In this document: positions 1-64,000 of the stretch, in pieces | Layout of the letters: each line of letters opens with the position of its first letter | Position numbering within the stretch: position 1 is the stretch's first letter | Assembly: GCA_000998135.1 (NCBI GenBank) | Contig: LCCV01000003.1 | Location: 6,392 to 70,391 of the forward strand | From: Parcubacteria group bacterium GW2011_GWA2_42_14 | Lineage (GTDB): Bacteria > Patescibacteriota > Minisyncoccia > Sungbacterales > GWA2-42-14 | Length of the DNA: 64,000 nucleotides | Direction: 5' to 3' | Position numbers and translations under genes: made by a program | Notes under the pieces: model-generated | Told to the model about the DNA's origin: nothing | Seen by the model: the letters and a program-made list of their open reading frames with translations, nothing else | Database searches by the model: none

Positions 1-1
1 G

Positions 2-259
2 ATCATTGAAGCAAGCGACCCAGAAAAAGCCGAGCAAGGAATCGCCAAGTTGGTTCTCACCTTGATAGAGTTGATCCGGCAACTTTTGGAAAGAGAGGCG
101 GTGAGAAGGGTCGATACCGGTACGCTTTCCGAGACGGAAATTCAGAAATTGGGACTAACCTTCAAGGCGTTGGAGAAAAAGATTCAAGAAATGAAAGCGG
201 TTTTCGGCATTAAAGAGGAACTGAATTTGGAGTTGGGGCCGCTGGGCAATCTCCTCTGA
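2..259 (+). CDS. gvpK: Gas vesicle protein GvpK (5' end truncated by the window edge)
   Basis: The reading frame is open from nt 2. The translation ...LVLTLIELIRQLLEREAVRRVDTG.LSE.E..KLGL......NLELGPLGNLL fits the GvpK family pattern as I recall it. Confidence 0.7.
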   Translation: MIEASDPEKAEQGIAKLVLTLIELIRQLLEREAVRRVDTGTLSETEIQKLGLTFKALEKKIQEMKAVFGIKEELNLELGPLGNLL

Positions 260-293
260 ATATTTGGGCGTTTATTAAAAATTTATTTTATCT

Positions 294-566
294 ATGACAA
301 ACGAACAAAAGAAAAAATTATCAGACCAAGAGATGACGAAGAAATCTCAGCAAGCGACCTTGCGTATGGCACAGGAATGGCAAAAGTCGGAAGACACAAT
401 CCACCACGCGCTCAAGTCGTATGAGGATGTGATTCAGGTTGACCCTGAAAGCGATGAGGCTGGTGAGGCGCGTGAGGCGCTCGTGAAAATTGCCGAGGAT
501 TGGGATAAAAAAGGTCGAAAATATGCCGCCGCGAAACTGTATAAGAAATTAATGGTCGGCAGATAA
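294..566 (+). CDS. hypothetical protein in the gvp cluster (helical, TPR-like pair)
   Basis: 90-aa ORF lying between gvpK and gvpA/J. No recognisable motif. Confidence 0.4.
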   Translation: MTNEQKKKLSDQEMTKKSQQATLRMAQEWQKSEDTIHHALKSYEDVIQVDPESDEAGEAREALVKIAEDWDKKGRKYAAAKLYKKLMVGR

Positions 567-583
567 GCACTTGATAAAAATTT

Positions 584-898
584 ATGGATAGACAAAAAGT
601 AGGAACAATGTCTCAGACAACCAACCTCGCCGACATTTTAGAGCGGGTTTTGGATAAGGGCATTGTCATTGCCGGCGACATCCGGGTGCAATTGGCGGAC
701 GTCGAGCTTTTGAATATCAAGATTCGACTTCTCATTGCCTCGGTAGAGAAAGCCAAAGAAATCGGAATCAGTTGGTGGGAGCATGACTCATATCTTTCGC
801 CAAAAGCAAAAGAGTTTGAATTGTCCAAAGAAAATACCAAACTGGTTAAGCGTATAGAATCTTTAGAGGACAAACTGAAGGTCAAGCGCGGGAAGTAA
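584..898 (+). CDS. gvpJ: Gas vesicle structural protein, GvpA/GvpJ family (GvpJ-like with a C-terminal coiled-coil extension)
   Basis: LADILERVLDKGIVIAGDIRVQLADVELLNIKIRLLIASVEKAKEIG matches the conserved GvpA core ([29 protein letters not shown]...IASVETY). The extra ~40 aa at the C-terminus is typical of GvpJ. Confidence 0.85.
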   Translation: MDRQKVGTMSQTTNLADILERVLDKGIVIAGDIRVQLADVELLNIKIRLLIASVEKAKEIGISWWEHDSYLSPKAKEFELSKENTKLVKRIESLEDKLKVKRGK

Positions 899-906
899 AC
901 TTATTT

Positions 907-1428
907 ATGCCAAGCACGATTGAACAAGTCAAAGAGGTAATTTTGAAGCGCGGAGGCAGGGCGTCTAAACATCAGATCGCGCGAGAGCTCAAAATAAGTT
1001 CGGATTACGCGGGCCTTGTTTTAGGCGAGTTGAAAAGAAAAGAAGAAGTTGCTTTTTCCGGCGGATTATATGTCTTGACTCCCGGCAAAAGGGGTGTTAA
1101 TCCAGAGAAAACAGAGGAAATCGTTACTGCGCCAGCCGAAAAACGACCTGCCCGTCGATCAAGGAGACCCAAGCGAACAAAGAAGGCCCCGAAGGAAAGC
1201 AAGCTTCCAACGGGGCAGGCAAAAATCCAGAAAGTTGAGAAAAACCAGCCTCAACCCCTTGTCGCCGCGTTAGGGATCAGCAAGTCATTGACAAGGACTC
1301 TGGAGAAAGCGGGATACGCCACGATAGAATCTATTGCGGAAGCCCCTATTAATAAATTGATGGCAGACGCAAAACTCAAACTTAGCGCCGCCGCTCGATT
1401 GATCAACCAAGCAAGAAAAACAAAGTGA
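907..1428 (+). CDS. winged-helix plus helix-hairpin-helix DNA-binding protein, hypothetical
   Basis: The N-terminus (HQIARELKISSDYAGLVLGELKRK) looks like a wHTH. A basic linker follows, then an HhH-like tail (LGISKSLTRTLEKAGYATIESIAEAP). Confidence 0.5.
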   Translation: MPSTIEQVKEVILKRGGRASKHQIARELKISSDYAGLVLGELKRKEEVAFSGGLYVLTPGKRGVNPEKTEEIVTAPAEKRPARRSRRPKRTKKAPKESKLPTGQAKIQKVEKNQPQPLVAALGISKSLTRTLEKAGYATIESIAEAPINKLMADAKLKLSAAARLINQARKTK

Positions 1429-1469
1429 TTTATGGCTACAGCGAGCATCGATATTAACAGAAGGTCCCC

Positions 1470-2588
1470 ATGACTGAAGAAAGAAAATACATATATTCAA
1501 TAATTAATAACCCGAAAGAGATGCGGGTCTCAGACGCCTCTCGTCTACCGGGAGATCTATTTGGCATTAACAATCGCGATATAACTTTTATCTCCTATAG
1601 AGATATATCAGCTGCGGTTAGCAATATCCATCTTATTAATTTTGACAAGTTTGATAAAAAAGAACTCCATCAATTAATTGCGGCGCATGATCAGGTAAAT
1701 GTTAGTCTTATGAAGAAACACGATATTATTCCAATGAGATTTGGAATGATCGCAGAAAGCGCGGAAGAAATTCGCAATATTTTAGCCAAAGCATATATAC
1801 AATTTAAAACCGCTCTCGAAAGAATTGCCGGGAAAGCCGAATTCATCGTTCAAGTATTTTGGAACGAAAAGAATATACTTGAAAAGATAGTTCAGGAAAA
1901 TATTGAAATCCAAAAGTTAAAAAAGGATGTAGAGTCAAAGGGCAAGATTTTAGGGTTTTCATCCAAAATAAAATTAGGTAAGCGCATATTTGAGGGATTA
2001 GAGTCATGCCGCAAAGAATATACGGAAGGCATTTTAAGTAACCTCGCAACCAGCTTTCCAAATTTTAGCGCCGGCAAACTTCTCGATGCAAACAAAGAAA
2101 GCGCTGCTAACGAGACAAAAAAAGAAATGATTATGAACTATTCGTTTTTGATAGGCGCGACAGAAGAATCAGCTCTATCATTTAGATTGAATCAATTAGC
2201 TGAAAAATATAAAGATGAGATTAAGTTTAAATATATCGGGCCTATGGCGCCTTACAGCTTCGCTATTATTAATCTCAGTTTGGGAAACTTTGATTTAGTT
2301 GATAATGCCAGAAGGACTTTTGGGCTCGGAGAATCGGCGGCATTTTCAGAAATAAAAAAGATTTACTATAAGTTGGCTGGACAGCATCACCCAGACAAAC
2401 AAGCTTTTACAAAAGATCGGGTTATATTAGAGGGAGCAGAAAAGAAGATGAAAGACATAATAACAGCCAATGAGGTTTTAACTATTTATTGCAAGCATTA
2501 TCTTTCGGCTCTCGCGCCTGAGAAAGAGCAGCTTTGCTCTTTTAGAAAAGAAGATGTAGAAGATTCAATTATTGTAAAAACAAAGTGA
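1470..2588 (+). CDS. gvpF: Gas vesicle protein GvpF/GvpL family with a C-terminal J-domain-like (HPD) extension
   Basis: YIYSIIN...IPMRFGMIAESAEEIRNIL...AEFIVQVFWNEK matches the GvpF/L pattern (YLYGI..LPLRFG..VKVFWD). The tail contains YYKLAGQHHPDK, an HPD-loop-like motif. Confidence 0.8.
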   Translation: MTEERKYIYSIINNPKEMRVSDASRLPGDLFGINNRDITFISYRDISAAVSNIHLINFDKFDKKELHQLIAAHDQVNVSLMKKHDIIPMRFGMIAESAEEIRNILAKAYIQFKTALERIAGKAEFIVQVFWNEKNILEKIVQENIEIQKLKKDVESKGKILGFSSKIKLGKRIFEGLESCRKEYTEGILSNLATSFPNFSAGKLLDANKESAANETKKEMIMNYSFLIGATEESALSFRLNQLAEKYKDEIKFKYIGPMAPYSFAIINLSLGNFDLVDNARRTFGLGESAAFSEIKKIYYKLAGQHHPDKQAFTKDRVILEGAEKKMKDIITANEVLTIYCKHYLSALAPEKEQLCSFRKEDVEDSIIVKTK

Positions 2589-2591
2589 TTT

Positions 2592-2750
2592 ATGGCAATG
2601 GCAAGCATAGATACAAGCGAGTTGGAATATTTTAAATCATGCAGAGATAAACTGCGGGATATTGGCGATATTTTGAAAGACAAGAACGATGAAAAAGAAT
2701 TATCGATTGAGGAAAAACTAAGAGAAATAAAAAAGATTCTTAAAGGATGA
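2592..2750 (+). CDS. small helical protein (52 aa), hypothetical
   Basis: ORF MAMASIDTSELEYFKSCRDKLRDIGDIL... Its start region duplicates the sequence at 1421-1458. Confidence 0.3.
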   Translation: MAMASIDTSELEYFKSCRDKLRDIGDILKDKNDEKELSIEEKLREIKKILKG

Positions 2751-2850
2751 TTATACTTCGTATAATCTTCGTTCGCTCGGAAATCATAAAATAAAATTTT
2801 TGATTTCGTTCGCTCACTTGATTATAAGCATGGAGGGATTATGAATTTAT

Positions 2851-4350
2851 ATGGCGACCCCTAAAAATATTATGCCGCAGGGCGGCAATCTACCTGAGTC
2901 CACATTTGGGGCCCGCATTAAAGTTGTCGGCGTAGGCGGTTCCGGCTCAAATGCGGTTGATCACATGATAAACTCTGGCGTGCGCGGGGTTGATTTTATT
3001 GTGGTTAATTGCGATACCCAGGATCTTCATCATAATAAGGCGGAGAAAAAAATACATATTGGCAAAAACTTGACCCGCGGACTTGGAGCCGGGATGAACC
3101 CCGAGGTCGGTAGGCGCGCGGCTGAGGAAACCAAAAACGAGCTTCAGGACGCGCTGAAGGGCGCGGATATGGTATTTATTACCTGCGGATTGGGCGGAGG
3201 AACCGGTACTGGCGCGTCCCCGATTATTGCCGAAATAGCGAGAACCCAAGGGGCTCTTACCCTCGCGGTGGTGACAAAACCTTTTTCTTTTGAGGGGGCT
3301 GAGCGATCAAGAATTGCCGAGGATGGTTTGAGAGAACTTATAGGGGTAGTTGACACCGTTATCGTCATTCCTAACGACCGACTTTTGGAAATCAGCGATA
3401 AAAAAACCACCCTTCAAAATGCTTTCGCGCTCTGCGATGATGTCTTGAAAAACGCGGTTCAGGGCATCTCCGAACTCATCGTAATGCCAGGCATTGTTAA
3501 TCTCGACTTTGCCGATGTAAAGACAATTATGGGAGACGCGGGCCCAGCCATCATGGGAATAGGATCGGCCCAGGGAGACGAACGCGCGGTTGAGGCGGCT
3601 CGAAAAGCAATCAGTTCTCCTTTGCTTGATATTTCCATTAACGGCGCAAGAGGGATTCTTTTTGCGGTCGCCGGCGGAGAAGATTTGACGCTTCATGAAA
3701 TCAACGAAGCCGCAAAGGTTATTACAGAATCAGCCGACCCGCAGGCCAAAATCATATTTGGAGCTTTTCGAGATGATGCTATTAATAAAGGTTCGATAAA
3801 GATTACCGTCATTGCGGCCGGCTTCGCCAATCCGGGCCCAAACATTATTGCCTCGCCGCGGCCAAGAATTTTTGAGAACCAGGAGACAGCGGAAGAAAAA
3901 GGAGATGATGACGATATGGATAAGCCCGCTTTTTTGCGTAGAGGAAAATCGCCGCCTTCATCTCCGCAGGAAGGAGCTCGCCACGAAGGACACAAAAGAA
4001 AAAACGAGAATCCTCACAGAATTTCTCTTAATGCTTCTGTGGCGGGAGATATCATAAGGAAACTCCCATCAAATAATTTTATAGAAAATTATGGAATCAA
4101 AGACGAGGCATCCCGCGGCATAGATCTGCGGGATTTTAATGATAATAAAGACCGCGCCTCAACTCCCGCAAACCGATATGAAAATTTTCGTATTAACGCG
4201 AAAAAGACGCTCATCGCAACTTTAGCTATTTTTAAAAAGGCAGGGGAAATTTTTCTTATGCTTATTTTTGGGATAATAACCATCGTAGCTCTTGGGTTTT
4301 ACAGAATTTACAGTTTAATTAAGAAGCGGTTTCAACGAACGATTTATTAA
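2851..4350 (+). CDS. ftsZ: Cell division GTPase FtsZ with an extra C-terminal extension ending in a transmembrane helix
   Basis: VVGVGGSGSNAV, the GGGTGTGASP tubulin signature and NLDFADVKTIM are present. The conserved C-terminal peptide DKPAFLRRGK is followed by ~130 aa ending in the hydrophobic segment LIATLAIFKKAGEIFLMLIFGIITIVALGFY. Confidence 0.95.
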   Translation: MATPKNIMPQGGNLPESTFGARIKVVGVGGSGSNAVDHMINSGVRGVDFIVVNCDTQDLHHNKAEKKIHIGKNLTRGLGAGMNPEVGRRAAEETKNELQDALKGADMVFITCGLGGGTGTGASPIIAEIARTQGALTLAVVTKPFSFEGAERSRIAEDGLRELIGVVDTVIVIPNDRLLEISDKKTTLQNAFALCDDVLKNAVQGISELIVMPGIVNLDFADVKTIMGDAGPAIMGIGSAQGDERAVEAARKAISSPLLDISINGARGILFAVAGGEDLTLHEINEAAKVITESADPQAKIIFGAFRDDAINKGSIKITVIAAGFANPGPNIIASPRPRIFENQETAEEKGDDDDMDKPAFLRRGKSPPSSPQEGARHEGHKRKNENPHRISLNASVAGDIIRKLPSNNFIENYGIKDEASRGIDLRDFNDNKDRASTPANRYENFRINAKKTLIATLAIFKKAGEIFLMLIFGIITIVALGFYRIYSLIKKRFQRTIY

Positions 4351-4534
4351 AAAGAAAGCAAAAAAGAAATCCAAAAAAATGATGCTTTGCGACTGCGGCT
4401 CCGACAAACCGGCAATGGAATGTTGTAAGGCAGAAAAGTAATGGCGATCGCGGCATTATTATTTTTGATACACACTAACGAATTATTCGAGGAGAGCCGC
4501 CTTTCGTTAAAAGATTTTTAGCATTACAATAATG

Positions 4535-4640
4535 ATTGCCATGTCCCATCTTCGGGTGGCATGGCACAACCCTGCTTTTACGAGCAGGGACGCGCCATCC
4601 GGGATGTTCCAACCCCGGGTGGCTTTGTTTAAAGAGAAAA
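4535..4640. ncRNA. unclassified structured RNA candidate (three consecutive strong hairpins)
   Basis: Hairpin stems gccatg...catggc, ccctgc-ttttacga-gcaggg and gccatccggg-atgttccaac-cccgggtggc (10 bp with one G-U). The region has no ORF. Confidence 0.25.
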
Positions 4641-5117
4641 GTCATCTAAAAAGAAAATAAAAAAGAAATTAAATAATTCTAAAGGCCATTATTGACCAGT
4701 GAGACGACTTGTTGTAATATAGAGAGACCCTGAAGTTATCCACTTCTGCCAGCTTGACTGGATTTTGTGGAAAACATAAGGGTTGTGCTGAAGGCAAGAT
4801 CGAAGCCTTCCGCACCTACAAAACGAAAGATATCGTCCGTCCCCCAAATGGGGAACGAATTCCGCGAAAGCGGATGGAGTTGGAACACGGACTTCGAATC
4901 CGTACCCCGTTTAAAAAAGGCGGGGTAAAGTATCTATAATGGAAGATTTTTTATGTTATTATAAAGTTATCCGTAATAAATAAGCGGAAGAAGGGTAAAG
5001 GCAATCATGCCTAAAACCGCAAAAACAGTTATAACTATCCAGATGGCGTTAATAAGTTTTTTCTGTTTTTTGAACATATCTAAAGTATAGTTAAAATAAG
5101 AGCTGAAGTCAATTTGG

Positions 5118-5270
5118 TTAGATGGCCCCAGCCCCAATTTTGCAGTTTATGCGTTTGGCGGCGCGCTTCGCGCTATGAGGGATTGGCTATTCGCCACCGT
5201 GCGCCGCAAATTATCAAAAATACTCCTCAAAAGAAAAAGTTTTAGAGGTGGCTTTGGGCAAAATTGGGGC
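5118..5270. ncRNA. unclassified structured element (long-range pairing plus a GC-rich internal helix)
   Basis: cccagccccaattttgca (5121-5140) is complementary to ggcaaaattggggcggggt (5249-5267). The nested helix ggcggcgcgc/gcgccgc is internal. No ORF. The element lies upstream of the ftsB-like gene. Confidence 0.2.
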
Positions 5271-5327
5271 GGGGTTCTCATGATTTCAGCTAAAAATTAT
5301 TCGCTCCACTCTAATTTTTAGGAAATC

Positions 5328-5705
5328 ATGGAAGAACAATCTTTTTTTCAAAAATTTCTTAGGTCCCCATTCACGCTTATCGGCGGCTTGATTTTGTTTT
5401 TAATGATTTTGCATAACATTTGGGGAATAACGGAGCGGCTTCTTTCTTTTTATTACGAAAAAAGGGGATTGGAAACAAAAATCGCCGAATTGCAAAAAAG
5501 GAACGAAGATATAAAAAAAGAAATTAATTATACGGAAACCGAAGGTTTTTTAGAAAGGGAGGGGAAAGCGCGTCTTAATTTAAAAAAACCCGGCGAAGAA
5601 GTGGCGGTAATAGTGGAAGAGGAAGAAGTGATGCGGGTCGAAGGAGTGGAACAGGATTTTTGGAATAAGATGTTTAGTTCAGTTCTTTCGCTTTTGAAGT
5701 TCTGA
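5328..5705 (+). CDS. Septum formation initiator family protein (FtsB/DivIC-like)
   Basis: An N-terminal TM segment is followed by a coiled coil (KIAELQKRNEDIKKEINY) and the ARLNLKKPGEEV motif typical of FtsB/DivIC. Confidence 0.6.
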   Translation: MEEQSFFQKFLRSPFTLIGGLILFLMILHNIWGITERLLSFYYEKRGLETKIAELQKRNEDIKKEINYTETEGFLEREGKARLNLKKPGEEVAVIVEEEEVMRVEGVEQDFWNKMFSSVLSLLKF

Positions 5706-5844
5706 GATTTCCTAAATATTATTTGGTAAAATATCTTTTTGAGTAGTGCTTCATTTTGACGTGTAAAGAAAATGAGGGTAAGTTGAATTTAATTTAGTAG
5801 TATGATACACTTCGAACAGTTCGTTCTTTTACTGGGGAAAAATA

Positions 5845-6087
5845 ATGTCGAGTGAGCCATCTGGCGTTGTGGTTATGTTTAAAGAAGGGGTTACCGAAGA
5901 GCAAGTGAAACAATTTGTTGTATCCTACGGCTTTGCGGGACACTGCCTTAATCCGTATGGAGAATGGAAAGGAAAGAATTTGTTGTTTTTTATAAAAGTT
6001 CCCGATAAGGAAGAAGTGAAGTGGGTTATTGAGTTTAAACAAAGACAGGATGTGGTAAAAGACGCGATTCTAAACACCCCGGTATAA
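5845..6087 (+). CDS. hypothetical protein
   Basis: 80-aa ORF with no motif. Confidence 0.35.
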   Translation: MSSEPSGVVVMFKEGVTEEQVKQFVVSYGFAGHCLNPYGEWKGKNLLFFIKVPDKEEVKWVIEFKQRQDVVKDAILNTPV

Positions 6088-6099
6088 ACCGGGGTAGTT

Positions 6100-7200
6100 T
6101 TATTGTATCAGGAACTCTTCTATTTTTTTATTAGCCATTGTTTCTCCGTTTTGTCCTGATGCGACCCAGTAAATATCTTTATTTCTTTTAAACCACGTCA
6201 TCTGTCTTTTGGCGTACTGATGGATGGCGTTTTTTAATTTTTCCTTCATTTCGGCTCGCGCAAGTTTTTTTTGTAAAAAAAGTGAAACAAAGCGATATTC
6301 AAGCCCTAAAGATTGGAGGCGTTTATGCGAAACGCCTTTTTTTAATAAATTTTTAACCTCCTGAAACATGCCTTGTTTTAAGTGTGATTTTAGGCGTTTA
6401 TCTATTTTTTTATGGAGTTCTTTTTGGGGCAGATTTATGCCTAAAATTAGCGAATTCCAAAGATTAGCCCTGTTTTCAATGCTAATCCTTGGAATTGGGG
6501 AAATCGGTCTCGAGGTGGCTTTTACTATTTCAATTGCCCGAATCAGCCGTCTGGGATTATGATGGTCAATTGTTTTTGCGCGTTTTGGGTCGAGTTTTTT
6601 GAGTATTTGAAATAGTTCCGCTATCGATTTTTTAGAAAGTATGGCGCGCAGTTTGGTATTTGGCGGCACATTAGGAATCGGCAGGTTATACAAAACCGTA
6701 TCAACATAAAAACCTGTTCCTCCGCAAAGTATGGGAACTTTTCCGCGCTCATAATTATCTTTTATTGCCGTCTCCGCGCATTTTTTAAAATCTGCAATCG
6801 TAAAAACTTTTTTCGGCGATACGAAATCAATGCAGTGGTGAGGAACGTTTTTGTATATAAATATTTTGGAAGCCCGGTCGTCCAAAAACTGAATTTCGTC
6901 ATTGCGAGCGACCGCGGGGAGCGAAGCAATTTCTTTATTTAAGCCAATTTTAGAGATTGCTTCCTCGTTTCGCTTTCGGCGGAACTCTTCGCAATGACAT
7001 TTTTGGACAGTCGGACTTTCCGATATTGTTTTCCAGTTTCCGGGTACTTTTCCCGTTCCAATATTCAACCCCTTATAAACCTGCCTTGAATCAGCCGAAA
7101 TTATCTCGCCCTTGAATCGGCGAGCGATTTTAACAGCCAATTCCGATTTTCCGGAAGCGGTCGGCCCGACAACGGCGATAATTTTAATCTTTCTTTGCAT
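6100..7200 (-). CDS. miaA: tRNA dimethylallyltransferase MiaA
   Basis: IIAVVGPTASGKSELAVKIARRFKGEIISADSRQVYKGLNIGTGK is a P-loop N-terminus matching MiaA. Confidence 0.9.
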   Translation of the reverse strand: MQRKIKIIAVVGPTASGKSELAVKIARRFKGEIISADSRQVYKGLNIGTGKVPGNWKTISESPTVQKCHCEEFRRKRNEEAISKIGLNKEIASLPAVARNDEIQFLDDRASKIFIYKNVPHHCIDFVSPKKVFTIADFKKCAETAIKDNYERGKVPILCGGTGFYVDTVLYNLPIPNVPPNTKLRAILSKKSIAELFQILKKLDPKRAKTIDHHNPRRLIRAIEIVKATSRPISPIPRISIENRANLWNSLILGINLPQKELHKKIDKRLKSHLKQGMFQEVKNLLKKGVSHKRLQSLGLEYRFVSLFLQKKLARAEMKEKLKNAIHQYAKRQMTWFKRNKDIYWVASGQNGETMANKKIEEFLIQ

Positions 7201-7212
7201 ATAGTTTGGTAT

Positions 7213-7235
7213 AATAAAAAAGCCCGAAGCGGGCT
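7213..7235 (-). terminator. rho-independent terminator (minus strand) after the 7234-7701 gene
   Basis: On the minus strand: agcccgcttcgggct followed by tttttatta. Confidence 0.7.
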
Positions 7236-7701
7236 ATTCCTGGATTAGCTTTTTTGTCCGGCCTTCCTTTTTTACGAAAACGCGGACCTCTTTTTCAAAA
7301 CCAAGTCCTTTTAGGATTAATAGTTTGCTTTTAACCGTATCCCAATGGTTTTTCATTTTTTCTATATTAACGTTAGGCGAACGAGAGGCGGTATCGCATT
7401 TAGTGAGTTCCGTTTTTATATCTTGAAAAATATAATCGAGGAGAGCTTGATTTTTTTGAATAAGCTCTTTACTCCATTGTATTTTCCTGAAAAACCAGTA
7501 TTTTTTGGCGTTTTGTAAACCGTAATTTTTGAAAGCGATTTCCTGCGATAGCGGGTCTTCTCTAAAATTCTGGAGGACGAATTGGAACAGAGCTTCGTTT
7601 TTCTGCGCTAATTCTTCGCAGATTTGCCTGAGATTTGAACCGCGGTTTTTAAATTGTCGTGCAATATGGTCAGTTGTCGGCGTTTCATTTCTCCAACCCA
7701 T
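7234..7701 (-). CDS. hypothetical protein
   Basis: 155-aa ORF with a terminator hairpin downstream. No motif. Confidence 0.4.
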   Translation of the reverse strand: MGWRNETPTTDHIARQFKNRGSNLRQICEELAQKNEALFQFVLQNFREDPLSQEIAFKNYGLQNAKKYWFFRKIQWSKELIQKNQALLDYIFQDIKTELTKCDTASRSPNVNIEKMKNHWDTVKSKLLILKGLGFEKEVRVFVKKEGRTKKLIQE

Positions 7702-7796
7702 CCCCGCCTCCTTAGTTAGGTTTTTTACCGCAAAAAAGCCAAATAAAAGAACTTCTATATATTATACTTAGGTAGAAGGTTTTGTCAAGGGTTTTA

Positions 7797-9632
7797 TTAT
7801 TTATCTGCGAGTTTTAAGAAATCTTCAAGAGCCATTTTGCCCAAATCTCCTTTTTTGTGTTGTCTTACGCTTATGGTTTTTGATTCCATTTCCCGGTCTC
7901 CAATTATGATAATATAGGGGATTTTTTGGAGTTCGGCCTCTCTGATTTTTTTGCCGATGGTTTCGTTGCGTTGGTCATAAGATACCCGAATTTCCTTATT
8001 TTTAAGTGTTTTTACGATTTCTTCAGCATAGGAGTTGGCCCGGTCGGTTACGGTTAAAACGGTTGTTTGAACTGGTGCCAGCCAAAATGGGAATTCTCCG
8101 GCGTAGTGCTCAATAAGAAAGGCGATGAATCGTTCATGCGAGCCCAAAGGCGCCCGGTGAATAACATATACCGGTTTTTCTTTCCCATCATTATCAGTAT
8201 AGGTAAGGTTGAATCTTTTTGTGGCAAGAAAATCCAGTTGGTTGGTGGAGGCAGTTTCTTCCCGGCCGATAACGCTTTTTATTTGGAAATCAACCTTGGG
8301 GCCATAGAAAGCCGCTTCTCCTTCAGCTTCAATAAACGGCAGTCCGGATTTTTTCATAGTGCTACGCAGTATTTCAACAGACTTTTCCCATCCCTCGGGG
8401 ATATTGGCAAATTTATCTTTATTTTTCGTCGGTAAAGACAGGCGCATATAAAAGTCAGTAATGCTGAATACGTTTTTGTACCAAAACTCATGAAGTTTCA
8501 TGACTTTTAAAAATTCTTCTTCTACCTGATCTTCCCGGCAATAAATATGGGCATCGTTTTGAGTAAATCCCCGGGTCCGAAGAAGTCCGGCGAGTGTTCC
8601 TGAAAGTTCATAACGATATACTGTTCCATATTCGGCGTATCGTATGGGCAGGTCGCGATAACTGCGCGGTTCTGATTTATAAATCATGTGAGTATGGGGG
8701 CAGTTCATTGCTTTAAGGTAATAGTTGCCGTCATCAAGTTTCATTGGCGGAAACATGCTTTCGGCATAATAAGGAATATGTCCAGACATTTTATATAATT
8801 CTTCTTTGGCGATATGCGGAGTGGCTACGCGTTCATATCCCCAGTCTTTTTCAACTTTTTTAGCACGATTTTCAATCTCTTCCCTTATAATTGTCCCTTT
8901 GGGTAGCCAAAGCGGCAGGCCGGGGCCGACTTTTTCCGCGAAGGTAAAGAGTTTCAGTTTTTCTCCTAAGATTCTATGGTCTCTTTTTAATGATTCTTCC
9001 TGTTGCCAGAGATATTTTTTCAGTTCTTCCTTGGTTTCAAAAGCAACTCCATAAATTCTTGTAAGTTGCGGATTTTTTTGCTCACCTTTCCAGTAGGCGC
9101 CCGAAATCTTTGTTAATTTAAAGGCGTCCGGATTGATTTCTGATGTATTGGAAACATGTCCGCCACGGCATAAGTCGAAGAAACATGCTACATGCGACAT
9201 GTGACATGTGACCGGGTTTTTAAATTCCTTGTCTATTGTATCTTTTCCCTTGTCACTAAAAGTATGATAGGCGGTTATTTCCTTTTTTTCTTTTGCAAAT
9301 TCTTTAATGAGGTCTAATTTGAAAGGTTGTTCTTTAAAAATTTTTTTTACTTTGGCCGTCGTTAATTTCTCTCTTTTGAAATCGAGATTTTGTTTGAGCA
9401 TACTTCGCATCTCTTTTTCAATATCCTTCAAATTTATTTCTACGGTCGTTCCTTGTCCCATGTCGCTTGTCCCTTGTCCCTTTAATAAAAAATCGTAGTA
9501 AAATCCATTTTCAATGACCGGCCCTACGCCCAGTTTGGCTTGTGGAAATTTTTTGAGCACGGCCATTGCCAAAATATGGGCAAGGGAATGCCTGATTGAT
9601 TCAATCTTGTCTGTTTTTAAAAGTTTTTTCAT
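7797..9632 (-). CDS. thrS: Threonine--tRNA ligase (lacks the N-terminal TGS domain)
   Basis: The sequence shows RHSLAHIL (HxxxH), DLCRGGH and GPVIENGFYYDF, and a class II core HRAPLGSHERFIAFLIEHYAGEFPFWLAPVQ. Confidence 0.9.
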   Translation of the reverse strand: MKKLLKTDKIESIRHSLAHILAMAVLKKFPQAKLGVGPVIENGFYYDFLLKGQGTSDMGQGTTVEINLKDIEKEMRSMLKQNLDFKREKLTTAKVKKIFKEQPFKLDLIKEFAKEKKEITAYHTFSDKGKDTIDKEFKNPVTCHMSHVACFFDLCRGGHVSNTSEINPDAFKLTKISGAYWKGEQKNPQLTRIYGVAFETKEELKKYLWQQEESLKRDHRILGEKLKLFTFAEKVGPGLPLWLPKGTIIREEIENRAKKVEKDWGYERVATPHIAKEELYKMSGHIPYYAESMFPPMKLDDGNYYLKAMNCPHTHMIYKSEPRSYRDLPIRYAEYGTVYRYELSGTLAGLLRTRGFTQNDAHIYCREDQVEEEFLKVMKLHEFWYKNVFSITDFYMRLSLPTKNKDKFANIPEGWEKSVEILRSTMKKSGLPFIEAEGEAAFYGPKVDFQIKSVIGREETASTNQLDFLATKRFNLTYTDNDGKEKPVYVIHRAPLGSHERFIAFLIEHYAGEFPFWLAPVQTTVLTVTDRANSYAEEIVKTLKNKEIRVSYDQRNETIGKKIREAELQKIPYIIIIGDREMESKTISVRQHKKGDLGKMALEDFLKLADK

Positions 9633-9709
9633 ATTTATGTTTGAATAAGGTTAAGAAGTTAAAATCGTGTCAGAGAGTAATAATGGGTCGCTAATCTTAA
9701 TTTAATCAA

Positions 9710-10636
9710 TCATTTAACCAAAACATCCCAGTGGCTTCCTTCGTCTGCGTAAACAGCTCCGGTCGGGCTTCTGTATTGTTTGGCGCCATCGCTACGGGTG
9801 CCGATAAAGCTGTAATTTGACGTAATGTATGAGTTCAGCGCCGGGTTTTTGCCAGCGTCAAATTTAAAACCTGCCGGATGGCTGAAAGGGCCGGTTGCGT
9901 GGCTGTTGATTTCAGAGCCGCCGGTAATGTTAATAGAGCAACCGCACTTTTGTTTAATGTTATATATTTCTTCAATTGTCGCGGGTCTAAGTCCGCCAAC
10001 ATTAGTACAGCCGCTTTGCGTTCCAGTATATGGATCGCATTTCGGATTATTTATGGTAATTCCTTTGCTTGTTAAGGAGGCGCGTATCGTAGCTTCATTG
10101 GCTTCTGCCGAAGGGCATATGGTAGATCCTTCTATGGGGCAGGAACCTACGGCCGTGCAAAGTCCAAATCCTGGTTTTGTTGATGAACAAAAACAAAGAC
10201 TTGTTCCGCAGTTCCAGGTGGTAAGGGGCGGAGGCGGTGGAGGAGGCGGAGGCGGTGGAGGAGGAGGCGGGGGCGGAGGCGGTGGAGGAGGAGGCGGAGG
10301 AGGAGGAGGCTCAACGACTTCAACCGGTACGCAATATGTTTCTATAAAATTCGGCAAGATTAATAGAACAGTTAAGATAAGAATAGTATAAAAAATAATT
10401 TTGCGGGTTTTGGTAATGGTGTTTGGATTTCCGCTGCCGGTAATATATAGAAAAGCGGCGGCCAGTATCATAATGACAGCGATTGCGGCTCCGATTATTC
10501 CCGATGCTTTTGCCAATATCAGGAGTAGTACGCATATTTGTGATGTGGTGAAAGGATTTTGGATTATTTGTCCGAGAACGGGCAATGGAAAAATTAACGT
10601 TGATATGCCGATGATAATTAGTGATGGATAGATCAT
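9710..10636 (-). CDS. Membrane protein: TrbC/VirB2-like pilin N-terminus, ~40-residue polyproline stalk and a Cys-rich C-terminal domain
   Basis: The hydrophobic N-terminus ...AKASGIIGAAIAVIMILAAAFLYITG resembles a VirB2 two-helix pilin. It is followed by P(x~40) and a domain with many Cys. Confidence 0.5.
   Translation of the reverse strand: MIYPSLIIIGISTLIFPLPVLGQIIQNPFTTSQICVLLLILAKASGIIGAAIAVIMILAAAFLYITGSGNPNTITKTRKIIFYTILILTVLLILPNFIETYCVPVEVVEPPPPPPPPPPPPPPPPPPPPPPPPPPPPLTTWNCGTSLCFCSSTKPGFGLCTAVGSCPIEGSTICPSAEANEATIRASLTSKGITINNPKCDPYTGTQSGCTNVGGLRPATIEEIYNIKQKCGCSINITGGSEINSHATGPFSHPAGFKFDAGKNPALNSYITSNYSFIGTRSDGAKQYRSPTGAVYADEGSHWDVLVK
10214..10310 (-). repeat. low-complexity (ggN)n / (ccN)n tract encoding polyproline
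   Basis: ggcggaggcggtggaggagg... run on the + strand. It encodes P-runs in the minus-strand protein. Confidence 0.9.
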
Positions 10637-10690
10637 AAGTTATTGATTCGCAATTTGCAGATTAGCATTATATTGCATTGGCGTAATTGT

Positions 10691-13600
10691 TTAAAGTATT
10701 TCCTCTGCCTCTTCGCACAATATTTTTATTGTATCATCCCTGCCCGCGTCGCTTATTCTGCCCTTTACAAGCAGAATTTTTTCTTCCTGCCAGATGGCGG
10801 GATTTTTTTCCAACACCCGGGGAAATACCAAAACCTCGGTTTTACCTGTCAGGTCCTCAATCGTTACAAAAAGCATGGGGGAACCGGCTTTGGTGATTAT
10901 TTTTTTTATTCCGGAAACGAGCCCGCCGATACTCAATAGCTTGTCTTTTGGCTGGTTTTTAAGTTCGTTTACGGCTATGACCCTATTTTGCAGTTTTTCT
11001 TTATATTCTTCAAGCGGATGTTCGGTTACGTAAAGCCCCAAAAGTTCTTTTTCCCAGGCGAGCATTTCGTTTTTTCCGGCAGACGGGAAAGATTTTAATT
11101 TTATTGATGAAACTTTAACTTCTGGGATTAAGGAGAAAAGGCTGGTTTGCCCCATGGATTCATTTTTTTGGTGGTCTCTGGCATATTCAAGAATGTTTTC
11201 AAGATTGCCCAGTAACGGGCCGCGTTCTCCCAATTCATCAAGCGCGCCGCATTTAATAAGTGATTCCAGGGATTTTTTGTTTAAATCTTTATGGCGGACT
11301 CTTTCTATAAAATCGGTAATGGATTGGAAGTGATTTCCTGATTCGCGCGCGTTGATTATTGCCTGAACAATATTGGCGCCGACGTTTTTAATTGATTCCA
11401 ATCCGAACCTTATTTTATCGTTTTCGTTGTTATTCTTAATAAGAGTAAATTTGGCAAAACTTTCATTGATGTTTGGCGGAAGGACAGGAATTTCCATTCT
11501 GGCGCATTCGGCAATTATTTCGGCAGCTTTTTCAATGTTGCCGGAATCAGCCGTAAGAACCGCGGTCATGTATTCACCCGGGAAATTAGCTTTCATATAT
11601 GAAGTTTGATAGGCGACTCTGCCGTAGCATGCCGCATGGGCTTTGTTGAAACCGTAACCTTGGAACGGTTCAAAAAGTTCCCATAGTCTTTCTGCTTCTT
11701 CGTGTTTCATTTTTCCGTGTTTAACACAGCCGTCCACAAATATAATATGCTGTTTTTTCATTTCTTCGGGAATTTTTTTACCTACGGCCTTTCTGAATTT
11801 ATCAACTTCACCCCAGCTATAGCCCGCGATCTCCATAGCTGTCATTAAAAGGTCGTCTTGGTAGACAAGCACGCCGTAGGTTCTGTCCAAATAACTTTTC
11901 ATTTTGGGATGAAGGTAGGTAAACTTTTTTAATCCATTTTTTCTTGCAATATATTCATCGATATTATTAATTGGGCCGGGCCGGTATAACGCAACCATAA
12001 CGTTTATATCGTGAATAGTGGTGGGCTTAAGTTCTTTTAAGTATTTCGTCATCCCAACTCCGTTTAATTGGAAAAGTCCAACGGTTTCACCTCTTTCCAA
12101 AAGCTCAAAAGTTTTTTTATCATCCAAAGGTATTTTTTCAATGTCTATTTCAATATCGCGGAATTTTTTTACGAGATGAACCGCGTCTTCAAGAATGGCA
12201 AGGTTTCTTATTCCTAAAAAATCGAATTTTAACAAACCCAAATCATCTACGGCATGCATGTCGTACTGGGTGATTATTTTTCCTCCTTTGGGGTCAAGCT
12301 GGAGCGGTACATATTCCCAAAGAGGTCTTGGCGTAATTACTACTCCTGCCGCGTGTACTGATATGTGGCGGGCGCATCCTTCTAATTTTTGCGCTTGAGT
12401 AATTACTGTTTTTACGTCCCTCTCTTTTTCTAATAAGTCTCTTAACTCCGGAGTAATTCTTAGCGCTTCTTTAATTGTCATGGGGAACCCCTGCGAGCCC
12501 AAAGGAATGAGTTTTGCTATTTTGTCTCCGATCGCATATGGATATCCGAGGGCTCTGGCAACATCGCGAACGGCGGCTCTGGCCATCATAGTTCCAAATG
12601 TGCCTATTTGCGCCACATGGTCTCGGCCATATTTTTCTTTGGCGTATTGGATTACTTCATCCCTTCTGTTATCGGCAAAATCCATGTCAATATCGGGTGC
12701 TGAAGGCCGTTCCGGGTTTAAAAATCTTTCAAAAGGCAGTTTATATTCAATAGGATTTACGTTGGTAATTCCTGTAAGATACGTAACAATGGAGCCGGCT
12801 ACGGAACCGCGAACCGTGGTAAAAATGTTTTTGGAATGAGCGTAGTTTATCAAGTCGGCCACCGCGAGAAAATACGGGGAAAATCCTTTGTCTTTTATTA
12901 TTTTTAATTCATATTCTACGCGCTCTTCCAGTTCTTTTGTTTTGTTAAGTCCTCGGTTTTTGATTCCGGCATAGGTTATTTTTTTCAGCTCGCTGTCATA
13001 GGTTTCTCCTTCCGGAATTTTGAGGTCTGGGAATGTCCAAGTCCCGAACGGTATTTCCAAATTTATTTTATTGGCTATCTCTTGGGTGTTTGCGATTGCC
13101 TCGGGCAGGTCCGGAAAAAGAGAAATCATTTCTTCCGTAGACCTCATTGATAAATTTGCTTCTTTCATGGTCAAGCGGTTTTCATCATCCATTTTGCTTC
13201 CGGTTTGCACCGATACCAGAATGTCCTGAGCTTCGGCATCAGTGGGCAGGGAATAGTGAGTATCGTTTGTGGCAACAAGTTTCGCCCCGGTTTTTTGCGA
13301 AAGCACCAGCAGTCCTTCATTTATGGTTTTTTGTTCAGGAAAATTAAAATGAGGCTGGATTTCCAGATAAAAATTTTCTTTGCCGAAAATATCCTGATAT
13401 TCGCGGGTTAATCTTTCGGCTATATCCATTTTTTTATTTTTTATTGCGTGTGGTATTTCGCCGTTGAAACATCCGGAAAGCGCGATTAGGCCGTTTGAGT
13501 ATTCGCGGAGAATTGTTTTGTCCACTCTGGGTTTATAATAGAATCCTTCCAGATGCGCCTTGGTTACGAGTTTAATGAGGTTATAGTATCCGGCAAGGTT

Positions 13601-13879
13601 TTGAGCGAGCACGGTCAAGTGGTAGCGTTTATTGTCAATATTGGGCCTTTTTTGATGAAAATTTTCATAAGCAATATACATTTCGCATCCGATAATGGGT
13701 TTAATTCCCGCTTTTTTCGCTTTTTTATAAAATTCAATGACTCCGTACATGGAGCCATGGTCGGTAATTGCCAAAGAATCCATTTTCAGTTCAACAGCGC
13801 GGTTGATTAATTGATCAATTTGCTGGAGACCGTCAAGAAGTGAGTAGTGGGTGTGGACATGGAGGTGGGTAAATTTCAT
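10691..13879 (-). CDS. dnaE: DNA polymerase III alpha subunit DnaE
   Basis: The PHP N-terminus MKFTHLHVHTHYSLLDGL is present. Length is 1062 aa. Confidence 0.95.
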   Translation of the reverse strand: MKFTHLHVHTHYSLLDGLQQIDQLINRAVELKMDSLAITDHGSMYGVIEFYKKAKKAGIKPIIGCEMYIAYENFHQKRPNIDNKRYHLTVLAQNLAGYYNLIKLVTKAHLEGFYYKPRVDKTILREYSNGLIALSGCFNGEIPHAIKNKKMDIAERLTREYQDIFGKENFYLEIQPHFNFPEQKTINEGLLVLSQKTGAKLVATNDTHYSLPTDAEAQDILVSVQTGSKMDDENRLTMKEANLSMRSTEEMISLFPDLPEAIANTQEIANKINLEIPFGTWTFPDLKIPEGETYDSELKKITYAGIKNRGLNKTKELEERVEYELKIIKDKGFSPYFLAVADLINYAHSKNIFTTVRGSVAGSIVTYLTGITNVNPIEYKLPFERFLNPERPSAPDIDMDFADNRRDEVIQYAKEKYGRDHVAQIGTFGTMMARAAVRDVARALGYPYAIGDKIAKLIPLGSQGFPMTIKEALRITPELRDLLEKERDVKTVITQAQKLEGCARHISVHAAGVVITPRPLWEYVPLQLDPKGGKIITQYDMHAVDDLGLLKFDFLGIRNLAILEDAVHLVKKFRDIEIDIEKIPLDDKKTFELLERGETVGLFQLNGVGMTKYLKELKPTTIHDINVMVALYRPGPINNIDEYIARKNGLKKFTYLHPKMKSYLDRTYGVLVYQDDLLMTAMEIAGYSWGEVDKFRKAVGKKIPEEMKKQHIIFVDGCVKHGKMKHEEAERLWELFEPFQGYGFNKAHAACYGRVAYQTSYMKANFPGEYMTAVLTADSGNIEKAAEIIAECARMEIPVLPPNINESFAKFTLIKNNNENDKIRFGLESIKNVGANIVQAIINARESGNHFQSITDFIERVRHKDLNKKSLESLIKCGALDELGERGPLLGNLENILEYARDHQKNESMGQTSLFSLIPEVKVSSIKLKSFPSAGKNEMLAWEKELLGLYVTEHPLEEYKEKLQNRVIAVNELKNQPKDKLLSIGGLVSGIKKIITKAGSPMLFVTIEDLTGKTEVLVFPRVLEKNPAIWQEEKILLVKGRISDAGRDDTIKILCEEAEEIL

Positions 13880-13941
13880 GAATCATGAATCATGCAACAT
13901 GTACCTCAAAACGGTTTATGTTTCAAGTTTCATGTTCCAAG
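13877..13941. repeat. CATG-core heptamer tandem repeats at the dnaE start/5' UTR
   Basis: catgaat catgaat catgcaa catgtac ... tttcaag tttcatg ttccaag. Confidence 0.8.
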
Positions 13942-14019
13942 ATTTACTCTTATTGTACACTTTTTCTTTTTTTAAACGCAATATGTGTATAATTTAAAAC
14001 CCTCGTTTGGAGACGAGGG

Positions 14020-14793
14020 TTATCCGCAGTTTTGTTTTATGGCATCAGCGCTTTTTGGGTCGTATTTTAATTCAGAAGTGATTTTACTGTGCATGATTGA
14101 TTCAATTTTTTCCGCGCCGGGAATAGTTTTATCATCGTCAATGTGAGTTGCGCCGCAGTTGTGGCCAAGTTCGTGCAACAGCACCTTCTTTATTACTTTG
14201 ATGTCGGAATTATATAAAATCGTGGATTCTTTGCTCTTTATGTAGTCAGACTCGTGCCTTTTTACATTAGCGTATCCGCTTTTTGATTCGCCTGTTATGC
14301 TTTTTATTTCTTTTCCGGTGACAAATACTATAAAATCAGTTGTTTGGGCAAGTTTTCCCAGCCAGTTAAGAATTTCAAAGCCAAAAACCGATTGTCCGTT
14401 AATTTCTTCGGCAGGTTGGATATTAAAAGTTACTTTTCCTATTTCAAGCCTTCTTCCGACCTGAGTAAGAAATATAGAAGAAGCCTGTTTGGCAACTTCT
14501 TTGATATTTTCTTCTATGTTTTCTTGGGGAATAGATTTTGTCAGTTCCGGGTCTATGATAAATTCGATTGTCAGCGGGGATTTTTCTTGTAAAGCGGAAA
14601 TTTTGAAAATATTTGTTTCTTTGTTTTCCAGAATATTCCGCGGTACGGCTCCGGTGGGGCGTGGGAATTTTAAATTATTCTTTGGCAGCTCGATATCCCG
14701 CGATAAGATTGAATTTATTGCGGTAGTAATTAACTGCGGGAGTAATATCGCGGATATCAGCAGAATAACCAAACCCGCCTTTTTCATTTTCAT
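14020..14793 (-). CDS. Secreted metzincin-type zinc metalloprotease
   Basis: A signal peptide is present, and HELGHNCGATH matches HExxHxxGxxH. Confidence 0.6.
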   Translation of the reverse strand: MKMKKAGLVILLISAILLPQLITTAINSILSRDIELPKNNLKFPRPTGAVPRNILENKETNIFKISALQEKSPLTIEFIIDPELTKSIPQENIEENIKEVAKQASSIFLTQVGRRLEIGKVTFNIQPAEEINGQSVFGFEILNWLGKLAQTTDFIVFVTGKEIKSITGESKSGYANVKRHESDYIKSKESTILYNSDIKVIKKVLLHELGHNCGATHIDDDKTIPGAEKIESIMHSKITSELKYDPKSADAIKQNCG

Positions 14794-15626
14794 TTCTCCG
14801 CGTTATTTTTCCAGATTTTCTGATTTCTCAAAGAAGGAAGGATTTTTTTAATGGGATTTATTGGGATGGCAAAACCGATTTGGTTTGCGTTTTGAATCAT
14901 GCTTTGGATAATGCCGATAACCTTATTGCTGAATACGTCAATCAGCGGACTTCCGGAATTTCCTGGATTGAGTGATGACTGAATTTGAATGAGGGGAATG
15001 GGATGGGAGTATATCGTTCTTTTCAAGCCGCTTATTGTTCCCGAAGACACTGTAAAATTGATGCCAAGCGGATGTCCGATTATCAGTATTTTATCGGATT
15101 CCATTATAACGTCCGAGTTGCCGAGGGTTAAGAATGGAAAATTGGATTTTTCGGTATTTATTTTTAACAGCGCCAGGTCATTGGGCTTGTCAATTCCCAC
15201 TACGTCAGCCTTGAACACATTGCCGTTGAAAAGCATTATAGAAATTTCTTTATGAGCGTCAATTACGTGATAGTTGGTTAGAATTTCCCCGTCCGGAGTA
15301 ATTATGAAGCCGGTGCCGACCAAGAAGGATTGAATTAATCCCAGTTCTTCATAAAGTATGGTTTCTTTATATAGCGGCGGTATGATTCGCGGCATGAATT
15401 TTTGGGCAGGATCGTTTTCTTGCTTGTCGTCATTTTTTTTTGCCGGATCTATTTCTGTTTTTATAAAAACAACTGCTTGCCTGTTTTTTTGCGTGATATC
15501 CCGATAATAATAGGTTTCGTTTCGGATATTATCCTCGGCACCATGGGCAAAGACAACGCGGTTGGCCTGGGGAACGGTGATAGTCGTAAAAAGCAATAAT
15601 GCTGAAATCAAGAATTTTGTGTTCAT
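14790..15626 (-). CDS. Trypsin-like serine protease (S1 family, no PDZ domain)
   Basis: The sequence shows TNYHVI (His), DLALLKI (Asp) and GNSGSPL (Ser). There is a 4-nt overlap with the downstream metzincin gene. Confidence 0.75.
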   Translation of the reverse strand: MNTKFLISALLLFTTITVPQANRVVFAHGAEDNIRNETYYYRDITQKNRQAVVFIKTEIDPAKKNDDKQENDPAQKFMPRIIPPLYKETILYEELGLIQSFLVGTGFIITPDGEILTNYHVIDAHKEISIMLFNGNVFKADVVGIDKPNDLALLKINTEKSNFPFLTLGNSDVIMESDKILIIGHPLGINFTVSSGTISGLKRTIYSHPIPLIQIQSSLNPGNSGSPLIDVFSNKVIGIIQSMIQNANQIGFAIPINPIKKILPSLRNQKIWKNNAEK

Positions 15627-15713
15627 TTTTGGCTGTTTTTCGCGCTTATCAAGGGTCTGATTTCATAGTAATATAAGATTTGAAATTAGCAATATTGAAT
15701 TGTTGGACTAATT

Positions 15714-16499
15714 ATGGCAAAAAAACCTTTTTATTTAATTGGAATAGATGAAGTTGGCCGCCCCAATGGGCGAGCCTCGCCTTATCAATATATTATTGGG
15801 ATAGACGAGGCGGGACGGGCCGCCAGATATGGCCAGCCTCGCCCAAACTTTATTATAGGAATAGATGAAGCTGGGCGGGGACCATTGGCCGGTCCTGTGG
15901 TTGTAGCCGGAGTGTTAATAGCGACAAGGGGCAAGAGGCATGTGGCAAGACAACTTTACGGTATTCGTGATTCAAAAAAACTTTCCGCCAAAAAACGCGA
16001 AGAGTGGTTTAGAAAACTTACGAGCAATTCTAAAATCGAATGGGCTGTGGCCAAAGTTTGGCCGAAAGTTATTGACAGGATTAATATTACTAACGCGACG
16101 AACCTTGGTGTAAGGAGGGTTTATAAAAAATTAAAGTTAAACAAAGTAGCTTCTCGACTCGGCTCGAAGAATAAAAATTTTATTGTTCGAGCTTGTCCCG
16201 TTAGAAATTCTATTTCTAACGGGGCTTGTCGAGAACATACCTTACTCGACGGCGGTTTAAAACTTCCATCCCATATTTCTTTTGAATCAATTATTAAGGG
16301 CGACGAAAAAATTCCTATTATTTCCGCCGCTTCAATTATTGCTAAAGTAATCCGCGACCGTCTGATGATTCGTCTTCACAAAAAATATCCAAAATACCGG
16401 TTTGACATACACAAGGGTTATGGCACAAAACTGCATAGAAAATTGCTCAAAAAATTCGGTAGAAGCGAGATACATAGAAAGTCCTTTCGATTTAGTTAA
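15714..16499 (+). CDS. rnhB: Ribonuclease HII with a triplicated N-terminal IIGIDEAGR segment
   Basis: GIDEAGRGPLAGPVVVAGV is the RNase HII catalytic N-terminus. Two degenerate upstream copies (LIGIDEVGRP..., IIGIDEAGRAARY...) precede it. Confidence 0.8.
   Translation: MAKKPFYLIGIDEVGRPNGRASPYQYIIGIDEAGRAARYGQPRPNFIIGIDEAGRGPLAGPVVVAGVLIATRGKRHVARQLYGIRDSKKLSAKKREEWFRKLTSNSKIEWAVAKVWPKVIDRINITNATNLGVRRVYKKLKLNKVASRLGSKNKNFIVRACPVRNSISNGACREHTLLDGGLKLPSHISFESIIKGDEKIPIISAASIIAKVIRDRLMIRLHKKYPKYRFDIHKGYGTKLHRKLLKKFGRSEIHRKSFRFS
15735..15900 (+). repeat. in-frame ~57-60 nt tandem triplication inside rnhB
   Basis: Three consecutive units starting att/tta-att-gg(a/g)-ata-ga(t/c)-ga(a/g)-g... Each unit contains a ggcgagcctcgcc or ggccagcctcgcc palindrome. 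Confidence 0.8.
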
Positions 16500-16589
16500 A
16501 GTTACTTAAGAAAGATGTGCGATTTGCATTTTTTAGTTCAAAATGGTAAAATTTTCTAGGCTCTTTTAGAGGGGGGGATAATACAGACT

Positions 16590-16808
16590 ATGGCTTATGA
16601 TATGGAACCAATTATTCATCCTCGTCATAATTTGGTTCGACAAATGCTGTGGGAAGAAGAAAGGAATAAGTGTCCGCATGATATGGGAAAATGCGGAGGC
16701 AACATTATCCTAACAGGAATTGCTGATGCTAAGAATTTGGTTTGTGATAAGATAGCTATTTTGGCGTGTACTAACGGTCATAAGTGGATGAGTCCGGTAA
16801 TTGATTAA
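16590..16808 (+). CDS. small Cys/His-rich hypothetical protein
   Basis: 72 aa with a CPHDMGKCGG...C...C..GH pattern. It may bind zinc. Confidence 0.3.
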   Translation: MAYDMEPIIHPRHNLVRQMLWEEERNKCPHDMGKCGGNIILTGIADAKNLVCDKIAILACTNGHKWMSPVID

Positions 16809-16891
16809 TTTATATTTGGGCAGAAATGCCCTTTTTATTCATTTGCCAAAAAGATAATTATTTGTTAGCATCTTTCTATATGGTAGTTCGC

Positions 16892-17164
16892 ATGAGACAT
16901 ACAAAAAGCAAGAGAAACCGCGTGAGGTCGCATCACGCTATTTTGGCTGCCAAATTTGTCCGGTGCGGACACTGCGGCGCGGAAAATTTGCCCCATACGG
17001 TATGTACCAATTGCGGTTATTATGCCGGCAGGGAAGTCGTTGATGTTTTGGCAAAACTTGATAAAAAAGATAGAAAGAAACGGGAAAAAGAACTACACGC
17101 TCATGAAAAAGAGCAGGCGGAGAAAGGAAGGGAATTGAACGCGGAAGAGTTATCGCATCATTAG
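16892..17164 (+). CDS. rpmF: 50S ribosomal protein L32 (bL32) with a Lys/Glu-rich C-terminal tail
   Basis: MRHTKSKRNRVRSHHAILAAKFVRCGHCGAENLPHTVCTNCGYYAGREVV matches the bL32 core. The ORF track's start at 16826 is an upstream over-extension. Confidence 0.8.
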   Translation: MRHTKSKRNRVRSHHAILAAKFVRCGHCGAENLPHTVCTNCGYYAGREVVDVLAKLDKKDRKKREKELHAHEKEQAEKGRELNAEELSHH

Positions 17165-17234
17165 AGACAAGTGACATGTGACAAGTGACAAGGTAGCATA
17201 AACCATGTCTCATGTCCCATGTTTCATGTCACAA
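17164..17234. repeat. heptamer tandem repeats (gacaagt / gacatgt ... catgtct catgtcc catgttt catgtca) between rpmF and nusB
   Basis: Clear 7-nt periodicity. It overlaps the annotated nusB start. Confidence 0.8.
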
Positions 17235-17795
17235 ATAGTGGCATCACGGCATTTAGCAAGGTCAATCGCTATGCAGTCCTTCTATGAATGGGATTTTAAT
17301 GGCAAGGACGATTCAAAATTAGAATCAATTGTTGAAAAAAATATTAAGGAATTCGGTCCTGGTCTTGAAGAAATTGATTTTATCAAACGGCTGGTCAGCG
17401 AAACCATTAAAAATTTACCGCAAATTGACAAAATTATTGAAAAAGCCGCGCCGGAATGGCCCATTAATCAGATTGCCATAGTTGACCGTAATATTCTAAG
17501 AATCGGCCTTTATGAGCTGTTGTTCGGAAATCATGAAGAAGTGCCGCCTAAAGTTGCTATAAACGAATCTATTGAAATCGCTAAAAATTTCGGAGGAGAA
17601 ACATCCGGAAAATTCGTAAACGGTGTTTTAGGCACGGTTTATCGTGAAATAGGAGAACCGGGAAAAGATTATCCGACCAGAGCGGAATTGGCAAAGAAAA
17701 GGGAGGAAGAGGAGGAAGTGAAGAAAGAAGAAGGAAAAACGGTTGATGGGTCTGAAGAAAAGAAGAAGAAAAAGAAAAATAAATTAGCAGATTAA
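17205..17795 (+). CDS. nusB: Transcription antitermination factor NusB (the annotated N-terminus probably over-extends into a heptamer repeat; likely start near 17271)
   Basis: The core ...SRHLARSIAMQSFYEWDF...DRNILRIGLYELLF is NusB. The first ~20 codons (MSHVPCFMSQ) are encoded by the catgtNN heptamer repeat. Confidence 0.8.
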   Translation: MSHVPCFMSQIVASRHLARSIAMQSFYEWDFNGKDDSKLESIVEKNIKEFGPGLEEIDFIKRLVSETIKNLPQIDKIIEKAAPEWPINQIAIVDRNILRIGLYELLFGNHEEVPPKVAINESIEIAKNFGGETSGKFVNGVLGTVYREIGEPGKDYPTRAELAKKREEEEEVKKEEGKTVDGSEEKKKKKKNKLAD

Positions 17796-17890
17796 GTGAA
17801 TTAAGCGAGTTAAGCAGGTTAAGCCCGTATGAACTATCGGCTTAATTTATTTAATTCACTTAACTCGCTTAATAAGCACAGTTAAGTGAG
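17790..17890. repeat. 9-nt-periodic (ttaagNNNN) palindrome forming a long hairpin between nusB and rnc
   Basis: ttaagtgaa ttaagcgag ttaagcagg ttaagcccg, an inner hairpin ttaagcc-(13 nt)-ggcttaa, then the complementary ttaactcgcttaa arm. Confidence 0.7.
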
Positions 17891-18581
17891 TAATCTATCA
17901 CTATTTGAAGAAAAATTTTCTATAAAATTTAATAGCACTGATTTACTTAAACAGGCACTGACGCATCGTTCATATTTGAACGAAAATCCTTCTTCGGTTT
18001 TGGGGCATAATGAGCGTTTGGAATTTTTGGGGGACGCGGTTTTGGAATTGGTGGTAACGGAGAATCTTTATCAAAAATTCCCGGAAAAGCCGGAAGGAGA
18101 ACTTACCAGTTTCCGGGCCGCTTTGGTTAATTCAAAAATGCTTGCCGATGTTGCGGTGGAAATAGATATCAATGATTTTTTGCTTCTTTCCAGGGGCGAA
18201 GCCAAAGACATGGGCAGAGCCAGACAATATATTTTAGCTAACGCTTTTGAGGCCCTGATAGGAGCGATTTATTTGGACCAGGGGTATGATACGGTCAAGA
18301 ATTTTATAAACAATGTTTTGATAACAAGATGGCTTGGAGATGTTCTTCAAAATAAGCTTTATAAAGACCCCAAGTCCCTTTTTCAAGAAGAAGCGCAGGA
18401 AAGAGTGGGGATTACTCCTACTTATAATGTTCTTCGCGAATGGGGGCCGGACCATGACAAGCATTTCGTCGTTGGCGTTTTTTTGGGCAGAGAATTGGTT
18501 GCCGAAGGCGAGGGTCCGTCAAAACAAGCGGGACAGGAAGAGGCGGCGAGATTGGGGCTCAAGGCCAAAGGATGGGGATAA
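17886..18581 (+). CDS. rnc: Ribonuclease III
   Basis: The signature HNERLEFLGDAVLELVV and a C-terminal dsRBD are present. The start codon is GTG. Confidence 0.9.
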   Translation: MSNLSLFEEKFSIKFNSTDLLKQALTHRSYLNENPSSVLGHNERLEFLGDAVLELVVTENLYQKFPEKPEGELTSFRAALVNSKMLADVAVEIDINDFLLLSRGEAKDMGRARQYILANAFEALIGAIYLDQGYDTVKNFINNVLITRWLGDVLQNKLYKDPKSLFQEEAQERVGITPTYNVLREWGPDHDKHFVVGVFLGRELVAEGEGPSKQAGQEEAARLGLKAKGWG

Positions 18582-18582
18582 T

Positions 18583-18659
18583 TTAACCAACAACTGACAA
18601 CTAATAACCGACAACGCGCTGTTGTGAGTTGTTAGTTGTAAGTTATAAGTAACCAACGG
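18583..18659. repeat. 7-nt-periodic palindromic element (ccaacaa ctgacaa ... ttgtgag ttgttag ttgtaag) downstream of rnc
   Basis: The two arms are inverted-complementary. A close paralog lies at 40191-40260, downstream of atpB. Confidence 0.8.
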
Positions 18660-18730
18660 AATGTGGGTTGCTTTTTTATTTATGGCGTGCTACTTCTTAA
18701 ATAAAGTTCATTGAAAATACGGAGGTTTTT

Positions 18731-20653
18731 GTGCCAGATAAGAACGGTGGCACTCGTCCTAAAACAAACATATTAATCTGGTTTATAATCGGTTTTTTGG
18801 CTTTTATGTTTTTTCAGATTATTAGCGGGGTAAAGGATACGTCTCCCCCCTTGCTTGATTATTCTTCGTTTAAGCGGGAGACGGAAAAAGGCAATGTCGC
18901 GATTGTGATTTTTTCCAGACACCGCGAGTCGCTTATTGTTGATTTAAAAACAGCGATTGAGATTGATAGCAGTATAAATCCTAATAAAAAAAAGAGCGAG
19001 AAACTGCCGTTTGTATCCCAGCGTTTTATTGTCCATATTTCCAAAGAGAATATTTCTCAGCTTGTTAAAGAATTGGAAGAAAAAAAGGTCAGGGTAATTT
19101 TTGATGAAGCGCCTAATCCGGATGATTCCTTTTGGAGCGGAATTATCAGCTCTTTAATTTGGATGGGTTTAATGCTTGCTATCTTTATTTGGGTTATGCG
19201 CAGAATGCGGGGTGGCGCCGGCGGAAGCAACAATCCTTTTTCATTCGGTAAGAATAAAGCCAAATTGGTTACGGAAGCTGATGCCAAAAAAGTTACTTTT
19301 AAGGATATTGCCGGTTGCGATGAGGCCAAAGAAGAACTTCGGGAAATTGTTGAATTTTTGAAAGACCCGCTTCGGTTTAATAAGCTCGGCGGGCATATTC
19401 CCAAGGGTGTTCTTCTTGTCGGTTCCCCCGGAACCGGGAAAACACTTCTTGCCAAAGCGGTTGCCGGAGAAGCTGGCGTTCCATTCTATACCATTTCCGG
19501 TTCTGACTTTGTGGAAATGTTTGTCGGCGTGGGCGCGTCCCGTGTCAGAGATCTTTTTGAGCAGGCAAAAAAACATGCTCCCTGTATTATTTTCATGGAT
19601 GAGATTGACGCGGTTGGCCGCCATCGCGGAGCAGGCATTGGCGGTGGGCATGATGAGCGGGAGCAGACATTAAACCAGCTTTTGGTTGAAATGGATGGAT
19701 TTGGTACGGATTCAAGCGTTATAATGGTGGCCGCGACCAACAGGCCTGATATTCTTGATCCCGCGCTTCTTCGTCCCGGAAGATTTGACAGGCAGGTTGT
19801 AGTTCCGCGCCCCGACCTTAGAGGACGTCTGGAAATTCTTAAGGTTCATATCAAGGGCAAGCCCATGGATGAATCGGTTGACTTAACAATGATTGCGCGC
19901 GGTACTCCGGGATTTTCGGGAGCCGACCTTGCCAATCTTTTGAATGAAGCCGCGCTTTTGGCATCCCGTCAAAATAAGGAAAAGATTGAACCGGTTGATC
20001 TTGATAAAGCGCTTGATAAAATCTTAATGGGTACGGAGCGGAAAAGCGCGATTATTCCCGAACATGAACGGCGAATTACGGCTTGGCATGAAGCCGGGCA
20101 CGCTGTTGTTGTTCACGAACTTTATTTGGAGGATACTTATAATTCAGACCCGCTTCATAAAGTAACCATTATTCCGAGAGGCGAGGCGGGCGGATTAACA
20201 CAGCAGCTTCCCCACGAGGACAGGCATTATTATTCAATGAAGTATTTAAAGAACCGGCTTGCTGTTCTTATGGGCGGCCGGGTAGCGGAAGAAATTAAAT
20301 TCAAGGATAAGTCAACGGGCGCCGGGAACGATATCGGGGTGGCGACGGAGCTTTCGAGAAAGATGGTTTGCGAATGGGGCATGAGCGATAAATTAGGACC
20401 GATAACTTTCGGCAAAAAACAGGAATTGGTCTTTTTAGGCAGAGAAGTGGGCCGGGAACAGAATTACAGCCATGAAGTCGCCAAAGCCATTGATGAAGAA
20501 ATAAAGTTTTTTATTACTGAAGCGTATCAGAGAGCCGGTAAAGTTATTTCTGAAAAATGGACCGAACTTGAACGTTTGGCCGCAAAGCTTTTGGAGGCGG
20601 AAACATTAACAGGAGAAGAAGTTAAAGCAATTTTAGAAAGCAACCCCGTATAA
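18731..20653 (+). CDS. ftsH: ATP-dependent zinc metalloprotease FtsH
   Basis: The sequence shows [27 protein letters not shown], an AAA domain, and the HEAGHAVV zinc site. Confidence 0.95.
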
Positions 20654-20672
20654 TTATGGGGTTTTTCTTTTT
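20643..20672 (+). terminator. rho-independent terminator after ftsH
   Basis: accccgtataattatggggt followed by ttttcttttt. Confidence 0.7.
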
Positions 20673-20730
20673 GATTACCGCTTGCCTGTGAGGGCGAAAA
20701 ATGATAGTTTTATTTAAGATACGTTTATAA

Positions 20731-20808
20731 AACATGAAACATGTAACATGGAACATAGCCTTTTTAGTCAATGATTCATGATTCATGATTCATGATTCAT
20801 GATTCATG
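20731..20808. repeat. heptamer tandem repeats (aacatga aacatgt aacatgg aacatag ... tgattca x5) upstream of smc
   Basis: The array ends exactly at the smc ATG. Confidence 0.85.
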
Positions 20809-23001
20809 AAGTTAAAGCGTTTAGAACTTTCTGGTTTCAAGTCGTTCGCCCGAACGACTGTTTTGGAATTTCCGGTTTCCACAACCGCCATTGTCGGTCC
20901 GAACGGCTCGGGAAAATCAAATGTGTCGGAAGGAATACGTTGGGTATTGGGAGAGCAGTCAATGAAGTCGCTTCGCGGAAAAAGGGGGGAAGATTTGATT
21001 TGGAACGGTTCTCCGACTCTTCCGCGTATGGGCAAGGGTCAGGTTACCCTTATTTTTGACAATAAGGATGGGAAAATTTCATTGGATTTTGATGAGGTTT
21101 CTATTGGACGAAAGATTTTTCGCGATGGAATTAACGAATATTATTTGAATGATTCGCAAGTGCGCCTTAAGGATGTTGTGGAACTGATCGCTCGCATGGG
21201 TCTTGGCGAAATAAAACATAATATGATCGGACAAGGCGAGGTTGACAGGATTTTGCTTTCCACGCCGCGAGAACGCCGGGAATTGATTGAAGAAGCAATC
21301 GGCCTTAAGGTTTACCAGATAAAAAAAGCGGAAGCAGAAAGAAAACTCGGCGCTTCCAAAGAAAATTTAAAGGATGTTGAATCGTTAATACGCGAATTGA
21401 CCCCGCATTTGAAATTTTTAAAAGAGCAGGCTAAAAAAGCTGAGTCGCGCCAGCTCGTTTCGCGGGAATTGAACGCGCTTCAGAAATATTATTTTCAGAA
21501 AGGTTTTGAGGAAATGAGCTCGCTTTTCAAGAAATTTGAAGCGGAGCGCTCTCCTTACGAGAAAAAAATAAAGGCGATTGAAGAAGAAATTCAGGAGATG
21601 TTCCAGAAAATACGCTCCCTTGAAGGAAAATCAAAAGATAACGAAGAAGTAAGGGAATTGCGTTCCAGAATTTCCCAATTGGAAAAGGAAGAGCGTGATT
21701 TATCGCGCGACCTCGGCCGGATCGAGGGCAGGATTGAAGCGGAAAAGGCCAAGCCCAAAACCGTAACTAGGATAATTGACCTTGGTTATGTGAAAGAAGC
21801 GGTTTTGCGTTTTATCGTCTTTTTGGAGGAATCGGAAAAAGATAATGAGCTGGAATCGCTTCGAAGAAGGGTGGCCAATCTTAAAGATAATATCGGCAGA
21901 TTTCTTAAGGATTTGGAAAAGGGTTCGGTTGAGGAGGAGCGGAAAATTGAAAGCGAGATTGAAGAATTGTCCGCACGTGAGCAAAAATTGCAGGGTGAAA
22001 TGGAAAAAATCAGCCAGGGTTTGCTCTCTGCCAAAGACGCGCTTTACGGCAAAGAAAGGGATTACGCGTCGCTCCAGCAGGAGTTAAGGCAGTCGGATAA
22101 GCTGATTCGCGACAAAGAAGAAGAAAAAACCATGCTTCGCGAGTCCTTAAACCGCACCGCCTTTGAGGAAGAAAAAGTCATGCTTAAACAGGAGGAGCTG
22201 GAAAAAGAACTCGTATTTCTAGGATTAACCCATGAGGATATTGGCGGAGAGCTCGACCCGGCCATAAGCTATGAAAATTTGCAGGAAGCGCGCCGTCGCA
22301 TTGAAAGATTGAGAGCGCGCCTTGAAGAAATCGGGGGAATTGACGAATCCGTTGTTAAGGAATATCAGGAAACCGAAGCGCGTTATACTTTTTTGCAGAA
22401 AGAAAATGAAGACATTAAAAAGGCCATTGATTCAACCGAAGAATTGCTTGAAACCCTTGAAAAAACATTGAAAGAAAATTTTCATGAAGGTTTTTCAAAA
22501 ATCAGGGATGAATTTCACAATTATTTCCGGGTCATCTTCGGAGGGGGCGGAGCAAAATTGAAATTGGTTGAATACGGAAGGAAGAAGTCCGCCGAAGAAT
22601 TGCAGGAGTTGGAAGAGCTGGGAGAAGAAATAGAAGAGCCGTATGAAGGAATTGATATTGAAGTTGATTTGCCCAAAAAACGAATTAAATCCCTGGCTAT
22701 GCTTTCGGGTGGCGAGCGCTCCCTTTGTTCCATCGCTTTTCTTTTTGCCGTAACCGCGGTAAATCCGCCGCCATTTTTATTTTTGGATGAAACGGACGCG
22801 GCTCTGGACGAAGCCAATTCCAAAAGATACGCCGAAATTTTAAGGGAATTGTCCAAAAAAACCCAGCTTATTATCGTTACTCATAACCGCGAAACCATGC
22901 GCGTGGCCGGGGTTTTGTACGGCATTACCATGGGAGATGACGCGGTATCTAAGCTCCTTTCACTCAAACTTGAAGAAGCCGAGGTTTATACAAATAGATA
23001 A
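20806..23001 (+). CDS. smc: SMC-family chromosome segregation ATPase (short form, 731 aa)
   Basis: The N-terminus FKSF...IVGPNGSGKSNV is a Walker A. A long coiled coil follows. The C-terminus has LSGGERSLCSIAFLFA and LDETDAALD. Confidence 0.7.
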   Translation: MKLKRLELSGFKSFARTTVLEFPVSTTAIVGPNGSGKSNVSEGIRWVLGEQSMKSLRGKRGEDLIWNGSPTLPRMGKGQVTLIFDNKDGKISLDFDEVSIGRKIFRDGINEYYLNDSQVRLKDVVELIARMGLGEIKHNMIGQGEVDRILLSTPRERRELIEEAIGLKVYQIKKAEAERKLGASKENLKDVESLIRELTPHLKFLKEQAKKAESRQLVSRELNALQKYYFQKGFEEMSSLFKKFEAERSPYEKKIKAIEEEIQEMFQKIRSLEGKSKDNEEVRELRSRISQLEKEERDLSRDLGRIEGRIEAEKAKPKTVTRIIDLGYVKEAVLRFIVFLEESEKDNELESLRRRVANLKDNIGRFLKDLEKGSVEEERKIESEIEELSAREQKLQGEMEKISQGLLSAKDALYGKERDYASLQQELRQSDKLIRDKEEEKTMLRESLNRTAFEEEKVMLKQEELEKELVFLGLTHEDIGGELDPAISYENLQEARRRIERLRARLEEIGGIDESVVKEYQETEARYTFLQKENEDIKKAIDSTEELLETLEKTLKENFHEGFSKIRDEFHNYFRVIFGGGGAKLKLVEYGRKKSAEELQELEELGEEIEEPYEGIDIEVDLPKKRIKSLAMLSGGERSLCSIAFLFAVTAVNPPPFLFLDETDAALDEANSKRYAEILRELSKKTQLIIVTHNRETMRVAGVLYGITMGDDAVSKLLSLKLEEAEVYTNR

Positions 23002-23060
23002 CATTTGACTAAATTATTAAAGTATGATATAATTAAAATAATAACTACCCGGCCTGAAAA

Positions 23061-23636
23061 ATGGCCAAAAAGGAGGACCTTGACATGCTTAAGAAGATTT
23101 TTGGAATTACTCTGTTCATCGTTTCAATGTTGTTTGTCAGTTTCCCCGCGTTTGTTGTTGCGGGGGCTCCCAAGGCAAAGTTTTTTGTTGTTCCGGTGAC
23201 TGGTGTGGAAGTTCCTTTCCTGGATGTTATGTCGGATCGTTCCTTTGTCGGCGAAGGCCACTTTGCGGCTAACGGGATGCCGGTTCTTTCTGTGGTTGAA
23301 GCGTATTTTGTCACGATTGACCTGTTGCTTCCGGGAAGAGAGCGTGTTGAAGATCCGGAAACGAAGAATTTACGGCCGCATCTGATTGAATTGCGGCTTG
23401 GCGGTCTTCCCGTCTTTACTCACCAACTGCCGATTTTGGCAATTGTGTGGGACGCGTCCGGCAAGGGGAACGCCGAGTATCTTGCCGTCGCCAAGTATTC
23501 CGAGGGTGAGGAACCGCGGTTTCTCGGATGGGCGACTTACGCCATCAAGGGAGTTAAAGGAGAAACGCTCCCGATGACGAAAGTCGGTTTTCGGGAAATC
23601 ATTTTTCTCGTACCGGTCGGTATCGAAGGAAGTTAG
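23061..23636 (+). CDS. hypothetical secreted protein (locally elevated GC)
   Basis: An N-terminal signal or TM segment is followed by a 191-aa ORF. A terminator hairpin lies downstream. Confidence 0.4.
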   Translation: MAKKEDLDMLKKIFGITLFIVSMLFVSFPAFVVAGAPKAKFFVVPVTGVEVPFLDVMSDRSFVGEGHFAANGMPVLSVVEAYFVTIDLLLPGRERVEDPETKNLRPHLIELRLGGLPVFTHQLPILAIVWDASGKGNAEYLAVAKYSEGEEPRFLGWATYAIKGVKGETLPMTKVGFREIIFLVPVGIEGS

Positions 23637-23668
23637 GCCGTTTAACTCCGTACCCAAACGGGTCGGAA

Positions 23669-23700
23669 GGGCGTCTCTTAACGGGACGCTCTTTACTTTT
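23669..23700 (+). terminator. terminator-like hairpin plus T-rich tract
   Basis: gcgtctcttaacgggacgc followed by tctttactttt. Confidence 0.5.
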
Positions 23701-23740
23701 TACGCGGAAGTTAAAATTTTTTATATTTTATACTTTCAAT

Positions 23741-23866
23741 TACGAAACTATCAGTATCAGCGTATTGTCGGCGTACTTTATCGGCGTTTTATCAGCTTCT
23801 ATGGAAAATAGAAGCAGATTTGACGCTGATTAGTACGCTGATACCTCGCTGAAACTGTATTTCGTA
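23741..23866. repeat. large palindromic element built on tacgctga / tcagcgta cores (MITE-like)
   Basis: Left arm tacgaaactatcagtatcagcgta. The right arm is its imperfect reverse complement, tacgctgatacctcgctgaaactgtatttcgta. An inner palindrome reads cttctat...atagaag. Confidence 0.7.
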
Positions 23867-23870
23867 TTCT

Positions 23871-24278
23871 TTGATAATCGCGGCGGTTTTGCTGGTTCCT
23901 GTTTTGGTTTTTGCGGCTGAACCGTCAGTTGATTCTCATCCGATTCTCAAGGAAACAAATTGGACATTGGTAAGCCGTTCCACAGACTTTCGAGATGATA
24001 TTGTTATGGAAGGATATGAAAATAAAGACAGAAGCTATCTGATGCTTGTTGATACTTATTTGGGAGAAGAAGTCATCAGGCGGTATTTTGTGAGAAAGGA
24101 TTCAAAGATGGTTCTAGCTATACAACAAGTAAAAATTCAAGATGAGTGGCGCATCATAACTAATGCCTACTTTGATTTTGAGAAAATACGTGATGAGTCC
24201 GGCAAGCTAAGTGCTATCGTCATTATCGTTAAAGATAATACGAGAGAATTTTTCCGGCGGGAAGTGAAGAGAAAATAA
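23871..24278 (+). CDS. small secreted protein, paralog family member 1 (DSHPIL...REVKRK family)
   Basis: Shares AEPSVDSHPILKE.NW...GEEVIR...REVKRK with the ORFs at 24901 and 34561. Confidence 0.45.
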   Translation: MIIAAVLLVPVLVFAAEPSVDSHPILKETNWTLVSRSTDFRDDIVMEGYENKDRSYLMLVDTYLGEEVIRRYFVRKDSKMVLAIQQVKIQDEWRIITNAYFDFEKIRDESGKLSAIVIIVKDNTREFFRREVKRK

Positions 24279-24286
24279 AAAATTGA

Positions 24287-24311
24287 AGCGCCGTATTACG
24301 GCGCTTTTTAG
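24287..24311. terminator. hairpin terminator, possibly bidirectional, between paralog 1 and the toxin gene
   Basis: agcgccgtattacggcgct followed by ttttt. The A-run upstream gives a T-run on the other strand. Confidence 0.6.
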
Positions 24312-24568
24312 TATCCTACCTGGCGGTGTTGGACATGAGTGATGAAAATGAAAGACGGTTTGCGGAAGATAAATTTTATTCTATAGTCGCCGACCCGCAG
24401 TCGGAATTCTTCGTATTCTTTTCCTCCGAGCTTAATGACTTTTTGGTGTTGCAGGGGGTGGCTAAACCGGCATAATTCTTGGAGCTTCTCAATAATACGC
24501 CCCTGCTCTTTCAGAGGAATGCGCGATAATTCTTTTTCAGCAGCGGGATGAAGAAAGTATTTAAGCAT
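24308..24568 (-). CDS. RelE/ParE-family toxin
   Basis: 86 aa ending ...RLRVGDYRIKFIFRK.SFIFITHVQHRQ, the RelE/ParE hallmark. It overlaps the upstream ORF by 8 nt. Confidence 0.6.
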   Translation of the reverse strand: MLKYFLHPAAEKELSRIPLKEQGRIIEKLQELCRFSHPLQHQKVIKLGGKEYEEFRLRVGDYRIKFIFRKPSFIFITHVQHRQVGY

Positions 24569-24887
24569 AAGGTTGTTTGGAAAGATTCAGCCGTTTTTTT
24601 AATCGTCGTTCAACTTCTTCTGCCGGTATCCAGGTTTTTTTTCGGTCCGAGTTTTTAACGCGTTTTTCCGTCTCTTTGGAAATTTCAGGATTGGAAAGTT
24701 CAATAAAATCAACAAGGTTTTCCAGCGTTTCTTTAGAAACGATTTCCGGCGGGGCGAGCACTCCGCGAAGATTTTTTTCGTCAATAATTGTAATTGTTGA
24801 TGATTTATCCATGATATAACTACGATAGCATGGCGAGCATATAATAGTCAATAATTTATTGGCAACCGTATTTTGAATATGATACAT
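24561..24887 (-). CDS. putative antitoxin (likely true start at the internal Met near 24812)
   Basis: Small acidic protein immediately upstream of, and overlapping, the RelE-like gene. Confidence 0.4.
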   Translation of the reverse strand: MYHIQNTVANKLLTIICSPCYRSYIMDKSSTITIIDEKNLRGVLAPPEIVSKETLENLVDFIELSNPEISKETEKRVKNSDRKKTWIPAEEVERRLKKRLNLSKQPYA

Positions 24888-24900
24888 ATTTTAACACAGC

Positions 24901-25380
24901 ATGAAGAAGGTGGGGAGCAAAATGAAAAAGCTTTGTTCTTTGATAATTGCCGCGGTTTTGCTGGTTCATGGCTTTGTTTGGGCGGGCGAGCCGGCTGTTG
25001 ATTCTCACCCGATTTTGAGCGAAAAGAATTGGATTTATTCTGATTCAGATATGTTTTATCTAGAAGACCTGAACGGCGATAAGGTTTTATTTTCTGAAGT
25101 CAAGTTTTATCGCGCTAATAACGGCAGTTATTTAAGTGGTGTTCATTATATTTTTGGAGAAGAGGTGATTAGAGGATATGGCGTTCGTGACACGAATGCT
25201 GATAAGTTGCTTGGGCATTGGGTTCAGGTTGAGAAAGACGGCCAATGGTATACATCTTCGGTTGAGGAAGTGAATTTGGAAGTTGTAGTTGATGCTTCCG
25301 GCAAAATTGTTGCCGCGGTTTTGGTCCTTCAGGACAAAAATGGCAACGAAATCGTCCGGCGGGAAGTAAAAAGAAAGTAA
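24901..25380 (+). CDS. small secreted protein, paralog family member 2
   Basis: Signal peptide MKKLCSLIIAAVLLVHGFVWAGEP, then AVDSHPILSEKNW ... VRREVKRK. A strong terminator follows. Confidence 0.5.
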   Translation: MKKVGSKMKKLCSLIIAAVLLVHGFVWAGEPAVDSHPILSEKNWIYSDSDMFYLEDLNGDKVLFSEVKFYRANNGSYLSGVHYIFGEEVIRGYGVRDTNADKLLGHWVQVEKDGQWYTSSVEEVNLEVVVDASGKIVAAVLVLQDKNGNEIVRREVKRK

Positions 25381-25390
25381 TATAAAGTAG

Positions 25391-25420
25391 GGCGCCGATT
25401 TTCGGCGCTTTTTGTTTTTT
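25391..25420 (+). terminator. rho-independent terminator
   Basis: ggcgccgattttcggcgc followed by tttttgtttttt. Confidence 0.8.
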
Positions 25421-25617
25421 AAGGTCATAGTGTATAATCAAAGTATATGAGAAAAAAAGTGTTTCCAATTTTTTCTATTGCCGCTATAATTTTGGTTTTT
25501 GTTTTAAATAGCGCGTCAGCTTATATTGCCAAAATTGGCAATCATTATGGCGAGGTTGGTGATTTGCAGTATTCTATTGAATAGCTTGAACCAAAAGGGA
25601 TAACGACTGCGGATAGT

Positions 25618-26061
25618 TTGGGCATTACATTCGATCCTTTTGATTTTGGTTGGTCTTTTTTGCCGACTGTTTTGCCGTCAAAGTATTTCGGCGACTACCC
25701 GCTTTATTTTACCGGTGAAACCATGAATTTTAAAGTCCATATAAAAAATACCGGAAAGCGTACTTTTAGGAATCTTAAAATTATTGCCATTCAGGAATTT
25801 TTAAATCCTGACGGCGGTAAAGGAGAAAATATCGGAAGCGGTAATATGCAGGACTGGTTTTTATCGTATCTCGGCCCGGGCGAAGAAGTTACGCTTGACG
25901 GCGTTTTTGAAATTCCCTTGGTCGGCGAATCTGGTCTTGACCAGACGCATTTGCAGATTTTGCATTATCCCGATGATGCTTTAGCCAGTGATAAGGGCGC
26001 TGGACAGATAATTGTTGATGATTTTCAGGCAGGAATTTGGTGTCCAGTTTCCGTGAATTAA
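25618..26061 (+). CDS. hypothetical protein
   Basis: 147-aa ORF. A separate 45-aa signal-peptide ORF lies just upstream at 25447-25584. Confidence 0.35.
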   Translation: MGITFDPFDFGWSFLPTVLPSKYFGDYPLYFTGETMNFKVHIKNTGKRTFRNLKIIAIQEFLNPDGGKGENIGSGNMQDWFLSYLGPGEEVTLDGVFEIPLVGESGLDQTHLQILHYPDDALASDKGAGQIIVDDFQAGIWCPVSVN

Positions 26062-26141
26062 GAATTATGATTATGTCGGTGGAAAAACCACCGATTTTTA
26101 TTCTTGACTTCTTGTAGACATTGGAGTAATCTTGGAAAAGT

Positions 26142-26450
26142 ATGCTAATGCTTAAATTTCAACGTGTTGGGCGGACTAATGACCCGGCTTTCAGGATTGT
26201 GGTTACGGAAAAGAAGTCAAAGCCGAAATCGGGAGAACATGAGATTCTAGGGTCATTTCATCCCAAAACCAAAGCAACGAACCTGAAAAAGGAAAGGATT
26301 TTGTATTGGCTTTCGGTTGGGGCAAAAGCTACCCCGAGAGTGCATAATCTTTTGGTTTCAAATAAAGTGGTTGAAGGGAAGAAAATACCGATAAAAATAA
26401 AATCCCAAATCCCAAATCCCAAATCCCAAACAAATCCCAAATCAGAATGA
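26142..26450 (+). CDS. rpsP: 30S ribosomal protein S16 (bS16) with a repeat-encoded C-terminal tail
   Basis: KFQRVGRTNDPAFRIVV...ILYWLSVGAKATPRV is the bS16 core. The tail IKSQIPNPKSQTNPKSE is read through the aaatccc repeat. Confidence 0.85.
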   Translation: MLMLKFQRVGRTNDPAFRIVVTEKKSKPKSGEHEILGSFHPKTKATNLKKERILYWLSVGAKATPRVHNLLVSNKVVEGKKIPIKIKSQIPNPKSQTNPKSE

Positions 26451-26535
26451 CCAAAATTCAAAACACGTGTTTTGGATTTTGAATTTGGAAATTTGATATT
26501 ATTTGGAATTTGGTGCTTGGTGCTTGGAATTTAGT
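26398..26535. repeat. aaatccc x5 array plus caaaacacgtgttttg palindrome plus ttggaat/ggtgcttgg repeats, between rpsP and the wzy-like gene
   Basis: The tandem aaatccc runs are followed by a perfect 16-nt palindrome. Confidence 0.8.
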
Positions 26536-28881
26536 TTTTTGTCTTACAGATTTTTACAAAGTGTATATATTTGGCTGATTCGCGTCGGCCTTTTTGTAAT
26601 TCCATTTTTATCCCTTTTCGTATCCTCCAGCATGCTTTTTCCCTATATTACCGGAAGAAATTTCAGTTTTCGGCTTATAATTGAGGCCGTGTTTTTGTTA
26701 TGGGTTGGCCTTGCGGTTTTGAATAAAGAATATCTGCCCAAACCATCCAAACTTTTATGGGCGGTTTTTGGTTTTGTGTTTATCGTTGGGTTTGCGGACG
26801 TCCTTGGAGCGAACCCCTATCGCAGTTTCTTTTCCAATTATGAGCGCATGGAAGGTTTTTTAATGATAAGCCACATGGCTTTATTTTTTTTGGTATTAAC
26901 CAGCGTTTTTAAGTCCAAAAAAGAATGGTATTGGTGGTTCAGCACGGTCATTGTTGCCAGCATCTTCGTTAGTTTTAACGCGCTTTTGCAAAAGCTCGGT
27001 GTTTACCAGTCACTGCAGGGTGGTACCCGCGTTGACGGAACAATCGGCAATCCTACGTATTTGGCCGCTTATTTGATGTTTTCCTTTTTTCTTTCGCTGT
27101 TTCTTTTTTCCGAATTCCGCAAATCCCTGTTTCGTTACGCGTATTTGGCAGTAGCGCTTTTTGAACTCGTAATAATTTATTTTACGGCTACCAGAGGCGC
27201 GTCATTGGCGCTTTTGGGCGGAGGTTTTTTGTTTATCGTTCTTTATTTAATTTTTGTAAAAGCCGAAAGCGGTAGAGAAAGATTATTCAAGAAAGCCGCG
27301 GCTTTAGGCATTGCGGTTTTAATCTTAGTTCCTCTGGCGCTATATCTTTTACGTGATTCTAACTTCGTAAGTAGAAGTAATACGCTTGGCCGTTTGACCC
27401 ACATTTCTTTGAATGACAAAACAACCAGGTCGCGTTTTATGATTTGGGGTATGGCATGGAAAGCGGTAAAAGAGCGGCCGATTTTGGGTTATGGTCAGGA
27501 AAATTTCGGCATAATTTTCAGCAAATTTTATAATCCGCAATTATTTGACCAGGAGCCCTGGTTTGACCGTTCTCATGACATTATTTTTGACTGGCTGGTA
27601 AATGCCGGTATTATCGGTCTTCTTTCATATCTCTCGCTTTTTATAATGTCTTTTGTGTTGTTGTGGCAGGGGGCAAGATACGGCGTGGTATTGCCGAAAG
27701 AATCAATAATTTTGTTTGTGGCTTTGATAAGTTATTTTGCGCAGAATATTTTTGTTTTTGACAATTTTAACACTTATTATGTTTTTTTCGGAATCATGGC
27801 GTATATAAATACTTATTCTTATTCTTTTCCTCCTCCGCCAGGGGCGGATGCGCCTCCGGCGCAAAAGGCAAACTCTGCGCTAAATCAACAAAAATTCCAA
27901 CCGCAAGACAAAAGAAAATCATTTAATACTTCAATTCTCGCCGTGCCAAAATCCCTTTCGGCCGTATGCGCTTTGGGAATTTTTATTCTTATATTTGCGT
28001 ATTTTTTAAGCATCAAGCCCTTGAAACAATCCCGCGCCCTGATTAATGCTCTTCGTTCGGGAGCTGAAGCAAAATCCGCCCTTGATGTTTTAAATTCATT
28101 TAAATACGCACTTTCTTACCGTTCTTTCGGGGACTCGGAAGTGCGGGAACAATTGGCGCAGTTCGCTCTTCAGACTTTTAATAATACAAATATTCCACAG
28201 GAGCAAAGAAATGAGATAGCGCGTTTTGCCGTTGAAGAATTGGAAAAGCAGGTCCGGCTCATTCCGGGAGACGTTAAATACAAGCTGTTTCTTGCCAATC
28301 TTTTTATGGTTTTTAGTTCGGCAGACCCAACCTACAGCCAAAAAACGGAATTAACTTTGCTGGAAGCATTGAAGCAAAGCCCGACCAAACAGCCGGTTTA
28401 TTTTACTTTGGCGCAATATTATTTTAATACCAATCAGGCGGAAAAAGCTCTTGAAATATCCTGGAAAGCCGCTGAACTTGCGCCTAATTACGTTGATGCC
28501 CAGGTTAATTTAGCAATGGTGGCCATATATCTTGGCAAAAAAGACATTGAGGAGAGAGTTACCGTTTGGATTGAGAAAATGTTTGAAACCGCGAATGATG
28601 GCCATAATCAATATCCTAAATTAATCAATGCTTATTCCGCCGTAAATAATTATTCTAAAGTTGTTGAATACTACGGGAAGCTTATAGATGTCAGAAAAAA
28701 AATAAATCAACCCGATAACGCTCAAGACCGTATTAATTTTGCCATAAGTTTAGCTAAAATTGGCCAAATTGATTTGGCCAAAGAACAGGTTAAGGAAGCG
28801 GTCAGGCTTGACCCGGATAAATACGGAAAAGAAGAAGAGGAGATAATAAAATATTTAGAAAGCGGGCAGGATTTGCCTTAG
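26503..28881 (+). CDS. O-antigen ligase/polymerase-like (Wzy_C) membrane protein fused to C-terminal TPR repeats
   Basis: ~12 TM segments carry the Wzy_C-type segment YLAAYLMFSFF...ATRGASLAL. The C-terminal ~300 aa form a TPR-like helical array (AEKALEISWKAAELAPNYVDAQVNLAM...). Confidence 0.65.
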   Translation: MEFGAWCLEFSFLSYRFLQSVYIWLIRVGLFVIPFLSLFVSSSMLFPYITGRNFSFRLIIEAVFLLWVGLAVLNKEYLPKPSKLLWAVFGFVFIVGFADVLGANPYRSFFSNYERMEGFLMISHMALFFLVLTSVFKSKKEWYWWFSTVIVASIFVSFNALLQKLGVYQSLQGGTRVDGTIGNPTYLAAYLMFSFFLSLFLFSEFRKSLFRYAYLAVALFELVIIYFTATRGASLALLGGGFLFIVLYLIFVKAESGRERLFKKAAALGIAVLILVPLALYLLRDSNFVSRSNTLGRLTHISLNDKTTRSRFMIWGMAWKAVKERPILGYGQENFGIIFSKFYNPQLFDQEPWFDRSHDIIFDWLVNAGIIGLLSYLSLFIMSFVLLWQGARYGVVLPKESIILFVALISYFAQNIFVFDNFNTYYVFFGIMAYINTYSYSFPPPPGADAPPAQKANSALNQQKFQPQDKRKSFNTSILAVPKSLSAVCALGIFILIFAYFLSIKPLKQSRALINALRSGAEAKSALDVLNSFKYALSYRSFGDSEVREQLAQFALQTFNNTNIPQEQRNEIARFAVEELEKQVRLIPGDVKYKLFLANLFMVFSSADPTYSQKTELTLLEALKQSPTKQPVYFTLAQYYFNTNQAEKALEISWKAAELAPNYVDAQVNLAMVAIYLGKKDIEERVTVWIEKMFETANDGHNQYPKLINAYSAVNNYSKVVEYYGKLIDVRKKINQPDNAQDRINFAISLAKIGQIDLAKEQVKEAVRLDPDKYGKEEEEIIKYLESGQDLP

Positions 28882-30222
28882 TTTGGCCTTGATTCGTACA
28901 GTCAGCGGAATTAGAAAATATTCAAGGCTTATCGCAAAAATAAAGAAGTGCAAAGGATATCTGTATCCCACTCTTCCCAGAGGTGAATGCAGAAAAGCAT
29001 ACCATAGTAAAAATATCAAGCACCAAAAAATAATTTTTTTTCTCTTTTTGTTTTCATCTTTTGCCGCTTTCCACCCCGCGACAATCAGCCCCGCCGTAAT
29101 TGTCAGCCAAATTATTTTTCCGGCAATATAAACGCTGAATGCCGGAGCGGTCAGGAGGATTTGCAGGTTGGCAAGAAATGATGAAAAATCACGTTGCATT
29201 AAAAAGGTATATAAATTAGGGGAAGCAGAGAGCAATGGTTTGGCAAAGAACATTTGCAGAAGGTCTACGTATCCGTCTTGTATGAATAAGCGCGGGGTAA
29301 GGGCCAATACAAAAAAAGCATATTCATAAAAATGTTTCATAATAAATTTTCTGGCTTTTAGTCCGGCTTCTTTCAGGACAAGAGTGTCATAAGGTTTTAC
29401 CAAAGGAGGTTCGGCTACTGCTTCGGGGTTATCTTGGAGATTATAAAATTTTCCAAAAAGATTCAGGTTGCCGAAATATAAATTGTGATTGGCAATAGAG
29501 GAAAATTGCCAAGTGCCTAAAGATATTTTGTTTCTTATAAGCCAGGGTGATGTTATGGCGGCAAAAATAACCAGCGCAATTATGGTTGTCTTTATAAATT
29601 TTTTGAACGAATCAGAAGAAAATGCCAAAGCCAGAATGAGCAATGGTGAAAGAGCCAAGGTAACCGGCTTGGTTAAAGCCGAGAGAGCTAACAAGGCCGC
29701 GGAAAAATAAAAATATCGCGTTTTTTCCGTTTTAATTCCCATAAGGGCAAAAAGGATTGATGGCAGAAGAAATAAGTAATTTAAATTTTGAGCGGTGATA
29801 AAATTTGTAGAAAATATGCTGTGCGGCTCTATCGCCGTAAAAATTACGGCCCAGCGCGCGGTTTTTTCTTCAAAAACAGTTCTTCCCATAAAATAGGCCA
29901 TGACCATTATTGCTCCAAAAATAATGATTTGCACGATTGCTGTTACAAAAAAAGGAATCTTAAAATAAATAAATGGAAGCAGGAAGAAAGGATAAATAGG
30001 GGTTCTGAAGTTATCCGGATAAGGAGGAGCCCCCGTATCAATGGAAAAAGTAAAGTTGTTGATAAGGTTTATGGCCGGTTGAATATAGGAAGAGCCGTCA
30101 CTGGCATCTAGATAACCCGGACCTAGCATCAACAAATAGGCCAAGGCAATGATTCTGGGTATAAATGCCAGAAGAAAAATAAACAGAATTATTTTTTTAT
30201 CCCGTAGTTCAAGCGGCTTCAT
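28855..30222 (-). CDS. PMT/ArnT-family (GT39/GT83-like) membrane glycosyltransferase
   Basis: Polytopic membrane protein with an ArnT-like N-terminal region (PRIIALAYLL...YP..F..P.Y). Confidence 0.5.
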   Translation of the reverse strand: MKPLELRDKKIILFIFLLAFIPRIIALAYLLMLGPGYLDASDGSSYIQPAINLINNFTFSIDTGAPPYPDNFRTPIYPFFLLPFIYFKIPFFVTAIVQIIIFGAIMVMAYFMGRTVFEEKTARWAVIFTAIEPHSIFSTNFITAQNLNYLFLLPSILFALMGIKTEKTRYFYFSAALLALSALTKPVTLALSPLLILALAFSSDSFKKFIKTTIIALVIFAAITSPWLIRNKISLGTWQFSSIANHNLYFGNLNLFGKFYNLQDNPEAVAEPPLVKPYDTLVLKEAGLKARKFIMKHFYEYAFFVLALTPRLFIQDGYVDLLQMFFAKPLLSASPNLYTFLMQRDFSSFLANLQILLTAPAFSVYIAGKIIWLTITAGLIVAGWKAAKDENKKRKKIIFWCLIFLLWYAFLHSPLGRVGYRYPLHFFIFAISLEYFLIPLTVRIKAKLRQILPAF

Positions 30223-30225
30223 TTT

Positions 30226-30993
30226 ATGACAGATTTAAATTATAAAAAAAATAAAGTTATAGGGTTTGTTTTGGCTTATAACGCAGCCCCTTTTCTCGAA
30301 GGTCTTTATAAGAGGATTCCTAAAGAAGAATTTGATGATATTATTCTTGTTGATGACAGCTCGCCGGACGATACTTTAAAAGAGGCCGGGCGTCTCGGAA
30401 TAAATTTTTTTACGCATGAACATCTTGGTTACGGCGGCAATACGAAATACGCGTTGAAAAAAGCTATGGAAATGGGCGCGGAGTTTATGGTGGAAATACA
30501 CGGCGATGGCCAATATGATCCGGCGGTTATTCCCGCGGCCCTCAAGAAAATGCGGGAAGGATATGGCCTTATTCTCGGCTCTCGTTTTACCGATTGGCGC
30601 CAGCCCTTGCGTGACCGCATGCCTATTTCTAAATATCTTGCTAATGTTGGTCTAAGTTTTATTGACCGGACTATACTCGGCGTTCCGTTGACTGAATTTC
30701 ACACCGGGTTTCGAGTATATTCGCGCCGTCTCTTGAATGAAATTGACGTAACCCATACGTCAGACGACTTTCTTTTTAGTTTTGAGGTGATTGTACAGGC
30801 GCGGTTTTGCGGACTGAAAATAGGCGAAGTTCCTATTCGCTGTGATTATGCAAATGAGCATAGTTCCATTAGCTTTAAAAAATCAGTACTGTATGCGTTT
30901 CAGACCCTTCGTGTTTTATTTTGGTACTTATTAGCCCGTCTCGGCTTTAAACATCCTCTTTTTTTGTGTAGTTCGGCAAAAAAATACTCTTAA
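30226..30993 (+). CDS. Family 2 glycosyltransferase (dolichyl/polyprenyl-phosphate sugar synthase-like)
   Basis: VIGFVLAYNAAPFLEGL...DIILVDDSSPDDT...GSRF match the GT2 DxD region. Confidence 0.8.
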   Translation: MTDLNYKKNKVIGFVLAYNAAPFLEGLYKRIPKEEFDDIILVDDSSPDDTLKEAGRLGINFFTHEHLGYGGNTKYALKKAMEMGAEFMVEIHGDGQYDPAVIPAALKKMREGYGLILGSRFTDWRQPLRDRMPISKYLANVGLSFIDRTILGVPLTEFHTGFRVYSRRLLNEIDVTHTSDDFLFSFEVIVQARFCGLKIGEVPIRCDYANEHSSISFKKSVLYAFQTLRVLFWYLLARLGFKHPLFLCSSAKKYS

Positions 30994-31844
30994 TGTTTTA
31001 TATGTTTTATTAAGTAATTTATGTATTCGCGCATGGCCTCTTGCCACGGCCTTAGCGATATTTTTTTTGATTTCATTCCTTCCATTTTTCCTCGTTTAAG
31101 TTTTGTTGAAGCATGGTTGAGTATTTTGATGGCCCGTATTTTTGCGCTAAATTTCCCTGATTTTAGCATAAAACGCGCGATATCAAAATAGGACGCAGTA
31201 CCGCTGTTTACTAGATGGATTGTTCCTGTTAGGCGGCTTCTCATGAGCTTGGTTATCCCTTGAACAAGGTCAAGCACATACGTTGGAGAGCCATAGCGGT
31301 TCTGAATCGCGAAAATAGTTTCCCCTTTTTGCATCATCTTGAAAAACTTGAGGGCGAATTTTTTGTCCCCCTTTTTTCCTCCGCCAAAAAGCCACCCCGT
31401 CCTAAGAATCAGGTGATTTTTAACCAGATCTTTTATGATGATTTCTCCGATGTATTTGGTGCGGCCATATACATTAAGAGGTGAGGCAGAATCTGTTTCC
31501 ATATACGGCGTTTTTTTTCTTCCATTGAATACCGCTCCGGTAGAGAGAAATACCAGTCGTATATTTTTTTCTCCGCAGATTTTAGCAATATTATAGGTCC
31601 CGAGAACATTTGTTTCGTAAGCTAGTTCCGGGCTGTTCTCACATATTTGCATGTCTACTAAAGCCGCAAGATGGAGTATAGCAGACGGCCTGTATTTTTT
31701 GACAGCGTTTTGAATGCTTTTTTCATCAAGAATGTTTAGAACCGAGCGTGGCGGCTTTTTACCGAAATCGATTTGCGACCCAACCATCCCACTGCCTCCT
31801 GTTATCAAAATTGATTGATTTTGAAATGAAATATTTTTTGACAT
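30990..31844 (-). CDS. rmlD: dTDP-4-dehydrorhamnose reductase (RmlD-like)
   Basis: ILITGGSGMVGSQI...SPELAYETNVLGTYNIA...FLSTGAVFNG...PYMETDSASPLNVYGRTKYIGE...RTGWLFG...YGSPTY. Confidence 0.7.
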   Translation of the reverse strand: MSKNISFQNQSILITGGSGMVGSQIDFGKKPPRSVLNILDEKSIQNAVKKYRPSAILHLAALVDMQICENSPELAYETNVLGTYNIAKICGEKNIRLVFLSTGAVFNGRKKTPYMETDSASPLNVYGRTKYIGEIIIKDLVKNHLILRTGWLFGGGKKGDKKFALKFFKMMQKGETIFAIQNRYGSPTYVLDLVQGITKLMRSRLTGTIHLVNSGTASYFDIARFMLKSGKFSAKIRAIKILNHASTKLKRGKMEGMKSKKISLRPWQEAMREYINYLIKHIKH

Positions 31845-31892
31845 ATTTATTGTTAGCGAACCCTATTACAATCCGGTCTAAAGACGGAGTTT

Positions 31893-33245
31893 TTATTTAG
31901 TTTTTTTAGAACTTTTCTTTTTTCTTTGGCCTGAATGTCGGAGTTTCCGGGTTGTAACGGGGTGAATAGCGGGTTTTGGAACAGGAATAATGAATTTTCC
32001 TCCTTGTTTAGAAAACCACTCCTCTTTTTGTATGATTGCGTCGGCATAATTCCACGCGAGCAATAGGATATAATCCGGAGTGGATTTTTTTAGCATGCTC
32101 GGGTGTACTATGGGAATATGGGTTCCTGGGGTAAATTTATTCTGTTTGACCGGGGTGGTATCAATGATATAATCTATTAGGCCAGGGCCGATGGAACAAT
32201 ATTGAAGAAGCGTATTTCCTTTGGCCGGGGCGCCGTATCCGGCAATTTTTTTACCGTGTTTTTTTAGAGTTTGAAGAAGCTGATTGAGCATATGTTTTAC
32301 AAGCGGAGGGCGTTTGGCGAATTTGCGGTATGTAGCAAGGCGATCCATGCCTTTTTTATGTTCTAATAGGCGAAGTAAAGATAATGATTTTTTAACGGGA
32401 AATCGCAAAGGAGAGTGTGAAGCAAAAACTCTTATGGAGCCGCCTTGGGTGTCAACGCGCTTCACGTCAAAAATCTCCAAACCGTGTTTTTTCAAGAGAT
32501 ATGTTAATGGAAATAGCGAGAAATAGCAGATGTGTTCGTGATACGTGTTGTCAAATTCATTGGAATCAAGAAGGTCAATTGCGTATTGCACTTCAAATAC
32601 AAAGACCCCTTTTTCGTCAAGAAGTTCTTTAACGCCCGCGATAATATCATGAAGCGTATCGGTGTGGGCAAGGACATTGTTGGCTACGATAAGGCCCGCT
32701 TTGCCGTATTTTCTCAATATTTTACGCGCTAATTTCGCGCTGAAAAAATCGGCAATGGTTGGAATTCCTTTTCTTCTTGCAATCTGAACTACGTTTCGCG
32801 CCGGGTCCACTCCCAAAACACGCGCCCCTCTTTCCTTCAGCGGTTTTAGAAGAATGCCATCATTGGAAGCAATTTCAACTGTCAGTTTTTTTGCTTGAGC
32901 CGGAAAACGTTTGAGAAGTTCTTCAGCGTAATTTTGAAAGTGTCGCAAAAGCGGTGTGGACGCGGAACAAAAATACGCGTATTTTTCAAATAATAATTTT
33001 CTGTCAACAATATCAAGGAGTTGAATAAGGTGGCAGGCGTGGCAGTAATAGACGGTAAGGGGTACTTTGAGTTCGCGTTTAAGAAGGTCTCTTTTGGTAA
33101 GAAAAGAATTCGCAACGGCGGTTTTACCCAAAAATAAAAACGGCGTAAGTTTTTTATCTCCGCAAACCATGCATGTGGCGCGTTTTTTCACGAAACGGGG
33201 CGCTATATGCCGTAATGGTGAATTAAGGTCATTTTGTGAACGCAT
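31893..33245 (-). CDS. SAM-dependent C-methyltransferase (NDP-hexose C-methyltransferase-like) with an N-terminal Zn-ribbon
   Basis: C..C...YYCHAC, then a methyltransferase fold (VEIASNDGILLKPLKERGARVLGVDPA) and a C-terminal C-methyltransferase-type domain. Confidence 0.6.
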   Translation of the reverse strand: MRSQNDLNSPLRHIAPRFVKKRATCMVCGDKKLTPFLFLGKTAVANSFLTKRDLLKRELKVPLTVYYCHACHLIQLLDIVDRKLLFEKYAYFCSASTPLLRHFQNYAEELLKRFPAQAKKLTVEIASNDGILLKPLKERGARVLGVDPARNVVQIARRKGIPTIADFFSAKLARKILRKYGKAGLIVANNVLAHTDTLHDIIAGVKELLDEKGVFVFEVQYAIDLLDSNEFDNTYHEHICYFSLFPLTYLLKKHGLEIFDVKRVDTQGGSIRVFASHSPLRFPVKKSLSLLRLLEHKKGMDRLATYRKFAKRPPLVKHMLNQLLQTLKKHGKKIAGYGAPAKGNTLLQYCSIGPGLIDYIIDTTPVKQNKFTPGTHIPIVHPSMLKKSTPDYILLLAWNYADAIIQKEEWFSKQGGKFIIPVPKPAIHPVTTRKLRHSGQRKKKSSKKTK

Positions 33246-33521
33246 GGGATGGTATTCTTACGCGTGTTCCGTTTTTCTAAACACCCGCTATGCCAGTAAC
33301 AAGATATCCAGTGGGGGCGTCATAAAGCGAGAAGGCGCGCGAAAAATTATACTCGGTCATTATAGCAAGCAGTTTTTGATTAAGCAAATTTTATTGCCAA
33401 GCAGGCATTATTTATGGTATATAGAATAAGGCATTATAAATAATAATTTTCTTAGAAGCCGAAGCGCCAATTGGAAAGCGGGTTTTTGCTTTCAATTCTG
33501 GGGTTTGGCGGTTAATTTCTT

Positions 33522-34343
33522 ATGAAAATAGGAATCATAGGTTTAGGATTTTTGGGCGGTTCCATGGACCGTTATTTTACCGAGAAAGGAGTAAAAACAT
33601 ATCGTTATGATAAAAAGGGCATCGGCTCTCCCGAAGAAGTTAATGAGGCGGATGCGGTTTTTGTATGCGTGAATACTCCTTATGACGGCGTTAAAAAAGA
33701 TATTGATTTATCGTATGTTGATTCGGCGGTGAAATTGCTTAATGGTTCAAAAACCGTTGTCTTGCGCTCAACCATGCCGCCGGGAACCACTGATAATTTT
33801 CAAAAAAATTATCCTCAACACAAGTTTCTTTTTAACCCGGAATTTTTAAGAGCAAAATTCGCTTATGTTGATTTTATTAATCCGCCAAGGCAGTTAATCG
33901 GATATACTGAAAAAAGTAAAGATGTTGCGCGTGAGGTTTTAGCCATGCTTCCGGAAGCTCCGCCGGATTATACCAAAATACTTCCGGCGCGTTCAGCCGA
34001 ATTAGTAAAATACGCCGCCAACACCATGCTCGCGGTTAAGGTTGCCTTAGCTAATAAGATGTATGATTTTTCGCAAGCGATTGGAGCGGATTATGACGAA
34101 ATAAAACATCTTCTTGGGGCTGACGCGAGAATAGGGCATTGGGGGCTTGACGTGATGTATGAAAATTTCAGGGGATATAACGGCACGTGTTTTCCGAAAG
34201 ATGTTCGAACATTGGTTGCTCGCGGCAAAGCGTTAGGGGTTGATGTAAAATGGCTTGAAGCATTGGATGATGAAAATTTGGCCTTACTTGCCAAACAAGG
34301 CATGGAGGCGGATTATGGGCATCCGAAGATTCAGAAAACCTAA
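33522..34343 (+). CDS. Nucleotide-sugar (UDP-glucose/GDP-mannose) dehydrogenase family protein, short (273 aa)
   Basis: MKIGIIGLGFLGG is a Rossmann N-terminus. DAVFVCVNTP...LSYV and GTCFPKDVRTL carry the catalytic Cys region. The usual C-terminal domain appears absent. Confidence 0.6.
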   Translation: MKIGIIGLGFLGGSMDRYFTEKGVKTYRYDKKGIGSPEEVNEADAVFVCVNTPYDGVKKDIDLSYVDSAVKLLNGSKTVVLRSTMPPGTTDNFQKNYPQHKFLFNPEFLRAKFAYVDFINPPRQLIGYTEKSKDVAREVLAMLPEAPPDYTKILPARSAELVKYAANTMLAVKVALANKMYDFSQAIGADYDEIKHLLGADARIGHWGLDVMYENFRGYNGTCFPKDVRTLVARGKALGVDVKWLEALDDENLALLAKQGMEADYGHPKIQKT

Positions 34344-34560
34344 AGGAATTTTTTCAACGCCTTTATTTTGGTTATTACGTTTTTTGATTCCACTGTCCCT
34401 TTGCTTCTCGCAAAAGCCCTGGGTTTGCCCTCGGCAAACCCGTCGCTTGCGACCCCGATTGAAAAAATTCCTTTAGGTTTTCTTCATAAAAAAGTCATAT
34501 TGTGTTTTTTTGGACGGTGTGATACATTTTTAATGCTCCACAAACCAAAGGAGTGGGCGA

Positions 34561-35025
34561 ATGAAAAAGATTTGTTCTTTGATAATTATGTTAAGTTTTT
34601 TGTTTATTCCATCAGTGTTTGCGGGTGTACTTGATAACCCCTCGCATCCCATTTTTAGCCAGGAAAATTGGGTTTTTGATGGTAGTAAGGAATATGCTGA
34701 TTTTGATCCTGACGGTACTAAGGTGATTTATACAACATTTAATCTTTATCGTAATCCGGACCACAGTAGTTATTCTTTGGAAGAAAGTATAGTTTTTGGG
34801 GAGACGGTTGTGAAAGTATATTATCTTGAGGACAAGGAAAAAGGTTTATATGAAAACGCTTTTCGGTTAGAAAAGGATGGGGTATGGCATGATGGTGGCG
34901 TTGTTTTATGGCCGCGTTTGATTAGAGATTCTTCAGGGAAAATTTTAAGAGCCTTGTTAATTATGATTGAAGTCGTTGACGGTAAGTTTAAGACAGTGAT
35001 GACTCGAGAAGTGGAGAGGAAATAA
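34561..35025 (+). CDS. small secreted protein, paralog family member 3
   Basis: Signal peptide MKKICSLIIMLSFLFIPSVFAG, then ...SHPIFSQENW...GETVVK...TREVERK. A terminator follows. Confidence 0.5.
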   Translation: MKKICSLIIMLSFLFIPSVFAGVLDNPSHPIFSQENWVFDGSKEYADFDPDGTKVIYTTFNLYRNPDHSSYSLEESIVFGETVVKVYYLEDKEKGLYENAFRLEKDGVWHDGGVVLWPRLIRDSSGKILRALLIMIEVVDGKFKTVMTREVERK

Positions 35026-35035
35026 TAAAATATTG

Positions 35036-35058
35036 CACCGCGCTTGCGGTGTTTTTAT
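35036..35058 (+). terminator. rho-independent terminator
   Basis: caccgcgcttgcggtg followed by ttttta. Confidence 0.75.
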
Positions 35059-35082
35059 ATCCGCGTTTATCCGCTTCTACAG

Positions 35083-36459
35083 TTATCTTCCGCTTCGGGA
35101 GAGTATGGTTAAAATTGTTTTTAGAATGATGTTTAAGTCCAAGAGAAACGACTGGTTTTTGATATAAAAAAGGTCATACTGCATTTTTTCCGGGGCGTCT
35201 TCAACCGAGGCGTCATCTTCCATGTTTGTTTGCGCCCAGCCGGTAATGCCCGGAGTTACCAATAGCCGCATCTCGTAAAACGGGATGTTTTTTTTAAGGT
35301 CAGACACGTATTCCGGTCTTTCCGGCCTCGGCCCCACAAAAGACATTTCTCCTTTTAAAATATTCCATATTTGAGGCAATTCATCCAAATAACTTTTTCG
35401 TAAAAACAGGCCTATTTTAGTATAACGGAAATCCTGCTCGCCAGTTTTTTTAAATCCACTCATTTTATCCGCGTCTTTTATCATGGAGCGGAATTTTAAT
35501 AGCCAAAACTCTTTTCCATGGTATCCGACCCTTGTTTGGCGGTAAAAAACCGGCCCTTCTCCCGATAACTTTATTAAAAGTGCAACAAATGGGGTTATAG
35601 CCAGCGTTGGAATAAGAAGCAGAATGGATATGGCAATATCGTTTATTCTTTTAAAAAGTTCAAAGACCCGTTTTTTGCCTCCCACCAAGTGTTCAAGAAA
35701 CCAGACCTCCTGTATTAAAGAAATGGGTATTTTTCCGGTGATGCTTTCATAAAATTCCGGAAAATCAATTATGGCCGCGCCCAAAGGAATAATTTCAAAA
35801 AACATTTTCACGAAAGTTTTGTTTTCTTTGATATTTTCTGAAACAATAATGGTATCGCTGGCAGTATCGCTGATAACATGCTTCAAGCTTTGGTCAAACG
35901 CAAAAACCTTATAAGGAAGGGGGTTAAGATATTCTTCTTTTTCCGCAAGCATCATGGCTGTTGTTTCGTACCCCAGTTGCGGATTGTATTTTAAGTAATC
36001 GGCCATGGCGATTACCTCCGGGGTCATTCCAAAAAAAAGTACGCGGTTTTTAACGGCCGCGGAAAGGAAGCTGTTGAAAATAAGCCTCCAGCCAAAAATT
36101 AAAATTGTAGATAGAATAAGCGTTAAAAAAAGATTTGTTTTGGGAGTAATACGAAAAGAAGGAATAAGGTAAAAAACAAGTATGGCAAAAAGAGCGTTAA
36201 AGATTATAGTGCGGATAAGTTTTTCCAGAAATTTTGATTCGTTCTTGATTATGCGGAGGTCATAAAGCCCGGCAATTATAAAAACAATAAGCCATATTCC
36301 GAAAGCTATAGAAAAAGGGTAAAGATGCTGTTGCCATATAATAGTTTCGGGAAATTCAAGATTGCGAATAGTGAGAGCTAAATATAGCGAAAGATACAAT
36401 ATGGCCGTATCTCCGCCGAAAAGAACAGTCAATTTTAATTTTTTGCCAAAACCGTTCAT
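35083..36459 (-). CDS. Polyprenyl-phosphate sugar phosphotransferase (Bac_transf / WbaP-like initiating transferase)
   Basis: C-terminal RVGYHGKEFWLLKFRSM...DELPQIWNILKGEMSFVGPRPERPEY. The N-terminus is multi-TM. Confidence 0.8.
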   Translation of the reverse strand: MNGFGKKLKLTVLFGGDTAILYLSLYLALTIRNLEFPETIIWQQHLYPFSIAFGIWLIVFIIAGLYDLRIIKNESKFLEKLIRTIIFNALFAILVFYLIPSFRITPKTNLFLTLILSTILIFGWRLIFNSFLSAAVKNRVLFFGMTPEVIAMADYLKYNPQLGYETTAMMLAEKEEYLNPLPYKVFAFDQSLKHVISDTASDTIIVSENIKENKTFVKMFFEIIPLGAAIIDFPEFYESITGKIPISLIQEVWFLEHLVGGKKRVFELFKRINDIAISILLLIPTLAITPFVALLIKLSGEGPVFYRQTRVGYHGKEFWLLKFRSMIKDADKMSGFKKTGEQDFRYTKIGLFLRKSYLDELPQIWNILKGEMSFVGPRPERPEYVSDLKKNIPFYEMRLLVTPGITGWAQTNMEDDASVEDAPEKMQYDLFYIKNQSFLLDLNIILKTILTILSRSGR

Positions 36460-36510
36460 GCGTTTTATATTATCATAAAATAGCGGGATTTTGAAGGGAT
36501 TCCTTCTCGC

Positions 36511-37470
36511 TTGTCTAAATTACGCCTTTTATATATGATACGCTTGATGACTGATAAAAGTTCAAAAATAATAGTAACTGGCGGTGCAGGTTTTATCGGC
36601 TCTAATCTCGTTGATGGGTTAGTTAACGAGGGGTATTCAAACATTCATGTTATTGATAATCTTGTCGCGGGAAAAGAGGAGTATGTAAATCCTTCAGCTC
36701 AACTTCATAAACTTGATATCAGGGATTTTGACGCGATTGTTCCTATTTTTCAAGGCGCCCGTTTTGTGTTTCATCTTGCTGCTCTTCCGCGGGTTCAGCC
36801 GTCCATTCTTGACCCGCGCACAACACACGACGTTAATGTTACCGGAACGCTTAATGTCTTTCTTGCCGCCCGCGATGGCGGAGTAAGGCGCGTTATATAT
36901 TCGGCATCTTCTTCGGCCTACGGCGACCAGAAAACATTGCCTCTTAAAGAAGAAATGGAGGCCTGTCCTCAAAGCCCCTATGGACTTCAGAAGTATGAAG
37001 GAGAGCTTCTTGCCCGTCTTTTTTCGGAGTTATACGGCCTTGAGACAGTGTCGCTTAGGTATTTTAACGTGTATGGTCCTCGCGCCGCCTCAGACGGGGC
37101 GTATGCATTAGTAATCGCCATATTTCTTAATCAGCGAAAAAAAGGCGAACCAATGACTATTGTTCCTGATGGAACACAGTCGCGCGATTATACGCATGTC
37201 AGCGATGTTGTCCGCGCTAATATTCTTGCGGCAACATCTTCCAATGTCGGCAAGGGAGAAGTTATTAATATCGGGGGAGGACATAATCGTACGGTGTTGG
37301 AAGTAGCCAAGTTTATCGGTGGCCCTACGGTTTTTATTGAACATAGGATTGAGCCTAAACATACGTTTGCGGACATTTCCCTCGCTAAAAATCTTTTGGG
37401 CTGGGAGCCGCAAGTAAAATTTGAAGAGGGGATTCAAGAGTTGAAAAAGATGTATGATTTGACGGATTAA
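36511..37470 (+). CDS. NAD-dependent epimerase/dehydratase (UDP-sugar 4-epimerase-like)
   Basis: IIVTGGAGFIGSNLV... SDR-type Rossmann fold with YxxxK context. The true start is probably the internal Met near 36550. Confidence 0.85.
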   Translation: MSKLRLLYMIRLMTDKSSKIIVTGGAGFIGSNLVDGLVNEGYSNIHVIDNLVAGKEEYVNPSAQLHKLDIRDFDAIVPIFQGARFVFHLAALPRVQPSILDPRTTHDVNVTGTLNVFLAARDGGVRRVIYSASSSAYGDQKTLPLKEEMEACPQSPYGLQKYEGELLARLFSELYGLETVSLRYFNVYGPRAASDGAYALVIAIFLNQRKKGEPMTIVPDGTQSRDYTHVSDVVRANILAATSSNVGKGEVINIGGGHNRTVLEVAKFIGGPTVFIEHRIEPKHTFADISLAKNLLGWEPQVKFEEGIQELKKMYDLTD

Positions 37471-37511
37471 TATTTTTTTACCACACTCGCTCGCTAGTTA
37501 GGATTTTTCTA

Positions 37512-37565
37512 AAATTTATCTAAATTTACATTGAACGATCGGTCAATAGTGATTTAGATAAAAAA
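37512..37565. promoter_or_regulatory. palindromic operator-like element (tttatctaaat...TTGAACGatcgGTCAA...atttagataaa), left copy
   Basis: Near-perfect inverted repeats. A second copy lies at 38153-38210, on the other side of the regulator gene. Confidence 0.5.
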
Positions 37566-37566
37566 T

Positions 37567-38103
37567 ATGGAATTAAAACATCTTATACTTCAAAAAATTG
37601 CTGAATTGGGCGAGGTGATGCTTAACGGTTTTTTCCCGTCCAAATACCCGGAAGCAAGATTATGGCGTAATCTGCTCGGAGCCGAGTCCTCCTATAAATT
37701 TTCCAAACCGACTTTTTCCGCGATACTGACTCAATTACGGGAGGAGGGATTTGTTAAGCGGAAGAACACAAGAAAGAAATCTGAGTGGCATATTACGTCC
37801 AAGGGTTTAAAGCATCTTCAGTTTAAAAAGGCGTTCAATGCCAATGCGATAATGGTAAAAAAAGACGGTATTGCGCGCATTGTGTGTTTTGATATCCCGG
37901 AGCGGGAAAGGAAGAAACGGCGCTGGATTCGGGAAGAGTTATTAAGTTTGGGGTACCAGCCGCTTCAAAAAAGCGTCTGGCTGGGATTTTCTCCAATATC
38001 GGAAGATTTTTTTAAAGATCTGGAGTTGCTTTCATTGCGAAGTTATATCCATATTTTTAGCGTGGATAAAAAAGGCACTATTGAAAAGACGTGGCAGGGG
38101 TAG
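37567..38103 (+). CDS. wHTH plus Cas2/VapD-like-fold regulator (PaaX-family-like)
   Basis: N-terminal wHTH (SAILTQLREEGFVKRK). The C-terminal RIVCFDIPERERKKRRWIREELLSLGYQPLQKSVWL resembles the PaaX_C / Cas2-like core. Confidence 0.4.
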   Translation: MELKHLILQKIAELGEVMLNGFFPSKYPEARLWRNLLGAESSYKFSKPTFSAILTQLREEGFVKRKNTRKKSEWHITSKGLKHLQFKKAFNANAIMVKKDGIARIVCFDIPERERKKRRWIREELLSLGYQPLQKSVWLGFSPISEDFFKDLELLSLRSYIHIFSVDKKGTIEKTWQG

Positions 38104-38152
38104 TAGACGTGAAAGTAAAAAATTCCCTTTTTATGCTTCTTTCCTTGTTTAG

Positions 38153-38210
38153 AAAATTTATCTAAATTGCTATTGAACGACCGTTCAAGGTAAATTTAGA
38201 TAAATTTTTT
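38153..38210. promoter_or_regulatory. palindromic operator-like element, right copy (TTGAACGacCGTTCAA core flanked by tttatctaaat / atttagataaa)
   Basis: Perfect 7+7 inverted repeat with a 2-nt spacer, embedded in a larger AT-rich palindrome. Confidence 0.5.
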
Positions 38211-38395
38211 ACCAGTTTTTCCTGGATAATAATCGATACCGGAATCATTGTGTTAGTTTCTTGAAGTCGCCCCGTCGGGTTTGCATTTTAAGCTGGTTTT
38301 TGTTATAAAGGTTATGCCGTTGGCTGGGGTCAGCTTGACGGGTGAGTTCTTTGACGGTGTGTCCCTCCCTGTAGAATTGAGGGGCAAAACAAATC

Positions 38396-39394
38396 TTGTC
38401 CGCCAGGGCGGACATGACAGCCTGCCCGGCTGTAGAAAGAGGCAAAATGTCCGGCACGAACGACCTTATGCGCATTTCGGCTATTGTCCAGGATGTTTTT
38501 GAACCGCTTCATACTGGCATAAGTTTGGTTTTCACCATCGCGCCAAATGGCAAAGTGTGGGGGAAACGGCTTGATGTAAAAAGCACAAGCAGAGATGTTG
38601 AGCTTGAAATTTTTTCCGGCACCGATGACGGGTATGTGCTTTGGAAATTAGACGGGGGCAACCGGGTCCGGCGTTACCCCAATGTTTTGACTATCGAACA
38701 AAGGCGTAAGGTTGATATGATAATGTTTGAGGAGCGAACGATAACTCATCTTTTGAGCACGATCGTTGTGCTGGCCCCTATAAATCTTCCCGACAATTAT
38801 TTGCCGTCAATGCGGCCATATTTACTTTTTCGGGGTCTGCATGAGCAACCTGCCTTACGGCGAAATATTTTTGCGCATGTTGTTGATTGTTCAGATGATT
38901 CTTCTCCGTTGGCGGGGAGTAAGGGCGGCTTATGGTCAATTCAATATTGTGATAAAAGATTTTCTTTCGTCTTTTTCGATCCCAGAGAACAAGATGAATA
39001 CTTGCAAGGAAGAAAGTTAGAGAGGAATGAATATTCTATTGCTAATGTATGTTTGCATCAGCGCGCGGAGAATAATAAGACAATTTTTCCACGGCATGAA
39101 TTTTATGCAGTACAAGCGCAAAATGGCGAATTCGACCTTTTTCGTTCCGGCGCGTTTCAGAGACAGAAGCTCTTTTTACGGCCCGTTGTGCGCGTAACAT
39201 ATGGCGGGCATGATTTCTTTGATTATTTCAAGGTGGATGACGTTTTGCTGCTTCTTGAAGAATTCAGGACAACAGAAACGGATTCGGAGTTTACGTGGAC
39301 TATCGCGGTTGCTCAAAATAAGTTTATACGGAACATATTGCGTTTGCACTCAAATAGCAAAACTCTTTTTCAGGCGTTAAAAATTCAAAAATAA
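38396..39394 (+). CDS. hypothetical protein (332 aa; GC-rich 5' region)
   Basis: Long ORF with no recognisable motif. It lies immediately downstream of the right operator-like palindrome. Confidence 0.4.
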   Translation: MSARADMTACPAVERGKMSGTNDLMRISAIVQDVFEPLHTGISLVFTIAPNGKVWGKRLDVKSTSRDVELEIFSGTDDGYVLWKLDGGNRVRRYPNVLTIEQRRKVDMIMFEERTITHLLSTIVVLAPINLPDNYLPSMRPYLLFRGLHEQPALRRNIFAHVVDCSDDSSPLAGSKGGLWSIQYCDKRFSFVFFDPREQDEYLQGRKLERNEYSIANVCLHQRAENNKTIFPRHEFYAVQAQNGEFDLFRSGAFQRQKLFLRPVVRVTYGGHDFFDYFKVDDVLLLLEEFRTTETDSEFTWTIAVAQNKFIRNILRLHSNSKTLFQALKIQK

Positions 39395-39448
39395 GTGGCT
39401 TTTATGCCGCTTTATTTTTTTTAAAAAATCTATATACTAAGTAATGGT

Positions 39449-40189
39449 ATGTTAGAAATATCAATTGGGGCGGAAAAAATATTTGAAGTGGCAGGGTTTC
39501 CTATTACTAATACGCTTTTGACGACCTGGATGGTGGTCGGTTTTTTTGTTGTCGTAAGCCAGTTATTGGTTAGGCGGCTTCAGTTGGTTCCGGCCGGCAT
39601 CCAAAGTGTTTTTGAAGCGGTCATTGAAGGGGTGCTCGGCATGATGGACGGTGTTTTGGGAGAGCGGAAAAGGTCAGAAAAATATTTTCCCTTGATCGCA
39701 ACAATCTTTCTTTTTGTCATATCTTCCAATTGGTTCGGTATTTTTCCCGGGTTCGGGTCAATCGGTTTTAATGAAATTTATGAAGGAAATGAAGTGTTTA
39801 TCCCATTTTTTCGGTCCGGGGCGGCAGATCTTAATTTTACTCTTGCTCTTGCCATCATTTCCGTTATTTCGGTGCAGTTTTTGGGAATCGCGGCGATAGG
39901 GTTTTTCAAGCATGCAAAGAAGTATTTCACCTTTAAAAACCCCATTGAAACCTTTGTTGGGCTACTTGAATTTATCTCCGAAATTGCTAAAATGATTTCG
40001 TTCTCGTTTCGGCTGTTTGGGAACGTTTTTGCCGGGGAGGTTCTTCTTATTATAATGGGGTTTTTGGTGCCGTATTTCGTTCCTGTTCCATTCTTGTTTC
40101 TTGAGTTATTTGTCGGTTTTATCCAGGCGCTGGTGTTTGCCATGCTGACGCTTGTGTTTCTCGGCATGGCGGTATCGGAGCATCATTAA
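39449..40189 (+). CDS. atpB: F0F1 ATP synthase subunit a
   Basis: ...RLFGNVFAGEVLL...LELFVGFIQALVFAMLTLVFLG is the C-terminal signature of subunit a. Confidence 0.9.
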   Translation: MLEISIGAEKIFEVAGFPITNTLLTTWMVVGFFVVVSQLLVRRLQLVPAGIQSVFEAVIEGVLGMMDGVLGERKRSEKYFPLIATIFLFVISSNWFGIFPGFGSIGFNEIYEGNEVFIPFFRSGAADLNFTLALAIISVISVQFLGIAAIGFFKHAKKYFTFKNPIETFVGLLEFISEIAKMISFSFRLFGNVFAGEVLLIIMGFLVPYFVPVPFLFLELFVGFIQALVFAMLTLVFLGMAVSEHH

Positions 40190-40190
40190 G

Positions 40191-40260
40191 TTAACCAACA
40201 ACCGATAACCAACAACTCACAACAGGACTGTTGTAAGTTGTAAGTTATAAGTTGTAAGTC
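40191..40260. repeat. 7-nt-periodic palindromic element (acaaccg ataacca acaactc ... gtaagtt gtaagtt ataagtt), paralog of 18583-18659
   Basis: Shares ttaaccaacaac...ctgttgt.agttgt.agttgtaagtt ataagt with the rnc-downstream copy. Confidence 0.8.
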
Positions 40261-40266
40261 AATAAT

Positions 40267-40494
40267 ATGGAGTCAGAATCAATGAAACTTTTGGCAACGG
40301 CCATTGTTATGGCGGTTGGGACCGTCGGTCCGGCGCTTGCCATCGGCATGCTTGCCTCAAAAGGCCTTCAGGCAATAGGTCGGAATCCGGAAGCATCGGG
40401 AAAAATTCAGACGGCGATGATTTTAGCAATTGCTTTTGCCGAGGCCATTGCGATATACGCGCTGGTAGTGGCCCTTATTATAAAGTTTGTGTAG
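40267..40494 (+). CDS. atpE: F0F1 ATP synthase subunit c
   Basis: A two-helix proteolipid: LAIGMLASKGLQAIGRNPEASGKIQTAMILAIAFAEAIAIYALVVALII. Confidence 0.9.
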   Translation: MESESMKLLATAIVMAVGTVGPALAIGMLASKGLQAIGRNPEASGKIQTAMILAIAFAEAIAIYALVVALIIKFV

Positions 40495-41062
40495 AGACAA
40501 GAGACATGAGACAAGAGACATGGAAGTTGAAACATGTCGCATGTCGCATGTCGCATGTCGCATGTCAGAATTAATTCACCAATTTGGCATTGAATGGAAA
40601 ATTCTGGTCGCCCAGATAGTTAATTTTTTTATTTTGCTTGTTATTCTGAAGAAATTCGCGTATGGCCCGATTTTAAATATTTTAAAGGAGCGAAGGAAAA
40701 AAATTGAAGAAGGGCTTTTGGCCGCGGAAGAATCGCAAAAAAAGCTTGGTGAGGCCGAGAAAGAAAAAGAGGGGATTTTGACAGATGCCAGAAAAGAATC
40801 GATCGGTATCATCCAAAAATCGGAAGTAACGGCCAGAGAAAAAGAAAGCCAAATTTTAACCGAGGCAGGCAAAAAAGCCGAAGGAATTTTCGTTGAAGAA
40901 AAAGCAAAAATTCACGAGGAAAAGCTAAAAATGAAAGAAGACATATACAAAGAATTTTCGGTATTTTTGAAAGAAGCATTAGCAAAAATTGTTGAAAAGT
41001 CGCCGCAAGATTTGGACGATAATTTAATACAAGAAACTTTGCGGGAATTGAAGGAAATGTAA
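40487..41062 (+). CDS. atpF: F0F1 ATP synthase subunit b (the annotated N-terminus over-extends through a heptamer repeat; likely start near 40565, MSELIHQF...)
   Basis: A TM helix (ILVAQIVNFFILLVIL) is followed by a long charged coiled coil. The first ~26 codons are encoded by gagacaa / catgtcg repeats. Confidence 0.7.
   Translation: MCRDKRHETRDMEVETCRMSHVACRMSELIHQFGIEWKILVAQIVNFFILLVILKKFAYGPILNILKERRKKIEEGLLAAEESQKKLGEAEKEKEGILTDARKESIGIIQKSEVTAREKESQILTEAGKKAEGIFVEEKAKIHEEKLKMKEDIYKEFSVFLKEALAKIVEKSPQDLDDNLIQETLRELKEM
40494..40567. repeat. heptamer tandem repeats (gagacaa gagacat x2; catgtcg x4) between atpE and atpF
   Basis: 7-nt periodicity. It generates an artefactual N-terminal extension on the atpF ORF. 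Confidence 0.85.
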
Positions 41063-41313
41063 AAAGTGTCATGGAAAATGAAAAACCCGCCAGACGTCTT
41101 AAGGACTTGGCGGGGGCAGAAAGTTGCCAGCTGTTTTCAAGAAGCGACAGAGATATCACGGGAAGTGATATCTCGCAATCCTGCCTGTTCCGAGCAGTGC
41201 CGGGGGAAGCGAGATTGAGGGATAAAAAGTGTTATATGAACAGCAATTCGTGAAGAGCCATACGGTTGGGAAAATTTGTTGGAGCTTTTGTCCGATTCAA
41301 TTAGAATAATGTT

Positions 41314-41802
41314 ATGCATAAAAAGGAGAATAATTTCGCTTTTATAGATAATACCAATGTGCATAAGGGCATCCAGATGCTCGGGTGGAAATTAGATTTA
41401 GCGAAATTTAGGAAACTGCTTATGGAGCGATACGGTGTTACCCGTGCATATATGTTTATAGGGTATCTTGCCGGTAATCAAGACATGTATCGGGATTTTC
41501 AGAATATGGGATATACGTTGATTTTCAAACCGACGCTCCTTAACAAAAACGGTGAAGTAAAAGGCAATTGTGATGCGGAGTTAGTGTTGCAAGTCATGAT
41601 TGACCTTAGTGAATATGGGAAAGCCGTGATTGTTACGGGTGACGGCGATTTTCAATGCCTCGTGAAGCATTTGAGAAAAATCGGCAAATTGGGCTATGTC
41701 GTTAGCCCAAACATAAAATGGTGCTCAATTTTGTTAAAACGCGAGGCGAGAAGTAACCACGTATTTATTGAAGAAATGAGGTCTAGGTTGGAGTTGAAAT
41801 GA
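41314..41802 (+). CDS. NYN-domain (LabA-like) protein inserted in the ATP synthase operon
   Basis: FIDNTNV...AVIVTGDGDF is the NYN/LabA signature. Confidence 0.7.
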   Translation: MHKKENNFAFIDNTNVHKGIQMLGWKLDLAKFRKLLMERYGVTRAYMFIGYLAGNQDMYRDFQNMGYTLIFKPTLLNKNGEVKGNCDAELVLQVMIDLSEYGKAVIVTGDGDFQCLVKHLRKIGKLGYVVSPNIKWCSILLKREARSNHVFIEEMRSRLELK

Positions 41803-41936
41803 AAAGGGCCCCTGATGGGACGAACCTATTAAGGGACCTTTTCGTATTGATACCACTAGTATAGCAAATGGAGGACTATTGTCAAGCGGGTGGGGATAAC
41901 TAGATTTCTCATTCGCATAGCACATCAAAAAGTGTT

Positions 41937-42360
41937 ATGGAAAGCAATAATGAGAAAAAAGAGAAATTCTACGCTGGCGGATTTCTGTATAACCCCCAAA
42001 TAAAATCGGTGCTTTTGCATCACCGCGATGATAAAACACCAATTCACCCGAATCAGTGGGGATTTTTTGGGGGTCAGAACGAAGGTAGCGAATCGCCAAA
42101 AGAATGTTTTATACGGGAATTGAAAGAAGAGCTCGGCGTTGAAGTGTGGGAAAGTGAAGTGAAGGTATTGTGCGATTATTTGAATAAAAATCGCGGAACT
42201 TGGCGTTCTATTCTATGTTCAAAGTAAACTAGATAAATCGCAAATGACACTTGGGGAAGGGGCGGGTTTTGACTGGATACCGCTTGCAAAAGTATTTGAG
42301 TATGATTTAACTGAGAAAACGGCCCACGATTTAAAAACATTCCTGCGGTTAAAGGAGTAA
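41937..42360 (+). pseudogene. NUDIX hydrolase, apparently frameshifted near 42215-42230
   Basis: The Nudix box GGQNEGSESPKECFIRELKEELGV lies in frame 0, which ends at 42227. The C-terminal-like remainder (LGEGAGFDWIPL...) continues in the +1 frame up to 42360. Confidence 0.45.
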
Positions 42361-42415
42361 ATATAAGAGGAGTTAGGGTAATAAATAAAGAAATTTAAAA
42401 AAGTCAGGTCATTTT

Positions 42416-42784
42416 ATGAAATACCAGTCCAAAATTTATGCCCGAGCTTTTTTGGGGGCGTATGAAAAAAAATCCGCGCCGGAAACGGTCAGGAGGTTTT
42501 TAGGCCTTGTCAGAAAAAACGGCGATTTTTCAAAATTGCCGAAAATTTTGTACGATTTTAAAAAACTTTATAATAAAAATCATGGAATTAAGGAGGTAAA
42601 AGTGGAAATAGCGCGAGAGGATAAAAGCATAATCAATCAAGTTAAAGAAATTTTAAAATTAAAACAGGAGCCGGAAGTTGAAATCAAAAAAGAAATTTTA
42701 GGAGGTGTTATTGTTTCTATTGATGATGAAGTTATTGTTGATGGAAGTATTAAGTCAAGAATTGATAATATGTTTAGGAATTAG
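42416..42784 (+). CDS. atpH: F0F1 ATP synthase subunit delta (short form)
   Basis: By its position in the operon and its C-terminus ...ILGGVIVSIDDEVIVDGSIKSRIDNM, which resembles the delta C-terminus. Confidence 0.7.
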   Translation: MKYQSKIYARAFLGAYEKKSAPETVRRFLGLVRKNGDFSKLPKILYDFKKLYNKNHGIKEVKVEIAREDKSIINQVKEILKLKQEPEVEIKKEILGGVIVSIDDEVIVDGSIKSRIDNMFRN

Positions 42785-42830
42785 AAACGGAATTACGCTG
42801 ATTGAGTACGCTGAAATACGCTGAAAAAAC

Positions 42831-43247
42831 ATGAACAAAGTTAAAGATTTTTTATATGAAAGAGAATCGTATGAAATTCGTGGCGCCATTTTTGAAGTTT
42901 GGAAAAACTTTAGGGGAGTTTTTAAGGAAAAGATAATTGAGAATGCCCTGAAGAAAGAATTGAGGTATAGAGGATTTATTGTAGAATCACAGAAGAAAAT
43001 AGACATTTACTATAAAGGCGAGAAGGTTGACAATTATACTCCAGATATTATTGTTAATAATTCCATTCTTATGGAATTAAAATCGAAGTCATTTTTAACC
43101 AAAGAAGACGAAAGGCAATTTTGGTATTATTTACGAGGAAGCCAGTACATATTAGGATTTTTAGTTAACTTCGGTTCAAAAGAAATAGAAATAAGGAGGA
43201 GAATTTATGATAAGGCCAGAGAGCAATATAAAGAAATTAGCGTTTAA
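42831..43247 (+). CDS. GxxExxY / PD-(D/E)XK (PDDEXK_3-like) family protein inserted between atpH and atpA
   Basis: ESYEIRGAIFEVWKNFRGVFKEKIIENAL...IYYKGEKVDNYTPDIIVNNSILMELKSK...LGFLVNFG matches this family as I recall it. It is flanked by tacgctga / tcagcgta repeats. Confidence 0.7.
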   Translation: MNKVKDFLYERESYEIRGAIFEVWKNFRGVFKEKIIENALKKELRYRGFIVESQKKIDIYYKGEKVDNYTPDIIVNNSILMELKSKSFLTKEDERQFWYYLRGSQYILGFLVNFGSKEIEIRRRIYDKAREQYKEISV

Positions 43248-43287
43248 TCAGCGTACTCATCCGTAATATCAGCTTCTACACACATTA

Positions 43288-44907
43288 ATGCAAGAAATAA
43301 TTAATAAGTTAAAAAAAGAAATTGAGGGTTTTAAATCCGAAATCAAGGCCGAAAAAATCGGGCGGGTTTTTGAAGTGGGCGACGGGGTATGCAGAATTTG
43401 GGGGTTATCGGATGCCATGGCGCAGGAGTTGTTGGAAATAGAAACTGATTCGGGCGCGGTAAACGCCATTGCCTTGAATTTAGAGGAAGATTCTATTGGG
43501 GCAGTAATTCTCGGCGATTTTTTGAAAGTGAAAGAAGGAAATGTGGTAAAGGGAACCGGCCGCGTTCTTTCTTTGCGCGTTGGAGATGAACTGGTTGGCA
43601 GAGTTGTAAATGCCTTGGGTGACCCAATTGACGGTAGGGGACCTGTATTTGATACCGTAGACAGTCGCGGACAGGACGCAGTCAAAGCGCGGACAAACGC
43701 AGACCATACGCAGACTGACGCAGAAAGTCCGCGACTGTCCGCGTTAAGTCCGCGTGAGTCCGCGCCTGGATATTACCCGGTAGAAAAGATAGCCCCCGGT
43801 GTAATTACCCGTGAATCCGTAAATACCCCGCTTCATACCGGAATTAAAGCGATTGATGCCATGATTCCCATTGGCAGGGGGCAACGCGAACTTATTATCG
43901 GCGACAGGCAGACCGGAAAAACAGCAATAGTTATTGATGCCATTATTAATCAACAGCAGGATACTTCGCGAAGAACGCCGATTTGCATTTATGTTGCTGT
44001 GGGCCAGAGAGAGTCAAAAGTCGCCAAAATTGTTGCTGAATTGAAAAAGAAAGGAGCGATGAAATATACGATTGTGGTTTCCGCATCCGCATCCGAGCCC
44101 GCGCCCTTGCAATATTTAGCGCCATTTGCCGGATGCGCCATAGGCGAGTACTTCATGGACAAGGGTCAGGACGCATTGGTGATTTATGATGATTTAACCA
44201 AGCATGCTTCAGCTTATCGCCAGGTTTCTCTTTTATTGCGCCGTCCTCCGGGGCGAGAAGCATTTCCCGGAGATATTTTTTATCTTCATTCGCGCTTGCT
44301 TGAAAGAGCCGCGAAACTCAATAAAGATTACGGAGGCGGTTCTTTAACTGCGTTGCCGATTATTGAAACCCAACTTGGCGATGTTTCCGCGTATATTCCA
44401 ACCAATGTCATTTCAATTACCGATGGCCAGATTTATCTTGAGCCGGATTTGTTTTATCAAGGGATAAGGCCCGCTGTAAACGTTGGGTTGTCGGTTTCGC
44501 GCGTGGGTTCGGCCGCTCAAACCAAGGCCATGAAAAAAGTCGCCGGCCGGCTTCGTTTGGATTTAGCGCAATTCCGGGAATTACAGGCATTTGTGCAGTT
44601 TGCTACTGATTTGGACGAATCAACAAAAAAGAGAATTGTCCGCGGACAGGTTTTAACCGAAATTTTAAAGCAGAATGATTTGGAGCCGATGCTGTTTGAA
44701 AAACAGGTAGCGGTTTTATACGCGGGAGTAAACGGATATTTAGATACTATTGATATTGCGGAAATTAAAAATTTTGAAAAGAAGTTTTTGGAATACATTG
44801 AAAAAATGAATGACGACATTTTAGAAAAAATAAAAACCTCCGGAGAATTATCACAGGAGATTGAAGATAGATTAAAGAAAATCATAGAAGATTTCAAAAA
44901 AATGTAG
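43288..44907 (+). CDS. atpA: F0F1 ATP synthase subunit alpha (with a ~38-aa in-frame GC-rich repeat insertion)
   Basis: [17 protein letters not shown] is the Walker A. The insertion [40 protein letters not shown] sits before the conserved PGVITRESV. Confidence 0.95.
43672..43776 (+). repeat. cgcggac / gtccgcg palindromic repeat cluster inserted in-frame in atpA
   Basis: agtcgcggaca, gcgcggaca, then agtccgcgact, gtccgcgtta, agtccgcgtga, gtccgcgcc. GC is much higher than the flanking coding sequence. Confidence 0.75.
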
Positions 44908-44918
44908 CAGGGTGTCAT

Positions 44919-45365
44919 CCTGAGGCCACAGCCGAAGGATCTTATAAGATTCTTCGCTCCGCTCGGCTCCGCTCAGAATGACGAAGGCTAAGTTTTGTTT
45001 TTCTCTTTATCCCAAGTGAAGTGATAGCTAAGCGAAGAATCTTTCTTTATGAAAAATTATTATGTATACATTGCAACAAATTGGAAAAATACCGTATTTT
45101 ACACCGGAGTAACAAACAATTTAGCGAGACGCATGCGCGAACATAAAAATAAATTATTCGAAGGATTCACCAAAAAATATAATGTAAATAAATTAGTTTT
45201 TTATGAAGTGTTTAAAAATCCCATTGAGGCAATAGGCGCTGAAAAGAAAATTAAGGGTTGGTTGCGGAGAAAAAAGATTGATTTAATAAAAAGCAAAAAT
45301 CAAGAGTTTAAAGATTTGTCTGACGAATTATTTTGAGATCCTTCGGGTGCGCCCTCAGGATGACG
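44919..45365 (+). mobile_element. GIY-YIG gene cassette bounded by ~28-bp imperfect terminal inverted repeats, inserted between atpA and atpG
   Basis: Left TIR gtcatcctgaggccacagccgaaggatc (44919-44946). The right TIR (45338-45365), reverse-complemented, reads gtcatcctgagggcgcacccgaaggatc. Confidence 0.5.
45049..45336 (+). CDS. GIY-YIG domain nuclease (small, UPF0213-like)
   Basis: YVYIATN...VFYTGVTNNLARRMREH...KLVFYEVF...AIGAEKKIKGW is the canonical GIY-YIG layout. Confidence 0.8.
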   Translation: MKNYYVYIATNWKNTVFYTGVTNNLARRMREHKNKLFEGFTKKYNVNKLVFYEVFKNPIEAIGAEKKIKGWLRRKKIDLIKSKNQEFKDLSDELF

Positions 45366-45373
45366 AAAAAAGT

Positions 45374-46381
45374 ATGCCTTCAGTAAAATCAATAAAACAG
45401 CGAATAAAATCAGTAAAAAATACCCGCCAGATTACCAAGGCGATGGAAGTTGTTTCTGCAACGAAAATGCGAAAATCGCAGCAATTTGCTATTGAAGGCA
45501 GGCCTTATGCCCTTGCCGCCATGGAGATGCTGGGAAATGTTTTGGCAAGAACAAGGTACAGACCGCCGCTTTTACGAAAACGAGAAATTAAACAGGCGGC
45601 GTTAGTTGTGGTAACTTCTGATAAGGGCCTTGCTGGCGCATTTAATTCCAATGTTTTGCGAAAAGCCGAAAAATGGATTTTAGAAAATAAACAAAATTAT
45701 CCTGTGGATTTAGTAACGGTAGGCAGGAAATCGCGTGATTATTTCCAAAACAGAAAAGAAAATGTTGTAAAGGAATTTATTGGTTTCGGCGATTTTATTG
45801 AGCCGAATCAGACAAAGCCGTTATCTGATTTTCTTACGCGCGGATTTTTAAAAAAGCAATGGGATTTAGTTGAAATAATTTATACTAATTTTCGCTCCAC
45901 TTTAAAACAAGAAGTAAAAATGGTTCAGCTTTTTCCGGTTGATTTGGAAAAAATAAAAGATACAATTGTGGGTATAACCCCAGAATATGGAAGATTTGCA
46001 GTTAATAGTGAAAATCCCAAATCCCAAAATTCGCCCCCTCGGCGAATTCCAGGGCTTCGCCCGTCGGAAGCAAATACTTTTGCTTCCGACCCAAATTCCA
46101 AACAAATTCAAAATTATCTTTATGAGTATAAGTTTGAGCCGTCGCCAAAAGCTATTCTAAATTCACTCATTCCTCATTTGCTCGAAATGCAAATTTTTCA
46201 TATGATACTTGAGTCAAATGCTTCGGAACATTCAGCTCGGATGGTGGCCATGAAAAACGCTTCGGAAAACGCAGCAGACATTATTCAGGAGTTGACTTTG
46301 CAATATAACAAGTCAAGGCAGGCGGGAATTACGCGTGAATTAACGGAAATAACTGCTGGTAAAGAGGCATTGGAGGTGTAA
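45374..46381 (+). CDS. atpG: F0F1 ATP synthase subunit gamma (with a ~35-aa in-frame repeat-element insertion). The ORF track starts at 45347, inside the right TIR
   Basis: The N-terminus MPSVKSIKQRIKSVKNTRQITKAMEVVSATKMRK and the C-terminus ...MQIFHMILESNASEHSARMVAMKNASENAADIIQELTLQYNKSRQAGITRELTEI match gamma. The insertion ENPKSQNSPPRRIPGLRPSEANTFASDPNSKQIQN is an inserted element. Confidence 0.85.
   Translation: MPSVKSIKQRIKSVKNTRQITKAMEVVSATKMRKSQQFAIEGRPYALAAMEMLGNVLARTRYRPPLLRKREIKQAALVVVTSDKGLAGAFNSNVLRKAEKWILENKQNYPVDLVTVGRKSRDYFQNRKENVVKEFIGFGDFIEPNQTKPLSDFLTRGFLKKQWDLVEIIYTNFRSTLKQEVKMVQLFPVDLEKIKDTIVGITPEYGRFAVNSENPKSQNSPPRRIPGLRPSEANTFASDPNSKQIQNYLYEYKFEPSPKAILNSLIPHLLEMQIFHMILESNASEHSARMVAMKNASENAADIIQELTLQYNKSRQAGITRELTEITAGKEALEV
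46011..46112 (+). repeat. composite hairpin repeat element (aaatccc repeats plus aattcgcc-ccctc-ggcgaatt plus ggaagc...gcttcc) inside atpG; a second copy lies at ~58540-58640
   Basis: The same element, reverse-complemented, occurs intergenically at 58540-58640. The encoded peptides are similar (RRIPGLRPSEANTFASDPN vs RQIPGLRPSEAKLFASDPN). Confidence 0.8.
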
Positions 46382-46438
46382 TCATGCGAATGTTTTTGCA
46401 AATGTCTCCGAATAATATGCTAGTTAAAATATAATTTT

Positions 46439-48146
<1,708 letters not shown>

Positions 48147-48191
48147 TTTTCAATTTTCAATTTTCAAATACGAAATGACGGCGCGACTTGC

Positions 48192-48222
48192 GAAAAAATA
48201 AAAAGCTGTCACATAGACAGCT
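48192..48222 (-). terminator. rho-independent terminator (minus strand), possibly bidirectional after atpD
   Basis: On the minus strand: agctgtctatgtgacagct followed by ttttatttttt. Confidence 0.7.
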
Positions 48223-48264
48223 ATTAAGCCTCTCGCTTATTTCACCTTTTTTATATTAAATTCC

Positions 48265-48501
48265 TTACGGCCATATCTCGCTGAATTTCCGGCAGTTACC
48301 GCAATAATAACAGCAAGCAGGTTTAGTGAGAAGATAAATTGAAGTTATTGGTTTCATGTTTCCAAGTGTGTTGCATTTAGGACATGAATGCGATGATGGC
48401 TGTGAACGAGAGAGCATTTCCGATATACATGCTATAAGCGTTATAAGCAGCGGACTCGCAATGGCAAAAGTTACAAGAAGAGCGCGAATGAGAACATCCA
48501 T
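48265..48501 (-). CDS. small hydrophobic or Cys-rich hypothetical protein
   Basis: 78-aa ORF with an N-terminal TM segment and a terminator hairpin downstream. Weak. Confidence 0.3.
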   Translation of the reverse strand: MDVLIRALLVTFAIASPLLITLIACISEMLSRSQPSSHSCPKCNTLGNMKPITSIYLLTKPACCYYCGNCRKFSEIWP

Positions 48502-48556
48502 GTTTTACCACTCGGTTAATTAGATATAGGAACTATTAGTAACAATATCTTCTTTT

Positions 48557-48802
48557 ATGAAATTGTCAATTTATAGTTTGCAAAAAACTCTTTTTGAGGG
48601 CGAGGTTGAAAAAATAATCGCCCGCACAACCACGGGCGAAATTACGGTTTTAGACGGGCATATTCCTTTGATTTCTTCTTTAAGGGGGCCGGGTTTAGAA
48701 CTTATTGACAAAAAAGGAAAAAAGGATATAATTAAGATTGACTCTGGTTTTTTGGAAATACGGCCAGAAAGCGAGGTAGTTATACTTGCCGATACCGCAT
48801 AA
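48557..48802 (+). CDS. atpC: F0F1 ATP synthase subunit epsilon (beta-sandwich domain only)
   Basis: MKLSIYSLQKTLFEGEVEKIIARTTTGEITVLDGHIPLISSLRGPGLELI. Confidence 0.8.
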   Translation: MKLSIYSLQKTLFEGEVEKIIARTTTGEITVLDGHIPLISSLRGPGLELIDKKGKKDIIKIDSGFLEIRPESEVVILADTA

Positions 48803-48833
48803 CCAAAATCCGAACCGATCTTTTAAATACTTA

Positions 48834-49280
48834 ATGAAACGGATATACCTTTTTAAGCAAAAAATAACTCTTGATCACTACGTTGCGGAAGCGTATACGG
48901 TGCGTTGCGTGGATGATCGTTTTTGGAAAACATTTAAAAATTTTTTGCGGGAGCAAAACATTACTCATGTTGATCCTAAAAGCCCTGCCGGCGGAGTAAA
49001 AGTATTTGCGTCTCCAAATCGCGAGAGTGACCGGGAATATAATCTGGATGAACTTGCAATTTCTATCAAGCTTCATCATGTGAAAAAAGTTATGCTTTTC
49101 AGCCATAGCGACTGCGGAGCTTATGGCGGGCTTAAGAAATTCAACGGCAATAAAGATAAGGAATTGAGGTTTCATTTGAAAGAGCATGAAAAAGCCAAAG
49201 AGGTCGTGGGTAAACGTTTCCCCGGGTTAAAAATTGAAACTTACTTTATTGACGAAGAGGGCGTAATAAAAACCTCCTAA
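48834..49280 (+). CDS. beta-class carbonic anhydrase-like protein (short)
   Basis: VRCVDDRF (CxDxR) and HVKKVMLFSHSDCGAYGG (HxxCG) sit ~60 residues apart, as in beta-CA. The protein is shorter than typical beta-CAs. Confidence 0.4.
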   Translation: MKRIYLFKQKITLDHYVAEAYTVRCVDDRFWKTFKNFLREQNITHVDPKSPAGGVKVFASPNRESDREYNLDELAISIKLHHVKKVMLFSHSDCGAYGGLKKFNGNKDKELRFHLKEHEKAKEVVGKRFPGLKIETYFIDEEGVIKTS

Positions 49281-49293
49281 GGAATTTAAAAGA

Positions 49294-49318
49294 ACCGGCA
49301 GAAGAGCCGGTATTTTTA
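49294..49318 (+). terminator. rho-independent terminator
   Basis: accggcagaagagccggt followed by attttt. Confidence 0.7.
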
Positions 49319-49462
49319 AATTTGATTATTTCCAGATCGTCCTAAAACGCCAAAAAGTTACTCCCTGAGCTTGTCGAAGGGCAACTTTTTGGCTTATTTA
49401 TGTAATCCTTCGACAAGCTTAGGCAGTAAAAATATAGTTTTTGGACGGTCCGGGAGGTTCAT

Positions 49463-50710
49463 TCATTTTTTAATAATTAGGTTTTCGGAGCTACCGACGG
49501 TAAACCTTCTATTCATAACCGCGAGTTTTAGAAGCAGATAAAATATTATTGAACCGCCAATGACTAAAATTGCCACCGCGAATGAATCATATTTTATGAT
49601 AAACCATTCTTTATCCCACGGGAAAGCGATATTCATTCCGAAGAATCCGGTCAGGGCCGCCGCAAAGGTGGTCATTTTAATTACGGCAAGTTCCCGCTGG
49701 GTGTTTTCCTCATAGAGAGTGTGTAGAAGCGTTATGGTACCCTCCAGATACTCCCGGGTCATTTCCCATAAATGTTTTGTGTAGGCACCCGCTGAATCCA
49801 GCGGTTCAAAACGGCGGAGTCCGTATTTTTTAAGGAAATCCGATTCGTCTTTGGCGATAGTATGAAATCGTTCTTTTAAAATATCCTGCATTTGAAGGAG
49901 TCGAGCTTCCACATAAGTAATGGTTCGGCGTATTTCCAGAAGCCGCCGCCTTATTTCCGGAAAATCTTTGTAGCGAAGCGAGCGGGAATCCCGGATTTTT
50001 GATATTTCATCCCAAAAAGCCCTATGTCGTCCAAGATAATCTTCCAGCTGGAATTCAAATTCACGGAAAAAAATATCGTGTTTGACGAATGATTCCAGTT
50101 TAATCATGTCTGGTAGTGTGTTTTTGAAGCGAAGTATGGTAAGGGAAGGAGAGCGGTGTATTTCCATTTCCGGCCCCTTTACCACAGAGGTCGGTCTTTC
50201 TTGTATTGAGGAATAAATTTCGTTTATATTTTCATCGCCGGCTTCTGAAATTACGGCAATGAAGGGTAAAACGGTTTTAATATCGCGAATGTCCCGGGGA
50301 ATGGGCGCTCCTAAACTGAAAAGATAATTTATTGCAGGGCCGAGTTTTTGAGTATAAAATTCCAAAAGAAAAGTTCTGGCCTTGGAAAATTCGTGGTCAT
50401 GGGATTCAATAATATTTGCTGTTTTTATAAGCAAAATTCCGTCCTCGGTAATTATAAATTCTCCGTTTTGGAACGAGGCATTAAGAAAATCAGCGTCAAA
50501 TTCTTCATGAAGTTTGAAATCGGTTAAGCCAAGCGTGTCATGAAGTTTTTTGAGCTTTTTAGGGTCCAGGCCCTTAATACCTTCCCTCTCATTTAAAAAA
50601 TTAAAAACCTCCTTCAAATGGATTGAAGTTCGGGGAAACCATGTGCCGAGATAGAGTCGGTGGATGATCATTATGATTATAATATTATACCTCATAAGAT
50701 TTTTGGACAA
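49463..50710 (-). CDS. corA: CorA-family Mg2+/Co2+ transporter
   Basis: The C-terminus ...ALTGFFGMNIAFPW is followed by two TM helices, with the GMN motif. Confidence 0.8.
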   Translation of the reverse strand: MSKNLMRYNIIIIMIIHRLYLGTWFPRTSIHLKEVFNFLNEREGIKGLDPKKLKKLHDTLGLTDFKLHEEFDADFLNASFQNGEFIITEDGILLIKTANIIESHDHEFSKARTFLLEFYTQKLGPAINYLFSLGAPIPRDIRDIKTVLPFIAVISEAGDENINEIYSSIQERPTSVVKGPEMEIHRSPSLTILRFKNTLPDMIKLESFVKHDIFFREFEFQLEDYLGRHRAFWDEISKIRDSRSLRYKDFPEIRRRLLEIRRTITYVEARLLQMQDILKERFHTIAKDESDFLKKYGLRRFEPLDSAGAYTKHLWEMTREYLEGTITLLHTLYEENTQRELAVIKMTTFAAALTGFFGMNIAFPWDKEWFIIKYDSFAVAILVIGGSIIFYLLLKLAVMNRRFTVGSSENLIIKK

Positions 50711-50759
50711 TTGTGCATAACTTTCAATTTTGTCGGAAATCTGTTATATTTTATTGGTA

Positions 50760-52111
50760 TGAAGGAAATATATTTAGATCACGCCGCTACAACTTATTTA
50801 GACCCGCGGGTAAAAGAAGCGATGGATCCGTATTGGGAATTGGAATATGGAAATCCATCCAGTTTATATCGGGTTGGCCGTAGGGCAAAAGATGTTCTTG
50901 ATGGAGCGCGTGTTTCGGTTGCAAAAATTTTAAACTGCCGTTCAGATGAAATTATTTTTACCGGCGGAGGAACCGAAGCGATTAATTTAGCGATTTTTGG
51001 TGCGGCAAGGTATTACGGCCAGCCGCAAGATACAAGATACAAGATACAAGATACAAGTTTTCGCGGTCATATTATTACTTCCAAAATTGAACATCACGCG
51101 GTTTTGCATTCAATGGAGGCGCTGGAAAAAGAAGGGTTTGAAGTAACTTATCTTGATGTTGATGAATACGGGTTGGTTAGTCCGGAAGATGTTAGAAAAG
51201 CGTTGCGGCCGGATACTATCTTGGTTTCAATTATGTATGCCAACAATGAGATTGGAACGATTGAGCCCATCGCGGAAATTTCTAAAATTATCAAAAATTT
51301 TCGCGAGGAATTAAGAATTAAGAATCAGGAATTAGGAAAAAGTCCCGAAACCATAATTCATAATTCATCATTCATACTTCCCGTATTCATGACCGACGCC
51401 TGTCAGGCCTCCGGTTCACTGGACATGGATGTTCAAAAATTGGGCGTTGATTTACTCGCCTTCAATGGCTCCAAAATTTACGGCCCGAAAGGAGTTGGGG
51501 CGCTTTATAAAAAAGCATCGGTGCGTTTGAAGCCCTTGATTTACGGCGGGGGACAGGAAAATCAGATGCGTTCCGGTACGGAAAATGTGCCGGGGATTGT
51601 TGGATTAGCTAAAGCGTTTGAATTGGCGCAAGCGGAAAAAGAAAAAGAAAATATCCGTTTAATTGAACTTCGTGATTACTTCACAAGGCGGCTTTTAACG
51701 GAAATTCCAAAAGTCGTTTTGAACGGGCATCCGGCAAAGCGTTTGCCGAATAATATAAATGTTTCAGTTTTGGATATTGAAGGGGAAGCGGTTATTTTGT
51801 ATCTTGACTCAAAAGGAATTTATATTTCTACCGGTTCTGCTTGCACTTCAACCACCCTTGACCCATCGCATGTTATTTTGGCGTTAGGCAAGCCATATGA
51901 ATACGCCCATGGTTCATTAAGATTTACTTTGGGTAAGCGAACAACCAAAGAGGAGCTGGATTATATTATGGAAGTTTTTCCCGGTATTGTTAAAAAACTA
52001 CGCGCAATTTCTCCGGTTCGGATGGAAGTCGGACAAACAAATGTCAGTCATCCCGAGGCCTTTGCCGGACAAGGTTCGAAGATAAAAGTAGGTGGTAAAA
52101 ATTATAAATAA
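50760..52111 (+). CDS. iscS: Cysteine desulfurase (IscS/NifS) carrying in-frame heptamer-repeat insertions
   Basis: IYLDHAATTYLDPRV, SKIYGPKGVGALY and SGTENVPGIVG are present. The annotated start at 50660 is an over-extension; MKEIYLDHAAT begins at 50760. Confidence 0.9.
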
Positions 52112-52130
52112 AAAAAGGGCTTTATGCCCC

Positions 52131-52367
52131 TTAAATATTTGGTCCATTTTCAACTTCGCCTTTTTCACTTATTGTAAATACAAAACCCTTGTTTTTCAAA
52201 AGTTCAGAGATATCGGTTTCGGAATGAACAATGAATGTTTGAGGATTTCGCACAAAGGCCTTTCCCCTGATACCATGAACCGAGGAAAGCGTTTCCCGCA
52301 GCTGTTCAATGCTGGTATTGCCGTGTCCGAGATCTATAATGTAGATGTAAAGAAACTGTTTGTCCAT
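52131..52367 (-). CDS. hypothetical protein
   Basis: 78-aa ORF. Confidence 0.3.
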   Translation of the reverse strand: MDKQFLYIYIIDLGHGNTSIEQLRETLSSVHGIRGKAFVRNPQTFIVHSETDISELLKNKGFVFTISEKGEVENGPNI

Positions 52368-52483
52368 TTTTTCGTTTCGCGTACTTTAATGGTCCGGAAA
52401 GAATTATTTTTAAGCATAATAGGATTATAGAGAAAACGCAACAAGTAAAAAAGCCGCACGGGTTAGGTGTGGCGGTACGGGTT

Positions 52484-52834
52484 CTAATCGGAATAAGAAG
52501 AACGCGCAAGAGATAGGGTGACATATTCTTCTACTGAAAGTGGTTCCCATACCCTAATGATGTTTATTAGTTCGTATCCCGGAAGGGGGTTTTCGCGACA
52601 GTATAAGGAAACTGTTTTCTCCGGCCAATCAAACTCGGTCTTCATGCGGCTTTTTACTTTACTGGCAATCGTCTTGATTTCATTGTCCGTAAGTTCGTAT
52701 TTTTCTAATTTGTAGCTGGTTGTACTGATAAGACGTTCGGGGTCAGGCGTAATAATATACGGGAAACGTTGAGAAAGATACAATTCCGGGGGCAATGAGT
52801 TTAATGCTTTGTAGAGCGCGAGAAACCTTGCCAT
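52484..52834 (-). CDS. hypothetical protein
   Basis: 116-aa ORF. Confidence 0.35.
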   Translation of the reverse strand: MARFLALYKALNSLPPELYLSQRFPYIITPDPERLISTTSYKLEKYELTDNEIKTIASKVKSRMKTEFDWPEKTVSLYCRENPLPGYELINIIRVWEPLSVEEYVTLSLARSSYSD

Positions 52835-52903
52835 TATTAGTCCCTTTTTGAGTTAAAGAACAGTATATAAATTATAAGTTATTTAATTTAAAAAGTCAAA
52901 TAT

Positions 52904-53569
52904 ATGGATGTAAATCCCAAAATAAACATCAACGCAGATGTTGTGAATCAGTACACCGGCGAGAAGTGGTATTATTCCGATATCGTTAAGGAGCATTTTT
53001 TCAATCCCCGGAATTTAATGCTGGATGAGCCGGATGAGTCGCAATATGACGCGGTTGGGATGGTCGGGAGTCCGGCGTGTGGAGACATGATGAAGATGTG
53101 GCTGAAAATTGAACAGGATTCAGAGCGTGTGAAAGAAATGAAATGGCGTACTTTTGGGTGTGGTTCCGCAATTGCCGCAACTTCTATGTTCAGCGTTATG
53201 GTTACGGAAAATGGGGGACTGCCCATAGGCGAGGCATTAAAAATAAAGCCCCAGCATATAATGGAGCGATTGGGCGGCCTGCCCAATAGGAAAATTCATT
53301 GTTCGGTTTTGGCAGATAAGGCGTTTCGAAAAGCGGCTAATGAGTATTTCCGCAAGACAGGACAAAATCTTCGTGTTATGATAGAAGGAGCGTGCGTGAT
53401 TGATTCAAAATTGAATATTACCGATAAGGATATTGAAGAAGCTGTTTTGGAAGGCGCGACGGATTTGGAATCGGTTCAGAAAAAATTAAAGGTCGGTGTC
53501 GGCTCTCCGGAAATTATTACTGAGGTAGAACAATTAATTAGATTTTATAAAGAAAAATATTATGGTTAG
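52904..53569 (+). CDS. Fe-S cluster scaffold, IscU/NifU N-terminal-domain protein with a C-terminal extension
   Basis: GSPACGDMMKMWLKI...RTFGCGSAIAATS...KIHCSVLADKA carries the three conserved Cys of the IscU/NifU scaffold. Confidence 0.8.
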   Translation: MDVNPKININADVVNQYTGEKWYYSDIVKEHFFNPRNLMLDEPDESQYDAVGMVGSPACGDMMKMWLKIEQDSERVKEMKWRTFGCGSAIAATSMFSVMVTENGGLPIGEALKIKPQHIMERLGGLPNRKIHCSVLADKAFRKAANEYFRKTGQNLRVMIEGACVIDSKLNITDKDIEEAVLEGATDLESVQKKLKVGVGSPEIITEVEQLIRFYKEKYYG

Positions 53570-53786
53570 ATTTAAATTTAATCCGGAAAAGGGCGGTGTT
53601 GAAAAAATTATTGATCCCGATGAAAAAAAGCTGGAAAGAATGCGTGAAGAGGTACTGTTGTTGGAGTCCGAAAAAAAGAAAAGGATATTGTCTCCAGAAG
53701 AAGAAACCCGCCTTTGGAATTTTAAAAAGAGAATCGGAGTTATAGATATTCCCGATTCCGAAATTCATACCGGGCAGTATTTATAA
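53562..53786 (+). CDS. hypothetical protein
   Basis: 74-aa charged ORF overlapping the previous gene by 8 nt. Confidence 0.3.
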   Translation: MVRFKFNPEKGGVEKIIDPDEKKLERMREEVLLLESEKKKRILSPEEETRLWNFKKRIGVIDIPDSEIHTGQYL

Positions 53787-53820
53787 AAAATAGCCCAATA
53801 AGGACTTGGGCTTGAATTTG

Positions 53821-54084
53821 TCAGCGGAAGTTTTTTTGTCGGTTTTCCAAGCGCGAAAGAATATTTTCTATTTCTCGTTCATCTTGCTTTTTAACGGCTT
53901 TTTCCATTTCGTCGAGGTTATACATCATTTCAATCGGGTCATAACCGTAAGTTTGTATAATGCGCCTTGCAAAATTGTCAAGATTTCTGTTCATGAATGC
54001 CTGAATTATTTTTCCAAGTCGCATAGCTTTTGGATTGTCAACAATTGGCATGTTCGTTTTACGCCCTCTTATTCCAAAGAACAT
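53821..54084 (-). CDS. hypothetical protein
   Basis: 87-aa ORF. Confidence 0.3.
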   Translation of the reverse strand: MFFGIRGRKTNMPIVDNPKAMRLGKIIQAFMNRNLDNFARRIIQTYGYDPIEMMYNLDEMEKAVKKQDEREIENILSRLENRQKNFR

Positions 54085-54333
54085 TATTAATGTATTATAA
54101 TCTAATATTATGGAAGGTCAAGTTCCTCAAAATAACTTAACACCGCAATCCCCCGAAGTTAAAAAACCTGTAAAAATCGGTAAAATTATGGCCTGCCCCG
54201 CACCAATTCTGGTTACGATGCTTTACTTGTTTTAAGTGTGAGCCGAAGGCGATTCCGCGAAACAATGTGCCGCTTTTTCTAAAAATATTTTCGGAATTTG
54301 GTGCGGGGTTAACCGGAATCTTTCAAAATAATT

Positions 54334-54600
54334 ATGGATGAACAAAATCAACAAAATAGCCAATCGCAAGAGAAGAAGCCCCTGAAAATAGGGAAGATAG
54401 TTGTTGATAGAAATCTTTGTATTGGCGCGGCCTCCTGCATTGCCGTAGCGCCGGGTGTTTTTGAGCTTGATTCGGAAAATAAGGCCGTGATATATAATGA
54501 TAAGGGGGCGGATGACGAAACGATTCTTTTGGCCGCTAAATCATGCCCTACACAAGCAATATTGGTTTTTGATGAAGAAGGAAATCAGATTTATCCGTAA
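54334..54600 (+). CDS. Ferredoxin (single-cluster, CxxAxxC...CP type, likely 3Fe-4S)
   Basis: IVVDRNLCIGAASCIAVAPGVFELD...AAKSCPTQAI. Confidence 0.75.
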   Translation: MDEQNQQNSQSQEKKPLKIGKIVVDRNLCIGAASCIAVAPGVFELDSENKAVIYNDKGADDETILLAAKSCPTQAILVFDEEGNQIYP

Positions 54601-54710
54601 ACGTGAAGCGTTTAGCGGTTAGTGTATAGCGCGGTTCAGAGTCCTTACGACCCCCTATCGAGAGGGGTTATAAATCAGAATTGTGAAAAAGTCTAAGGTG
54701 TTGAATAATT

Positions 54711-55385
54711 ATGGATTTATCTAATCAATATAATAAAATTGCAAAAGAATTTTCTCGCGTTCATGATATTGGCGAGAATAGCAATCGAGAAAACCGGAAA
54801 GTTTTTTATAGCAACCTTGACTTTATAAAGCCGGGGATAAAGTTGCTTGACCTCGCTTGTGGTGATGGTCTTGATTTGGCCTACTATAAGAGTTTAGGCG
54901 CGGAGATATATGGTTTGGATGCTTCGGAAGAGTTTGTCGCCAGCGCTAAAGAGAAATTACCGAAATCAGATATACGAGTCGGTCTTTTTAAAAACCTTCC
55001 GTTTGAGAATAATTTTTTTGATGTCGTTTTAAGTAAATATGCAATACAGACATCACATGATTTGAATCCGGTATTTTCAGAGATTCATCGCGTTCTCAAG
55101 TCCGGCGGGATTATGATGTATCTTGTTACTCATCCTTTTCGCCAGTATTTTGAAAAAAGAGACGTAAAAGCCGATTATTTTGAGCAAAAAGTTGTTGAGC
55201 CGAGGATTCTTAATAACTCAATTATTGTTCAGGAGCCAACCCACACAATGAACGAATATTTGAATGAATTTCTTTTTAAGAATTTTGATATCCAATTTTT
55301 TCAAGAATACTGGGATACTGCCGCTGAACAGATTGATGGTAGAAAGTATCCAGGGTATTTTATTCTTAAAGCGAAAAAGCGCTAA
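54711..55385 (+). CDS. Class I SAM-dependent methyltransferase
   Basis: LLDLACGDGLDLAYYKSLGAEIYGLDASEEFV is motif I, followed by post-I motifs. Confidence 0.75.
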   Translation: MDLSNQYNKIAKEFSRVHDIGENSNRENRKVFYSNLDFIKPGIKLLDLACGDGLDLAYYKSLGAEIYGLDASEEFVASAKEKLPKSDIRVGLFKNLPFENNFFDVVLSKYAIQTSHDLNPVFSEIHRVLKSGGIMMYLVTHPFRQYFEKRDVKADYFEQKVVEPRILNNSIIVQEPTHTMNEYLNEFLFKNFDIQFFQEYWDTAAEQIDGRKYPGYFILKAKKR

Positions 55386-55421
55386 ACGAGAAAGCTGGTT
55401 AATAAATTAAAATCATAAATT

Positions 55422-55997
55422 ATGTACGAACCAAAAAACTTTGACCACCTTTTAGGAACCGCTGGTTTTAGCGACACGCTTCTTAAAAATCACTTCACTC
55501 TTTATCAAGGATACGTTACCAACACAAATAAACTTGCTGATGCTTTATCACAAATGATAGAAACGGAAAAAATCGGAACACCGGAGTATGCGGAACTGAA
55601 GCGAAGATTCGGTTGGGAATTTAACGGAATGCGGCTTCACGAACTTTACTTTAGTAATATGAAAAAAGGCGGAGTGGCGCTTGATACAAATTCGGAACTC
55701 TATAAAAAAATTATTGCAGATTTCGGAAATTATGAAAACTGGGAGAAGGATTTCAAAGCTACGGGAGCAATGCGGGGAATCGGGTGGACAATTCTTTATT
55801 ACGACCCAGAAGTAAAACGCGTGTTCAATGTTTGGATTAATGAGCATGATTTTGGGCATTTGGCCGGATGTAAGCCGCTTTTGGTGCTTGATGTTTTTGA
55901 ACACGCTTACATGCTTGATTACGGACTTAAACGCGCCGATTATATTGAAGCGTTTTTTAAAGCCATAGATTGGGAAGTGGTTGCTTCGCGTTTTTAA
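55422..55997 (+). CDS. Fe/Mn superoxide dismutase
   Basis: DVFEHAYMLDY...ADYIEAFFKAIDWEVVASRF matches DVWEHAYYLDY...YI.AFW..VNW..V..R. The N-terminal His ligands are partly degenerate. Confidence 0.8.
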   Translation: MYEPKNFDHLLGTAGFSDTLLKNHFTLYQGYVTNTNKLADALSQMIETEKIGTPEYAELKRRFGWEFNGMRLHELYFSNMKKGGVALDTNSELYKKIIADFGNYENWEKDFKATGAMRGIGWTILYYDPEVKRVFNVWINEHDFGHLAGCKPLLVLDVFEHAYMLDYGLKRADYIEAFFKAIDWEVVASRF

Positions 55998-56024
55998 TTT
56001 TATCCGCAACTATTTTTAACAACC

Positions 56025-57452
56025 ATGAAAGAGAAAGAAAAATATACTTCTGAACAAATCGAAAAATTTGAAACGTCAAGAACAATTTCTGACGCGGAGC
56101 TATTAAAATCCGGCGCGCGTTACGAAATTGACGGACAAACAGGGGAAAAACGGCTAATTGCGTCAGTGGAACAAACAGAACGTATTCATCAAGCGGTGGA
56201 AGATTTGCTTGCCAAGAACATTCTTAGTAAAAAAGAATTGAAAGATGTTGATTTTGATTTAACGTTTGAGGGGGAGGAGGGCGGAACCGGTTTTGAATTT
56301 GAGGTTGAAGAAGAGCAGAGGATACTGGTATCGCCTGAAAATATTGAGATTAAGGAGTGGAAGAATCATATTATTGACGTATATGATCAGTCCGGTAGGT
56401 GCCGCATCAGGGTGAAAAACGGAGAACCGCGGCTTTCCTTAAAGGTGCCGCTTTTATCGCGGGATACGGAACGCGCGAAATGCTGTGTAAGGATTGAAAT
56501 AAAGCCGCGAACTAAGGGGAAGGCGGCTATTTTTGAAAAAATGCGTGAGTTGATACTTCATGAACCGGGAACAGAAGTCCATGAAAAATGGGGAACCCCT
56601 ATTAAGACCAGGGACGGTAAGAAGATTTGGATTAATAAGGATGACCAGGGAAATTACTGGATAGAAACGGACGAGGGTGTGTCTGTGGAGGAATTATTGC
56701 CCGAAGGTGTCAGATATATAGGCCACGAAAAAAGTAAAATATCAATAGACAGGAACAGAGCCGTTGCGTCTCCTATAGAAAAATTGTCTAAGCTTAACAT
56801 AGTTCGTGGCAATGCTGAAAATTTTGAAACTTTTAAAAAGTTATTTCATGAAAATTTGGAATCAACCAGCCGGACCGCCAAGGGTTTAGTGGATGCATCC
56901 GTGAGTTCAAAAAAAGAAAAGCCGTCTATGGGAAAAGAAAAAATTACCGAATTTATGAAACAAAACGAAGAAGAAGTTATACAGTATATTTGGAATAGTC
57001 GCGATAGAGCTTATAATACTTCCGAGGAGATAAAACAATTGCTTAACGATATTATCGGAATAATAAACAAAAATATAGCATCGGAACCTTATAAATTAAG
57101 GGAATGGCCATGGCGGGATTTGCCCGCGGAAAGAATACGCGAGGAAGTGGAGCAATTTACATATGATTTATTTTCTAAGTTAGCCGGCATTGAAAGGGGC
57201 GCGGAAAAACCTTATGAAGTAGCATGCTGGGCGGAGCTTGAATATGACAGGAGAATCCACCCGCTTGTTGACGGATGCGGAAGGGTTTCAAAAGCGATTT
57301 CGGCATTTATATTATTACGCTATAAACATCCACTTCCGGACTACGGGTCGCGTGATGAGTATTATAAGGCAATGAATGATGATGAGGACTGTTTTAAAAA
57401 TTATTATCAGGGAGCGCTTCTTCGTTCAATAAACAAGGATTATCTAAAGTAA
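56025..57452 (+). CDS. Large hypothetical protein with a C-terminal Fic/Doc (Fido)-like motif (HPLVDGCGRVSK)
   Basis: ...EYDRRIHPLVDGCGRVSKAISAFILLRYKHPLP resembles the Fic core HPFx(D/E)GNGRxxR, with a Cys replacing the Asn and the trailing Arg lost. Confidence 0.45.
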   Translation: MKEKEKYTSEQIEKFETSRTISDAELLKSGARYEIDGQTGEKRLIASVEQTERIHQAVEDLLAKNILSKKELKDVDFDLTFEGEEGGTGFEFEVEEEQRILVSPENIEIKEWKNHIIDVYDQSGRCRIRVKNGEPRLSLKVPLLSRDTERAKCCVRIEIKPRTKGKAAIFEKMRELILHEPGTEVHEKWGTPIKTRDGKKIWINKDDQGNYWIETDEGVSVEELLPEGVRYIGHEKSKISIDRNRAVASPIEKLSKLNIVRGNAENFETFKKLFHENLESTSRTAKGLVDASVSSKKEKPSMGKEKITEFMKQNEEEVIQYIWNSRDRAYNTSEEIKQLLNDIIGIINKNIASEPYKLREWPWRDLPAERIREEVEQFTYDLFSKLAGIERGAEKPYEVACWAELEYDRRIHPLVDGCGRVSKAISAFILLRYKHPLPDYGSRDEYYKAMNDDEDCFKNYYQGALLRSINKDYLK

Positions 57453-58027
57453 TGAGAAAGTCCGTTAAAAAAGATTTACAATTTATAAAAAAATGTTTTG
57501 GACAGAAAAAAGACGCGTCTGGCCGGTATGTTTGGCGCCATGCGCATGATGCCGCGTTATATCTTGAAAAAATAGCCCGGAAATATAAAGAGACAGATCC
57601 TGCTATGATTGATAAACTTTATCTTGCTGTCTTGGGTCATGACCTTTTGGAAGACACCAAAGCTACTAAAAACGAAATACAAAAAAAGTGGGGTAAGGAT
57701 GTATTGAAGTATATTGAGGCCTTAACAAACAAAAAAGGCGATACCGATTTTAGCGGTTATATAAAACAATTGCGAGACGCGCGAGAGGAGGTATTACTCG
57801 TGAAATTCGCGGATATATTCAGTAATGTATCAAATTCTGTTAGATTCTTCGGTTCATTTGATTCGCATTGGATTAAGACATTCTGGCTGCCGTTACTTAA
57901 GGATTATAACCAAAATTTATTTGGCAGAAAATTCTTATTATATCCCCGGACGGCATCGGCCATGATAAAAGATATTCAGAGAGAAATTCGCAACCTTTTA
58001 AAAAATGCGATAAAAAATAAAAATTAG
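57452..58027 (+). CDS. HD-domain phosphohydrolase (SpoT/Mesh1-like small alarmone hydrolase family)
   Basis: RHAHDAALYL...LAVLGHDLLEDT...FG match the HD motif pattern of the RelA/SpoT hydrolase domain. Start and stop overlap the upstream gene (TAATG). Confidence 0.6.
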   Translation: MRKSVKKDLQFIKKCFGQKKDASGRYVWRHAHDAALYLEKIARKYKETDPAMIDKLYLAVLGHDLLEDTKATKNEIQKKWGKDVLKYIEALTNKKGDTDFSGYIKQLRDAREEVLLVKFADIFSNVSNSVRFFGSFDSHWIKTFWLPLLKDYNQNLFGRKFLLYPRTASAMIKDIQREIRNLLKNAIKNKN

Positions 58028-58241
58028 CTTTTTATAAATTAATATGTTATAATATAAATATGGAACCAGAACGCAATTATTTTAATATTAAAGGCCCTGA
58101 AGAAATTAATCGAGAAATGGTTGATGAGCTTATGGCCGGTGGTATGACTAAGGAAGAGGCCGAAAAAGAGGCGGCAAGGCGGATGGATTTGAGAAAGAGG
58201 GGAATGCGCGAAGAAGCTGATAAAAATCTATAATCAAAGAT

Positions 58242-58460
58242 ATGAAAGAACGGGTGGAAAAAGCCCTGGATGAAATTCGTCCTCTATTGGCTCGGCATCT
58301 TGGCAATGTTGAATTTGTCAATTTTGAAAATGGTGTTGTATATGTTCGCATGCTTGGTACTTGCAATGGTTGTCCGTTGTCGCGGTTAACTTTAAGGGCG
58401 GGGATTGAAGGATTACTGAAAGAAAAAGTTGAAGGAGTGGAGAGGGTAGAAGCTATATAA
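58242..58460 (+). CDS. NifU-like C-terminal domain (Nfu-type Fe-S carrier)
   Basis: IRPLLARHLGNVEFVNFENGVVYVRMLGTCNGCPLSRLTLRAGIEGLL carries the CxxC motif. Confidence 0.7.
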   Translation: MKERVEKALDEIRPLLARHLGNVEFVNFENGVVYVRMLGTCNGCPLSRLTLRAGIEGLLKEKVEGVERVEAI

Positions 58461-58640
58461 ATTCAAAATTCAAAGCATTAAATCCTAAATAATATAAAAA
58501 TTCAAAACATAAAAAGTAGGTGGTTTTGGATTTTGGCATTTGAATTTATTTGGGTCGGAAGCAAACAGTTTTGCTTCCGACGGGCGAAGTCCGGGAATTT
58601 GCCGAGAGGGCAAATTTTGTGATTTTGAAATTGGGATTTT
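58440..58640. repeat. intergenic copy (reverse orientation) of the hairpin element found inside atpG, preceded by aaattcaaa-type AT repeats
   Basis: ggaagcaaaacagttttgcttcc, cgggcgaagtccgg and aatttgccgagagggcaaatt hairpins match 46030-46095 after reverse complementing. Confidence 0.8.
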
Positions 58641-59921
58641 ATGTTTTTTGATATTGAAAAACAAAATAATATAGATAATAAAGAATACCACAATTTGAAC
58701 CAGCGTCAGGTTATTATTTTGACCATTGTTTTAACTTTTATAATTTCCGTTGCCACCACTCTGGCAACGGTTTATTATCTTTCGGATGTTTTGAAAATTA
58801 CCATTACCCCCAACATTTATCAGAATACTCTTCCGGTTCAGGAAAAAATCACTAAGGAGATTAACGAAAAAGTTTTGCGCCAGGATGAGTTGGTTGTATC
58901 AGTAGTAAAAGAAGTTTCGTCGGCGGTGGTAAGCATTATTGCCGCTAAAGATGTTCCGCTGGTTGAGCAGTATTTTATAAATCCGTTCGGTGGCGACCAG
59001 TTTTTTGATGAATTTTTCAGGCAGTTCCAGATTCCGCAGTATCGCCAAAAAGGTACGCAAAAACAGCAGGTTTCAGCGGGCACAGGTTTTATCGTTTCTT
59101 CAGACGGCCTTATTATTACCAATAAACATGTTGTTTCCGATACTTCCGCCGAATATACCGTTTTTTTCAATGACGGTTCCAATACTTCGGCAAAAGTTTT
59201 GGCTTTAGACCCATTTCAAGATTTAGCTATTTTAAAAGTTGACAAATCAAATTTGAAAATTGCTGTCTTGGGCGATTCTTCAAAAATTGATATAGGTCAG
59301 TCGGTTATAGCAATTGGAAACGCGCTGGGCGAATTTAGAAACACTGTAAGTGTTGGTATTGTTTCCGGACTTGGCAGGTCAATCATCGCTTTCGGTTCCG
59401 GTATAGGCGGGGAAGAATTGCAGGAGTTGATTCAGATTGATGCCGCGATTAATCCCGGGAATTCAGGGGGTCCCTTGTTAAATTTACGTGGAGAAGTTAT
59501 CGGTATAAACGTTGCTATGGCCCAGGGCGCGGAAAACATCGGTTTTGCCATTCCGATAAATAAAGCCAGACGTGATTTGGAAAGCGTTAAATTAAAAGGA
59601 AAAATTATTTATCCTTTTATCGGCATTCGTTACCTGACAATCAATAAAACTATCCAGGAAGATAGAAAATTATCGGTTGATTACGGGGCATTGTTGGTTG
59701 AAACCGATGATGGTCCGGCAATCGTGGCCGGAAGTCCGGCTGAAAAGGCAGGATTGAAAAACGGCGATATTATACTTTCAATAAATGGTGAGAAAATTGA
59801 GCAGGAAAAACCGCTTTCGGAAATTCTGCAAAAATATTCGGTGGGAGACGGCATAACTTTAAAAGTGTTGAGAGAAGGAAAAGAGTTTGAGGCATCACTT
59901 ATGCTTGTAGAGAGAAAGTAG
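58641..59921 (+). CDS. htrA: HtrA/DegP-family serine protease with a PDZ domain
   Basis: An N-terminal TM segment is followed by GTGFIVSSDGLIITNKHVV, DLAILKV and GNSGGPLLN, with a C-terminal PDZ. Confidence 0.9.
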   Translation: MFFDIEKQNNIDNKEYHNLNQRQVIILTIVLTFIISVATTLATVYYLSDVLKITITPNIYQNTLPVQEKITKEINEKVLRQDELVVSVVKEVSSAVVSIIAAKDVPLVEQYFINPFGGDQFFDEFFRQFQIPQYRQKGTQKQQVSAGTGFIVSSDGLIITNKHVVSDTSAEYTVFFNDGSNTSAKVLALDPFQDLAILKVDKSNLKIAVLGDSSKIDIGQSVIAIGNALGEFRNTVSVGIVSGLGRSIIAFGSGIGGEELQELIQIDAAINPGNSGGPLLNLRGEVIGINVAMAQGAENIGFAIPINKARRDLESVKLKGKIIYPFIGIRYLTINKTIQEDRKLSVDYGALLVETDDGPAIVAGSPAEKAGLKNGDIILSINGEKIEQEKPLSEILQKYSVGDGITLKVLREGKEFEASLMLVERK

Positions 59922-60070
59922 TTTAATAATTTTTAATTTTCCAATTTCCAATTTTCAATAAATTATCCAATTTCTAAATTTCCAAACACGGCGCTTCATA
60001 ATTGAAAATTAAATCATTGAAAATTGATTGAAAATTTATAATTGATAATTGAAAATTCATAAGACTGTTT
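59922..60070. repeat. AT-rich aattttc-caa / ttgaaaatt inverted and tandem repeat array between htrA and rpoB
   Basis: ttttaattttccaatttccaattttcaa ... attgaaaattaaatcattgaaaattgattgaaaattt. A similar aattttcaattttcaattttcaa array lies at 48150-48172. Confidence 0.7.
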
Positions 60071-60344
60071 ATGGGACTTATCCACAGCTATTATTACCGA
60101 CCTCTTGACAAGTTTTTAAGACCTGCTATACTTAACTCTTAGCCTTTTAAATATAAAGGAGGGCTCCCTGGCCGCTCGCAGTAATGGGTGGGCTAGGCAA
60201 AATTAGCTTGTTTTATTTGCGATTTTTAAAGAATTTCGCTCCTCTCGGGGGTTTAAAGTACTCTCAAAAAGGGCGATAATATTCGCAAAACTTAATAAAC
60301 CCTATACCACAGGGCCTATTTATTTTTTTGTGTGTCAAAATCCT

Positions 60345-60425
60345 ACAAATTACGAATTTTGCCGAATTACGAATTTGATGATTTTTCTCCATTCGTAATT
60401 CGATTTTATTCGTAATTCGTAGGGG
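60345..60425. repeat. aattacgaatt / attcgtaatt palindromic repeats upstream of rpoB
   Basis: aaattacgaattttgccgaattacgaattt ... cattcgtaattcgattttattcgtaattcgtagg. Confidence 0.7.
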
Positions 60426-60430
60426 AACAT

Positions 60431-63400
60431 TTGAAGAAGTATTTTTCCAATTATAAAATGCCTCCGTTGAACCTGCCCAACCTTTCGGCTATCCAGCTGG
60501 ATTCTTATCAGTGGTTTTTGGATAAGGGCCTGCGGGAATTGTTTGACGAAGTTTCTCCGATCAAAGGGTTTGCCGGCAAAGAATTGGCTCTGGAGCTTTC
60601 ATTAGGAGATTATTACATTGACCAGCCTAAATTTACCGAGGTTCACGCCAAAGAACATAATTTGTCATATGAAGCGCCTCTTCGCGTTAAGGTCCGTCTT
60701 GTTAACAAGAAAACTGATGAAATAAAAGAGCAGGAAATTTATTTGGGAGATTTTCCTTTAATGACGGATAGAGGAACTTTTATTGTAAACGGGGTGGAGC
60801 GTGTTATAGTTTCCCAACTTATCCGTTCTTCGGGCGTATATTTTATTCTTAATCAGATACGCGGCAAAAAATATTTCGGAGCAAAAATCATTCCTAACAG
60901 GGGCGCTTGGTTTGAATTTGAAACTGATTTTGACGGTTCCATAAACGTAAGAATTGACCGAAAAAGAAAAATTTCCGCAACCTCCATTCTTCGCATATTT
61001 GGCATGGAGAAAAACGAACAGATAATGGACGCGTTCCGAAACATAGATAACGGAGAATTCTCTTTTATAAAGAAAACGCTTGAGCGCGATTCTTCCAAAA
61101 GCAGGGATGAAGCATTTATTGAAATTTATAAGCGCATTCGTCCGGGAGAGCTTGCCGCCGTTGATAACGCGCGTTCGCTGATTGAAGCTATGTTAAGTTT
61201 TGATAGATATGATTTGGCCGGCTGGGGACGGTTTAAATTCAATCAGCGGCTGGGACTTAAGAAAAATCCCCAAAAAGAAGAAAACAGGATATTGGATCTT
61301 CAGGATATGATTGCGGTAATTTCGGAAATTATCCGTATGAATAATTTGCAGGATGTGGTTCCGGACGATATTGATCACCTGGGAAATCGCAGGGTGCGCG
61401 GCGTGGGAGAGCTTTTGCAAAACAAGCTTCGCGTGGGCATGTCCCGTCTCATAAGAATTGTAAGGGATCGCATGTCAACCATTGATGTTTATACTATGAC
61501 TCCGGCCCAGCTTATCAATGCCAGACCTTTTATCGCGTCGGTCAAAGAATTTTTTACGTCATCCCAGCTTTCACAATTCATGGACCAGGTTAACCCTTTG
61601 GCCGAACTTGAACACAGAAGGCGGCTTTCGGCTATGGGGCCAGGCGGACTTACTCGCGAAAGAGCGGGTTTTGAAGTCAGAGACGTTCATCCTTCACACT
61701 ACGGAAGAATTTGTCCTATTCAGACGCCGGAAGGACAGAATATCGGTTTGGTTGGCCATCTTGCCGGATTCGCCCGCATTAATGAATTGGGACTGATTGA
61801 AACTCCGTATAGAAAAGTAAAAAACGGAAAAATTACCGGAGAAATAGAATATTTTGACGCATCATCCGAAATTCATTTCAGCATTGCTCATGCAGGAATT
61901 AAGTATGACGAACAAGGTATGATTATTGATGAAAAAGTTGAAGCTAGAATACACGGCAGTCCCGGATTGGTTAACCGCGAAAAAATCAATTATATTGATA
62001 TTTCGCCGCAGCAATTTATAAGTGTGGCTACATCATTGATTCCGTTTCTTGAGCATGATGATGCCAACAGGGCCATGATGGGTTCAAACATGCAACGTCA
62101 GGCCGTTCCTTGCGTAAGAGCCGAAGCTCCGTTGGTTGGAACTGGTGTTGAAGAAAGGGCCGCCTGGGATTCGGGCAGAGTCATTCTTGCTGATGACGAC
62201 GGGGTCATTACTGGTGCGGATGCTTGTTCTATAACCTTGAAATCAAAAAAGGGGAAAGAATATGTTCATATTCTTAATTCTTTTTTACGAACGAACCAGT
62301 TTACCGCTATCAGCCAGAAGCCGCTGGTTAAAAAAGGAGATAATGTTAAAAAGGGCCAGGTTTTGGCCGACGGTTCGTCAACCGATAAAGGAGAGTTGGC
62401 GCTTGGAAAAAATTTGCTGGTTGCTTTTGTTTCCTGGCGGGGAGCAAATTATGAAGATGCCATAATTATTTCCGAAAAACTCGTTGAAAAAGATATTTTT
62501 ACCTCAATTCATATTGAAGACCATGCTATTGACGTCAGGGATACGAAACTCGGACCCGAGGAAACATCCCCTGATATACCCAATGTATCTGAGGAAAAAT
62601 TAAAGAATCTTGATGAAGAAGGAATCATAAGAATAGGCGCGGAAGTCCGTTCCAACGATATTTTGGTGGGAAAAATTTCTCCCAAGGGCGAATCGGATTT
62701 GACTCCTGAAGAAAAATTGCTTCGCGCTATTTTCGGCGAGAAGGCTCGTGACGTCAAAGATACTTCTTTAACTCTTTCTCACGGTAAAAGAGGACGCATT
62801 GTGGGTATAAAGATATTTTCGCGTGACAGAGGCGATAAACTGGAGTCCGGAGTCATAAAAAGAGTGCAGGTTGAAGTGGCCCAACTTAGAAAGATTATGG
62901 TAGGCGATAAGCTTGCCGGAAGACACGGAAATAAAGGCGTTATTTCAAAAATATTGCCGCCGGAAGATATGCCGTGTCTTGCCGACGGAACGCCGGTAGA
63001 TGTCATTTTAAATCCTTTGGGTGTTGCTTCGCGCATGAATATAGGACAAATTTTGGAAACCCATCTTGGATGGGCCGCTCAAAAATTGGGATATCGGGCT
63101 GTAACGCCCGCTTTTATCGGTGTTACCGAGCAGGAAATAAAAGATGAGCTTATAAAGGCGGGGCTCCCCGAAGACGGCAAAGTTGATTTGTATGACGGTT
63201 TAACCGGAGAAAAATTCCATCAAAAAGTTACGGTGGGAATGATTTATATAATGAAGCTGATTCATTTAGTTGAGGATAAGATTCACATGCGTTCCATCGG
63301 CCCTTATTCCTTGATTACCCAGCAGCCGCTTGGAGGAAAAGCGCAGTTCGGGGGCCAGCGGTTTGGAGAAATGGAGGTGTGGGCCTTGGAAGGTTACGGT

Positions 63401-63664
63401 TCCGCGCACACTTTGCAGGAAATGCTTACTATAAAATCGGATGATGTGCTTGGGAGGTCCGCAACCTATGAAGCGATAATTTCGGGAGAGAAAATCAAAA
63501 AGCCGAATTTGCCGGCATCTTTTCACGTTTTGGTAAATGAATTAAAGGGTTTGGCCTTGAATGTGCAGTTGAAAGGAATGCAGGGGGAAGGAGCCGGAAC
63601 AGGGCAGGCAAAAGAGGTGGCGGATAGAAAGGAATCAAGGGAAAGAGTGAGAATGAGAGGATAG
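60431..63664 (+). CDS. rpoB: DNA-directed RNA polymerase subunit beta
   Basis: The N- and C-terminal signatures are canonical RpoB. Length is 1077 aa. Confidence 0.97.
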
Positions 63665-63886
63665 AAAGAAGATGAGGGAAAGAATGAAAACTGGATAGAT
63701 AGAAGGAAACCTTGTGCCTTTTTTCACTGCCTCCATTGTATATACGGTTTTTTGATCCTACCGCCAGTCCGAGTGAAAAAAATTCCGCAAGATTTTCTTA
63801 GAAGAAGGCATCTTGCCCGGGAAAAGGGAAAACAGGCGTTTTACATGGCGTAACCGTTGGCGTATAAATTGGCTTCTACATTATTT

Positions 63887-64000
63887 ATGGAAACTCAACG
63901 TATTCAGGATTTTGAATCAATTTCTTTAAAACTCGCCTCCCCCGAGGATATTTTGAATTGGTCGCATGGGGAAATTACGAAGCCGGAAACAATCAATTAC
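63887..64000 (+). CDS. rpoC: DNA-directed RNA polymerase subunit beta' (5' end only)
   Basis: [38 protein letters not shown] is a canonical beta' N-terminus. The gene runs off the window. Confidence 0.85.

Follow-up and report, generated by a model that had tools for sequence, protein, structure and literature searches.

Enterobacterial REP/BIME sequences are short imperfect palindromes dispersed among intercistronic spacers, with which RAYT transposases are associated, and Rickettsia palindromic elements (RPEs), of 100 to 150 bp, lie in frame in protein-coding genes and are tolerated in surface loops. The heptanucleotide STRR repeats have the consensus units CCCCAGT, TTGGTCA, and CAACAGT. 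Their occurrence in heterocystous cyanobacteria, and a general bacterial excess of heptamer simple sequence repeats (SSRs) (Mrazek et al. 2007), are cited in a later article, which tentatively ties the slippage origin of heptamer repeats to the polymerase's footprint on DNA (PMC4692102). Intergenic heptamer repeats are also known as GGGAATC in Xanthomonas and GGGGAYT in Nostoc (PMC4692102), and GGACCGG forms the four-repeat elements of Geobacter metallireducens (PMC2700814). TAACTGA direct repeats occur in marine Beggiatoaceae, where a role in translation initiation has been proposed, and in some Cyanobacteria and Bacteroidetes; they come in sets of 2 to 6 copies, mostly intergenic and forward, that finish a few nucleotides from the start codons of genes that mostly lack a ribosome binding site and include some housekeeping genes, with few copies overlapping or within open reading frames (ORFs) and with strain indels in 7-nt steps (MacGregor 2015, PMC4679880). 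In Haemophilus influenzae, the (ATCTTTC)n repeat of hmw1A and hmw2A is a transcribed 5'-leader SSR of varying unit number that serves as one arm of a long hairpin; its function has been shown experimentally, and RNase III is the proposed effector (PMC12721329).

In this study, we analyzed a 64,000-nt stretch (the window) of the genome of a groundwater CPR bacterium of the Parcubacteria type, which carries many 7-base tandem repeats as complementary pairs. There were 19 exact period-7 tandem runs, versus 1.86 ± 1.39 expected from 50 second-order Markov shuffles of the window; the same test gave no excess for period 5 (2 versus 1.4 expected) or period 8 (1 versus 1.8 expected). The pattern CATGNNNCATGNNNCATGNNNCATG had seven matches, confined to the five CATG-core array sites, and none in 100 shuffles. 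The original prediction had described these five arrays as a heptanucleotide tandem-repeat family, and its coordinates and units were confirmed; its scope was too narrow, since the window holds 25 arrays at 13 loci, the majority without CATG. Non-coding DNA, 13.8% of the window, holds 17 of the 25 (P ~ 1e-9, a value to be read with paired arrays not being independent). An origin as assembly or sequencing artefacts, which had been raised at the outset, has virtually no probability and is refuted by the independent assemblies: the same arrays were recovered in more than 10 of them, from one strain cluster at ~99.9% identity, across samples, assemblers, and archives (NCBI GCA_001820775.1 and GCA_001822305.1, several ENA ERZ samples, JGI 3300025308, and Logan), and the reading frames of essential genes stay intact through the arrays. 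As had been predicted, the literature searched yielded no paper linking heptamer repeats with CPR terms.

The unifying feature is that complementary arrays pair into hairpins; the CATG core and start-codon position, initially taken as defining, are not, since most arrays are CATG-free and are found past stop codons, within ORFs, or in long spacers. Most form a left arm, a loop, and a right arm that make up an imperfect hairpin with a 7-nt period (Table 1). The families, few and dispersed, have units AAACATG/CATGATT (F1), GACAWGN/CATGTCN (F2), and ACAACNN/GTTGTAA (F3), with AAATCCC, AATTTYC, and others besides. The sequence GACAWGNGACAWG occurs 15 times, at four loci only, and GTTGTNAGTTGT five times at two loci, with 0 expected in each case. 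Both F3 copies open with an identical 12-mer, TTAACCAACAAC, just past a TAA stop, and both intergenic F2 copies open with TAG-AGACAAG; the thrS F2 copy opens with TAGTGACAAG, its TAG being out of frame. At seven loci, left arms begin 0 to 9 nt from the upstream stop codon, and at four, right arms finish on or near the start codon, a phase match that alone would have a chance probability of ~(1/7)^4. Arrays of the CATG families occupy the spacer as far as the start codon, and other families sit just past stop codons. Orientation to transcription is uniform in all five F1/F2 copies, though these lie on both chromosome strands, and their gene-proximal arm is always the ATG-bearing one. Predicted folding, scored against shuffled sequences, gave z values of -2.8 to -5.0 at seven of the nine loci with a 7-nt period, -2.5 at iscS, and -1.0 at htrA-rpoB, with helices of ~21 to 24 bp at the loci checked. 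Folding energies do not favor the mRNA strand throughout, since at 4 of 11 loci the antisense fold is the stronger by 5 to 17 kcal/mol, which argues against RNA-level selection, and the great diversity of units argues against one sequence-specific binding factor.

Table 1. Periodic arrays and hairpins in the window, with positions counted from its first nucleotide
Feature	Position	Strand	Folding or comparison
thrS F2 element, in frame	9183..9260	-	absent from four relatives
thrS solo F2 left-arm-type array, in frame	9451..9482	-	alignments to four relatives and S. aureus ThrRS
dnaE 5' leader hairpin, F1	13872..13948	-	MFE -20.5, z -3.5
rpmF(L32)-nusB spacer hairpin, F2	17165..17232	+	MFE -25.6, z -4.5
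nusB-rnc spacer hairpin, 9-nt period	17793..17890	+	MFE -35.7
rnc-ftsH spacer hairpin, F3	18583..18650	+	MFE -23.6, z -5.0
smc 5' leader, F1	20730..20809	+	z -2.8
rpsP(S16) C-terminal tail and downstream spacer	26400..26530	+	z -2.8
atpB-atpE spacer hairpin, F3	40191..40259	+	MFE -22.5, z -5.0
atpE-atpF spacer hairpin, F2	40493..40566	+	MFE -28.7, z -4.6
atpG internal AAATCCC x2.4 array, short, minor	46012..46028	+	unit as in S16 array
AATTTTC x3.3 array	48145..48167	+	begins within atpD TAA stop; no clear partner arm
Cysteine desulfurase (IscS/NifS-type) CAAGATA x4.6 array, in frame	51026..51057	+	adds ~11 residues
Cysteine desulfurase GAATTAA-type versus CATAATT-type pair, in frame	51308..51380	+	z -2.5
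htrA-rpoB spacer (after htrA, upstream of rpoB)	59928..60057	+	z -1.0, not significant

These arrays resemble STRR repeats in their 7-nt unit, their few to ~10 tandem copies, their many loci and several unit families per genome, and their intergenic enrichment. Unlike STRR repeats, they reside in a very small CPR/Parcubacteria genome, differ in unit from the STRR consensus sequences, and are systematically complement-paired, spacer-filling from stop to start, and in frame in essential genes. With the TAACTGA repeats they share direct heptamers near the starts of housekeeping genes, indels in 7-nt steps, and some copies in ORFs; however, those repeats have a single dominant, ATG-free unit and an inverted arrangement in 1 of 170 sets, whereas our arrays have many different units, are as a rule paired in inverted orientation, and, in the CATG families, take in the start codon itself. 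The F3 units CAACTGA and TAACCGA bear a mere resemblance to TAACTGA. As in hmw, a heptanucleotide SSR of variable unit number forms a hairpin arm in a 5' leader, but the hmw partner arm is non-repetitive and G-rich, whereas both arms are repeats here, and hmw encodes a surface adhesin and its repeat has an experimentally established function, whereas the genes here are housekeeping ones. The Xanthomonas, Nostoc, and Geobacter families are likewise genome-specific heptamers at dozens of loci; GGGAATC occasionally forms inverted pairs with stem-loop potential, and GGACCGG has copies inside genes as well as between them. The AAATCCC array here is complementary to a G-quadruplex-type repeat, GGGATTT. 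Those families are G-rich and mostly built on a single type of unit, with pairing exceptional and no start-codon overlap described. Dispersed imperfect palindromes in spacers recall REP sequences, and in-frame insertions recall RPEs, but the arms of neither are short-unit tandem repeats, and no RAYT was seen here.

The CATG-core arrays abut or contain start codons and create spurious N-terminal ORF extensions, as predicted; that they lie exactly on the starts is certain for dnaE and smc, likely for atpF, and ambiguous for nusB. On the dnaE sense strand, the left arm GGAACAT/GAAACTT/GAAACAT (about 13943-13920) is followed by the right arm CATGTTG CATGATT CATGATT CATG (13901-13877), and, judging from the MKFTHLHVH N terminus conserved in relatives, the start is certainly the last array ATG (13879-13877). 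The smc arms are AAACATG x3.9 (20730-20756) and ATGATTC x5.6 (20771-20809), and here too conservation of the N terminus in relatives makes the last array ATG, at 20806 (MKLKRLELSGFKSF), the certain start. A terminator-like site lies upstream of the smc leader, at 20642-20663. At atpE-atpF, the left arm GACAAGA GACATGA GACAAGA GACATGG runs from the atpE TAG stop and faces CATGTCG x4.9; atpF likely starts at the last array ATG, 40562 (MSELIHQFGIEW...). The L32-nusB left arm, GACAAGT GACATGT GACAAGT GACAAG, opens 1 nt past the L32 TAG stop and is matched by CATGTCT CATGTCC CATGTTT CATGTCA. The nusB start position conserved in relatives is the GTG at 17238, 12 nt downstream of the last array ATG (17226), which is in frame, and it is ambiguous whether the array reaches the start codon.

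In the other spacers, TTAAGNNNN units and their complement run from the TAA stop of nusB to the GTG start of rnc, with period-9 repeat rows at 17791-17873. The rnc-ftsH hairpin (left arm, ACAACTG ACAACTA ATAACCG ACAAC; right arm, GTTGTGA GTTGTTA GTTGTAA GTTATAA) and the atpB-atpE hairpin (left ACAAC-type units; right GTTGTAA x4.3) each have their common 12-mer 1 nt past the preceding stop codon, which is that of rnc (18579-18581) and the TAA of atpB, respectively. The rnc gene, for RNase III, has periodic hairpins on either side. In the S16 ORF, whose S16 homology stops at residue 79 of 102, AAATCCC x6.7 is translated as the final residues and lies opposite G/T-rich TTTTGAA and TTGGTGC arrays, giving a long imperfect hairpin whose antisense strand folds at -51.5 versus -34.7; the complement (GGGATTT)n has the G-quadruplex repeat form. 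At htrA-rpoB, AATTTYC arrays opposite AATTGAA/GAAAATT arrays give an AT-rich periodic hairpin.

Within genes, ThrRS, IscS, and RpoC carry in-frame arrays or hairpins as insertions of 9 to 25 residues that are absent from the homologues compared. The in-frame thrS array of the original prediction stands, but it is one of two. The paired element reads TAGTGACAAGG...GACAAGG...(CATGTCA CATGTCG CATGTAG CATGT) on the sense strand and encodes a 24-residue insertion, FSDKGKDTIDKEFKNPVTCHMSHVAC, directly before the DLCRGGHV editing-domain motif, at a site with 27 residues versus 3 in the alignment with S. aureus ThrRS (1nyq). The solo array, GACAAGG GACAAGC GACATGG GACAAGG, gives a 9-residue insertion after GFYYDFLL. 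In the cysteine desulfurase, residues 124 to 134, from the CAAGATA array, face a gap in the alignment with PDB 9wep_A, and the GAATTAA/CATAATT pair is hairpin-capable and adds ~24 residues. Compared with relatives and PDB homologues, rpoC carries its arrays as insertions, and their right arm is partly native coding sequence.

Across 32 strain loci at ~99.9% identity, three of nine indel events fell in arrays, which make up about 1.15% of the window (P = 1.2e-4). Two were whole-unit changes, one unit (7 nt) fewer in the smc array of assemblies L001 to L003 and two units (14 nt) fewer in the L32-nusB left arm of L003, in line with the copy-number comparison originally proposed; the third was a 47-nt loss from the htrA-rpoB right arm of L099. 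Most arrays were invariant across all assemblies, including that of atpE-atpF wherever the site was covered. At start-proximal arrays, the suggested phase variation cannot be of the classical frameshift kind because the unit changes fall upstream of the start. Among 80 related species there were 61 period-7 clusters versus 5 in shuffles, patchy and with unrelated units; CATG arrays were confined to this genome among the related Parcubacteria surveyed, where the heptamer excess was patchy. The three closest relatives with data at dnaE and smc (L006, L007, and L009) share the N termini of both proteins but carry no arrays at these sites.

The hairpins may be selected post-transcriptional cis-elements, transcribed within operons and leaders, that RNase III cuts or binds or that a terminating upstream ribosome melts, with the effect that mRNA stability is set or the translation of adjacent cistrons coupled and that array length tunes expression. 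The predicted helices, of ~21 to 24 bp at the loci checked, are roughly as long as RNase III needs; the genome encodes rnc, itself between such hairpins; and at L32-nusB, atpE-atpF, and nusB-rnc the helix has the stop codon at its 5' base and the start codon within its 3' base. Start-codon bases are predicted to be mostly paired (P(unpaired), 0 to 0.3), although some control genes have equally low accessibility, and long hairpins of unrelated sequence recur in the L32-nusB spacer in ~8 of 20 relatives, although the other ~12 have none there. The orientation of the five F1/F2 copies and the hmw precedent (PMC12721329) also fit, but the antisense strand folds equally well or better at several loci, intragenic hairpins occur where cleavage would destroy the mRNA, and the htrA-rpoB hairpin is no better than shuffles; we regard this explanation as unlikely. 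It is very doubtful that the ATG-bearing heptamers are, as originally suggested, translation-initiation signals, here a Shine-Dalgarno (SD)-independent landing pad for the ribosome or a protein such as S1 or Csp. Four CATG arrays finish on or next to the starts of genes without SD motifs, the Beggiatoaceae repeats (PMC4679880) offer an analogy, and AAACATG/CATGTTT-like hairpins finish on start codons in low-GC metagenome contigs L123 (cation antiporter), L215 (trmD-like), and L164. However, SD motifs precede only 15 of 69 genes, and 78% of window genes lack both SD motifs and arrays; the genome being largely SD-free, their absence at array genes is not special. Moreover, most arrays are ATG-free and away from starts, additional AUGs out of frame and a start codon enclosed in a helix should impede initiation rather than aid it, and the closest relatives with data start the same genes array-free. 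At 120 metagenome loci bearing CATG heptamer arrays, the final ATG showed no preference for the frame of a downstream ORF (12/3/14 for frames 0/1/2), and the start-codon link is absent in metagenomes at large.

Contingency loci, at which unit-number changes would switch or grade downstream expression, have very little probability here. Whole-unit polymorphism at smc (±1) and nusB (±2) among co-occurring strains is what such loci would show, and (ATGATTC)n could act through the parity of an overlapping chain of 5-codon upstream ORFs (ATG ATT CAT GAT TCA TGA), a geometry readable straight from the sequence. Yet dnaE, smc, nusB, and atpF are housekeeping rather than surface or host-interaction genes, their ORFs cannot frameshift through upstream changes, most arrays do not vary, and arrays in essential genes would only be harmful as switches. 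Non-autonomous mobile elements of a MITE-, REP-, or RPE-like kind, moved by an enzyme (transposase or nuclease) encoded elsewhere and with arms incidentally rich in repeats, would account for discrete families with common end sequences at unlinked loci, for in-frame copies in three essential genes, as for RPEs, and for absence from orthologous sites in relatives. This origin is nonetheless improbable: no transposase or RAYT-type gene was among the Pfam matches of called genes in ~90 kb, neither target-site duplications nor, apart from the arms, terminal inverted repeats are present, the seventh base is homogenized per copy, as is typical of slippage rather than copy-and-paste, and the partly native rpoC right arm favors local growth.

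On balance, we lean toward the view that these are lineage-specific, hypermutable heptanucleotide repeats of the STRR kind, paired as hairpins and mainly selfish or neutral rather than dedicated regulators. The unit of organization would be a pair of arrays complementary to each other and able to form, as DNA or RNA, a long hairpin with a mismatch every ~7 nt. Arrays gain and lose whole units, as replication slippage predicts. In this compact genome they are concentrated in short spacers, which they span from upstream stop to downstream start, and those inside genes survive only where the insertion as a whole keeps the frame and brings in no stop codon. The array-free sites in L006, L007, and L009 point to a recent gain at dnaE and smc. 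Like REP sequences or RPEs, the arrays may be mainly selfish or neutral DNA; the hairpin would hold stop and start near each other in the transcript, and the insertion would thus be tolerated between cistrons. The CATG families at starts may have had their ATG-bearing unit seeded from the start region, or may be tolerated only where the phase puts an ATG on the start. Counting against a mainly selfish reading are the consistent F1/F2 orientation, the stop/start spacing, the phase match, and the periodic hairpins around rnc, and the recurrent L32-nusB hairpins of relatives could reflect a selected RNA structure. Neither a mobilizing enzyme nor a target-site duplication nor a donor copy turned up, which also counts against the preferred explanation, and a purely in situ slippage origin fails to account for identical units at unlinked loci.

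In conclusion, the observation holds and is wider than first reported, yet it falls within a class of heptamer repeats already known from bacteria. In this bacterium translation may plausibly be affected as a by-product, as arrays would bury the start codon in a helix, create upstream AUGs, and vary in copy number.

All five of the CATG arrays originally described, at the starts of dnaE, nusB, smc and atpF and inside thrS, are present in the sequence, and they belong to a larger population of repeats. Tandem Repeats Finder returned about 25 period-7 rows in the window, the five CATG arrays among them; in total, there are 25 arrays at 13 loci, the majority of which lack CATG. The 7-nt periodicity of the DNA was confirmed by counting exact period-7 self-matches of at least 8 nt, of which 19 were observed, compared with 1.86 +/- 1.39 in 50 Markov-2 shuffles of the window; neighbouring periods were at expectation (2 versus 1.4 for period 5 and 1 versus 1.8 for period 8). 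Matches to a CATG-N3 x3.6 pattern were confined to the five reported sites, with 0 in 100 shuffles. With 7-nt units repeated head to tail at least three times, at many loci and more often than neighbouring periods, the arrays are heptanucleotide simple sequence repeats of the STRR-like kind. Assembly artefact, a doubt raised with the original prediction, is excluded, since the same arrays are carried by more than 10 independent assemblies (two NCBI MAGs, several ENA samples, JGI and Logan; ~99.9% identical to the window), in which exact DnaE, AtpA, HtrA, RpoB and other window proteins were found. The host is a CPR bacterium of the Parcubacteria group. Among named relatives, the closest found was a Candidatus Sungbacteria MAG, whose DnaE is 65% identical; the best DnaE identities were 69 to 71%. 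A search of the whole window against Rfam at the gathering score gave 0 matches, and a tRNA scan found none.

Nearly all loci pair an array with a second one, made of the complementary unit, beyond a loop of 4 to 25 nt, so that the two form the left and right arms of one hairpin (see the table). The predicted single-strand fold is one long helix with a 1x1 or 3x3 mismatch at each seventh position, and folding z-scores ranged from -2.8 to -5.0 at seven of the nine 7-nt loci, with -2.5 at the iscS locus; the AT-rich htrA-rpoB hairpin (z = -1.0) was not significant. The nusB-rnc spacer has the same paired architecture, but its unit is 9 nt long. An intrinsic-terminator scan of 13800-21000, which looked for a short G+C-rich stem followed by a T-run, did not list the array hairpins. 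Read on the complementary strand, the AAATCCC arrays are (GGGATTT)n, a repeat with the G3-N4 form of a G-quadruplex.

Paired arrays, length changes between strains and other located features (window coordinates unless a contig is named)
Feature	Location	Units, change or content	Assemblies
GACAAGT/GACATGT with CATGTCN	L32-nusB, atpE-atpF	paired arrays	
AAACATG with CATGATT	smc, dnaE	paired arrays	
ACAACTG with GTTGTAA	rnc-ftsH, atpB-atpE	paired arrays	
AAATCCC with G/T-rich units	after S16	paired arrays	
GAATTAA with CATAATT	inside iscS	paired arrays	
AATTTYC with GAAAATT	htrA-rpoB	paired arrays	
AAATCCC arrays	26400-26443, 46012-46028	complement of (GGGATTT)n	
smc length change	20771	-7 nt, one ATGATTC unit	three
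nusB left-arm length change	17166	-14 nt, two units	one
htrA-rpoB right-arm length change		47 nt	one
rpoC hairpin	contig L233, 15231-15320	~1.7 kb past window end	
AAACATG/CATGTTT, antiporter	metagenome contig L123, 700-830	paired arrays	
AAACATG/CATGTTT, trmD-like	metagenome contig L215, 1413-1540	paired arrays	
AAACATG/CATGTTT	metagenome contig L164, 1-110	paired arrays	
NYN	41314-41802	ATP synthase operon	
NUDIX	41937-42227	ATP synthase operon	
PDDEXK_3	42831-43247	between atpH and atpA	
GIY-YIG	45049-45336	between atpA and atpG	
106-residue ORF	before atpD	ATP synthase operon	

The arrays are structured in families, here called F1 (dnaE, smc), F2 (nusB, atpF, thrS) and F3 (ACAACNN/GTTGTAA). 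The sequence GACAWGNGACAWG occurs 15 times, confined to four loci (nusB, atpF and two thrS sites), and GTTGTNAGTTGT occurs five times, confined to two loci, where the expectation is zero in both cases. Both intergenic F2 copies start alike at the upstream stop codon (TAG-AGACAAG), with AAG and ATG units alternating in identical order, and the thrS copy starts TAGTGACAAG, its TAG being out of frame. The first 12-mer of both F3 copies is TTAACCAACAAC, just after a TAA stop. The seventh base is copy-specific (in the left arm, for instance, nusB has T and atpF has A), the mark left by slippage that homogenises each copy locally.

Thirty-two strain loci were aligned to the window and yielded nine indel events, three of which fall within arrays, although the latter cover 1.15% of the window (P = 1.2e-4). 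As the original prediction had suggested might be found, copy number differs between strains: the changes at smc and nusB are of whole units, as slippage would produce, and the two arms of a pair change independently. The arrays inside thrS, inside iscS and at atpF are invariant across the strain loci. Elsewhere, the window is without 114 nt at 23866 that are present in six other assemblies of the strain cluster; the missing piece carries a Shine-Dalgarno (SD)-like motif, GGGGGAG, together with the ATG of a gene for a small protein whose N-terminus is hydrophobic, and the small gene at 23866 is therefore start-less in the window's strain. At 10227-10310 on the + strand, a GGA/GGC (glycine-codon-like) repeat lies inside overlapping ORFs of both strands, and one assembly, L005, has ~13 differences from the window there, spaced 3 or 6 nt, all to G.

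Gene identities were taken from Pfam and from gene calls on the strain contigs. The arrays are preferentially intergenic, as are STRR-like repeats, with 17 of the 25 in non-coding DNA, which makes up 13.8% of the window. Left arms begin 0 to 9 nt after the upstream stop codon at seven loci (L32, atpE, nusB, rnc, atpB, atpD and htrA). The claim that the arrays sit on gene starts held for four CATG arrays, which run forward and end within a few nucleotides of the start, but not for the other nine loci. At dnaE and smc, the start codon is the last array ATG, because the N-termini (MKFTHLHVH and M(K/Y)LK.LELSG, respectively) are conserved in relatives. The true nusB start is ambiguous, since the proteins of relatives begin MASRHLARS, aligned with the GTG at 17238, and the last array ATG is in frame 12 nt upstream; at atpF, the last array ATG would give a normal b-subunit N-terminus. 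The arrays do create the spurious N-terminal extensions that had been suspected, and gene callers are misled by them; public calls give NusB 196 or 174 residues and AtpF 180.

Those arrays that lie outside non-coding DNA are all in frame, and in coding regions the arrays are tolerated only in frame. The array reported in frame inside thrS proved to be an insertion: ThrRS carries insertions of 9 and 24 residues that are absent from four relatives and from Staphylococcus aureus ThrRS. Likewise, when compared with PDB 9wep, the cysteine desulfurase (IscS) shows two insertions, of ~11 and ~24 residues, and the S16 ORF is lengthened by an AAATCCC array. Beyond the window, rpoC contains an in-frame hairpin of the F3 type (ACAAC/GTTGT) that adds ~25 residues compared with solved beta' chains, its right arm being partly native coding sequence. 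This copy was the one further element in ~18 kb of sample outside the window, so array density is uneven. Rickettsia palindromic elements also have in-frame copies in essential genes. The palindromic in-frame insertions in ThrRS, IscS and RpoC, absent from orthologues, may be likened to those elements in behaviour, with no sequence relationship.

The arrays were gained recently relative to related species. The surroundings of dnaE in 80 related species, 1.35 Mb in all, contained no run of three or more tandem CATG units; the dnaE-site array is absent from the closest relatives with usable flanks (L006, L007 and L009), and the array upstream of smc is absent from L006, with L009 having an unrelated long hairpin at that position. 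The same sample contained 61 period-7 clusters compared with 5 in shuffles (12 for period 6; 19 for period 8, with 11 in shuffles), an excess owed mainly to a few genomes (L048, L015, L023, L009 and L020), whose units are unrelated and often paired again. In ~8 of 20 relatives, the L32-nusB spacer has a long hairpin, unrelated in sequence and often heptamer-periodic; the others have none there. In metagenomes, the CATG pattern was found at 120 loci or more, with G+C contents of 0.26 to 0.71. A general link between CATG arrays and starts was not upheld there: among the metagenome matches listed, the last ATG shared the frame of the adjacent long ORF in 12 cases and fell in the other frames in 3 and 14, without enrichment. 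Three low-GC contigs (L123, L215 and L164) nevertheless share the window's design in carrying AAACATG/CATGTTT pairs; those in L123, at a cation antiporter start and accompanied by more heptamer arrays, and in L215, at a trmD-like gene start, have a GC-rich loop hairpin and finish at the start codon or in its phase.

Two other features of the region concern gene content. A full gas-vesicle gene cluster of a Parcubacteria-type genome occupies window positions 294-2588 and continues upstream into contig L236 (1-10000), with GvpA-type genes, GvpL/F (one fused to a DnaJ domain), GvpG, GvpO and GvpK, as well as an ArsA-type ATPase and an AAA_5 ATPase; a literature search for "gas vesicle" with CPR names gave no mention of gas vesicles among the matches listed. 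The F-type ATP synthase operon (39449-48802) is broken up by small, possibly selfish genes.

The window arrays share the defining features of the heptamer repeat class. Heptamer repeats are over-represented in many bacteria, including the STRR of cyanobacteria, GGGAATC in Xanthomonas and GGGGAYT in Nostoc, with occasional inverted pairs (PMC4692102); GGACCGG elements lie inside and between Geobacter genes (PMC2700814). The Xanthomonas and Nostoc units closely resemble the (GGGATTT)n complement of the AAATCCC arrays. The STRR of heterocystous cyanobacteria have the consensus units CCCCAGT, TTGGTCA and CAACAGT. The arrays are not STRR1-3 in the strict sense, because the units here differ and the relatives are Parcubacteria-group MAGs. 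In Beggiatoaceae, TAACTGA arrays end just upstream of start codons that lack a ribosome binding site and show 7-nt indels between strains (PMC4679880); the window has no TAACTGA array, F3 units only resembling it, and a forward array near such a start is shared by the four CATG arrays but not by the other nine loci. What sets the window arrays apart from known heptamer repeats is the host lineage, the systematic pairing of both arms, the start codon inside the unit and the in-frame copies in essential genes. In agreement with the original prediction that such repeats are not described for CPR bacteria, a literature search found no paper coupling them with CPR terms.

On balance, we favour an origin by slippage, which would create and resize the arrays, with the inverted partners arising from local strand switching or from spread of the whole element; the arrays would persist mainly since little harm comes from a hairpin placed between a stop and a start codon or within a protein loop. 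The main alternative, which we consider unlikely, is that at least the copies in spacers and leaders are selected RNA hairpins that serve RNase III processing or translational coupling. In favour of such selection are the stop-to-start geometry and the recurrent hairpins of the L32-nusB spacer, as well as the orientation relative to transcription, which is the same in all five F1/F2 copies, on whichever chromosome strand they lie. In Haemophilus influenzae, hmw1A is controlled by an (ATCTTTC)n arm of a 5'-UTR hairpin processed by RNase III (PMC12721329); here, long hairpins with a repeat arm are predicted in silico, and the RNase III gene, rnc, is encoded in the window. We infer a 5'-UTR position for the dnaE and smc arrays only from upstream terminator-like hairpins, that of smc at 20642-20663; a promoter scan upstream of both genes found none that was convincing, and a hand-picked TTGCGT/TACAAT pair failed the criteria. 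Comparison of the two strands at 11 loci, by folding energy and G-U content, revealed no consistent sense-strand advantage and so gives RNA-level selection no support. The partition function, computed with the two natural alleles included, predicts pairing at the start codons of array genes and likewise at those of some controls. An SD-like motif 4 to 18 nt from the start was found in 15 of 69 genes, and the array genes have none, which means little because 78% of genes lack one too. Several genes, e.g., at 58060 and 46439, have a TATAAT box that ends a few nucleotides before the ATG, as in leaderless mRNAs.

Readings of the arrays as initiation signals, as phase-variation switches or as transposase-driven elements are less likely, and they are not mutually exclusive with slippage. 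The ends of F1, F2 and F3 copies abut stop or start codons; there are no duplicated flanks at these copies of the kind that, with terminal inverted repeats, define a MITE, and no RAYT (IS200/IS605-like Y1) transposase was found among the Pfam hits of called genes over ~90 kb. It is quite improbable, in our judgement, that the paired arrays form an undescribed self-propagating class of tandem-repeat hairpins of CPR bacteria that moves from locus to locus, inserts in frame into essential genes and, in leaders and intercistronic spacers, gates the translation of housekeeping genes according to unit number. Such a gate could sequester the start codon. At smc, (ATGATTC)n (20771-20809) reads ATG ATT CAT GAT TCA TGA, so that a 5-codon uORF ends on an ATGA overlapping the ATG two units downstream; we speculate that, in a chain of such ATGA-coupled uORFs, a one-unit indel flips whether the chain ends at the smc start (20806) or at an out-of-frame ATG (20799). 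The parity of the chain relative to the true start would flip with exactly the one-unit polymorphism that is seen in strain assemblies L001 to L003. The original interpretation of the arrays is partly supported.

Heptamer repeats have been recorded for decades in cyanobacteria, Xanthomonas, Beggiatoaceae, Geobacter and Haemophilus, and we found a demonstrated function for only one case. Here they occur in the ultra-small, streamlined genome of a CPR bacterium, which has little non-coding DNA and should keep what it has under pressure, and in an unusually regular form, as complementary pairs that span stop-to-start spacers and lie in frame in ThrRS, IscS and RpoC. These arrays provide a compact system for asking if repeats of this class are selfish DNA or RNA structures that can be tuned, with a natural allelic series already in public groundwater metagenomes.

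Follow-up and report, generated by a model that had tools for sequence, protein, structure and literature searches.

The locus

We analysed a 64-kb stretch of DNA, hereafter the window, from Candidatus Sungbacteria (Patescibacteria, CPR). At the locus studied here, a gene for a 178-aa protein lies between two long palindromes and is followed by a short spacer and by an orphan gene with a conserved 5' leader (table 1). The neighbouring genes encode an NAD-dependent epimerase, a sugar transferase and the products of atpB, atpE and atpF, of which atpB begins at 39449.

Table 1. Features of the regulator locus (positions are those of the window).
Feature	Position	Strand	Basis and details
Upstream operator (putative), 48-bp composite palindrome	37515..37562	.	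Dyad between 37538 and 37539
Core of upstream palindrome	37531-37546	.	TTGAACGATCGGTCAA, one mismatch
Outer arms of upstream palindrome	37515-37525, 37552-37562	.	
Putative promoter inside operator	37531..37560	+	Predicted; -35-like TTGAAC 37531-37536, -10-like TAGATA 37555-37560 (or TTAGAT 37554-37559)
178-aa mini-PaaX regulator gene	37567..38103	+	PF20803, AF2 model, Foldseek
Downstream operator (putative), 48-bp composite palindrome	38157..38204	.	Dyad between 38180 and 38181; symmetry reaches 38153-38208
Core of downstream palindrome	38173-38188	.	TTGAACGACCGTTCAA, perfect
Spacer, probable remnant of deleted 204-aa gene	38205..38280	.	Gene present here in L084 and L092
Putative own promoter of orphan gene	38281..38309	+	Predicted; TTGCAT-N17-(TGt)TATAAA, conserved in L084/L092
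Conserved 5' leader of orphan gene	38316..38446	+	Alignment of 6 distinct loci
Orphan gene, 315 aa	38447..39394	+	ATG 38447; mechanical ORF from TTG 38396 is 332 aa

A putative short regulator of the PaaX type

The preliminary description of this DNA had read the 178-aa product as a winged helix-turn-helix (wHTH) joined to a Cas2-like fold, and our searches bear this out. Residues 1-95 make up the wHTH and residues ~100-170 the Cas2-like domain, with a match to PF20803 in Pfam (E 2.9e-14, 53.3 bits for a cutoff of 24). The AF2 model of the monomer (pLDDT 84) has an N-terminal H-S-H-H-wing topology, and Foldseek against the PDB returned E. coli PaaX (8a39, E 2.3e-5) as the top match, along with MarR and MecI. 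In Pfam, there was no significant match to the PaaX N-terminal family, only weak ones to wHTH families, and PaaX_C was not found, the protein stopping at residue 178. The TIGR02277 score was 15.7 bits, far under the cutoff of 264.55. Comparisons of the regulator family with E. coli PaaX by hhalign and BLASTP gave only a weak wHTH alignment, so that the kinship with PaaX is drawn from Pfam and Foldseek. Model and sequence together indicate a truncated regulator of the PaaX type in which the ligand domain is absent.

The Cas2 model TIGR01573 scored just above its cutoff (27.2 for 24.5), over residues 104-138 only and 36 of the 96 model positions. A near-identical protein (P0001) carries the name 'Cas2' in GenBank, which is most likely an annotation artefact. 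Among the 74 homologs of the regulator, of about 170-195 aa (full range about 111-197 aa), the Cas2-type Asp (D109) is invariant and E112 is conserved too; E. coli PaaX, when its sequence is read by eye, has a Ser at the Asp position. A purely dimerising Cas2-like domain leaves the conservation of D109 and E112 unexplained.

Two composite palindromes bracket the gene

The two palindromic elements reported earlier on either side of the regulator gene were found where they had been placed. The upstream copy reads TTTATCTAAAT-ttaca-TTGAACG-AT-CGGTCAA-tagtg-ATTTAGATAAA and the downstream copy TTTATCTAAAT-tgcta-TTGAACG-AC-CGTTCAA-ggtaa-ATTTAGATAAA. The perfect 7-bp core that had been attributed to both is thus a property of the downstream copy, while the upstream one has a mismatch (CGGTCAA). 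Direct alignment of the two copies gives 79% identity and inverted alignment 90% over 52 nt, and the two rank second by length among the inverted pairs of the window. The core pattern by itself is weak evidence (0.4 matches expected, and two or more in 7 of 100 shuffles). Neither this pattern, with up to two mismatches allowed, nor the exact outer arm recurs within the 64 kb. For the composite element as a whole, and for the way it is conserved from locus to locus, chance falls far short as an explanation.

We compared 79 homologous loci from Patescibacteria, of which 78 were scored by a strict criterion and 73 were evaluable after relaxed matching. With strict scoring, a palindrome centred on CGNNCG flanks the gene on both sides in 54 of the 78 loci, and with relaxed matching in about 64 of 73; strict counts were 62 of 78 for the upstream palindrome and 59 of 78 for a cognate downstream copy. 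The centre, ACG-NN-CGT, is invariant across loci. Around it the symmetry profile is bipartite, with a core at 0.9-1.0, a spacer at ~0.6-0.7 and arms at 0.81-0.97; arm symmetry peaks 12-19 positions off the dyad, and the 6-bp arms (positions 14-19) are 26 bp apart.

The outer arms vary among paralogs and agree inside each locus: their identity is 83% when the two copies of one locus are compared and 33% between loci, and the cognate downstream site was the top-ranked of 54 in 42 cases. Between the window and the close relative L092, all four half-sites have switched jointly (TCTTAA to TCTAAA). Arm divergence had a partial rho of 0.23 with the recognition-helix/wing region and of 0.095 with the Cas2-like domain, values that ignore kinship and carry no significance estimate; the protein columns that track it best are N67, T49 and W74. 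Several regulator paralogs occur per genome, at separate sites among housekeeping genes and each with its own palindromes, and some genomes have at least 3-4 such private copies. Extra cognate copies cluster before neighbouring genes in some loci (3 in L034, 3 in L053 and 1 ahead of frr in L037). The palindromes are not randomly scattered: they co-vary with the gene at ~64/73 loci, and the protein has a DNA-binding fold, in agreement with the earlier proposal that they are operator-like and tied to the regulator.

The spacing between operator centres ranges from 558 to 816 bp across loci. Helical phasing of this spacing was unconvincing (p 0.04, 0.30 and 0.35 for periods of 10, 10.5 and 11). 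An orientation rule for the two copies was also rejected: they are better matched as inverted in the window (43 vs 38 of 48), but the 54 loci include 26 direct, 18 inverted and 10 tied cases.

The upstream site and a putative leaderless promoter

The upstream palindrome stops 4-5 bp short of the ATG. Its dyad is 28 bp from the start codon in the window, and the family peaks at 27-28 bp (15 of 62 loci). L092 has TTGAAC-N17-TAAGAT at equal distance; the class-A relatives have TTGAC-N17-TGnTAAnAT, at +13..+21. A strict sigma-70 consensus scan called no promoter within either palindrome of the window, where the -10 candidates lack either the A at position 2 or the T at position 6. Among distant members of the family, the arms are unlike -10 elements and the site is 45-130 bp from the start. 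The preferred distance and the promoter-like sequences of relatives suggest that the upstream site is an operator overlapping the promoter of a leaderless mRNA, which would start at the ATG (37567) or close to it. Such an overlap would imply autorepression of the regulator gene.

The orphan gene has its own leader

The ORF next to the cassette had been described as having no recognisable family, and searches of Pfam, NCBIfam, PADLOC and the PDB, including a PDB profile search, were indeed all empty. The AF2 model of its product is unusable (pLDDT 41). Protein conservation starts ~10 residues past M18, and the true start is probably the ATG at 38447. The family is rare, with 5 homologs among 5.8e9 proteins and 29 clusters among 1.84e9 representatives; a narrower orphan alignment contributed 5 related loci. 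The 5' region was said to be GC-rich. Its GC content is only 0.48-0.56, and most of it is a non-coding leader and not coding sequence. Within this leader, a GTTCTTTGAC motif is followed by a hairpin whose loop is CTGTAGAA and then by another hairpin (ACAGCC/GGCTGT) that runs into the Shine-Dalgarno sequence AGAAAGAGG. In the six-locus alignment, the last hairpin has one compensatory pair; the MFE z-score of the leader is only -0.53, and it had no Rfam match. Conserved and structured as it is, this leader may be a new cis-regulatory RNA.

The orphan gene had been suggested to be a dedicated cargo of the regulator, which the following observations do not support. It has a promoter-like element of its own, whose -10 ends in A and so escapes the strict scan, in addition to the leader. 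In the closest relatives, L084 and L092, a 204-aa gene intervenes, of which the window spacer probably retains a remnant, with 15 nt, TCCTGGATAATAATC, kept exactly at 38220-38234. Four further homologs, each at a distinct locus (L080, L086, L087 and L090), have no PaaX-like neighbour. On this sequence evidence, we regard the orphan as a rare family unrelated to the regulator cassette and usually lacking a PaaX-like neighbour.

The downstream site and the next gene

Genes downstream of the cassette (67 loci) are diverse housekeeping genes, including GH1, LepA, GrpE, MiaA, UvrC, UDG and ProRS among others, and no common function was found among them. The downstream palindrome might be the operator and promoter of the next gene, in which case the regulator would control itself and one neighbour, here the orphan. 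Consistent with this, the next gene is co-directional in 31 loci, syntenic groups put the cassette straight ahead of GH1, lepA, grpE or proS, the palindrome of close relatives holds promoter-like hexamers both ways, and further operator arrays are found upstream of neighbouring genes. However, the site is kept in 26 of the 30 loci in which a convergent gene follows, and is therefore part of the cassette. The distance from its dyad to the next start codon shows no peak, unlike that of the upstream site, which led us to reject a leaderless promoter of the next gene. The orphan's promoter-like element and leader lie ~100 bp beyond the site, and the intervening gene in L084/L092 and the orphan homologs without a PaaX-like neighbour also argue against such control. 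We thus consider it unlikely that the site serves the next gene; it is probably a loop partner or a roadblock.

Proposed mechanism

Our preferred reading, which we hold with moderate confidence, is that the 178-aa protein is a PaaX-type dimeric repressor that binds dsDNA and regulates its own gene from two sites, with a loop or a roadblock. The dimer would combine the N-terminal winged helices with a Cas2-like dimerisation domain and bind dsDNA in a sequence-specific manner. Its target would be a split palindrome of ~40-48 bp, with outer arms 12-19 bp off the dyad and about three helical turns apart. These arms, which vary among paralogs, probably set specificity via the recognition helix and the wing, and the Cas2-like dimer probably contacts the ACG-NN-CGT centre through a conserved basic surface; a basic helix of this domain (ERERKKRRWIR) would lie over the central CG steps. 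At the upstream site, the inner arm would serve as the -35 element and the right outer arm as the -10 of a leaderless transcript, and protein bound there would repress the gene that encodes it. The downstream site, just past the stop codon, most likely pairs with the upstream one and loops out the 0.56-0.82-kb gene, and/or forms a protein roadblock that shields the gene from neighbouring transcription. In the window, it may also gate read-through to the orphan gene.

The bracketed cassette could amount to more than a repressor gene and two operators. The family retains the Asp of the Cas2 catalytic site, and a CGATCG-type dyad is invariant at all sites, so that the protein might act as a site-specific nuclease or as a nucleoprotein switch at the palindrome centres. 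It may nick or cleave there, or the gene may be locked in a protein-closed loop that is bistable or self-insulating. This seems improbable to us; if true, it would be a previously undescribed lineage-wide genetic device, expanded in Patescibacteria.

Cas2 and VapD relatives are known to include RNases. The palindromes could be RNA or ssDNA hairpins, with one stem-loop at the 5' end of the mRNA, beside the start codon, and a second one or a terminator at the 3' end, which the Cas2-like, RNA-binding-type fold would bind or cleave. Both copies fold better than shuffles on the + strand (z -3.5 and -7.6), a T-run follows the downstream copy, many distant family members have uninterrupted perfect palindromes of 40-48 bp, and the Cas2-type Asp is invariant. 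Yet the symmetry is split into core and arms by a weak 7-bp spacer and forms no continuous stem, and G-U-compatible mismatches are not in excess on the coding strand (GT/AC 61/92 upstream and 68/69 downstream). The fixed distance of the upstream site from the ATG suits a -10 element, and the geometry agrees with the dsDNA operator of PaaX. The terminator scan called neither copy, and Rfam gave no family beyond chance, either at the gathering threshold over the whole window or at an E-value threshold over 37400-38700, the palindrome yielding chance miRNA-like matches only. Given the mismatch types and the bipartite symmetry, we reject the hairpins as quite improbable.

Most improbable is that the unit is, or recently was, a small mobile cassette, an option raised in the preliminary description. 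In this reading, the palindromes would be terminal or recombination sites, and a Cas2-like nuclease domain would work at their invariant CGATCG centre, bringing about excision, inversion or homing of the element. Such a unit would fit two like sites closely bracketing a gene, multiple paralogs at differing places between housekeeping genes, the invariant Asp, a gene indel adjoining the downstream site, and a 10-nt direct repeat, TTTTTTACCA, at 37474 and 38205. This repeat is missing from L092, hence we attribute it to chance and not to target-site duplication. Orthologous cassettes keep their flanking genes (trmD-X-GH1, X-lepA, X-grpE and epimerase-X, the last found in L092 too) though their proteins are ~45-50% identical to that of the window. 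Within a syntenic group the gene always points the same way, which gives no hint of inversion, and the two sites are not consistently direct or inverted relative to each other (26 vs 18). The arms of each paralog differ, leaving no recent or dispersed identical copies, and the arrays of three extra sites before neighbouring genes resemble regulatory operators. The cassette is a single gene with no transposase domain, no transposase or integrase was found nearby, and no homolog was found in 2.9 M viral contigs.

Patescibacteria have small genomes with few recognisable regulators, and to our knowledge very little is known of their transcriptional regulation. Since the ~48-bp site of each paralog occurs twice, specificity rules should be readable straight from genomes, and the family offers ready-made regulator-operator pairs for in vitro tests. 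Leaderless, operator-embedded promoters are suggested for this lineage. The two-sided bracketing, kept whatever the orientation of the neighbour, is an unusual regulatory layout. If looping or roadblocking holds true, it would give compact insulation of an autoregulated gene in tightly packed genomes. Our analysis also marks 'Cas2' as a probable misannotation, one that recurs and might raise the apparent number of CRISPR components in CPR genomes.

Comparison with known systems

PaaX is the phenylacetyl-CoA-responsive repressor of paa operons. The E. coli protein (8a39) and its Jannaschia homolog (3l09) have, like the regulator, an N-terminal winged helix followed by a Cas2-like domain (PF20803). 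PaaX also has a long split-palindrome operator, published as TGATTC-N27-GAATCA (PMC9493321); the putative operators here have arms of 6-8 bp, 22-26 bp apart, and another sequence. Autorepression of PaaX through promoter occlusion is documented at Px (PMC9493321). In contrast to the 178-aa regulator, PaaX has 316 aa and a C-terminal ligand domain, and it is associated with paa genes, none of which is near the cassette; a 2026 survey found paaX seldom outside the genomic context of phenylacetate-CoA ligase (PAL) (PMC13186573). The window regulator keeps a Cas2-type FDIPE...R...R motif that E. coli PaaX, when read by eye, has lost. Its family further differs from PaaX by the invariant ACG-NN-CGT centre and by a gene bracketed by putative operators. 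Our literature search found no paper linking PaaX-like proteins to Cas2 or Patescibacteria.

The likeness to CRISPR Cas2, for which we also used the PADLOC Cas2 models, concerns residues 104-138. These match the first beta-alpha-beta of TIGR01573, including the Asp that ends strand 1. The regulator differs from Cas2 by its winged-helix fusion and by its multiple paralogs with their own palindromes. There is no CRISPR-like direct-repeat array in the window, and the adjacent genes are not cas.

REP/RAYT and IS200/IS605-type units likewise have a small gene of ferredoxin-like fold between two palindromes. The cassette differs from them in the lack of HUH/Tyr motifs, in sites that are not dispersed, in private arms and in stable synteny.

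In the lambdoid cI/OL/OR, lac O1/O2 and gal OE/OI systems, a repressor gene or promoter lies between cognate operators that cooperate by looping. Such operators are separated by some hundreds of bp up to a few kb and are bridged by repressor tetramers or higher oligomers. The window regulator has this bracketing layout in common with them, as read from its sequence. It differs in having a single site per side, 0.56-0.82 kb apart, with only the regulator gene enclosed, and in its 48-bp split palindromes, compared with sites of 17-21 bp, outside any phage context.

Protein family and gene layout

Judged from its sequence and a structural model, the 178-aa protein appears to be a truncated PaaX-type regulator without ligand domain, and its family (mini-PaaX) seems to have expanded in Patescibacteria. 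Residues 100-173 match the central, Cas2-like domain of PaaX (Pfam PaaX_M, E = 2.9e-14), and the N-terminus gives weak winged-helix matches (Pfam). The AlphaFold2 model, made from 66 homologs (mean pLDDT 84), starts with a winged helix and continues as a beta-alpha-beta-beta-alpha-beta domain. Among solved structures, it most resembles E. coli PaaX (8a39, E = 2.3e-5, 174 columns), followed by winged-helix regulators (MarR, MecI and RosR) and by 3l09, the PaaX homolog of Jannaschia.

In GenBank, a 99%-identical protein in a Sungbacteria MAG (P0001) is named 'CRISPR-associated endonuclease Cas2', as is a 57%-identical relative (P0028). The GenBank name results from a marginal, partial match to the Cas2 model TIGR01573 (score 27.2, cutoff 24.5) that spans 35 residues only. 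A CRISPR Cas2 identity is unlikely: the window has no CRISPR-like array and no cas genes adjoin the cassette (the gene with its two palindromes). Since the CRISPR context is absent, this naming is likely a systematic misannotation in CPR genomes. A Cas2-type Asp is kept in the segment RIVCFDIPERERKKRRWIREELLSLGYQPLQKSVW (D109, by eye) and is invariant in 66 sequences. The stretch of E. coli PaaX that corresponds to it reads WLLLLSEGLDKSTLADVKKQL, a correspondence drawn by eye from the translated sequence and not from a computed alignment.

Both composite palindromes of the preliminary description are present. It had given each a perfect 7-bp core, which is true of copy 2 and not of copy 1 (CGGTCAA). 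The copies are 79% identical in direct orientation and 90% identical over 52 nt when inverted; only one inverted pair in the 64 kb is longer. The window has no further match to the core, with up to 2 mismatches allowed, or to the exact outer arm, the flanking inverted sequence.

Features of the cassette and its surroundings, with other repeats of the window
Feature	Position	Sequence	Remarks
NAD-dependent epimerase gene	ends 37470		upstream of cassette
Composite palindrome, copy 1	37515-37562	TTTATCTAAAT-ttaca-TTGAACG-AT-CGGTCAA-tagtg-ATTTAGATAAA	read from sequence
178-aa ORF	37567-38103		between the two palindrome copies
Composite palindrome, copy 2	38157-38204	TTTATCTAAAT-tgcta-TTGAACG-AC-CGTTCAA-ggtaa-ATTTAGATAAA	read from sequence
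Promoter-like element of orphan gene	38281-38309	TTGCAT-N17-(TGt)TATAAA	conserved in L084/L092
5' leader of orphan gene	to 38446		~130 nt, 3' of promoter-like element; motifs common to six distinct loci
ORF without known family (orphan gene), then atpB, atpE, atpF			downstream of cassette
Period-7 tandem arrays (examples)	17166-17230, 18590-18650, 20730-20809, 26400-26527, 40230-40259, 40493-40566, 51026-51057, 60000-60057
Longest inverted repeat pair	46012-46096 / 58548-58632		85 nt, 85% complementary, 12.4 kb apart
Period-9 repeat	10207-10318, + strand	GGAGGCGGN type	perhaps a glycine-rich coding repeat

Short period-7 tandem arrays (3-8 copies) are unusually numerous in the window, at ~25 sites. 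Some 17 of these sites are in intergenic spacers directly 5' of genes, atpB-atpE and atpE-atpF included, and arrays are frequently paired side by side with partly reverse-complementary units. Such neighbours could fold into long hairpins of heptamer period.

The host genome belongs to Candidatus Sungbacteria (CPR/Patescibacteria). A scan of one genome per species retrieved 79 loci encoding relatives of the protein (27-71% identity) in Sungbacteria, Giovannonibacteria, Nomurabacteria, Wolfebacteria, Jorgensenbacteria, Liptonbacteria, Doudnabacteria, Colwellbacteria and other Paceibacteria-type MAGs. Each locus has one mini-PaaX gene, and several MAGs have three or four paralogs. Nearly all loci show a 40-48-bp palindrome just 5' of the start and another just 3' of the stop, centred on CGATCG or, less frequently, on CGGCCG or CGACCG. 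Strict scoring of 78 loci gave both palindromes in 54, the upstream one only in 8, the downstream one only in 5 and none in 11. Relaxed matching adds ~10 loci, which brings cognate palindromes (belonging to the same locus) on both sides to ~64 of the 73 loci with sufficient flanking sequence. CGATCG-centred palindromes are otherwise scarce in these ~470 kb, and the remaining ones are mostly extra cognate copies. This comparative evidence lends good support to the earlier proposal of an autoregulator, with the palindromes as its putative operators. The signature of the family is a gene flanked on each side by a cognate split palindrome whose dyad (centre) is an invariant CG-NN-CG; no paper describing the family or this layout was found in the literature searched.

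Putative operator sites

Pairing along the site is 0.9-1.0 at positions 1-4 from the dyad (ACGA|TCGT), ~0.6-0.7 at positions 5-11 and 0.81-0.97 at positions 12-19, and fades further out. The symmetry is thus bipartite. The palindromes might act as RNA hairpins, and folding is indeed predicted for both copies in the window (z of -3.5 and -7.6). We find this improbable: a continuous stem fits poorly with bipartite symmetry, and the coding strand has no excess of G-U-compatible mismatches (61 GT vs 92 AC in upstream copies, 68 vs 69 in downstream ones). Moreover, the 6-bp arms at positions 14-19, 26 bp apart, match the geometry of the reported PaaX operator, TGATTC-N27-GAATCA (review PMC9493321).

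As DNA operators with arm centres ~31 bp apart, the sites would present both arms on the same helix face. By analogy with the Cas1-Cas2 complex, whose Cas2 dimer lies along the DNA duplex, the Cas2-like dimer would cover the invariant centre through its conserved basic helix, and the two winged helices would reach the variable outer arms. The family shares an almost constant centre, while outer arms are 83% identical between the two copies of a locus vs 33% between loci. For 42 of 54 upstream copies, no downstream copy matches better than the cognate one. The nearest relative whose context is complete, L092, has TCTTAA/TTAAGA in all four half-sites vs TCTAAA/TTTAGA in the window, a concerted change. 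Arm divergence shows a weak correlation with the protein, in the expected direction: partial rho, uncorrected for phylogeny, is 0.23 with the recognition-helix and wing segment vs 0.095 with the Cas2-like domain. Columns N67, T49 and W74 rank highest.

The upstream dyad most often lies 27-28 bp from the start codon (15 of 62, a sharp peak), with a second cluster at 43-52 bp. In loci with 27-28 bp, the inner arm has TTGAC/TTCAC from -8 to -3 and the right outer arm TGnTAAnAT from +13 to +21; these arms would provide a -35 element, a 17-bp spacer and an extended -10 element. Transcripts would then begin at the A of the ATG, as leaderless mRNA, and site occupancy would occlude the regulator's own promoter. 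Promoter occlusion by PaaX has been described at Px (PMC9493321). L092 has TTGAAC-N17-TAAGAT at distance 28. The window has TTGAAC followed by TTAGAT or TAGATA, which is poorer than its relatives' version and was not called by a strict promoter scan. Hence, we infer this promoter from the relatives.

The downstream copy is present in 26 of 30 loci with a convergent next gene and in 31 of 43 with a co-directional one. It often directly adjoins the stop codon (13 of 59 loci have the dyad at +20 to +27), and the spacing between its dyad and the next start codon varies without a preferred value. Because it is independent of orientation, close to the stop and indifferent to the next start, it appears to be part of the regulator's own unit and not primarily the neighbour's operator. 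Its likeliest role, still putative, is to cooperate with the upstream site via a 558-816-bp loop and/or to act as a protein roadblock insulating the gene in a tightly packed genome. The spacing between the two sites has no clear helical phasing.

L034 and L053 each have three extra cognate sites before neighbouring genes and L037 has one before frr, which suggests that mini-PaaX proteins also control nearby genes in some lineages. Another extra site follows recR in L005. One ortholog group lies directly 5' of grpE (L055, L061, L066), a position held by HrcA in many bacteria, and others directly 5' of lepA (L019/L020/L028) or proS (L021/L040). These positions may hint at the paralogs' target genes.

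Mobility and the orphan gene

The preliminary description also raised the possibility of a small mobile cassette. The evidence does not support this: synteny is conserved, the sole candidate target duplication is not, and the cassette has no transposase or integrase domain. Locus groups from different genomes share neighbours at both sides of the cassette, with the conserved contexts trmD-cassette-GH1 (L004/6/12/13), cassette-lepA (L019/20/28) and cassette-grpE (L055/61/66). The window and L092 have the epimerase-cassette order in common. Gene orientation is constant inside syntenic groups, and the relative orientation of the two palindromes follows no rule. A pattern scan of 2.9 M viral contigs gave no viral homolog of mini-PaaX.

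The other suggestion, a dedicated cargo gene, fared no better. In L084 and L092 a 204-aa gene separates the cassette from the orphan leader (order in L092: epimerase, cassette, 204-aa gene, leader, orphan gene), and in L080, L086, L087 and L090 no PaaX-like gene is near the orphan homolog. Hence, the orphan gene appears to be a neighbour of the regulator and not its cargo. Comparison of window positions 38205-38280 with L084 (340-1290) and L092 suggests that the 204-aa gene was deleted in the window, where an exact 15-nt remnant, TCCTGGATAATAATC, persists at 38220-38234. A minor regulatory link may run from the downstream site to the orphan gene, whose leader a rightward start would enter.

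The orphan protein is, as first described, without recognisable family: searches of Pfam, NCBIfam, PADLOC and PDB gave no match. Its family is rare (5 homologs in 5.8e9 proteins, 29 clusters in 1.84e9 representatives), and the structure prediction is unusable (pLDDT 41). Because protein conservation begins ~10 residues past Met18 of the mechanical ORF, and the conserved nucleotides 5' of the gene in L084 are in another reading frame, the gene most likely starts at ATG 38447, after AGAAAGAGG, for a predicted 315 aa. The promoter-like element and leader (38281-38446 in the window) recur in L084 (1284-1486), L086, L087, L090 and L080. The leader comprises GTTCTTTGACAGG and two hairpins, one with a CTGTAGAA-like loop and the other, ACAGCC/GGCTGT, reaching into the Shine-Dalgarno sequence. 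With one compensatory pair and an MFE z-score of -0.53, the case for a structured RNA is modest; Rfam gives no match. Inspection by eye shows partial complementarity between the 5' motif and the Shine-Dalgarno region, and for this reason the leader could be a new cis-regulatory RNA.

Comparison with PaaX

PaaX has a C-terminal effector domain, which the 178-aa protein lacks. The latter scores 15.7 with TIGR02277, vs a cutoff of 264.55, and BLASTP and hhalign align the family with E. coli PaaX over the winged helix only. The 178-aa regulator would work like PaaX, yet by several membership criteria it falls outside PaaX proper.

Follow-up and report, generated by a model that had tools for sequence, protein, structure and literature searches.

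Repeat-derived in-frame inserts in core proteins of a Parcubacteria/Sungbacteria member appear to be translated as floppy loops

Why should several essential proteins of a tiny groundwater bacterium (Parcubacteria/Sungbacteria; CPR/Patescibacteria) carry extra peptides encoded by repetitive, palindromic DNA? The question is raised by a stretch of 64,000 nucleotides, referred to below as the window, for which an earlier note had listed such peptides in the products of atpA, atpG, iscS and rpsP; each of them was found at or near the place ascribed to it (Table 1). Repeat-derived in-frame inserts were confirmed in core genes, among them those for ATP synthase, cysteine desulfurase and a tRNA synthetase. 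All of the inserts coincide with repeat DNA, which consists of heptamer arrays, of opposed arrays forming hairpins, or of a three-hairpin module of 85-98 nt. The trait, proposed to be genome-wide, proved broader than the four genes named, as it also concerns ThrRS, RNase HII and MiaA within the window and MurD, GltX and a Mur ligase in relatives. The extra peptides are indeed encoded by dispersed repeat DNA and are not native sequence; the closest orthologs either lack them or have something different, such as other repeats at the same codon position. The reality of the additional sequence was likewise upheld, but its size is somewhat below the ~38 aa (atpA) and ~35 aa (atpG) initially proposed when measured against the nearest relatives, that is, net of the residues which these already have in the loops concerned.

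Table 1. Host genes, repeat-derived inserts and related elements of the window
Feature	Position	Strand	Basis or remark
miaA (6100-7200), in-frame palindrome of ~55 aa, separate family (GTCATTGCGA...TCGCAATGAC)	6865..7032 (approximate)	-	
thrS (7797-9632), insert, GTCACAT/GTCGCAT array (PVTCHMSHVAC)	9183..9212	-	
thrS, insert, GGGACAA array (GQGTSDMGQGT)	9451..9482	-	~9 aa extra
rnhB (15714-16499), candidate insert, CAAGAGG-type in-frame array (RGKRHVARQ)	15925..15950	+	
(AAATCCC)x6.7 array with downstream partner arm of TTTTGAA/TTGGTGC heptamers	26400..26527	+	
atpA (F1 alpha, 539 aa), host gene	43288..44907	+	PDB phmmer E = 1e-202
atpA insert, palindrome, encodes ~40 aa	43651..43775	+	comparison with L001 and homologs, fold, pLDDT
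atpG (F1 gamma, 335 aa from conserved MPSVKSIKQRI)	45374..46381	+	solved gamma chains, homologs
atpG element	46012..46102	+	nhmmer 46015-46102, E = 1.6e-26; 97% identical to L007:5587-5684
iscS (cysteine desulfurase), host gene	50759..52111	+	
iscS insert 1, (CAAGATA)x4.6, encodes QDTRYKIQDT	51026..51057	+	
iscS insert 2, opposed GAATTAA/CATAATT arrays, encodes EELRIKNQELGKSPETIIHNSSFIL	51305..51383	+	
intergenic copy of the atpG element	58547..58633	-	flanked by a 72-aa ORF and the gene of an HtrA-like protease

Solved F1 alpha chains have nothing that corresponds to residues 121-159 of AtpA, and the protein exceeds its nearest homologs (503-525 aa) in length, being about 31 aa longer than its nearest relatives. 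The AtpA of one relative (L001), with an identity of 93-95% over the remaining sequence, reads 'FEQSREAT' in place of the 40 aa of the window protein, and the insert is also missing from 119 homologs. At the DNA level, positions 43662-43768 form a palindrome of ~107 nt, (CGCGGAC/ACGCAGA)n...(GTCCGCG)n, with the left arm composed of CGCGGAC/ACGCAGA units and the right arm of four GTCCGCG repeats at a period of about 10-11 nt; repeats of this type are palindromic over their whole length and are not units bounded by terminal inverted repeats. Six of the 11 GTCCGCG sites of the window lie inside 100 nt at this insert, whose predicted fold reaches -53.6 kcal/mol (z = -4.4) on the sense and -64.8 kcal/mol (z = -5.8) on the antisense strand. 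The GTCCGCG family recurs within atpG of both L001 and L011, and other CPR phyla have it in their SSU rRNA genes; in L022, a group I intron adjoins one such palindrome. A genome scan with three spaced GTCCGCG units was swamped by high-GC Actinomycetota and Gemmatimonadota, whose matches are probably due to chance or represent repeats of their own, and only the seven low-GC matches inspected proved informative; they belonged to CPR (four), Nanoarchaeota (two) and Tannerella (one).

For atpG, the start given in Table 1 is most likely the true one, and the annotated GTG at 45347 lies within the right inverted repeat of a GIY-YIG cassette. In the alignment with solved gamma chains, AtpG residues 197-250 stand opposite only 4 residues. 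The extra sequence of AtpG amounts to about 26-29 aa. The responsible element begins with (AAATCCC)x2.4, followed by hairpin 1 (AATTCGCC/GGCGAATT) and a GGGC/GCCC mini-hairpin, and ends with hairpin 2 (GTCGGAAGCAAA/TTTGCTTCCGAC) and CCCAAAT, from which degenerate heptamers run on to about 46113; its fold has a z-score of -7.7. The reverse-complemented intergenic copy reported for this element is real, as 46012-46096 and 58548-58632 are 85% complementary over 85 nt, and on the + strand its hairpin 1 together with a T-rich tail (58594-58618) fits a terminator-like consensus.

Altogether, six copies of the atpG element were found in four contigs, two of them in the window. Three are intergenic (window, L006 and L008) and three are coding: that of the window atpG and two in-frame copies, 97% and 81% identical, in a Mur ligase gene of another metagenome contig (L007), where the module is read in two different frames. 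All coding copies end in direct heptamers (AAATCCC...CCCAAAT). The core of the module is open in all six frames, which was matched by only 3 of 5000 shuffles, and its hairpins are kept by compensatory changes, with 99.3% of cells paired and four pairs changed on both sides against none changed on one side. An nhmmer profile of the element detected no further copies among all 132 comparison sequences, and a scan for the hairpin-2 pattern in a genome collection (species representatives, evidently without the source or its near relatives) gave no matches. Neither did phmmer with the 35-aa AtpG insert peptide against 1.84 billion representatives; as this query is too short and cluster representatives may be insert-free, the latter result is uninformative with respect to host range.

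The heptamer repeats noted earlier in iscS both coincide with gaps relative to solved IscS and with hypervariable columns among homologs. Insert 1 corresponds to a block of such columns in 26 homologs, the nearest relative having IPNPKSQIPNP there, and in insert 2 both opposed arrays (51308-51380 proper) break the perfect repeat exactly at a would-be TAA codon. In rpsP (26142-26450), the AAATCCC array at 26400-26443 supplies, in agreement with the earlier reading, the tail of the product (the last ~17 aa), and also its stop codon; the S16 domain recognized by Pfam extends to residue 64. The GTCACAT/GTCGCAT array of thrS sits in a segment of ~24 aa missing from solved ThrRS, and the strongly folding palindrome of miaA, encoding ...CHCEE...EAIS...EIASL...ARNDE, corresponds to a Pfam gap at residues 51-117.

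A search for arrays of at least three exact copies with unit lengths from 5 to 12 revealed period 7 only, five such arrays being observed versus none in shuffles, so the arrays are not a product of chance; period 7 also accounts for 27 of the 81 TRF rows in the window. The units AAATCCC, CAAGATA, CATGTCG, ATGATTC and GTTGTAA recur at unrelated loci, and the palindrome at 60342-60423 has a counterpart of 87% identity in L001, where it lies in another context. The palindromic elements fold with z-scores from -4.4 to -7.7. Rfam at gathering thresholds yielded no match over the whole window, and the repeat elements are therefore not a described RNA family.

The positions of the inserts are hypervariable loops. 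The suggestion that they map to surface loops agrees with AlphaFold2 models, in which AtpA residues 124-157 and AtpG residues 211-252 belong to length-variable loops modelled as disordered (pLDDT below 50). With a mean pLDDT of 70, the AtpA model is of mediocre quality, and each of the two proteins was modelled as a monomer, from which exposure of the inserts at the surface of the assembled complexes may be presumed. The AtpG site falls in the gap that chloroplast gamma fills with about 50 residues. Among coding heptamer units, eight of ten are stop-free on both strands and the remaining two are mutated exactly at the would-be TAA, whereas all 12 intergenic units contain a stop codon. Such avoidance of stops in every coding copy indicates that the inserts are presumably translated with the host protein and not spliced out; tryptic peptides predicted within them include SQNSPPR and IPGLRPSEANTFASDPNSK.

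Comparison of AtpG relatives revealed replacement of one repeat by another. At a single atpG position, five repeat types occur among the window and four relatives, three of them at 84-90% protein identity; the relatives have (AAGATAC)n, an ACGCGGA palindrome, (GCTACAA)n or (CTCACTA)n. Pure arrays at this site differ by one propagated substitution (CAAGATA in L005, CAAGCTA in L010), and repeat length is polymorphic among homologs at the AtpG and IscS insert sites. Several insert sites are hot spots at which repeats replace one another, not places of simple insertion. A YK[ILP]Q motif is common to many AtpG relatives, and part of the extra AtpG sequence may be an old ancestral array and not newly inserted. 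The AtpG insert peptide is identical across population variants, in which other positions vary.

The designation 'MITE-like', applied to these elements earlier, fits their small size and dispersed copies, but it holds as an analogy only: no terminal inverted repeats were found on the atpG module, no target-site duplication was seen at three coding sites (atpG and the two Mur ligase sites), and a Pfam scan of 50 window ORFs, comprising nearly all those of at least 100 aa, recognized no transposase, reverse transcriptase or RAYT and no Y1. Since terminal inverted repeats and target-site duplications are absent and one strand folds better than the other, the copying of the elements, as it appears from sequence comparison, would most likely proceed through a single-stranded hairpin (IS200/RAYT-like, or by template switching at replication). 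The atp operon also contains small GIY-YIG, PD-(D/E)XK and NYN genes, candidate selfish nucleases which nothing ties to the repeats.

Taken together, these data are in our opinion best explained, and quite probably so, by mobile families of heptamer-built repeats that are filtered within genes and survive there as disordered translated loops. The genome would carry very small repeats of 30-130 nt, belonging to several families and made from heptamer units in three forms: direct arrays, two opposed arrays giving long imperfect hairpins, and composites with GC-rich hairpins between heptamer arrays. Such repeats would be copied to new places, mostly intergenic ones, where one orientation resembles an intrinsic terminator. 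Copies arriving in genes would survive only if their length keeps the frame, if the frame read contains no stop, and if the site is a permissive surface loop; the survivors would become part of the transcript and be translated together with the host protein, giving disordered hydrophilic loops. As only a small number of loops can accommodate them, insertions would accumulate at the same positions, which expansion, contraction and conversion of arrays could then turn into hypervariable hot spots. What was directly observed among these points is that the inserts consist of repeat DNA, that they are dispersed over unrelated genes and genomes and that close orthologs lack them, together with turnover at the hot spots, stop avoidance and the maintenance of hairpins by compensatory changes.

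A purely local origin, in which heptamer arrays arise by replication slippage and palindromes by template switching and both expand in situ without any movement, is possible, though we would not expect it. The single substitution propagated between the L005 and L010 arrays points to concerted evolution in situ, the length polymorphism at the AtpG and IscS sites points in the same direction, and, according to a summary of earlier work, the long SSRs of many bacteria are most often heptamers, which have been attributed to slippage of the polymerase (PMC4679880, on Mrazek et al. 2007). Slippage fails, however, to account for the three-hairpin module, which spans 98 nt, is not tandem and shows 97% identity between atpG and the Mur ligase gene of another contig, and it leaves the same heptamer units at unrelated loci unexplained. 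Probably, it acts after insertion and thus complements the mobile-repeat explanation.

Rather doubtful, in our estimation, is an extended version in which heptamer arrays are the substrate of a dedicated, still uncharacterised copying system widespread in CPR and serve as landing pads for hairpin modules. It would explain the constant position of the module between AAATCCC repeats, and it implies that, in several CPR phyla, protein loops and rRNA helices alike are colonised by the same repeat families. If this were true, the system would be a general source of lineage-specific insertions in CPR proteins and rRNAs, possibly including new regulatory loops such as that of gamma.

Exaptation of the inserts as functional parts, either regulatory loops (e.g., in gamma) or mRNA hairpins tuning the translation or stability of the atp operon, seems improbable to us. 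It draws on the coincidence of the AtpG site with the chloroplast/cyanobacterial gamma insertion, on the compensatory changes in the hairpins and on the invariance of the AtpG insert peptide in the population. On the other hand, the closest relatives lack the inserts or have unrelated sequence at the same site, the Mur ligase reads the same module in two frames, the insert peptides are predicted to be disordered, and intergenic copies keep their hairpins as well, so that hairpin conservation is independent of the host gene.

Removal of the inserts before maturity, by mini-introns, inteins or translational bypass, would leave normal proteins. Introns are known in CPR rRNA genes, one of group I lies beside the L022 palindrome, and the mRNA hairpins within the inserts are strong. 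Nevertheless, all of the approximately ten coding inserts are in frame and stop-free, with point changes at would-be TAA codons, a constraint not expected if they were removed, which disfavours this reading; furthermore, Rfam recognized no intron in the window, and the inserts, at 10-40 aa, are much too small for inteins and have no C/S/T...HN-C/S/T junctions. The earlier observation that no splicing motifs are seen is thereby supported, and we reject removal as extremely improbable. An artefact of assembly or binning, with repeats mis-joined into genes by short-read assemblers, which short repeats can confuse, was rejected as scarcely conceivable, given that identical insert-bearing AtpA (539 aa throughout) and AtpG recur in two separately named MAGs and several ENA/JGI contigs, with differences in other parts of the proteins, and that the flanks of the inserts are collinear with those of relatives.

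Selfish repeats inserted in frame into proteins are known from Rickettsia; literature searches combining CPR/Patescibacteria with repeats that are palindromic or in frame yielded no relevant work, and no report was found for the Parcubacteria/Sungbacteria group. The window would extend to the Candidate Phyla Radiation what is known from Rickettsia, namely selfish DNA translated within essential proteins, with a different repeat architecture of heptamer arrays and hairpins open in all six reading frames, and would offer a concrete source for odd lineage-specific insertions of CPR proteins and rRNAs. Annotators should be warned that several annotated starts, tails and "hypothetical" peptides here are repeat read-through. 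The inserts also provide natural maps of insertion tolerance for ATP synthase alpha and gamma, IscS, ThrRS and Mur ligases, and the turnover at the atpG hot spot is a tractable system for studying how such elements move.

Among known systems, the Rickettsia palindromic elements (RPE) and the heptamer repeats of cyanobacteria come closest. The RPE of Rickettsiales, described as interspersed repeats of about 100-150 bp in intergenic and protein-coding DNA (Ogata et al. 2000, 2002; PMC1779305, PMC10969869), work in a similar way. As far as these accounts describe them, both are short hairpin-forming repeats found between genes and in frame within housekeeping genes, with orthologs lacking the insert, an insert that fits the protein fold, an occurrence in stable RNA genes as well, and no transposase known for either; in size, the atpG module (85-98 nt) lies slightly below the RPE and the atpA palindrome (~107 nt) within their range. 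The window elements are no members of the group (RPE-1 to RPE-10), as their host belongs to CPR, and no sequence relationship was found in a comparison made by their properties; they further differ in being built from heptamer arrays, in the atpG module being open in six frames and read in at least two, and in insertion sites that are hot spots with turnover of different families. With MITEs, which are small, non-autonomous, dispersed and at times intragenic with in-frame fusions (PMC10969869), these traits are shared, but the defining terminal inverted repeats, target-site duplications and, among the window ORFs scanned, a parent IS were searched for and not found. REP/REPIN-RAYT and IS200/IS605-derived palindromes are likewise hairpin-based, free of terminal inverted repeats and target-site duplications and asymmetric between strands, the shared asymmetry suggesting a single-strand intermediate; REPINs, however, are extragenic and accompanied by a RAYT gene (PMC3116915), whereas the window elements enter genes and no RAYT/Y1 was found among the window ORFs scanned. 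The redox loop of chloroplast and cyanobacterial gamma (6fkf) occupies the same gap as the AtpG insert, after the last strand of the Rossmann-like domain and before the C-terminal helix. It is conserved, structured and regulatory, in contrast to the AtpG loop of the window, which is lineage-specific, repeat-derived and predicted to be disordered.

Cyanobacteria, in work by Elhai and colleagues from 2008, reportedly carry heptamer tandem repeats (STRR) with small dispersed repeats (SDR) nested inside. The window repeats differ from these in phylum and unit sequences, and their arrays often lie inside essential coding sequences, but they combine the same characteristic features, namely enriched tandem 7-nt units with hairpin modules nested in the arrays, and the same apparent mobility without features of a transposase.

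The observation that essential proteins encoded in the window carry in-frame insertions made of repeat DNA was confirmed, and its interpretation is supported. The window proteins match those of Parcubacteria group bacterium GW2011_GWA2_42_14 exactly and those of a Candidatus Sungbacteria MAG nearly so. The inserts of atpA and atpG sit in an F-type ATP synthase operon (39449-48802) broken up by small nuclease-type ORFs (see the table); in contig L001 of a relative (L numbers denote contigs of relatives, metagenomes and other CPR genomes, P numbers homologous proteins) the same intergenic positions hold other small ORFs, which are encoded on the opposite strand. The GIY-YIG ORF is flanked, cassette-like, by a 34-nt inverted repeat (44914-44947 / 45331-45364, GTCATCCTGAGG...CGAAGGATC, 85% complementary), and since the annotated GTG start of atpG (45347) falls within its right arm, the annotated product of 344 aa probably includes 9 residues too many. 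Elsewhere in the window, an ORF of 178 aa carrying a Cas2-like PaaX_M domain (37567-38103) lies within a 52-nt inverted repeat (37511-37562 / 38157-38208, 90% complementary), no CRISPR array being seen with it (37511-38208), and an ORF adjoining ftsZ (2851-4350) combines gas-vesicle GvpL/GvpF and DnaJ domains (1470-2588), which is unusual for a CPR bacterium.

Aligned with solved F1 alpha chains, AtpA falls into two blocks (2-120 and 160-537) separated by 39 residues, as compared with 2 in the reference, and the protein is 539 aa long versus 503-525 aa in its 119 best homologs. The L001 protein, 93-95% identical outside the insert, has 'FEQSREAT' in place of about 40 window residues; the loop measures 8 to 22 residues in relatives versus 40 in the window. 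The inserted DNA is, as the earlier note had proposed, palindromic, with CGCGGAC and ACGCAGA units in the left arm and four GTCCGCG in the right one, spaced by 10-11 nt; 6 of the 11 GTCCGCG sites of the window lie here within 100 nt. The mRNA strand folds at -53.6 kcal/mol (z = -4.4). This family, with the architecture (ACGCRGA N3-4)n - loop - (TCYGCGT N3-4)n, also occurs in atpG of two relatives, at the hot spot described below (L001) and at a different site (L011), as well as within SSU rRNA genes of Saccharibacteria, Harrisonbacteria and Jorgensenbacteria genomes. In both coding copies tested the antisense strand outfolds the mRNA strand (-64.8 kcal/mol for the window insert; -59.7 versus -44.8 kcal/mol in L011).

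In AtpG, residues 197-250 (numbered from the MPSVKSIKQRI start) stand against 4 residues in solved gamma chains, and the element at 46012-46102 folds into three hairpins (-36 kcal/mol, z = -7.7). The claimed intergenic copy was found at 58548-58632, the reverse complement of 46012-46096 (85 nt, 85% complementary). A JGI metagenome scan with hairpin 2 of this module retrieved four contigs. The Mur ligase ORF of contig L007 (4553-6118) holds two in-frame copies, the first of which forms a clean insertion of ~26 aa between neighbouring residues of solved MurE, while the copies in contigs L006 and L008 are intergenic. Across six aligned copies a 77-nt core is nearly invariant, and in the three helices (n = 6 sequences only) 99.3% of cells are paired, four pairs having changed on both sides and none on one. 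The core is stop-free in all six frames, which was matched by 3 of 5000 shuffles. Every coding copy is flanked by AAATCCC heptamers in direct orientation; accordingly, the coding copies have no terminal inverted repeats, nor is a target-site duplication visible in them. In one orientation the intergenic module looks like an intrinsic terminator (58594-58618 with a T-rich tail), a match at consensus level only; all three coding copies have the opposite orientation.

Features of the ATP synthase operon and of the repeat elements (coordinates of the window unless a contig is named)
Feature	Coordinates	Strand	Remarks
atpB	39449-40189	+	
atpE	40267-40494	+	
atpF	40487-41062	+	
NYN ORF	41314-41802		within operon
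Truncated NUDIX ORF	41937-42227		within operon
atpH	42416-42784	+	
PD-(D/E)XK_3 ORF	42831-43247		within operon
atpA	43288-44907	+	
GIY-YIG ORF	45049-45336		within operon
atpG	45374-46381	+	from conserved MPSVKSIKQRI start
106-aa ORF	46439-46759		within operon; unassigned
atpD	46749-48146	+	
Module copy 1, L007	5587-5684		97% identity to atpG element, same peptide NPKSQNSPPRRIPGLRPSEANTFASDPN
Module copy 2, L007	5852-5942		81% identity to atpG element, other reading frame
AtpG hot spot, window			AAATCCC module
AtpG hot spot, L001			ACGCGGA/TCCGCGT palindrome; protein 84-86% identical
AtpG hot spot, L005			(AAGATAC)x6; protein 84-90% identical
AtpG hot spot, L010			(GCTACAA)x4.7
AtpG hot spot, L011			(CTCACTA)x3
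Region with GTCCGCG-type palindrome, L076	6950-7456		Saccharibacteria SSU rRNA gene, 5' region
Region with GTCCGCG-type palindrome, L072	7565-8000		Harrisonbacteria SSU rRNA gene, 3' region
Region with GTCCGCG-type palindrome, L022	4181-7331		Jorgensenbacteria SSU gene; adjoins group I intron (6074-6283)

Among unit lengths of 5 to 12, period 7 alone gave arrays of at least three exact copies (five observed, none in shuffles), and it accounts for 27 of the 81 TRF rows of the window. Both arrays previously noticed in iscS, (CAAGATA)x4.6 at 51026-51057 and the opposed GAATTAA/CATAATT arrays at 51308-51380, fall at gaps relative to solved IscS; the rpsP tail likewise proved to be array-derived, the Pfam S16 domain stopping at residue 64 and the last ~17 residues with the stop codon being read from (AAATCCC)x6.7. 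Identical units recur at unrelated loci: AAATCCC in the rpsP tail, the atpG element and IscS site 1 of the nearest relative (as 'IPNPKSQIPNP'), CAAGATA in the window iscS and the L005 atpG hot spot, and CATGTCG, ATGATTC and GTTGTAA at two window loci each. The suggestion of a trait extending beyond single genes held as well: ThrRS contains two arrays (~9 and ~24 extra aa), RNase HII one, and MurD and a class-I tRNA synthetase gene in L010 have heptamer arrays, while a ~55-aa in-frame palindrome of a different family (6865-7032, minus strand; GTCATTGCGA...TCGCAATGAC, peptide ...CHCEEFRRKRNEEAISKIGLNKEIASLPAVARNDE...) lies in a part of MiaA not covered by the Pfam MiaA domains.

Several other loci deserve mention. 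RNase HII opens with a threefold motif (YLIGIDEVGR / YIIGIDEAGR / FIIGIDEAGRG; rnhB N-terminus, 15714-15890), suggesting tandem duplication around the gene start. In the region 16826-17230, the ribosomal protein L32 gene encodes 112 aa, the Pfam domain covering only residues 24-73, and directly after it opposed GACAAGT/CATGTCT arrays reach into the nusB start (17205). A palindrome of ATTACGA/ATTCGTA heptamers upstream of rpoB (60342-60423) is 87% identical to L001 1059-1143, which has a different genomic context, between atpB and atpE.

Comparison of orthologs, which the earlier note had called for, revealed relatives without the atpA insert (L001) or with different repeats in AtpG and IscS. 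The AtpG loop between 'GRFA' and 'Y.YEYKFEP' is a hot spot, occupied by different repeats in different relatives (see the table). P0004, a strain-level AtpG fragment 93% identical to the window protein, is without the module; P0363 has it and shares N-terminal variants with P0004. The extra residues at IscS site 1 number between 0 and about 45 and fall into at least four peptide types. At a second AtpG site, L010 (GCA_030649305.1, 10319-10459) bears another palindrome, about 100 nt long (CCCGTTAGAAGTT...AACTTCTAACGGGG; z about -5), which adds ~38 aa, and P0011 has a similar insert there. Slippage and conversion within arrays are clearly also at work, as in CAAGATA (L005) versus CAAGCTA (L010), and probably drive the hot-spot turnover.

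Assembly artefact was rejected, as two MAGs of different names and several contigs from ENA and JGI encode identical AtpA (539 aa) and AtpG (335/344 aa) with the inserts, these copies varying at other residues. Inteins were likewise rejected, the inserts being far below intein length, and Rfam revealed no intron in the window, in line with the reported absence of splicing motifs. Removal of the inserts before translation is disfavoured because the coding units avoid stops, and in-frame stop avoidance would make no sense in segments that are removed. Eight of ten coding heptamer units lack a stop trinucleotide on either strand, while all 12 intergenic units have one on at least one strand (Fisher's exact test by hand, p about 1.4e-4, indicative only, as the arrays are not fully independent). 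The two exceptions are GAATTAA and CATAATT of iscS, in which the perfect array is broken exactly at the would-be TAA codon (CAG and TCA, respectively). In the AlphaFold2 model of AtpG (mean pLDDT 81.8), the stretch from helix 191-201 to the C-terminal helix 258-334 contains two segments, residues 211-239 and 241-252, that score below 50 and have no secondary structure; in the weaker AtpA model (mean pLDDT 70) the insert, 124-157, is among the lowest-scoring segments. We infer that the inserts are exposed to solvent in the assembled F1. In alignment coordinates the same gamma gap holds 64 residues in the window, about 50 in chloroplast gamma (6fkf_g), a segment known as its redox-regulatory loop, and about 6 in ordinary bacterial gammas.

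The best-supported reading of these data is that the inserts are selfish micro-repeats passed through a selective filter. Such non-autonomous elements would be copied around the genome, coding copies lasting only if in frame, stop-free and at tolerant loops, and the survivors would be translated as disordered loops. The window yielded no transposase, reverse transcriptase or RAYT; considering the absence of terminal inverted repeats and target-site duplications together with the strand asymmetry, copying may proceed via a single-strand hairpin intermediate or template switching.

The same two absences preclude membership among MITEs, so 'MITE-like' is kept as an analogy only, and REPINs do not fit either, as the elements are not confined to extragenic DNA and no RAYT gene was seen in the window. 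Our literature searches returned no account of such elements in CPR/Patescibacteria. The window repeats resemble the heptamer repeats of cyanobacteria, in which small dispersed repeats are nested and which Elhai et al. (2008, cited in PMC3116915) reportedly described. Functionally, they are like the Rickettsia palindromic elements. The latter, interspersed and 100-150 bp long, abound in intergenic DNA as well as in protein-coding regions (PMC1779305; review PMC10969869). However, the window elements differ from them in host, heptamer-based architecture, a core open in six frames, the use of two frames and hot-spot turnover, and therefore stand outside the Rickettsia families.
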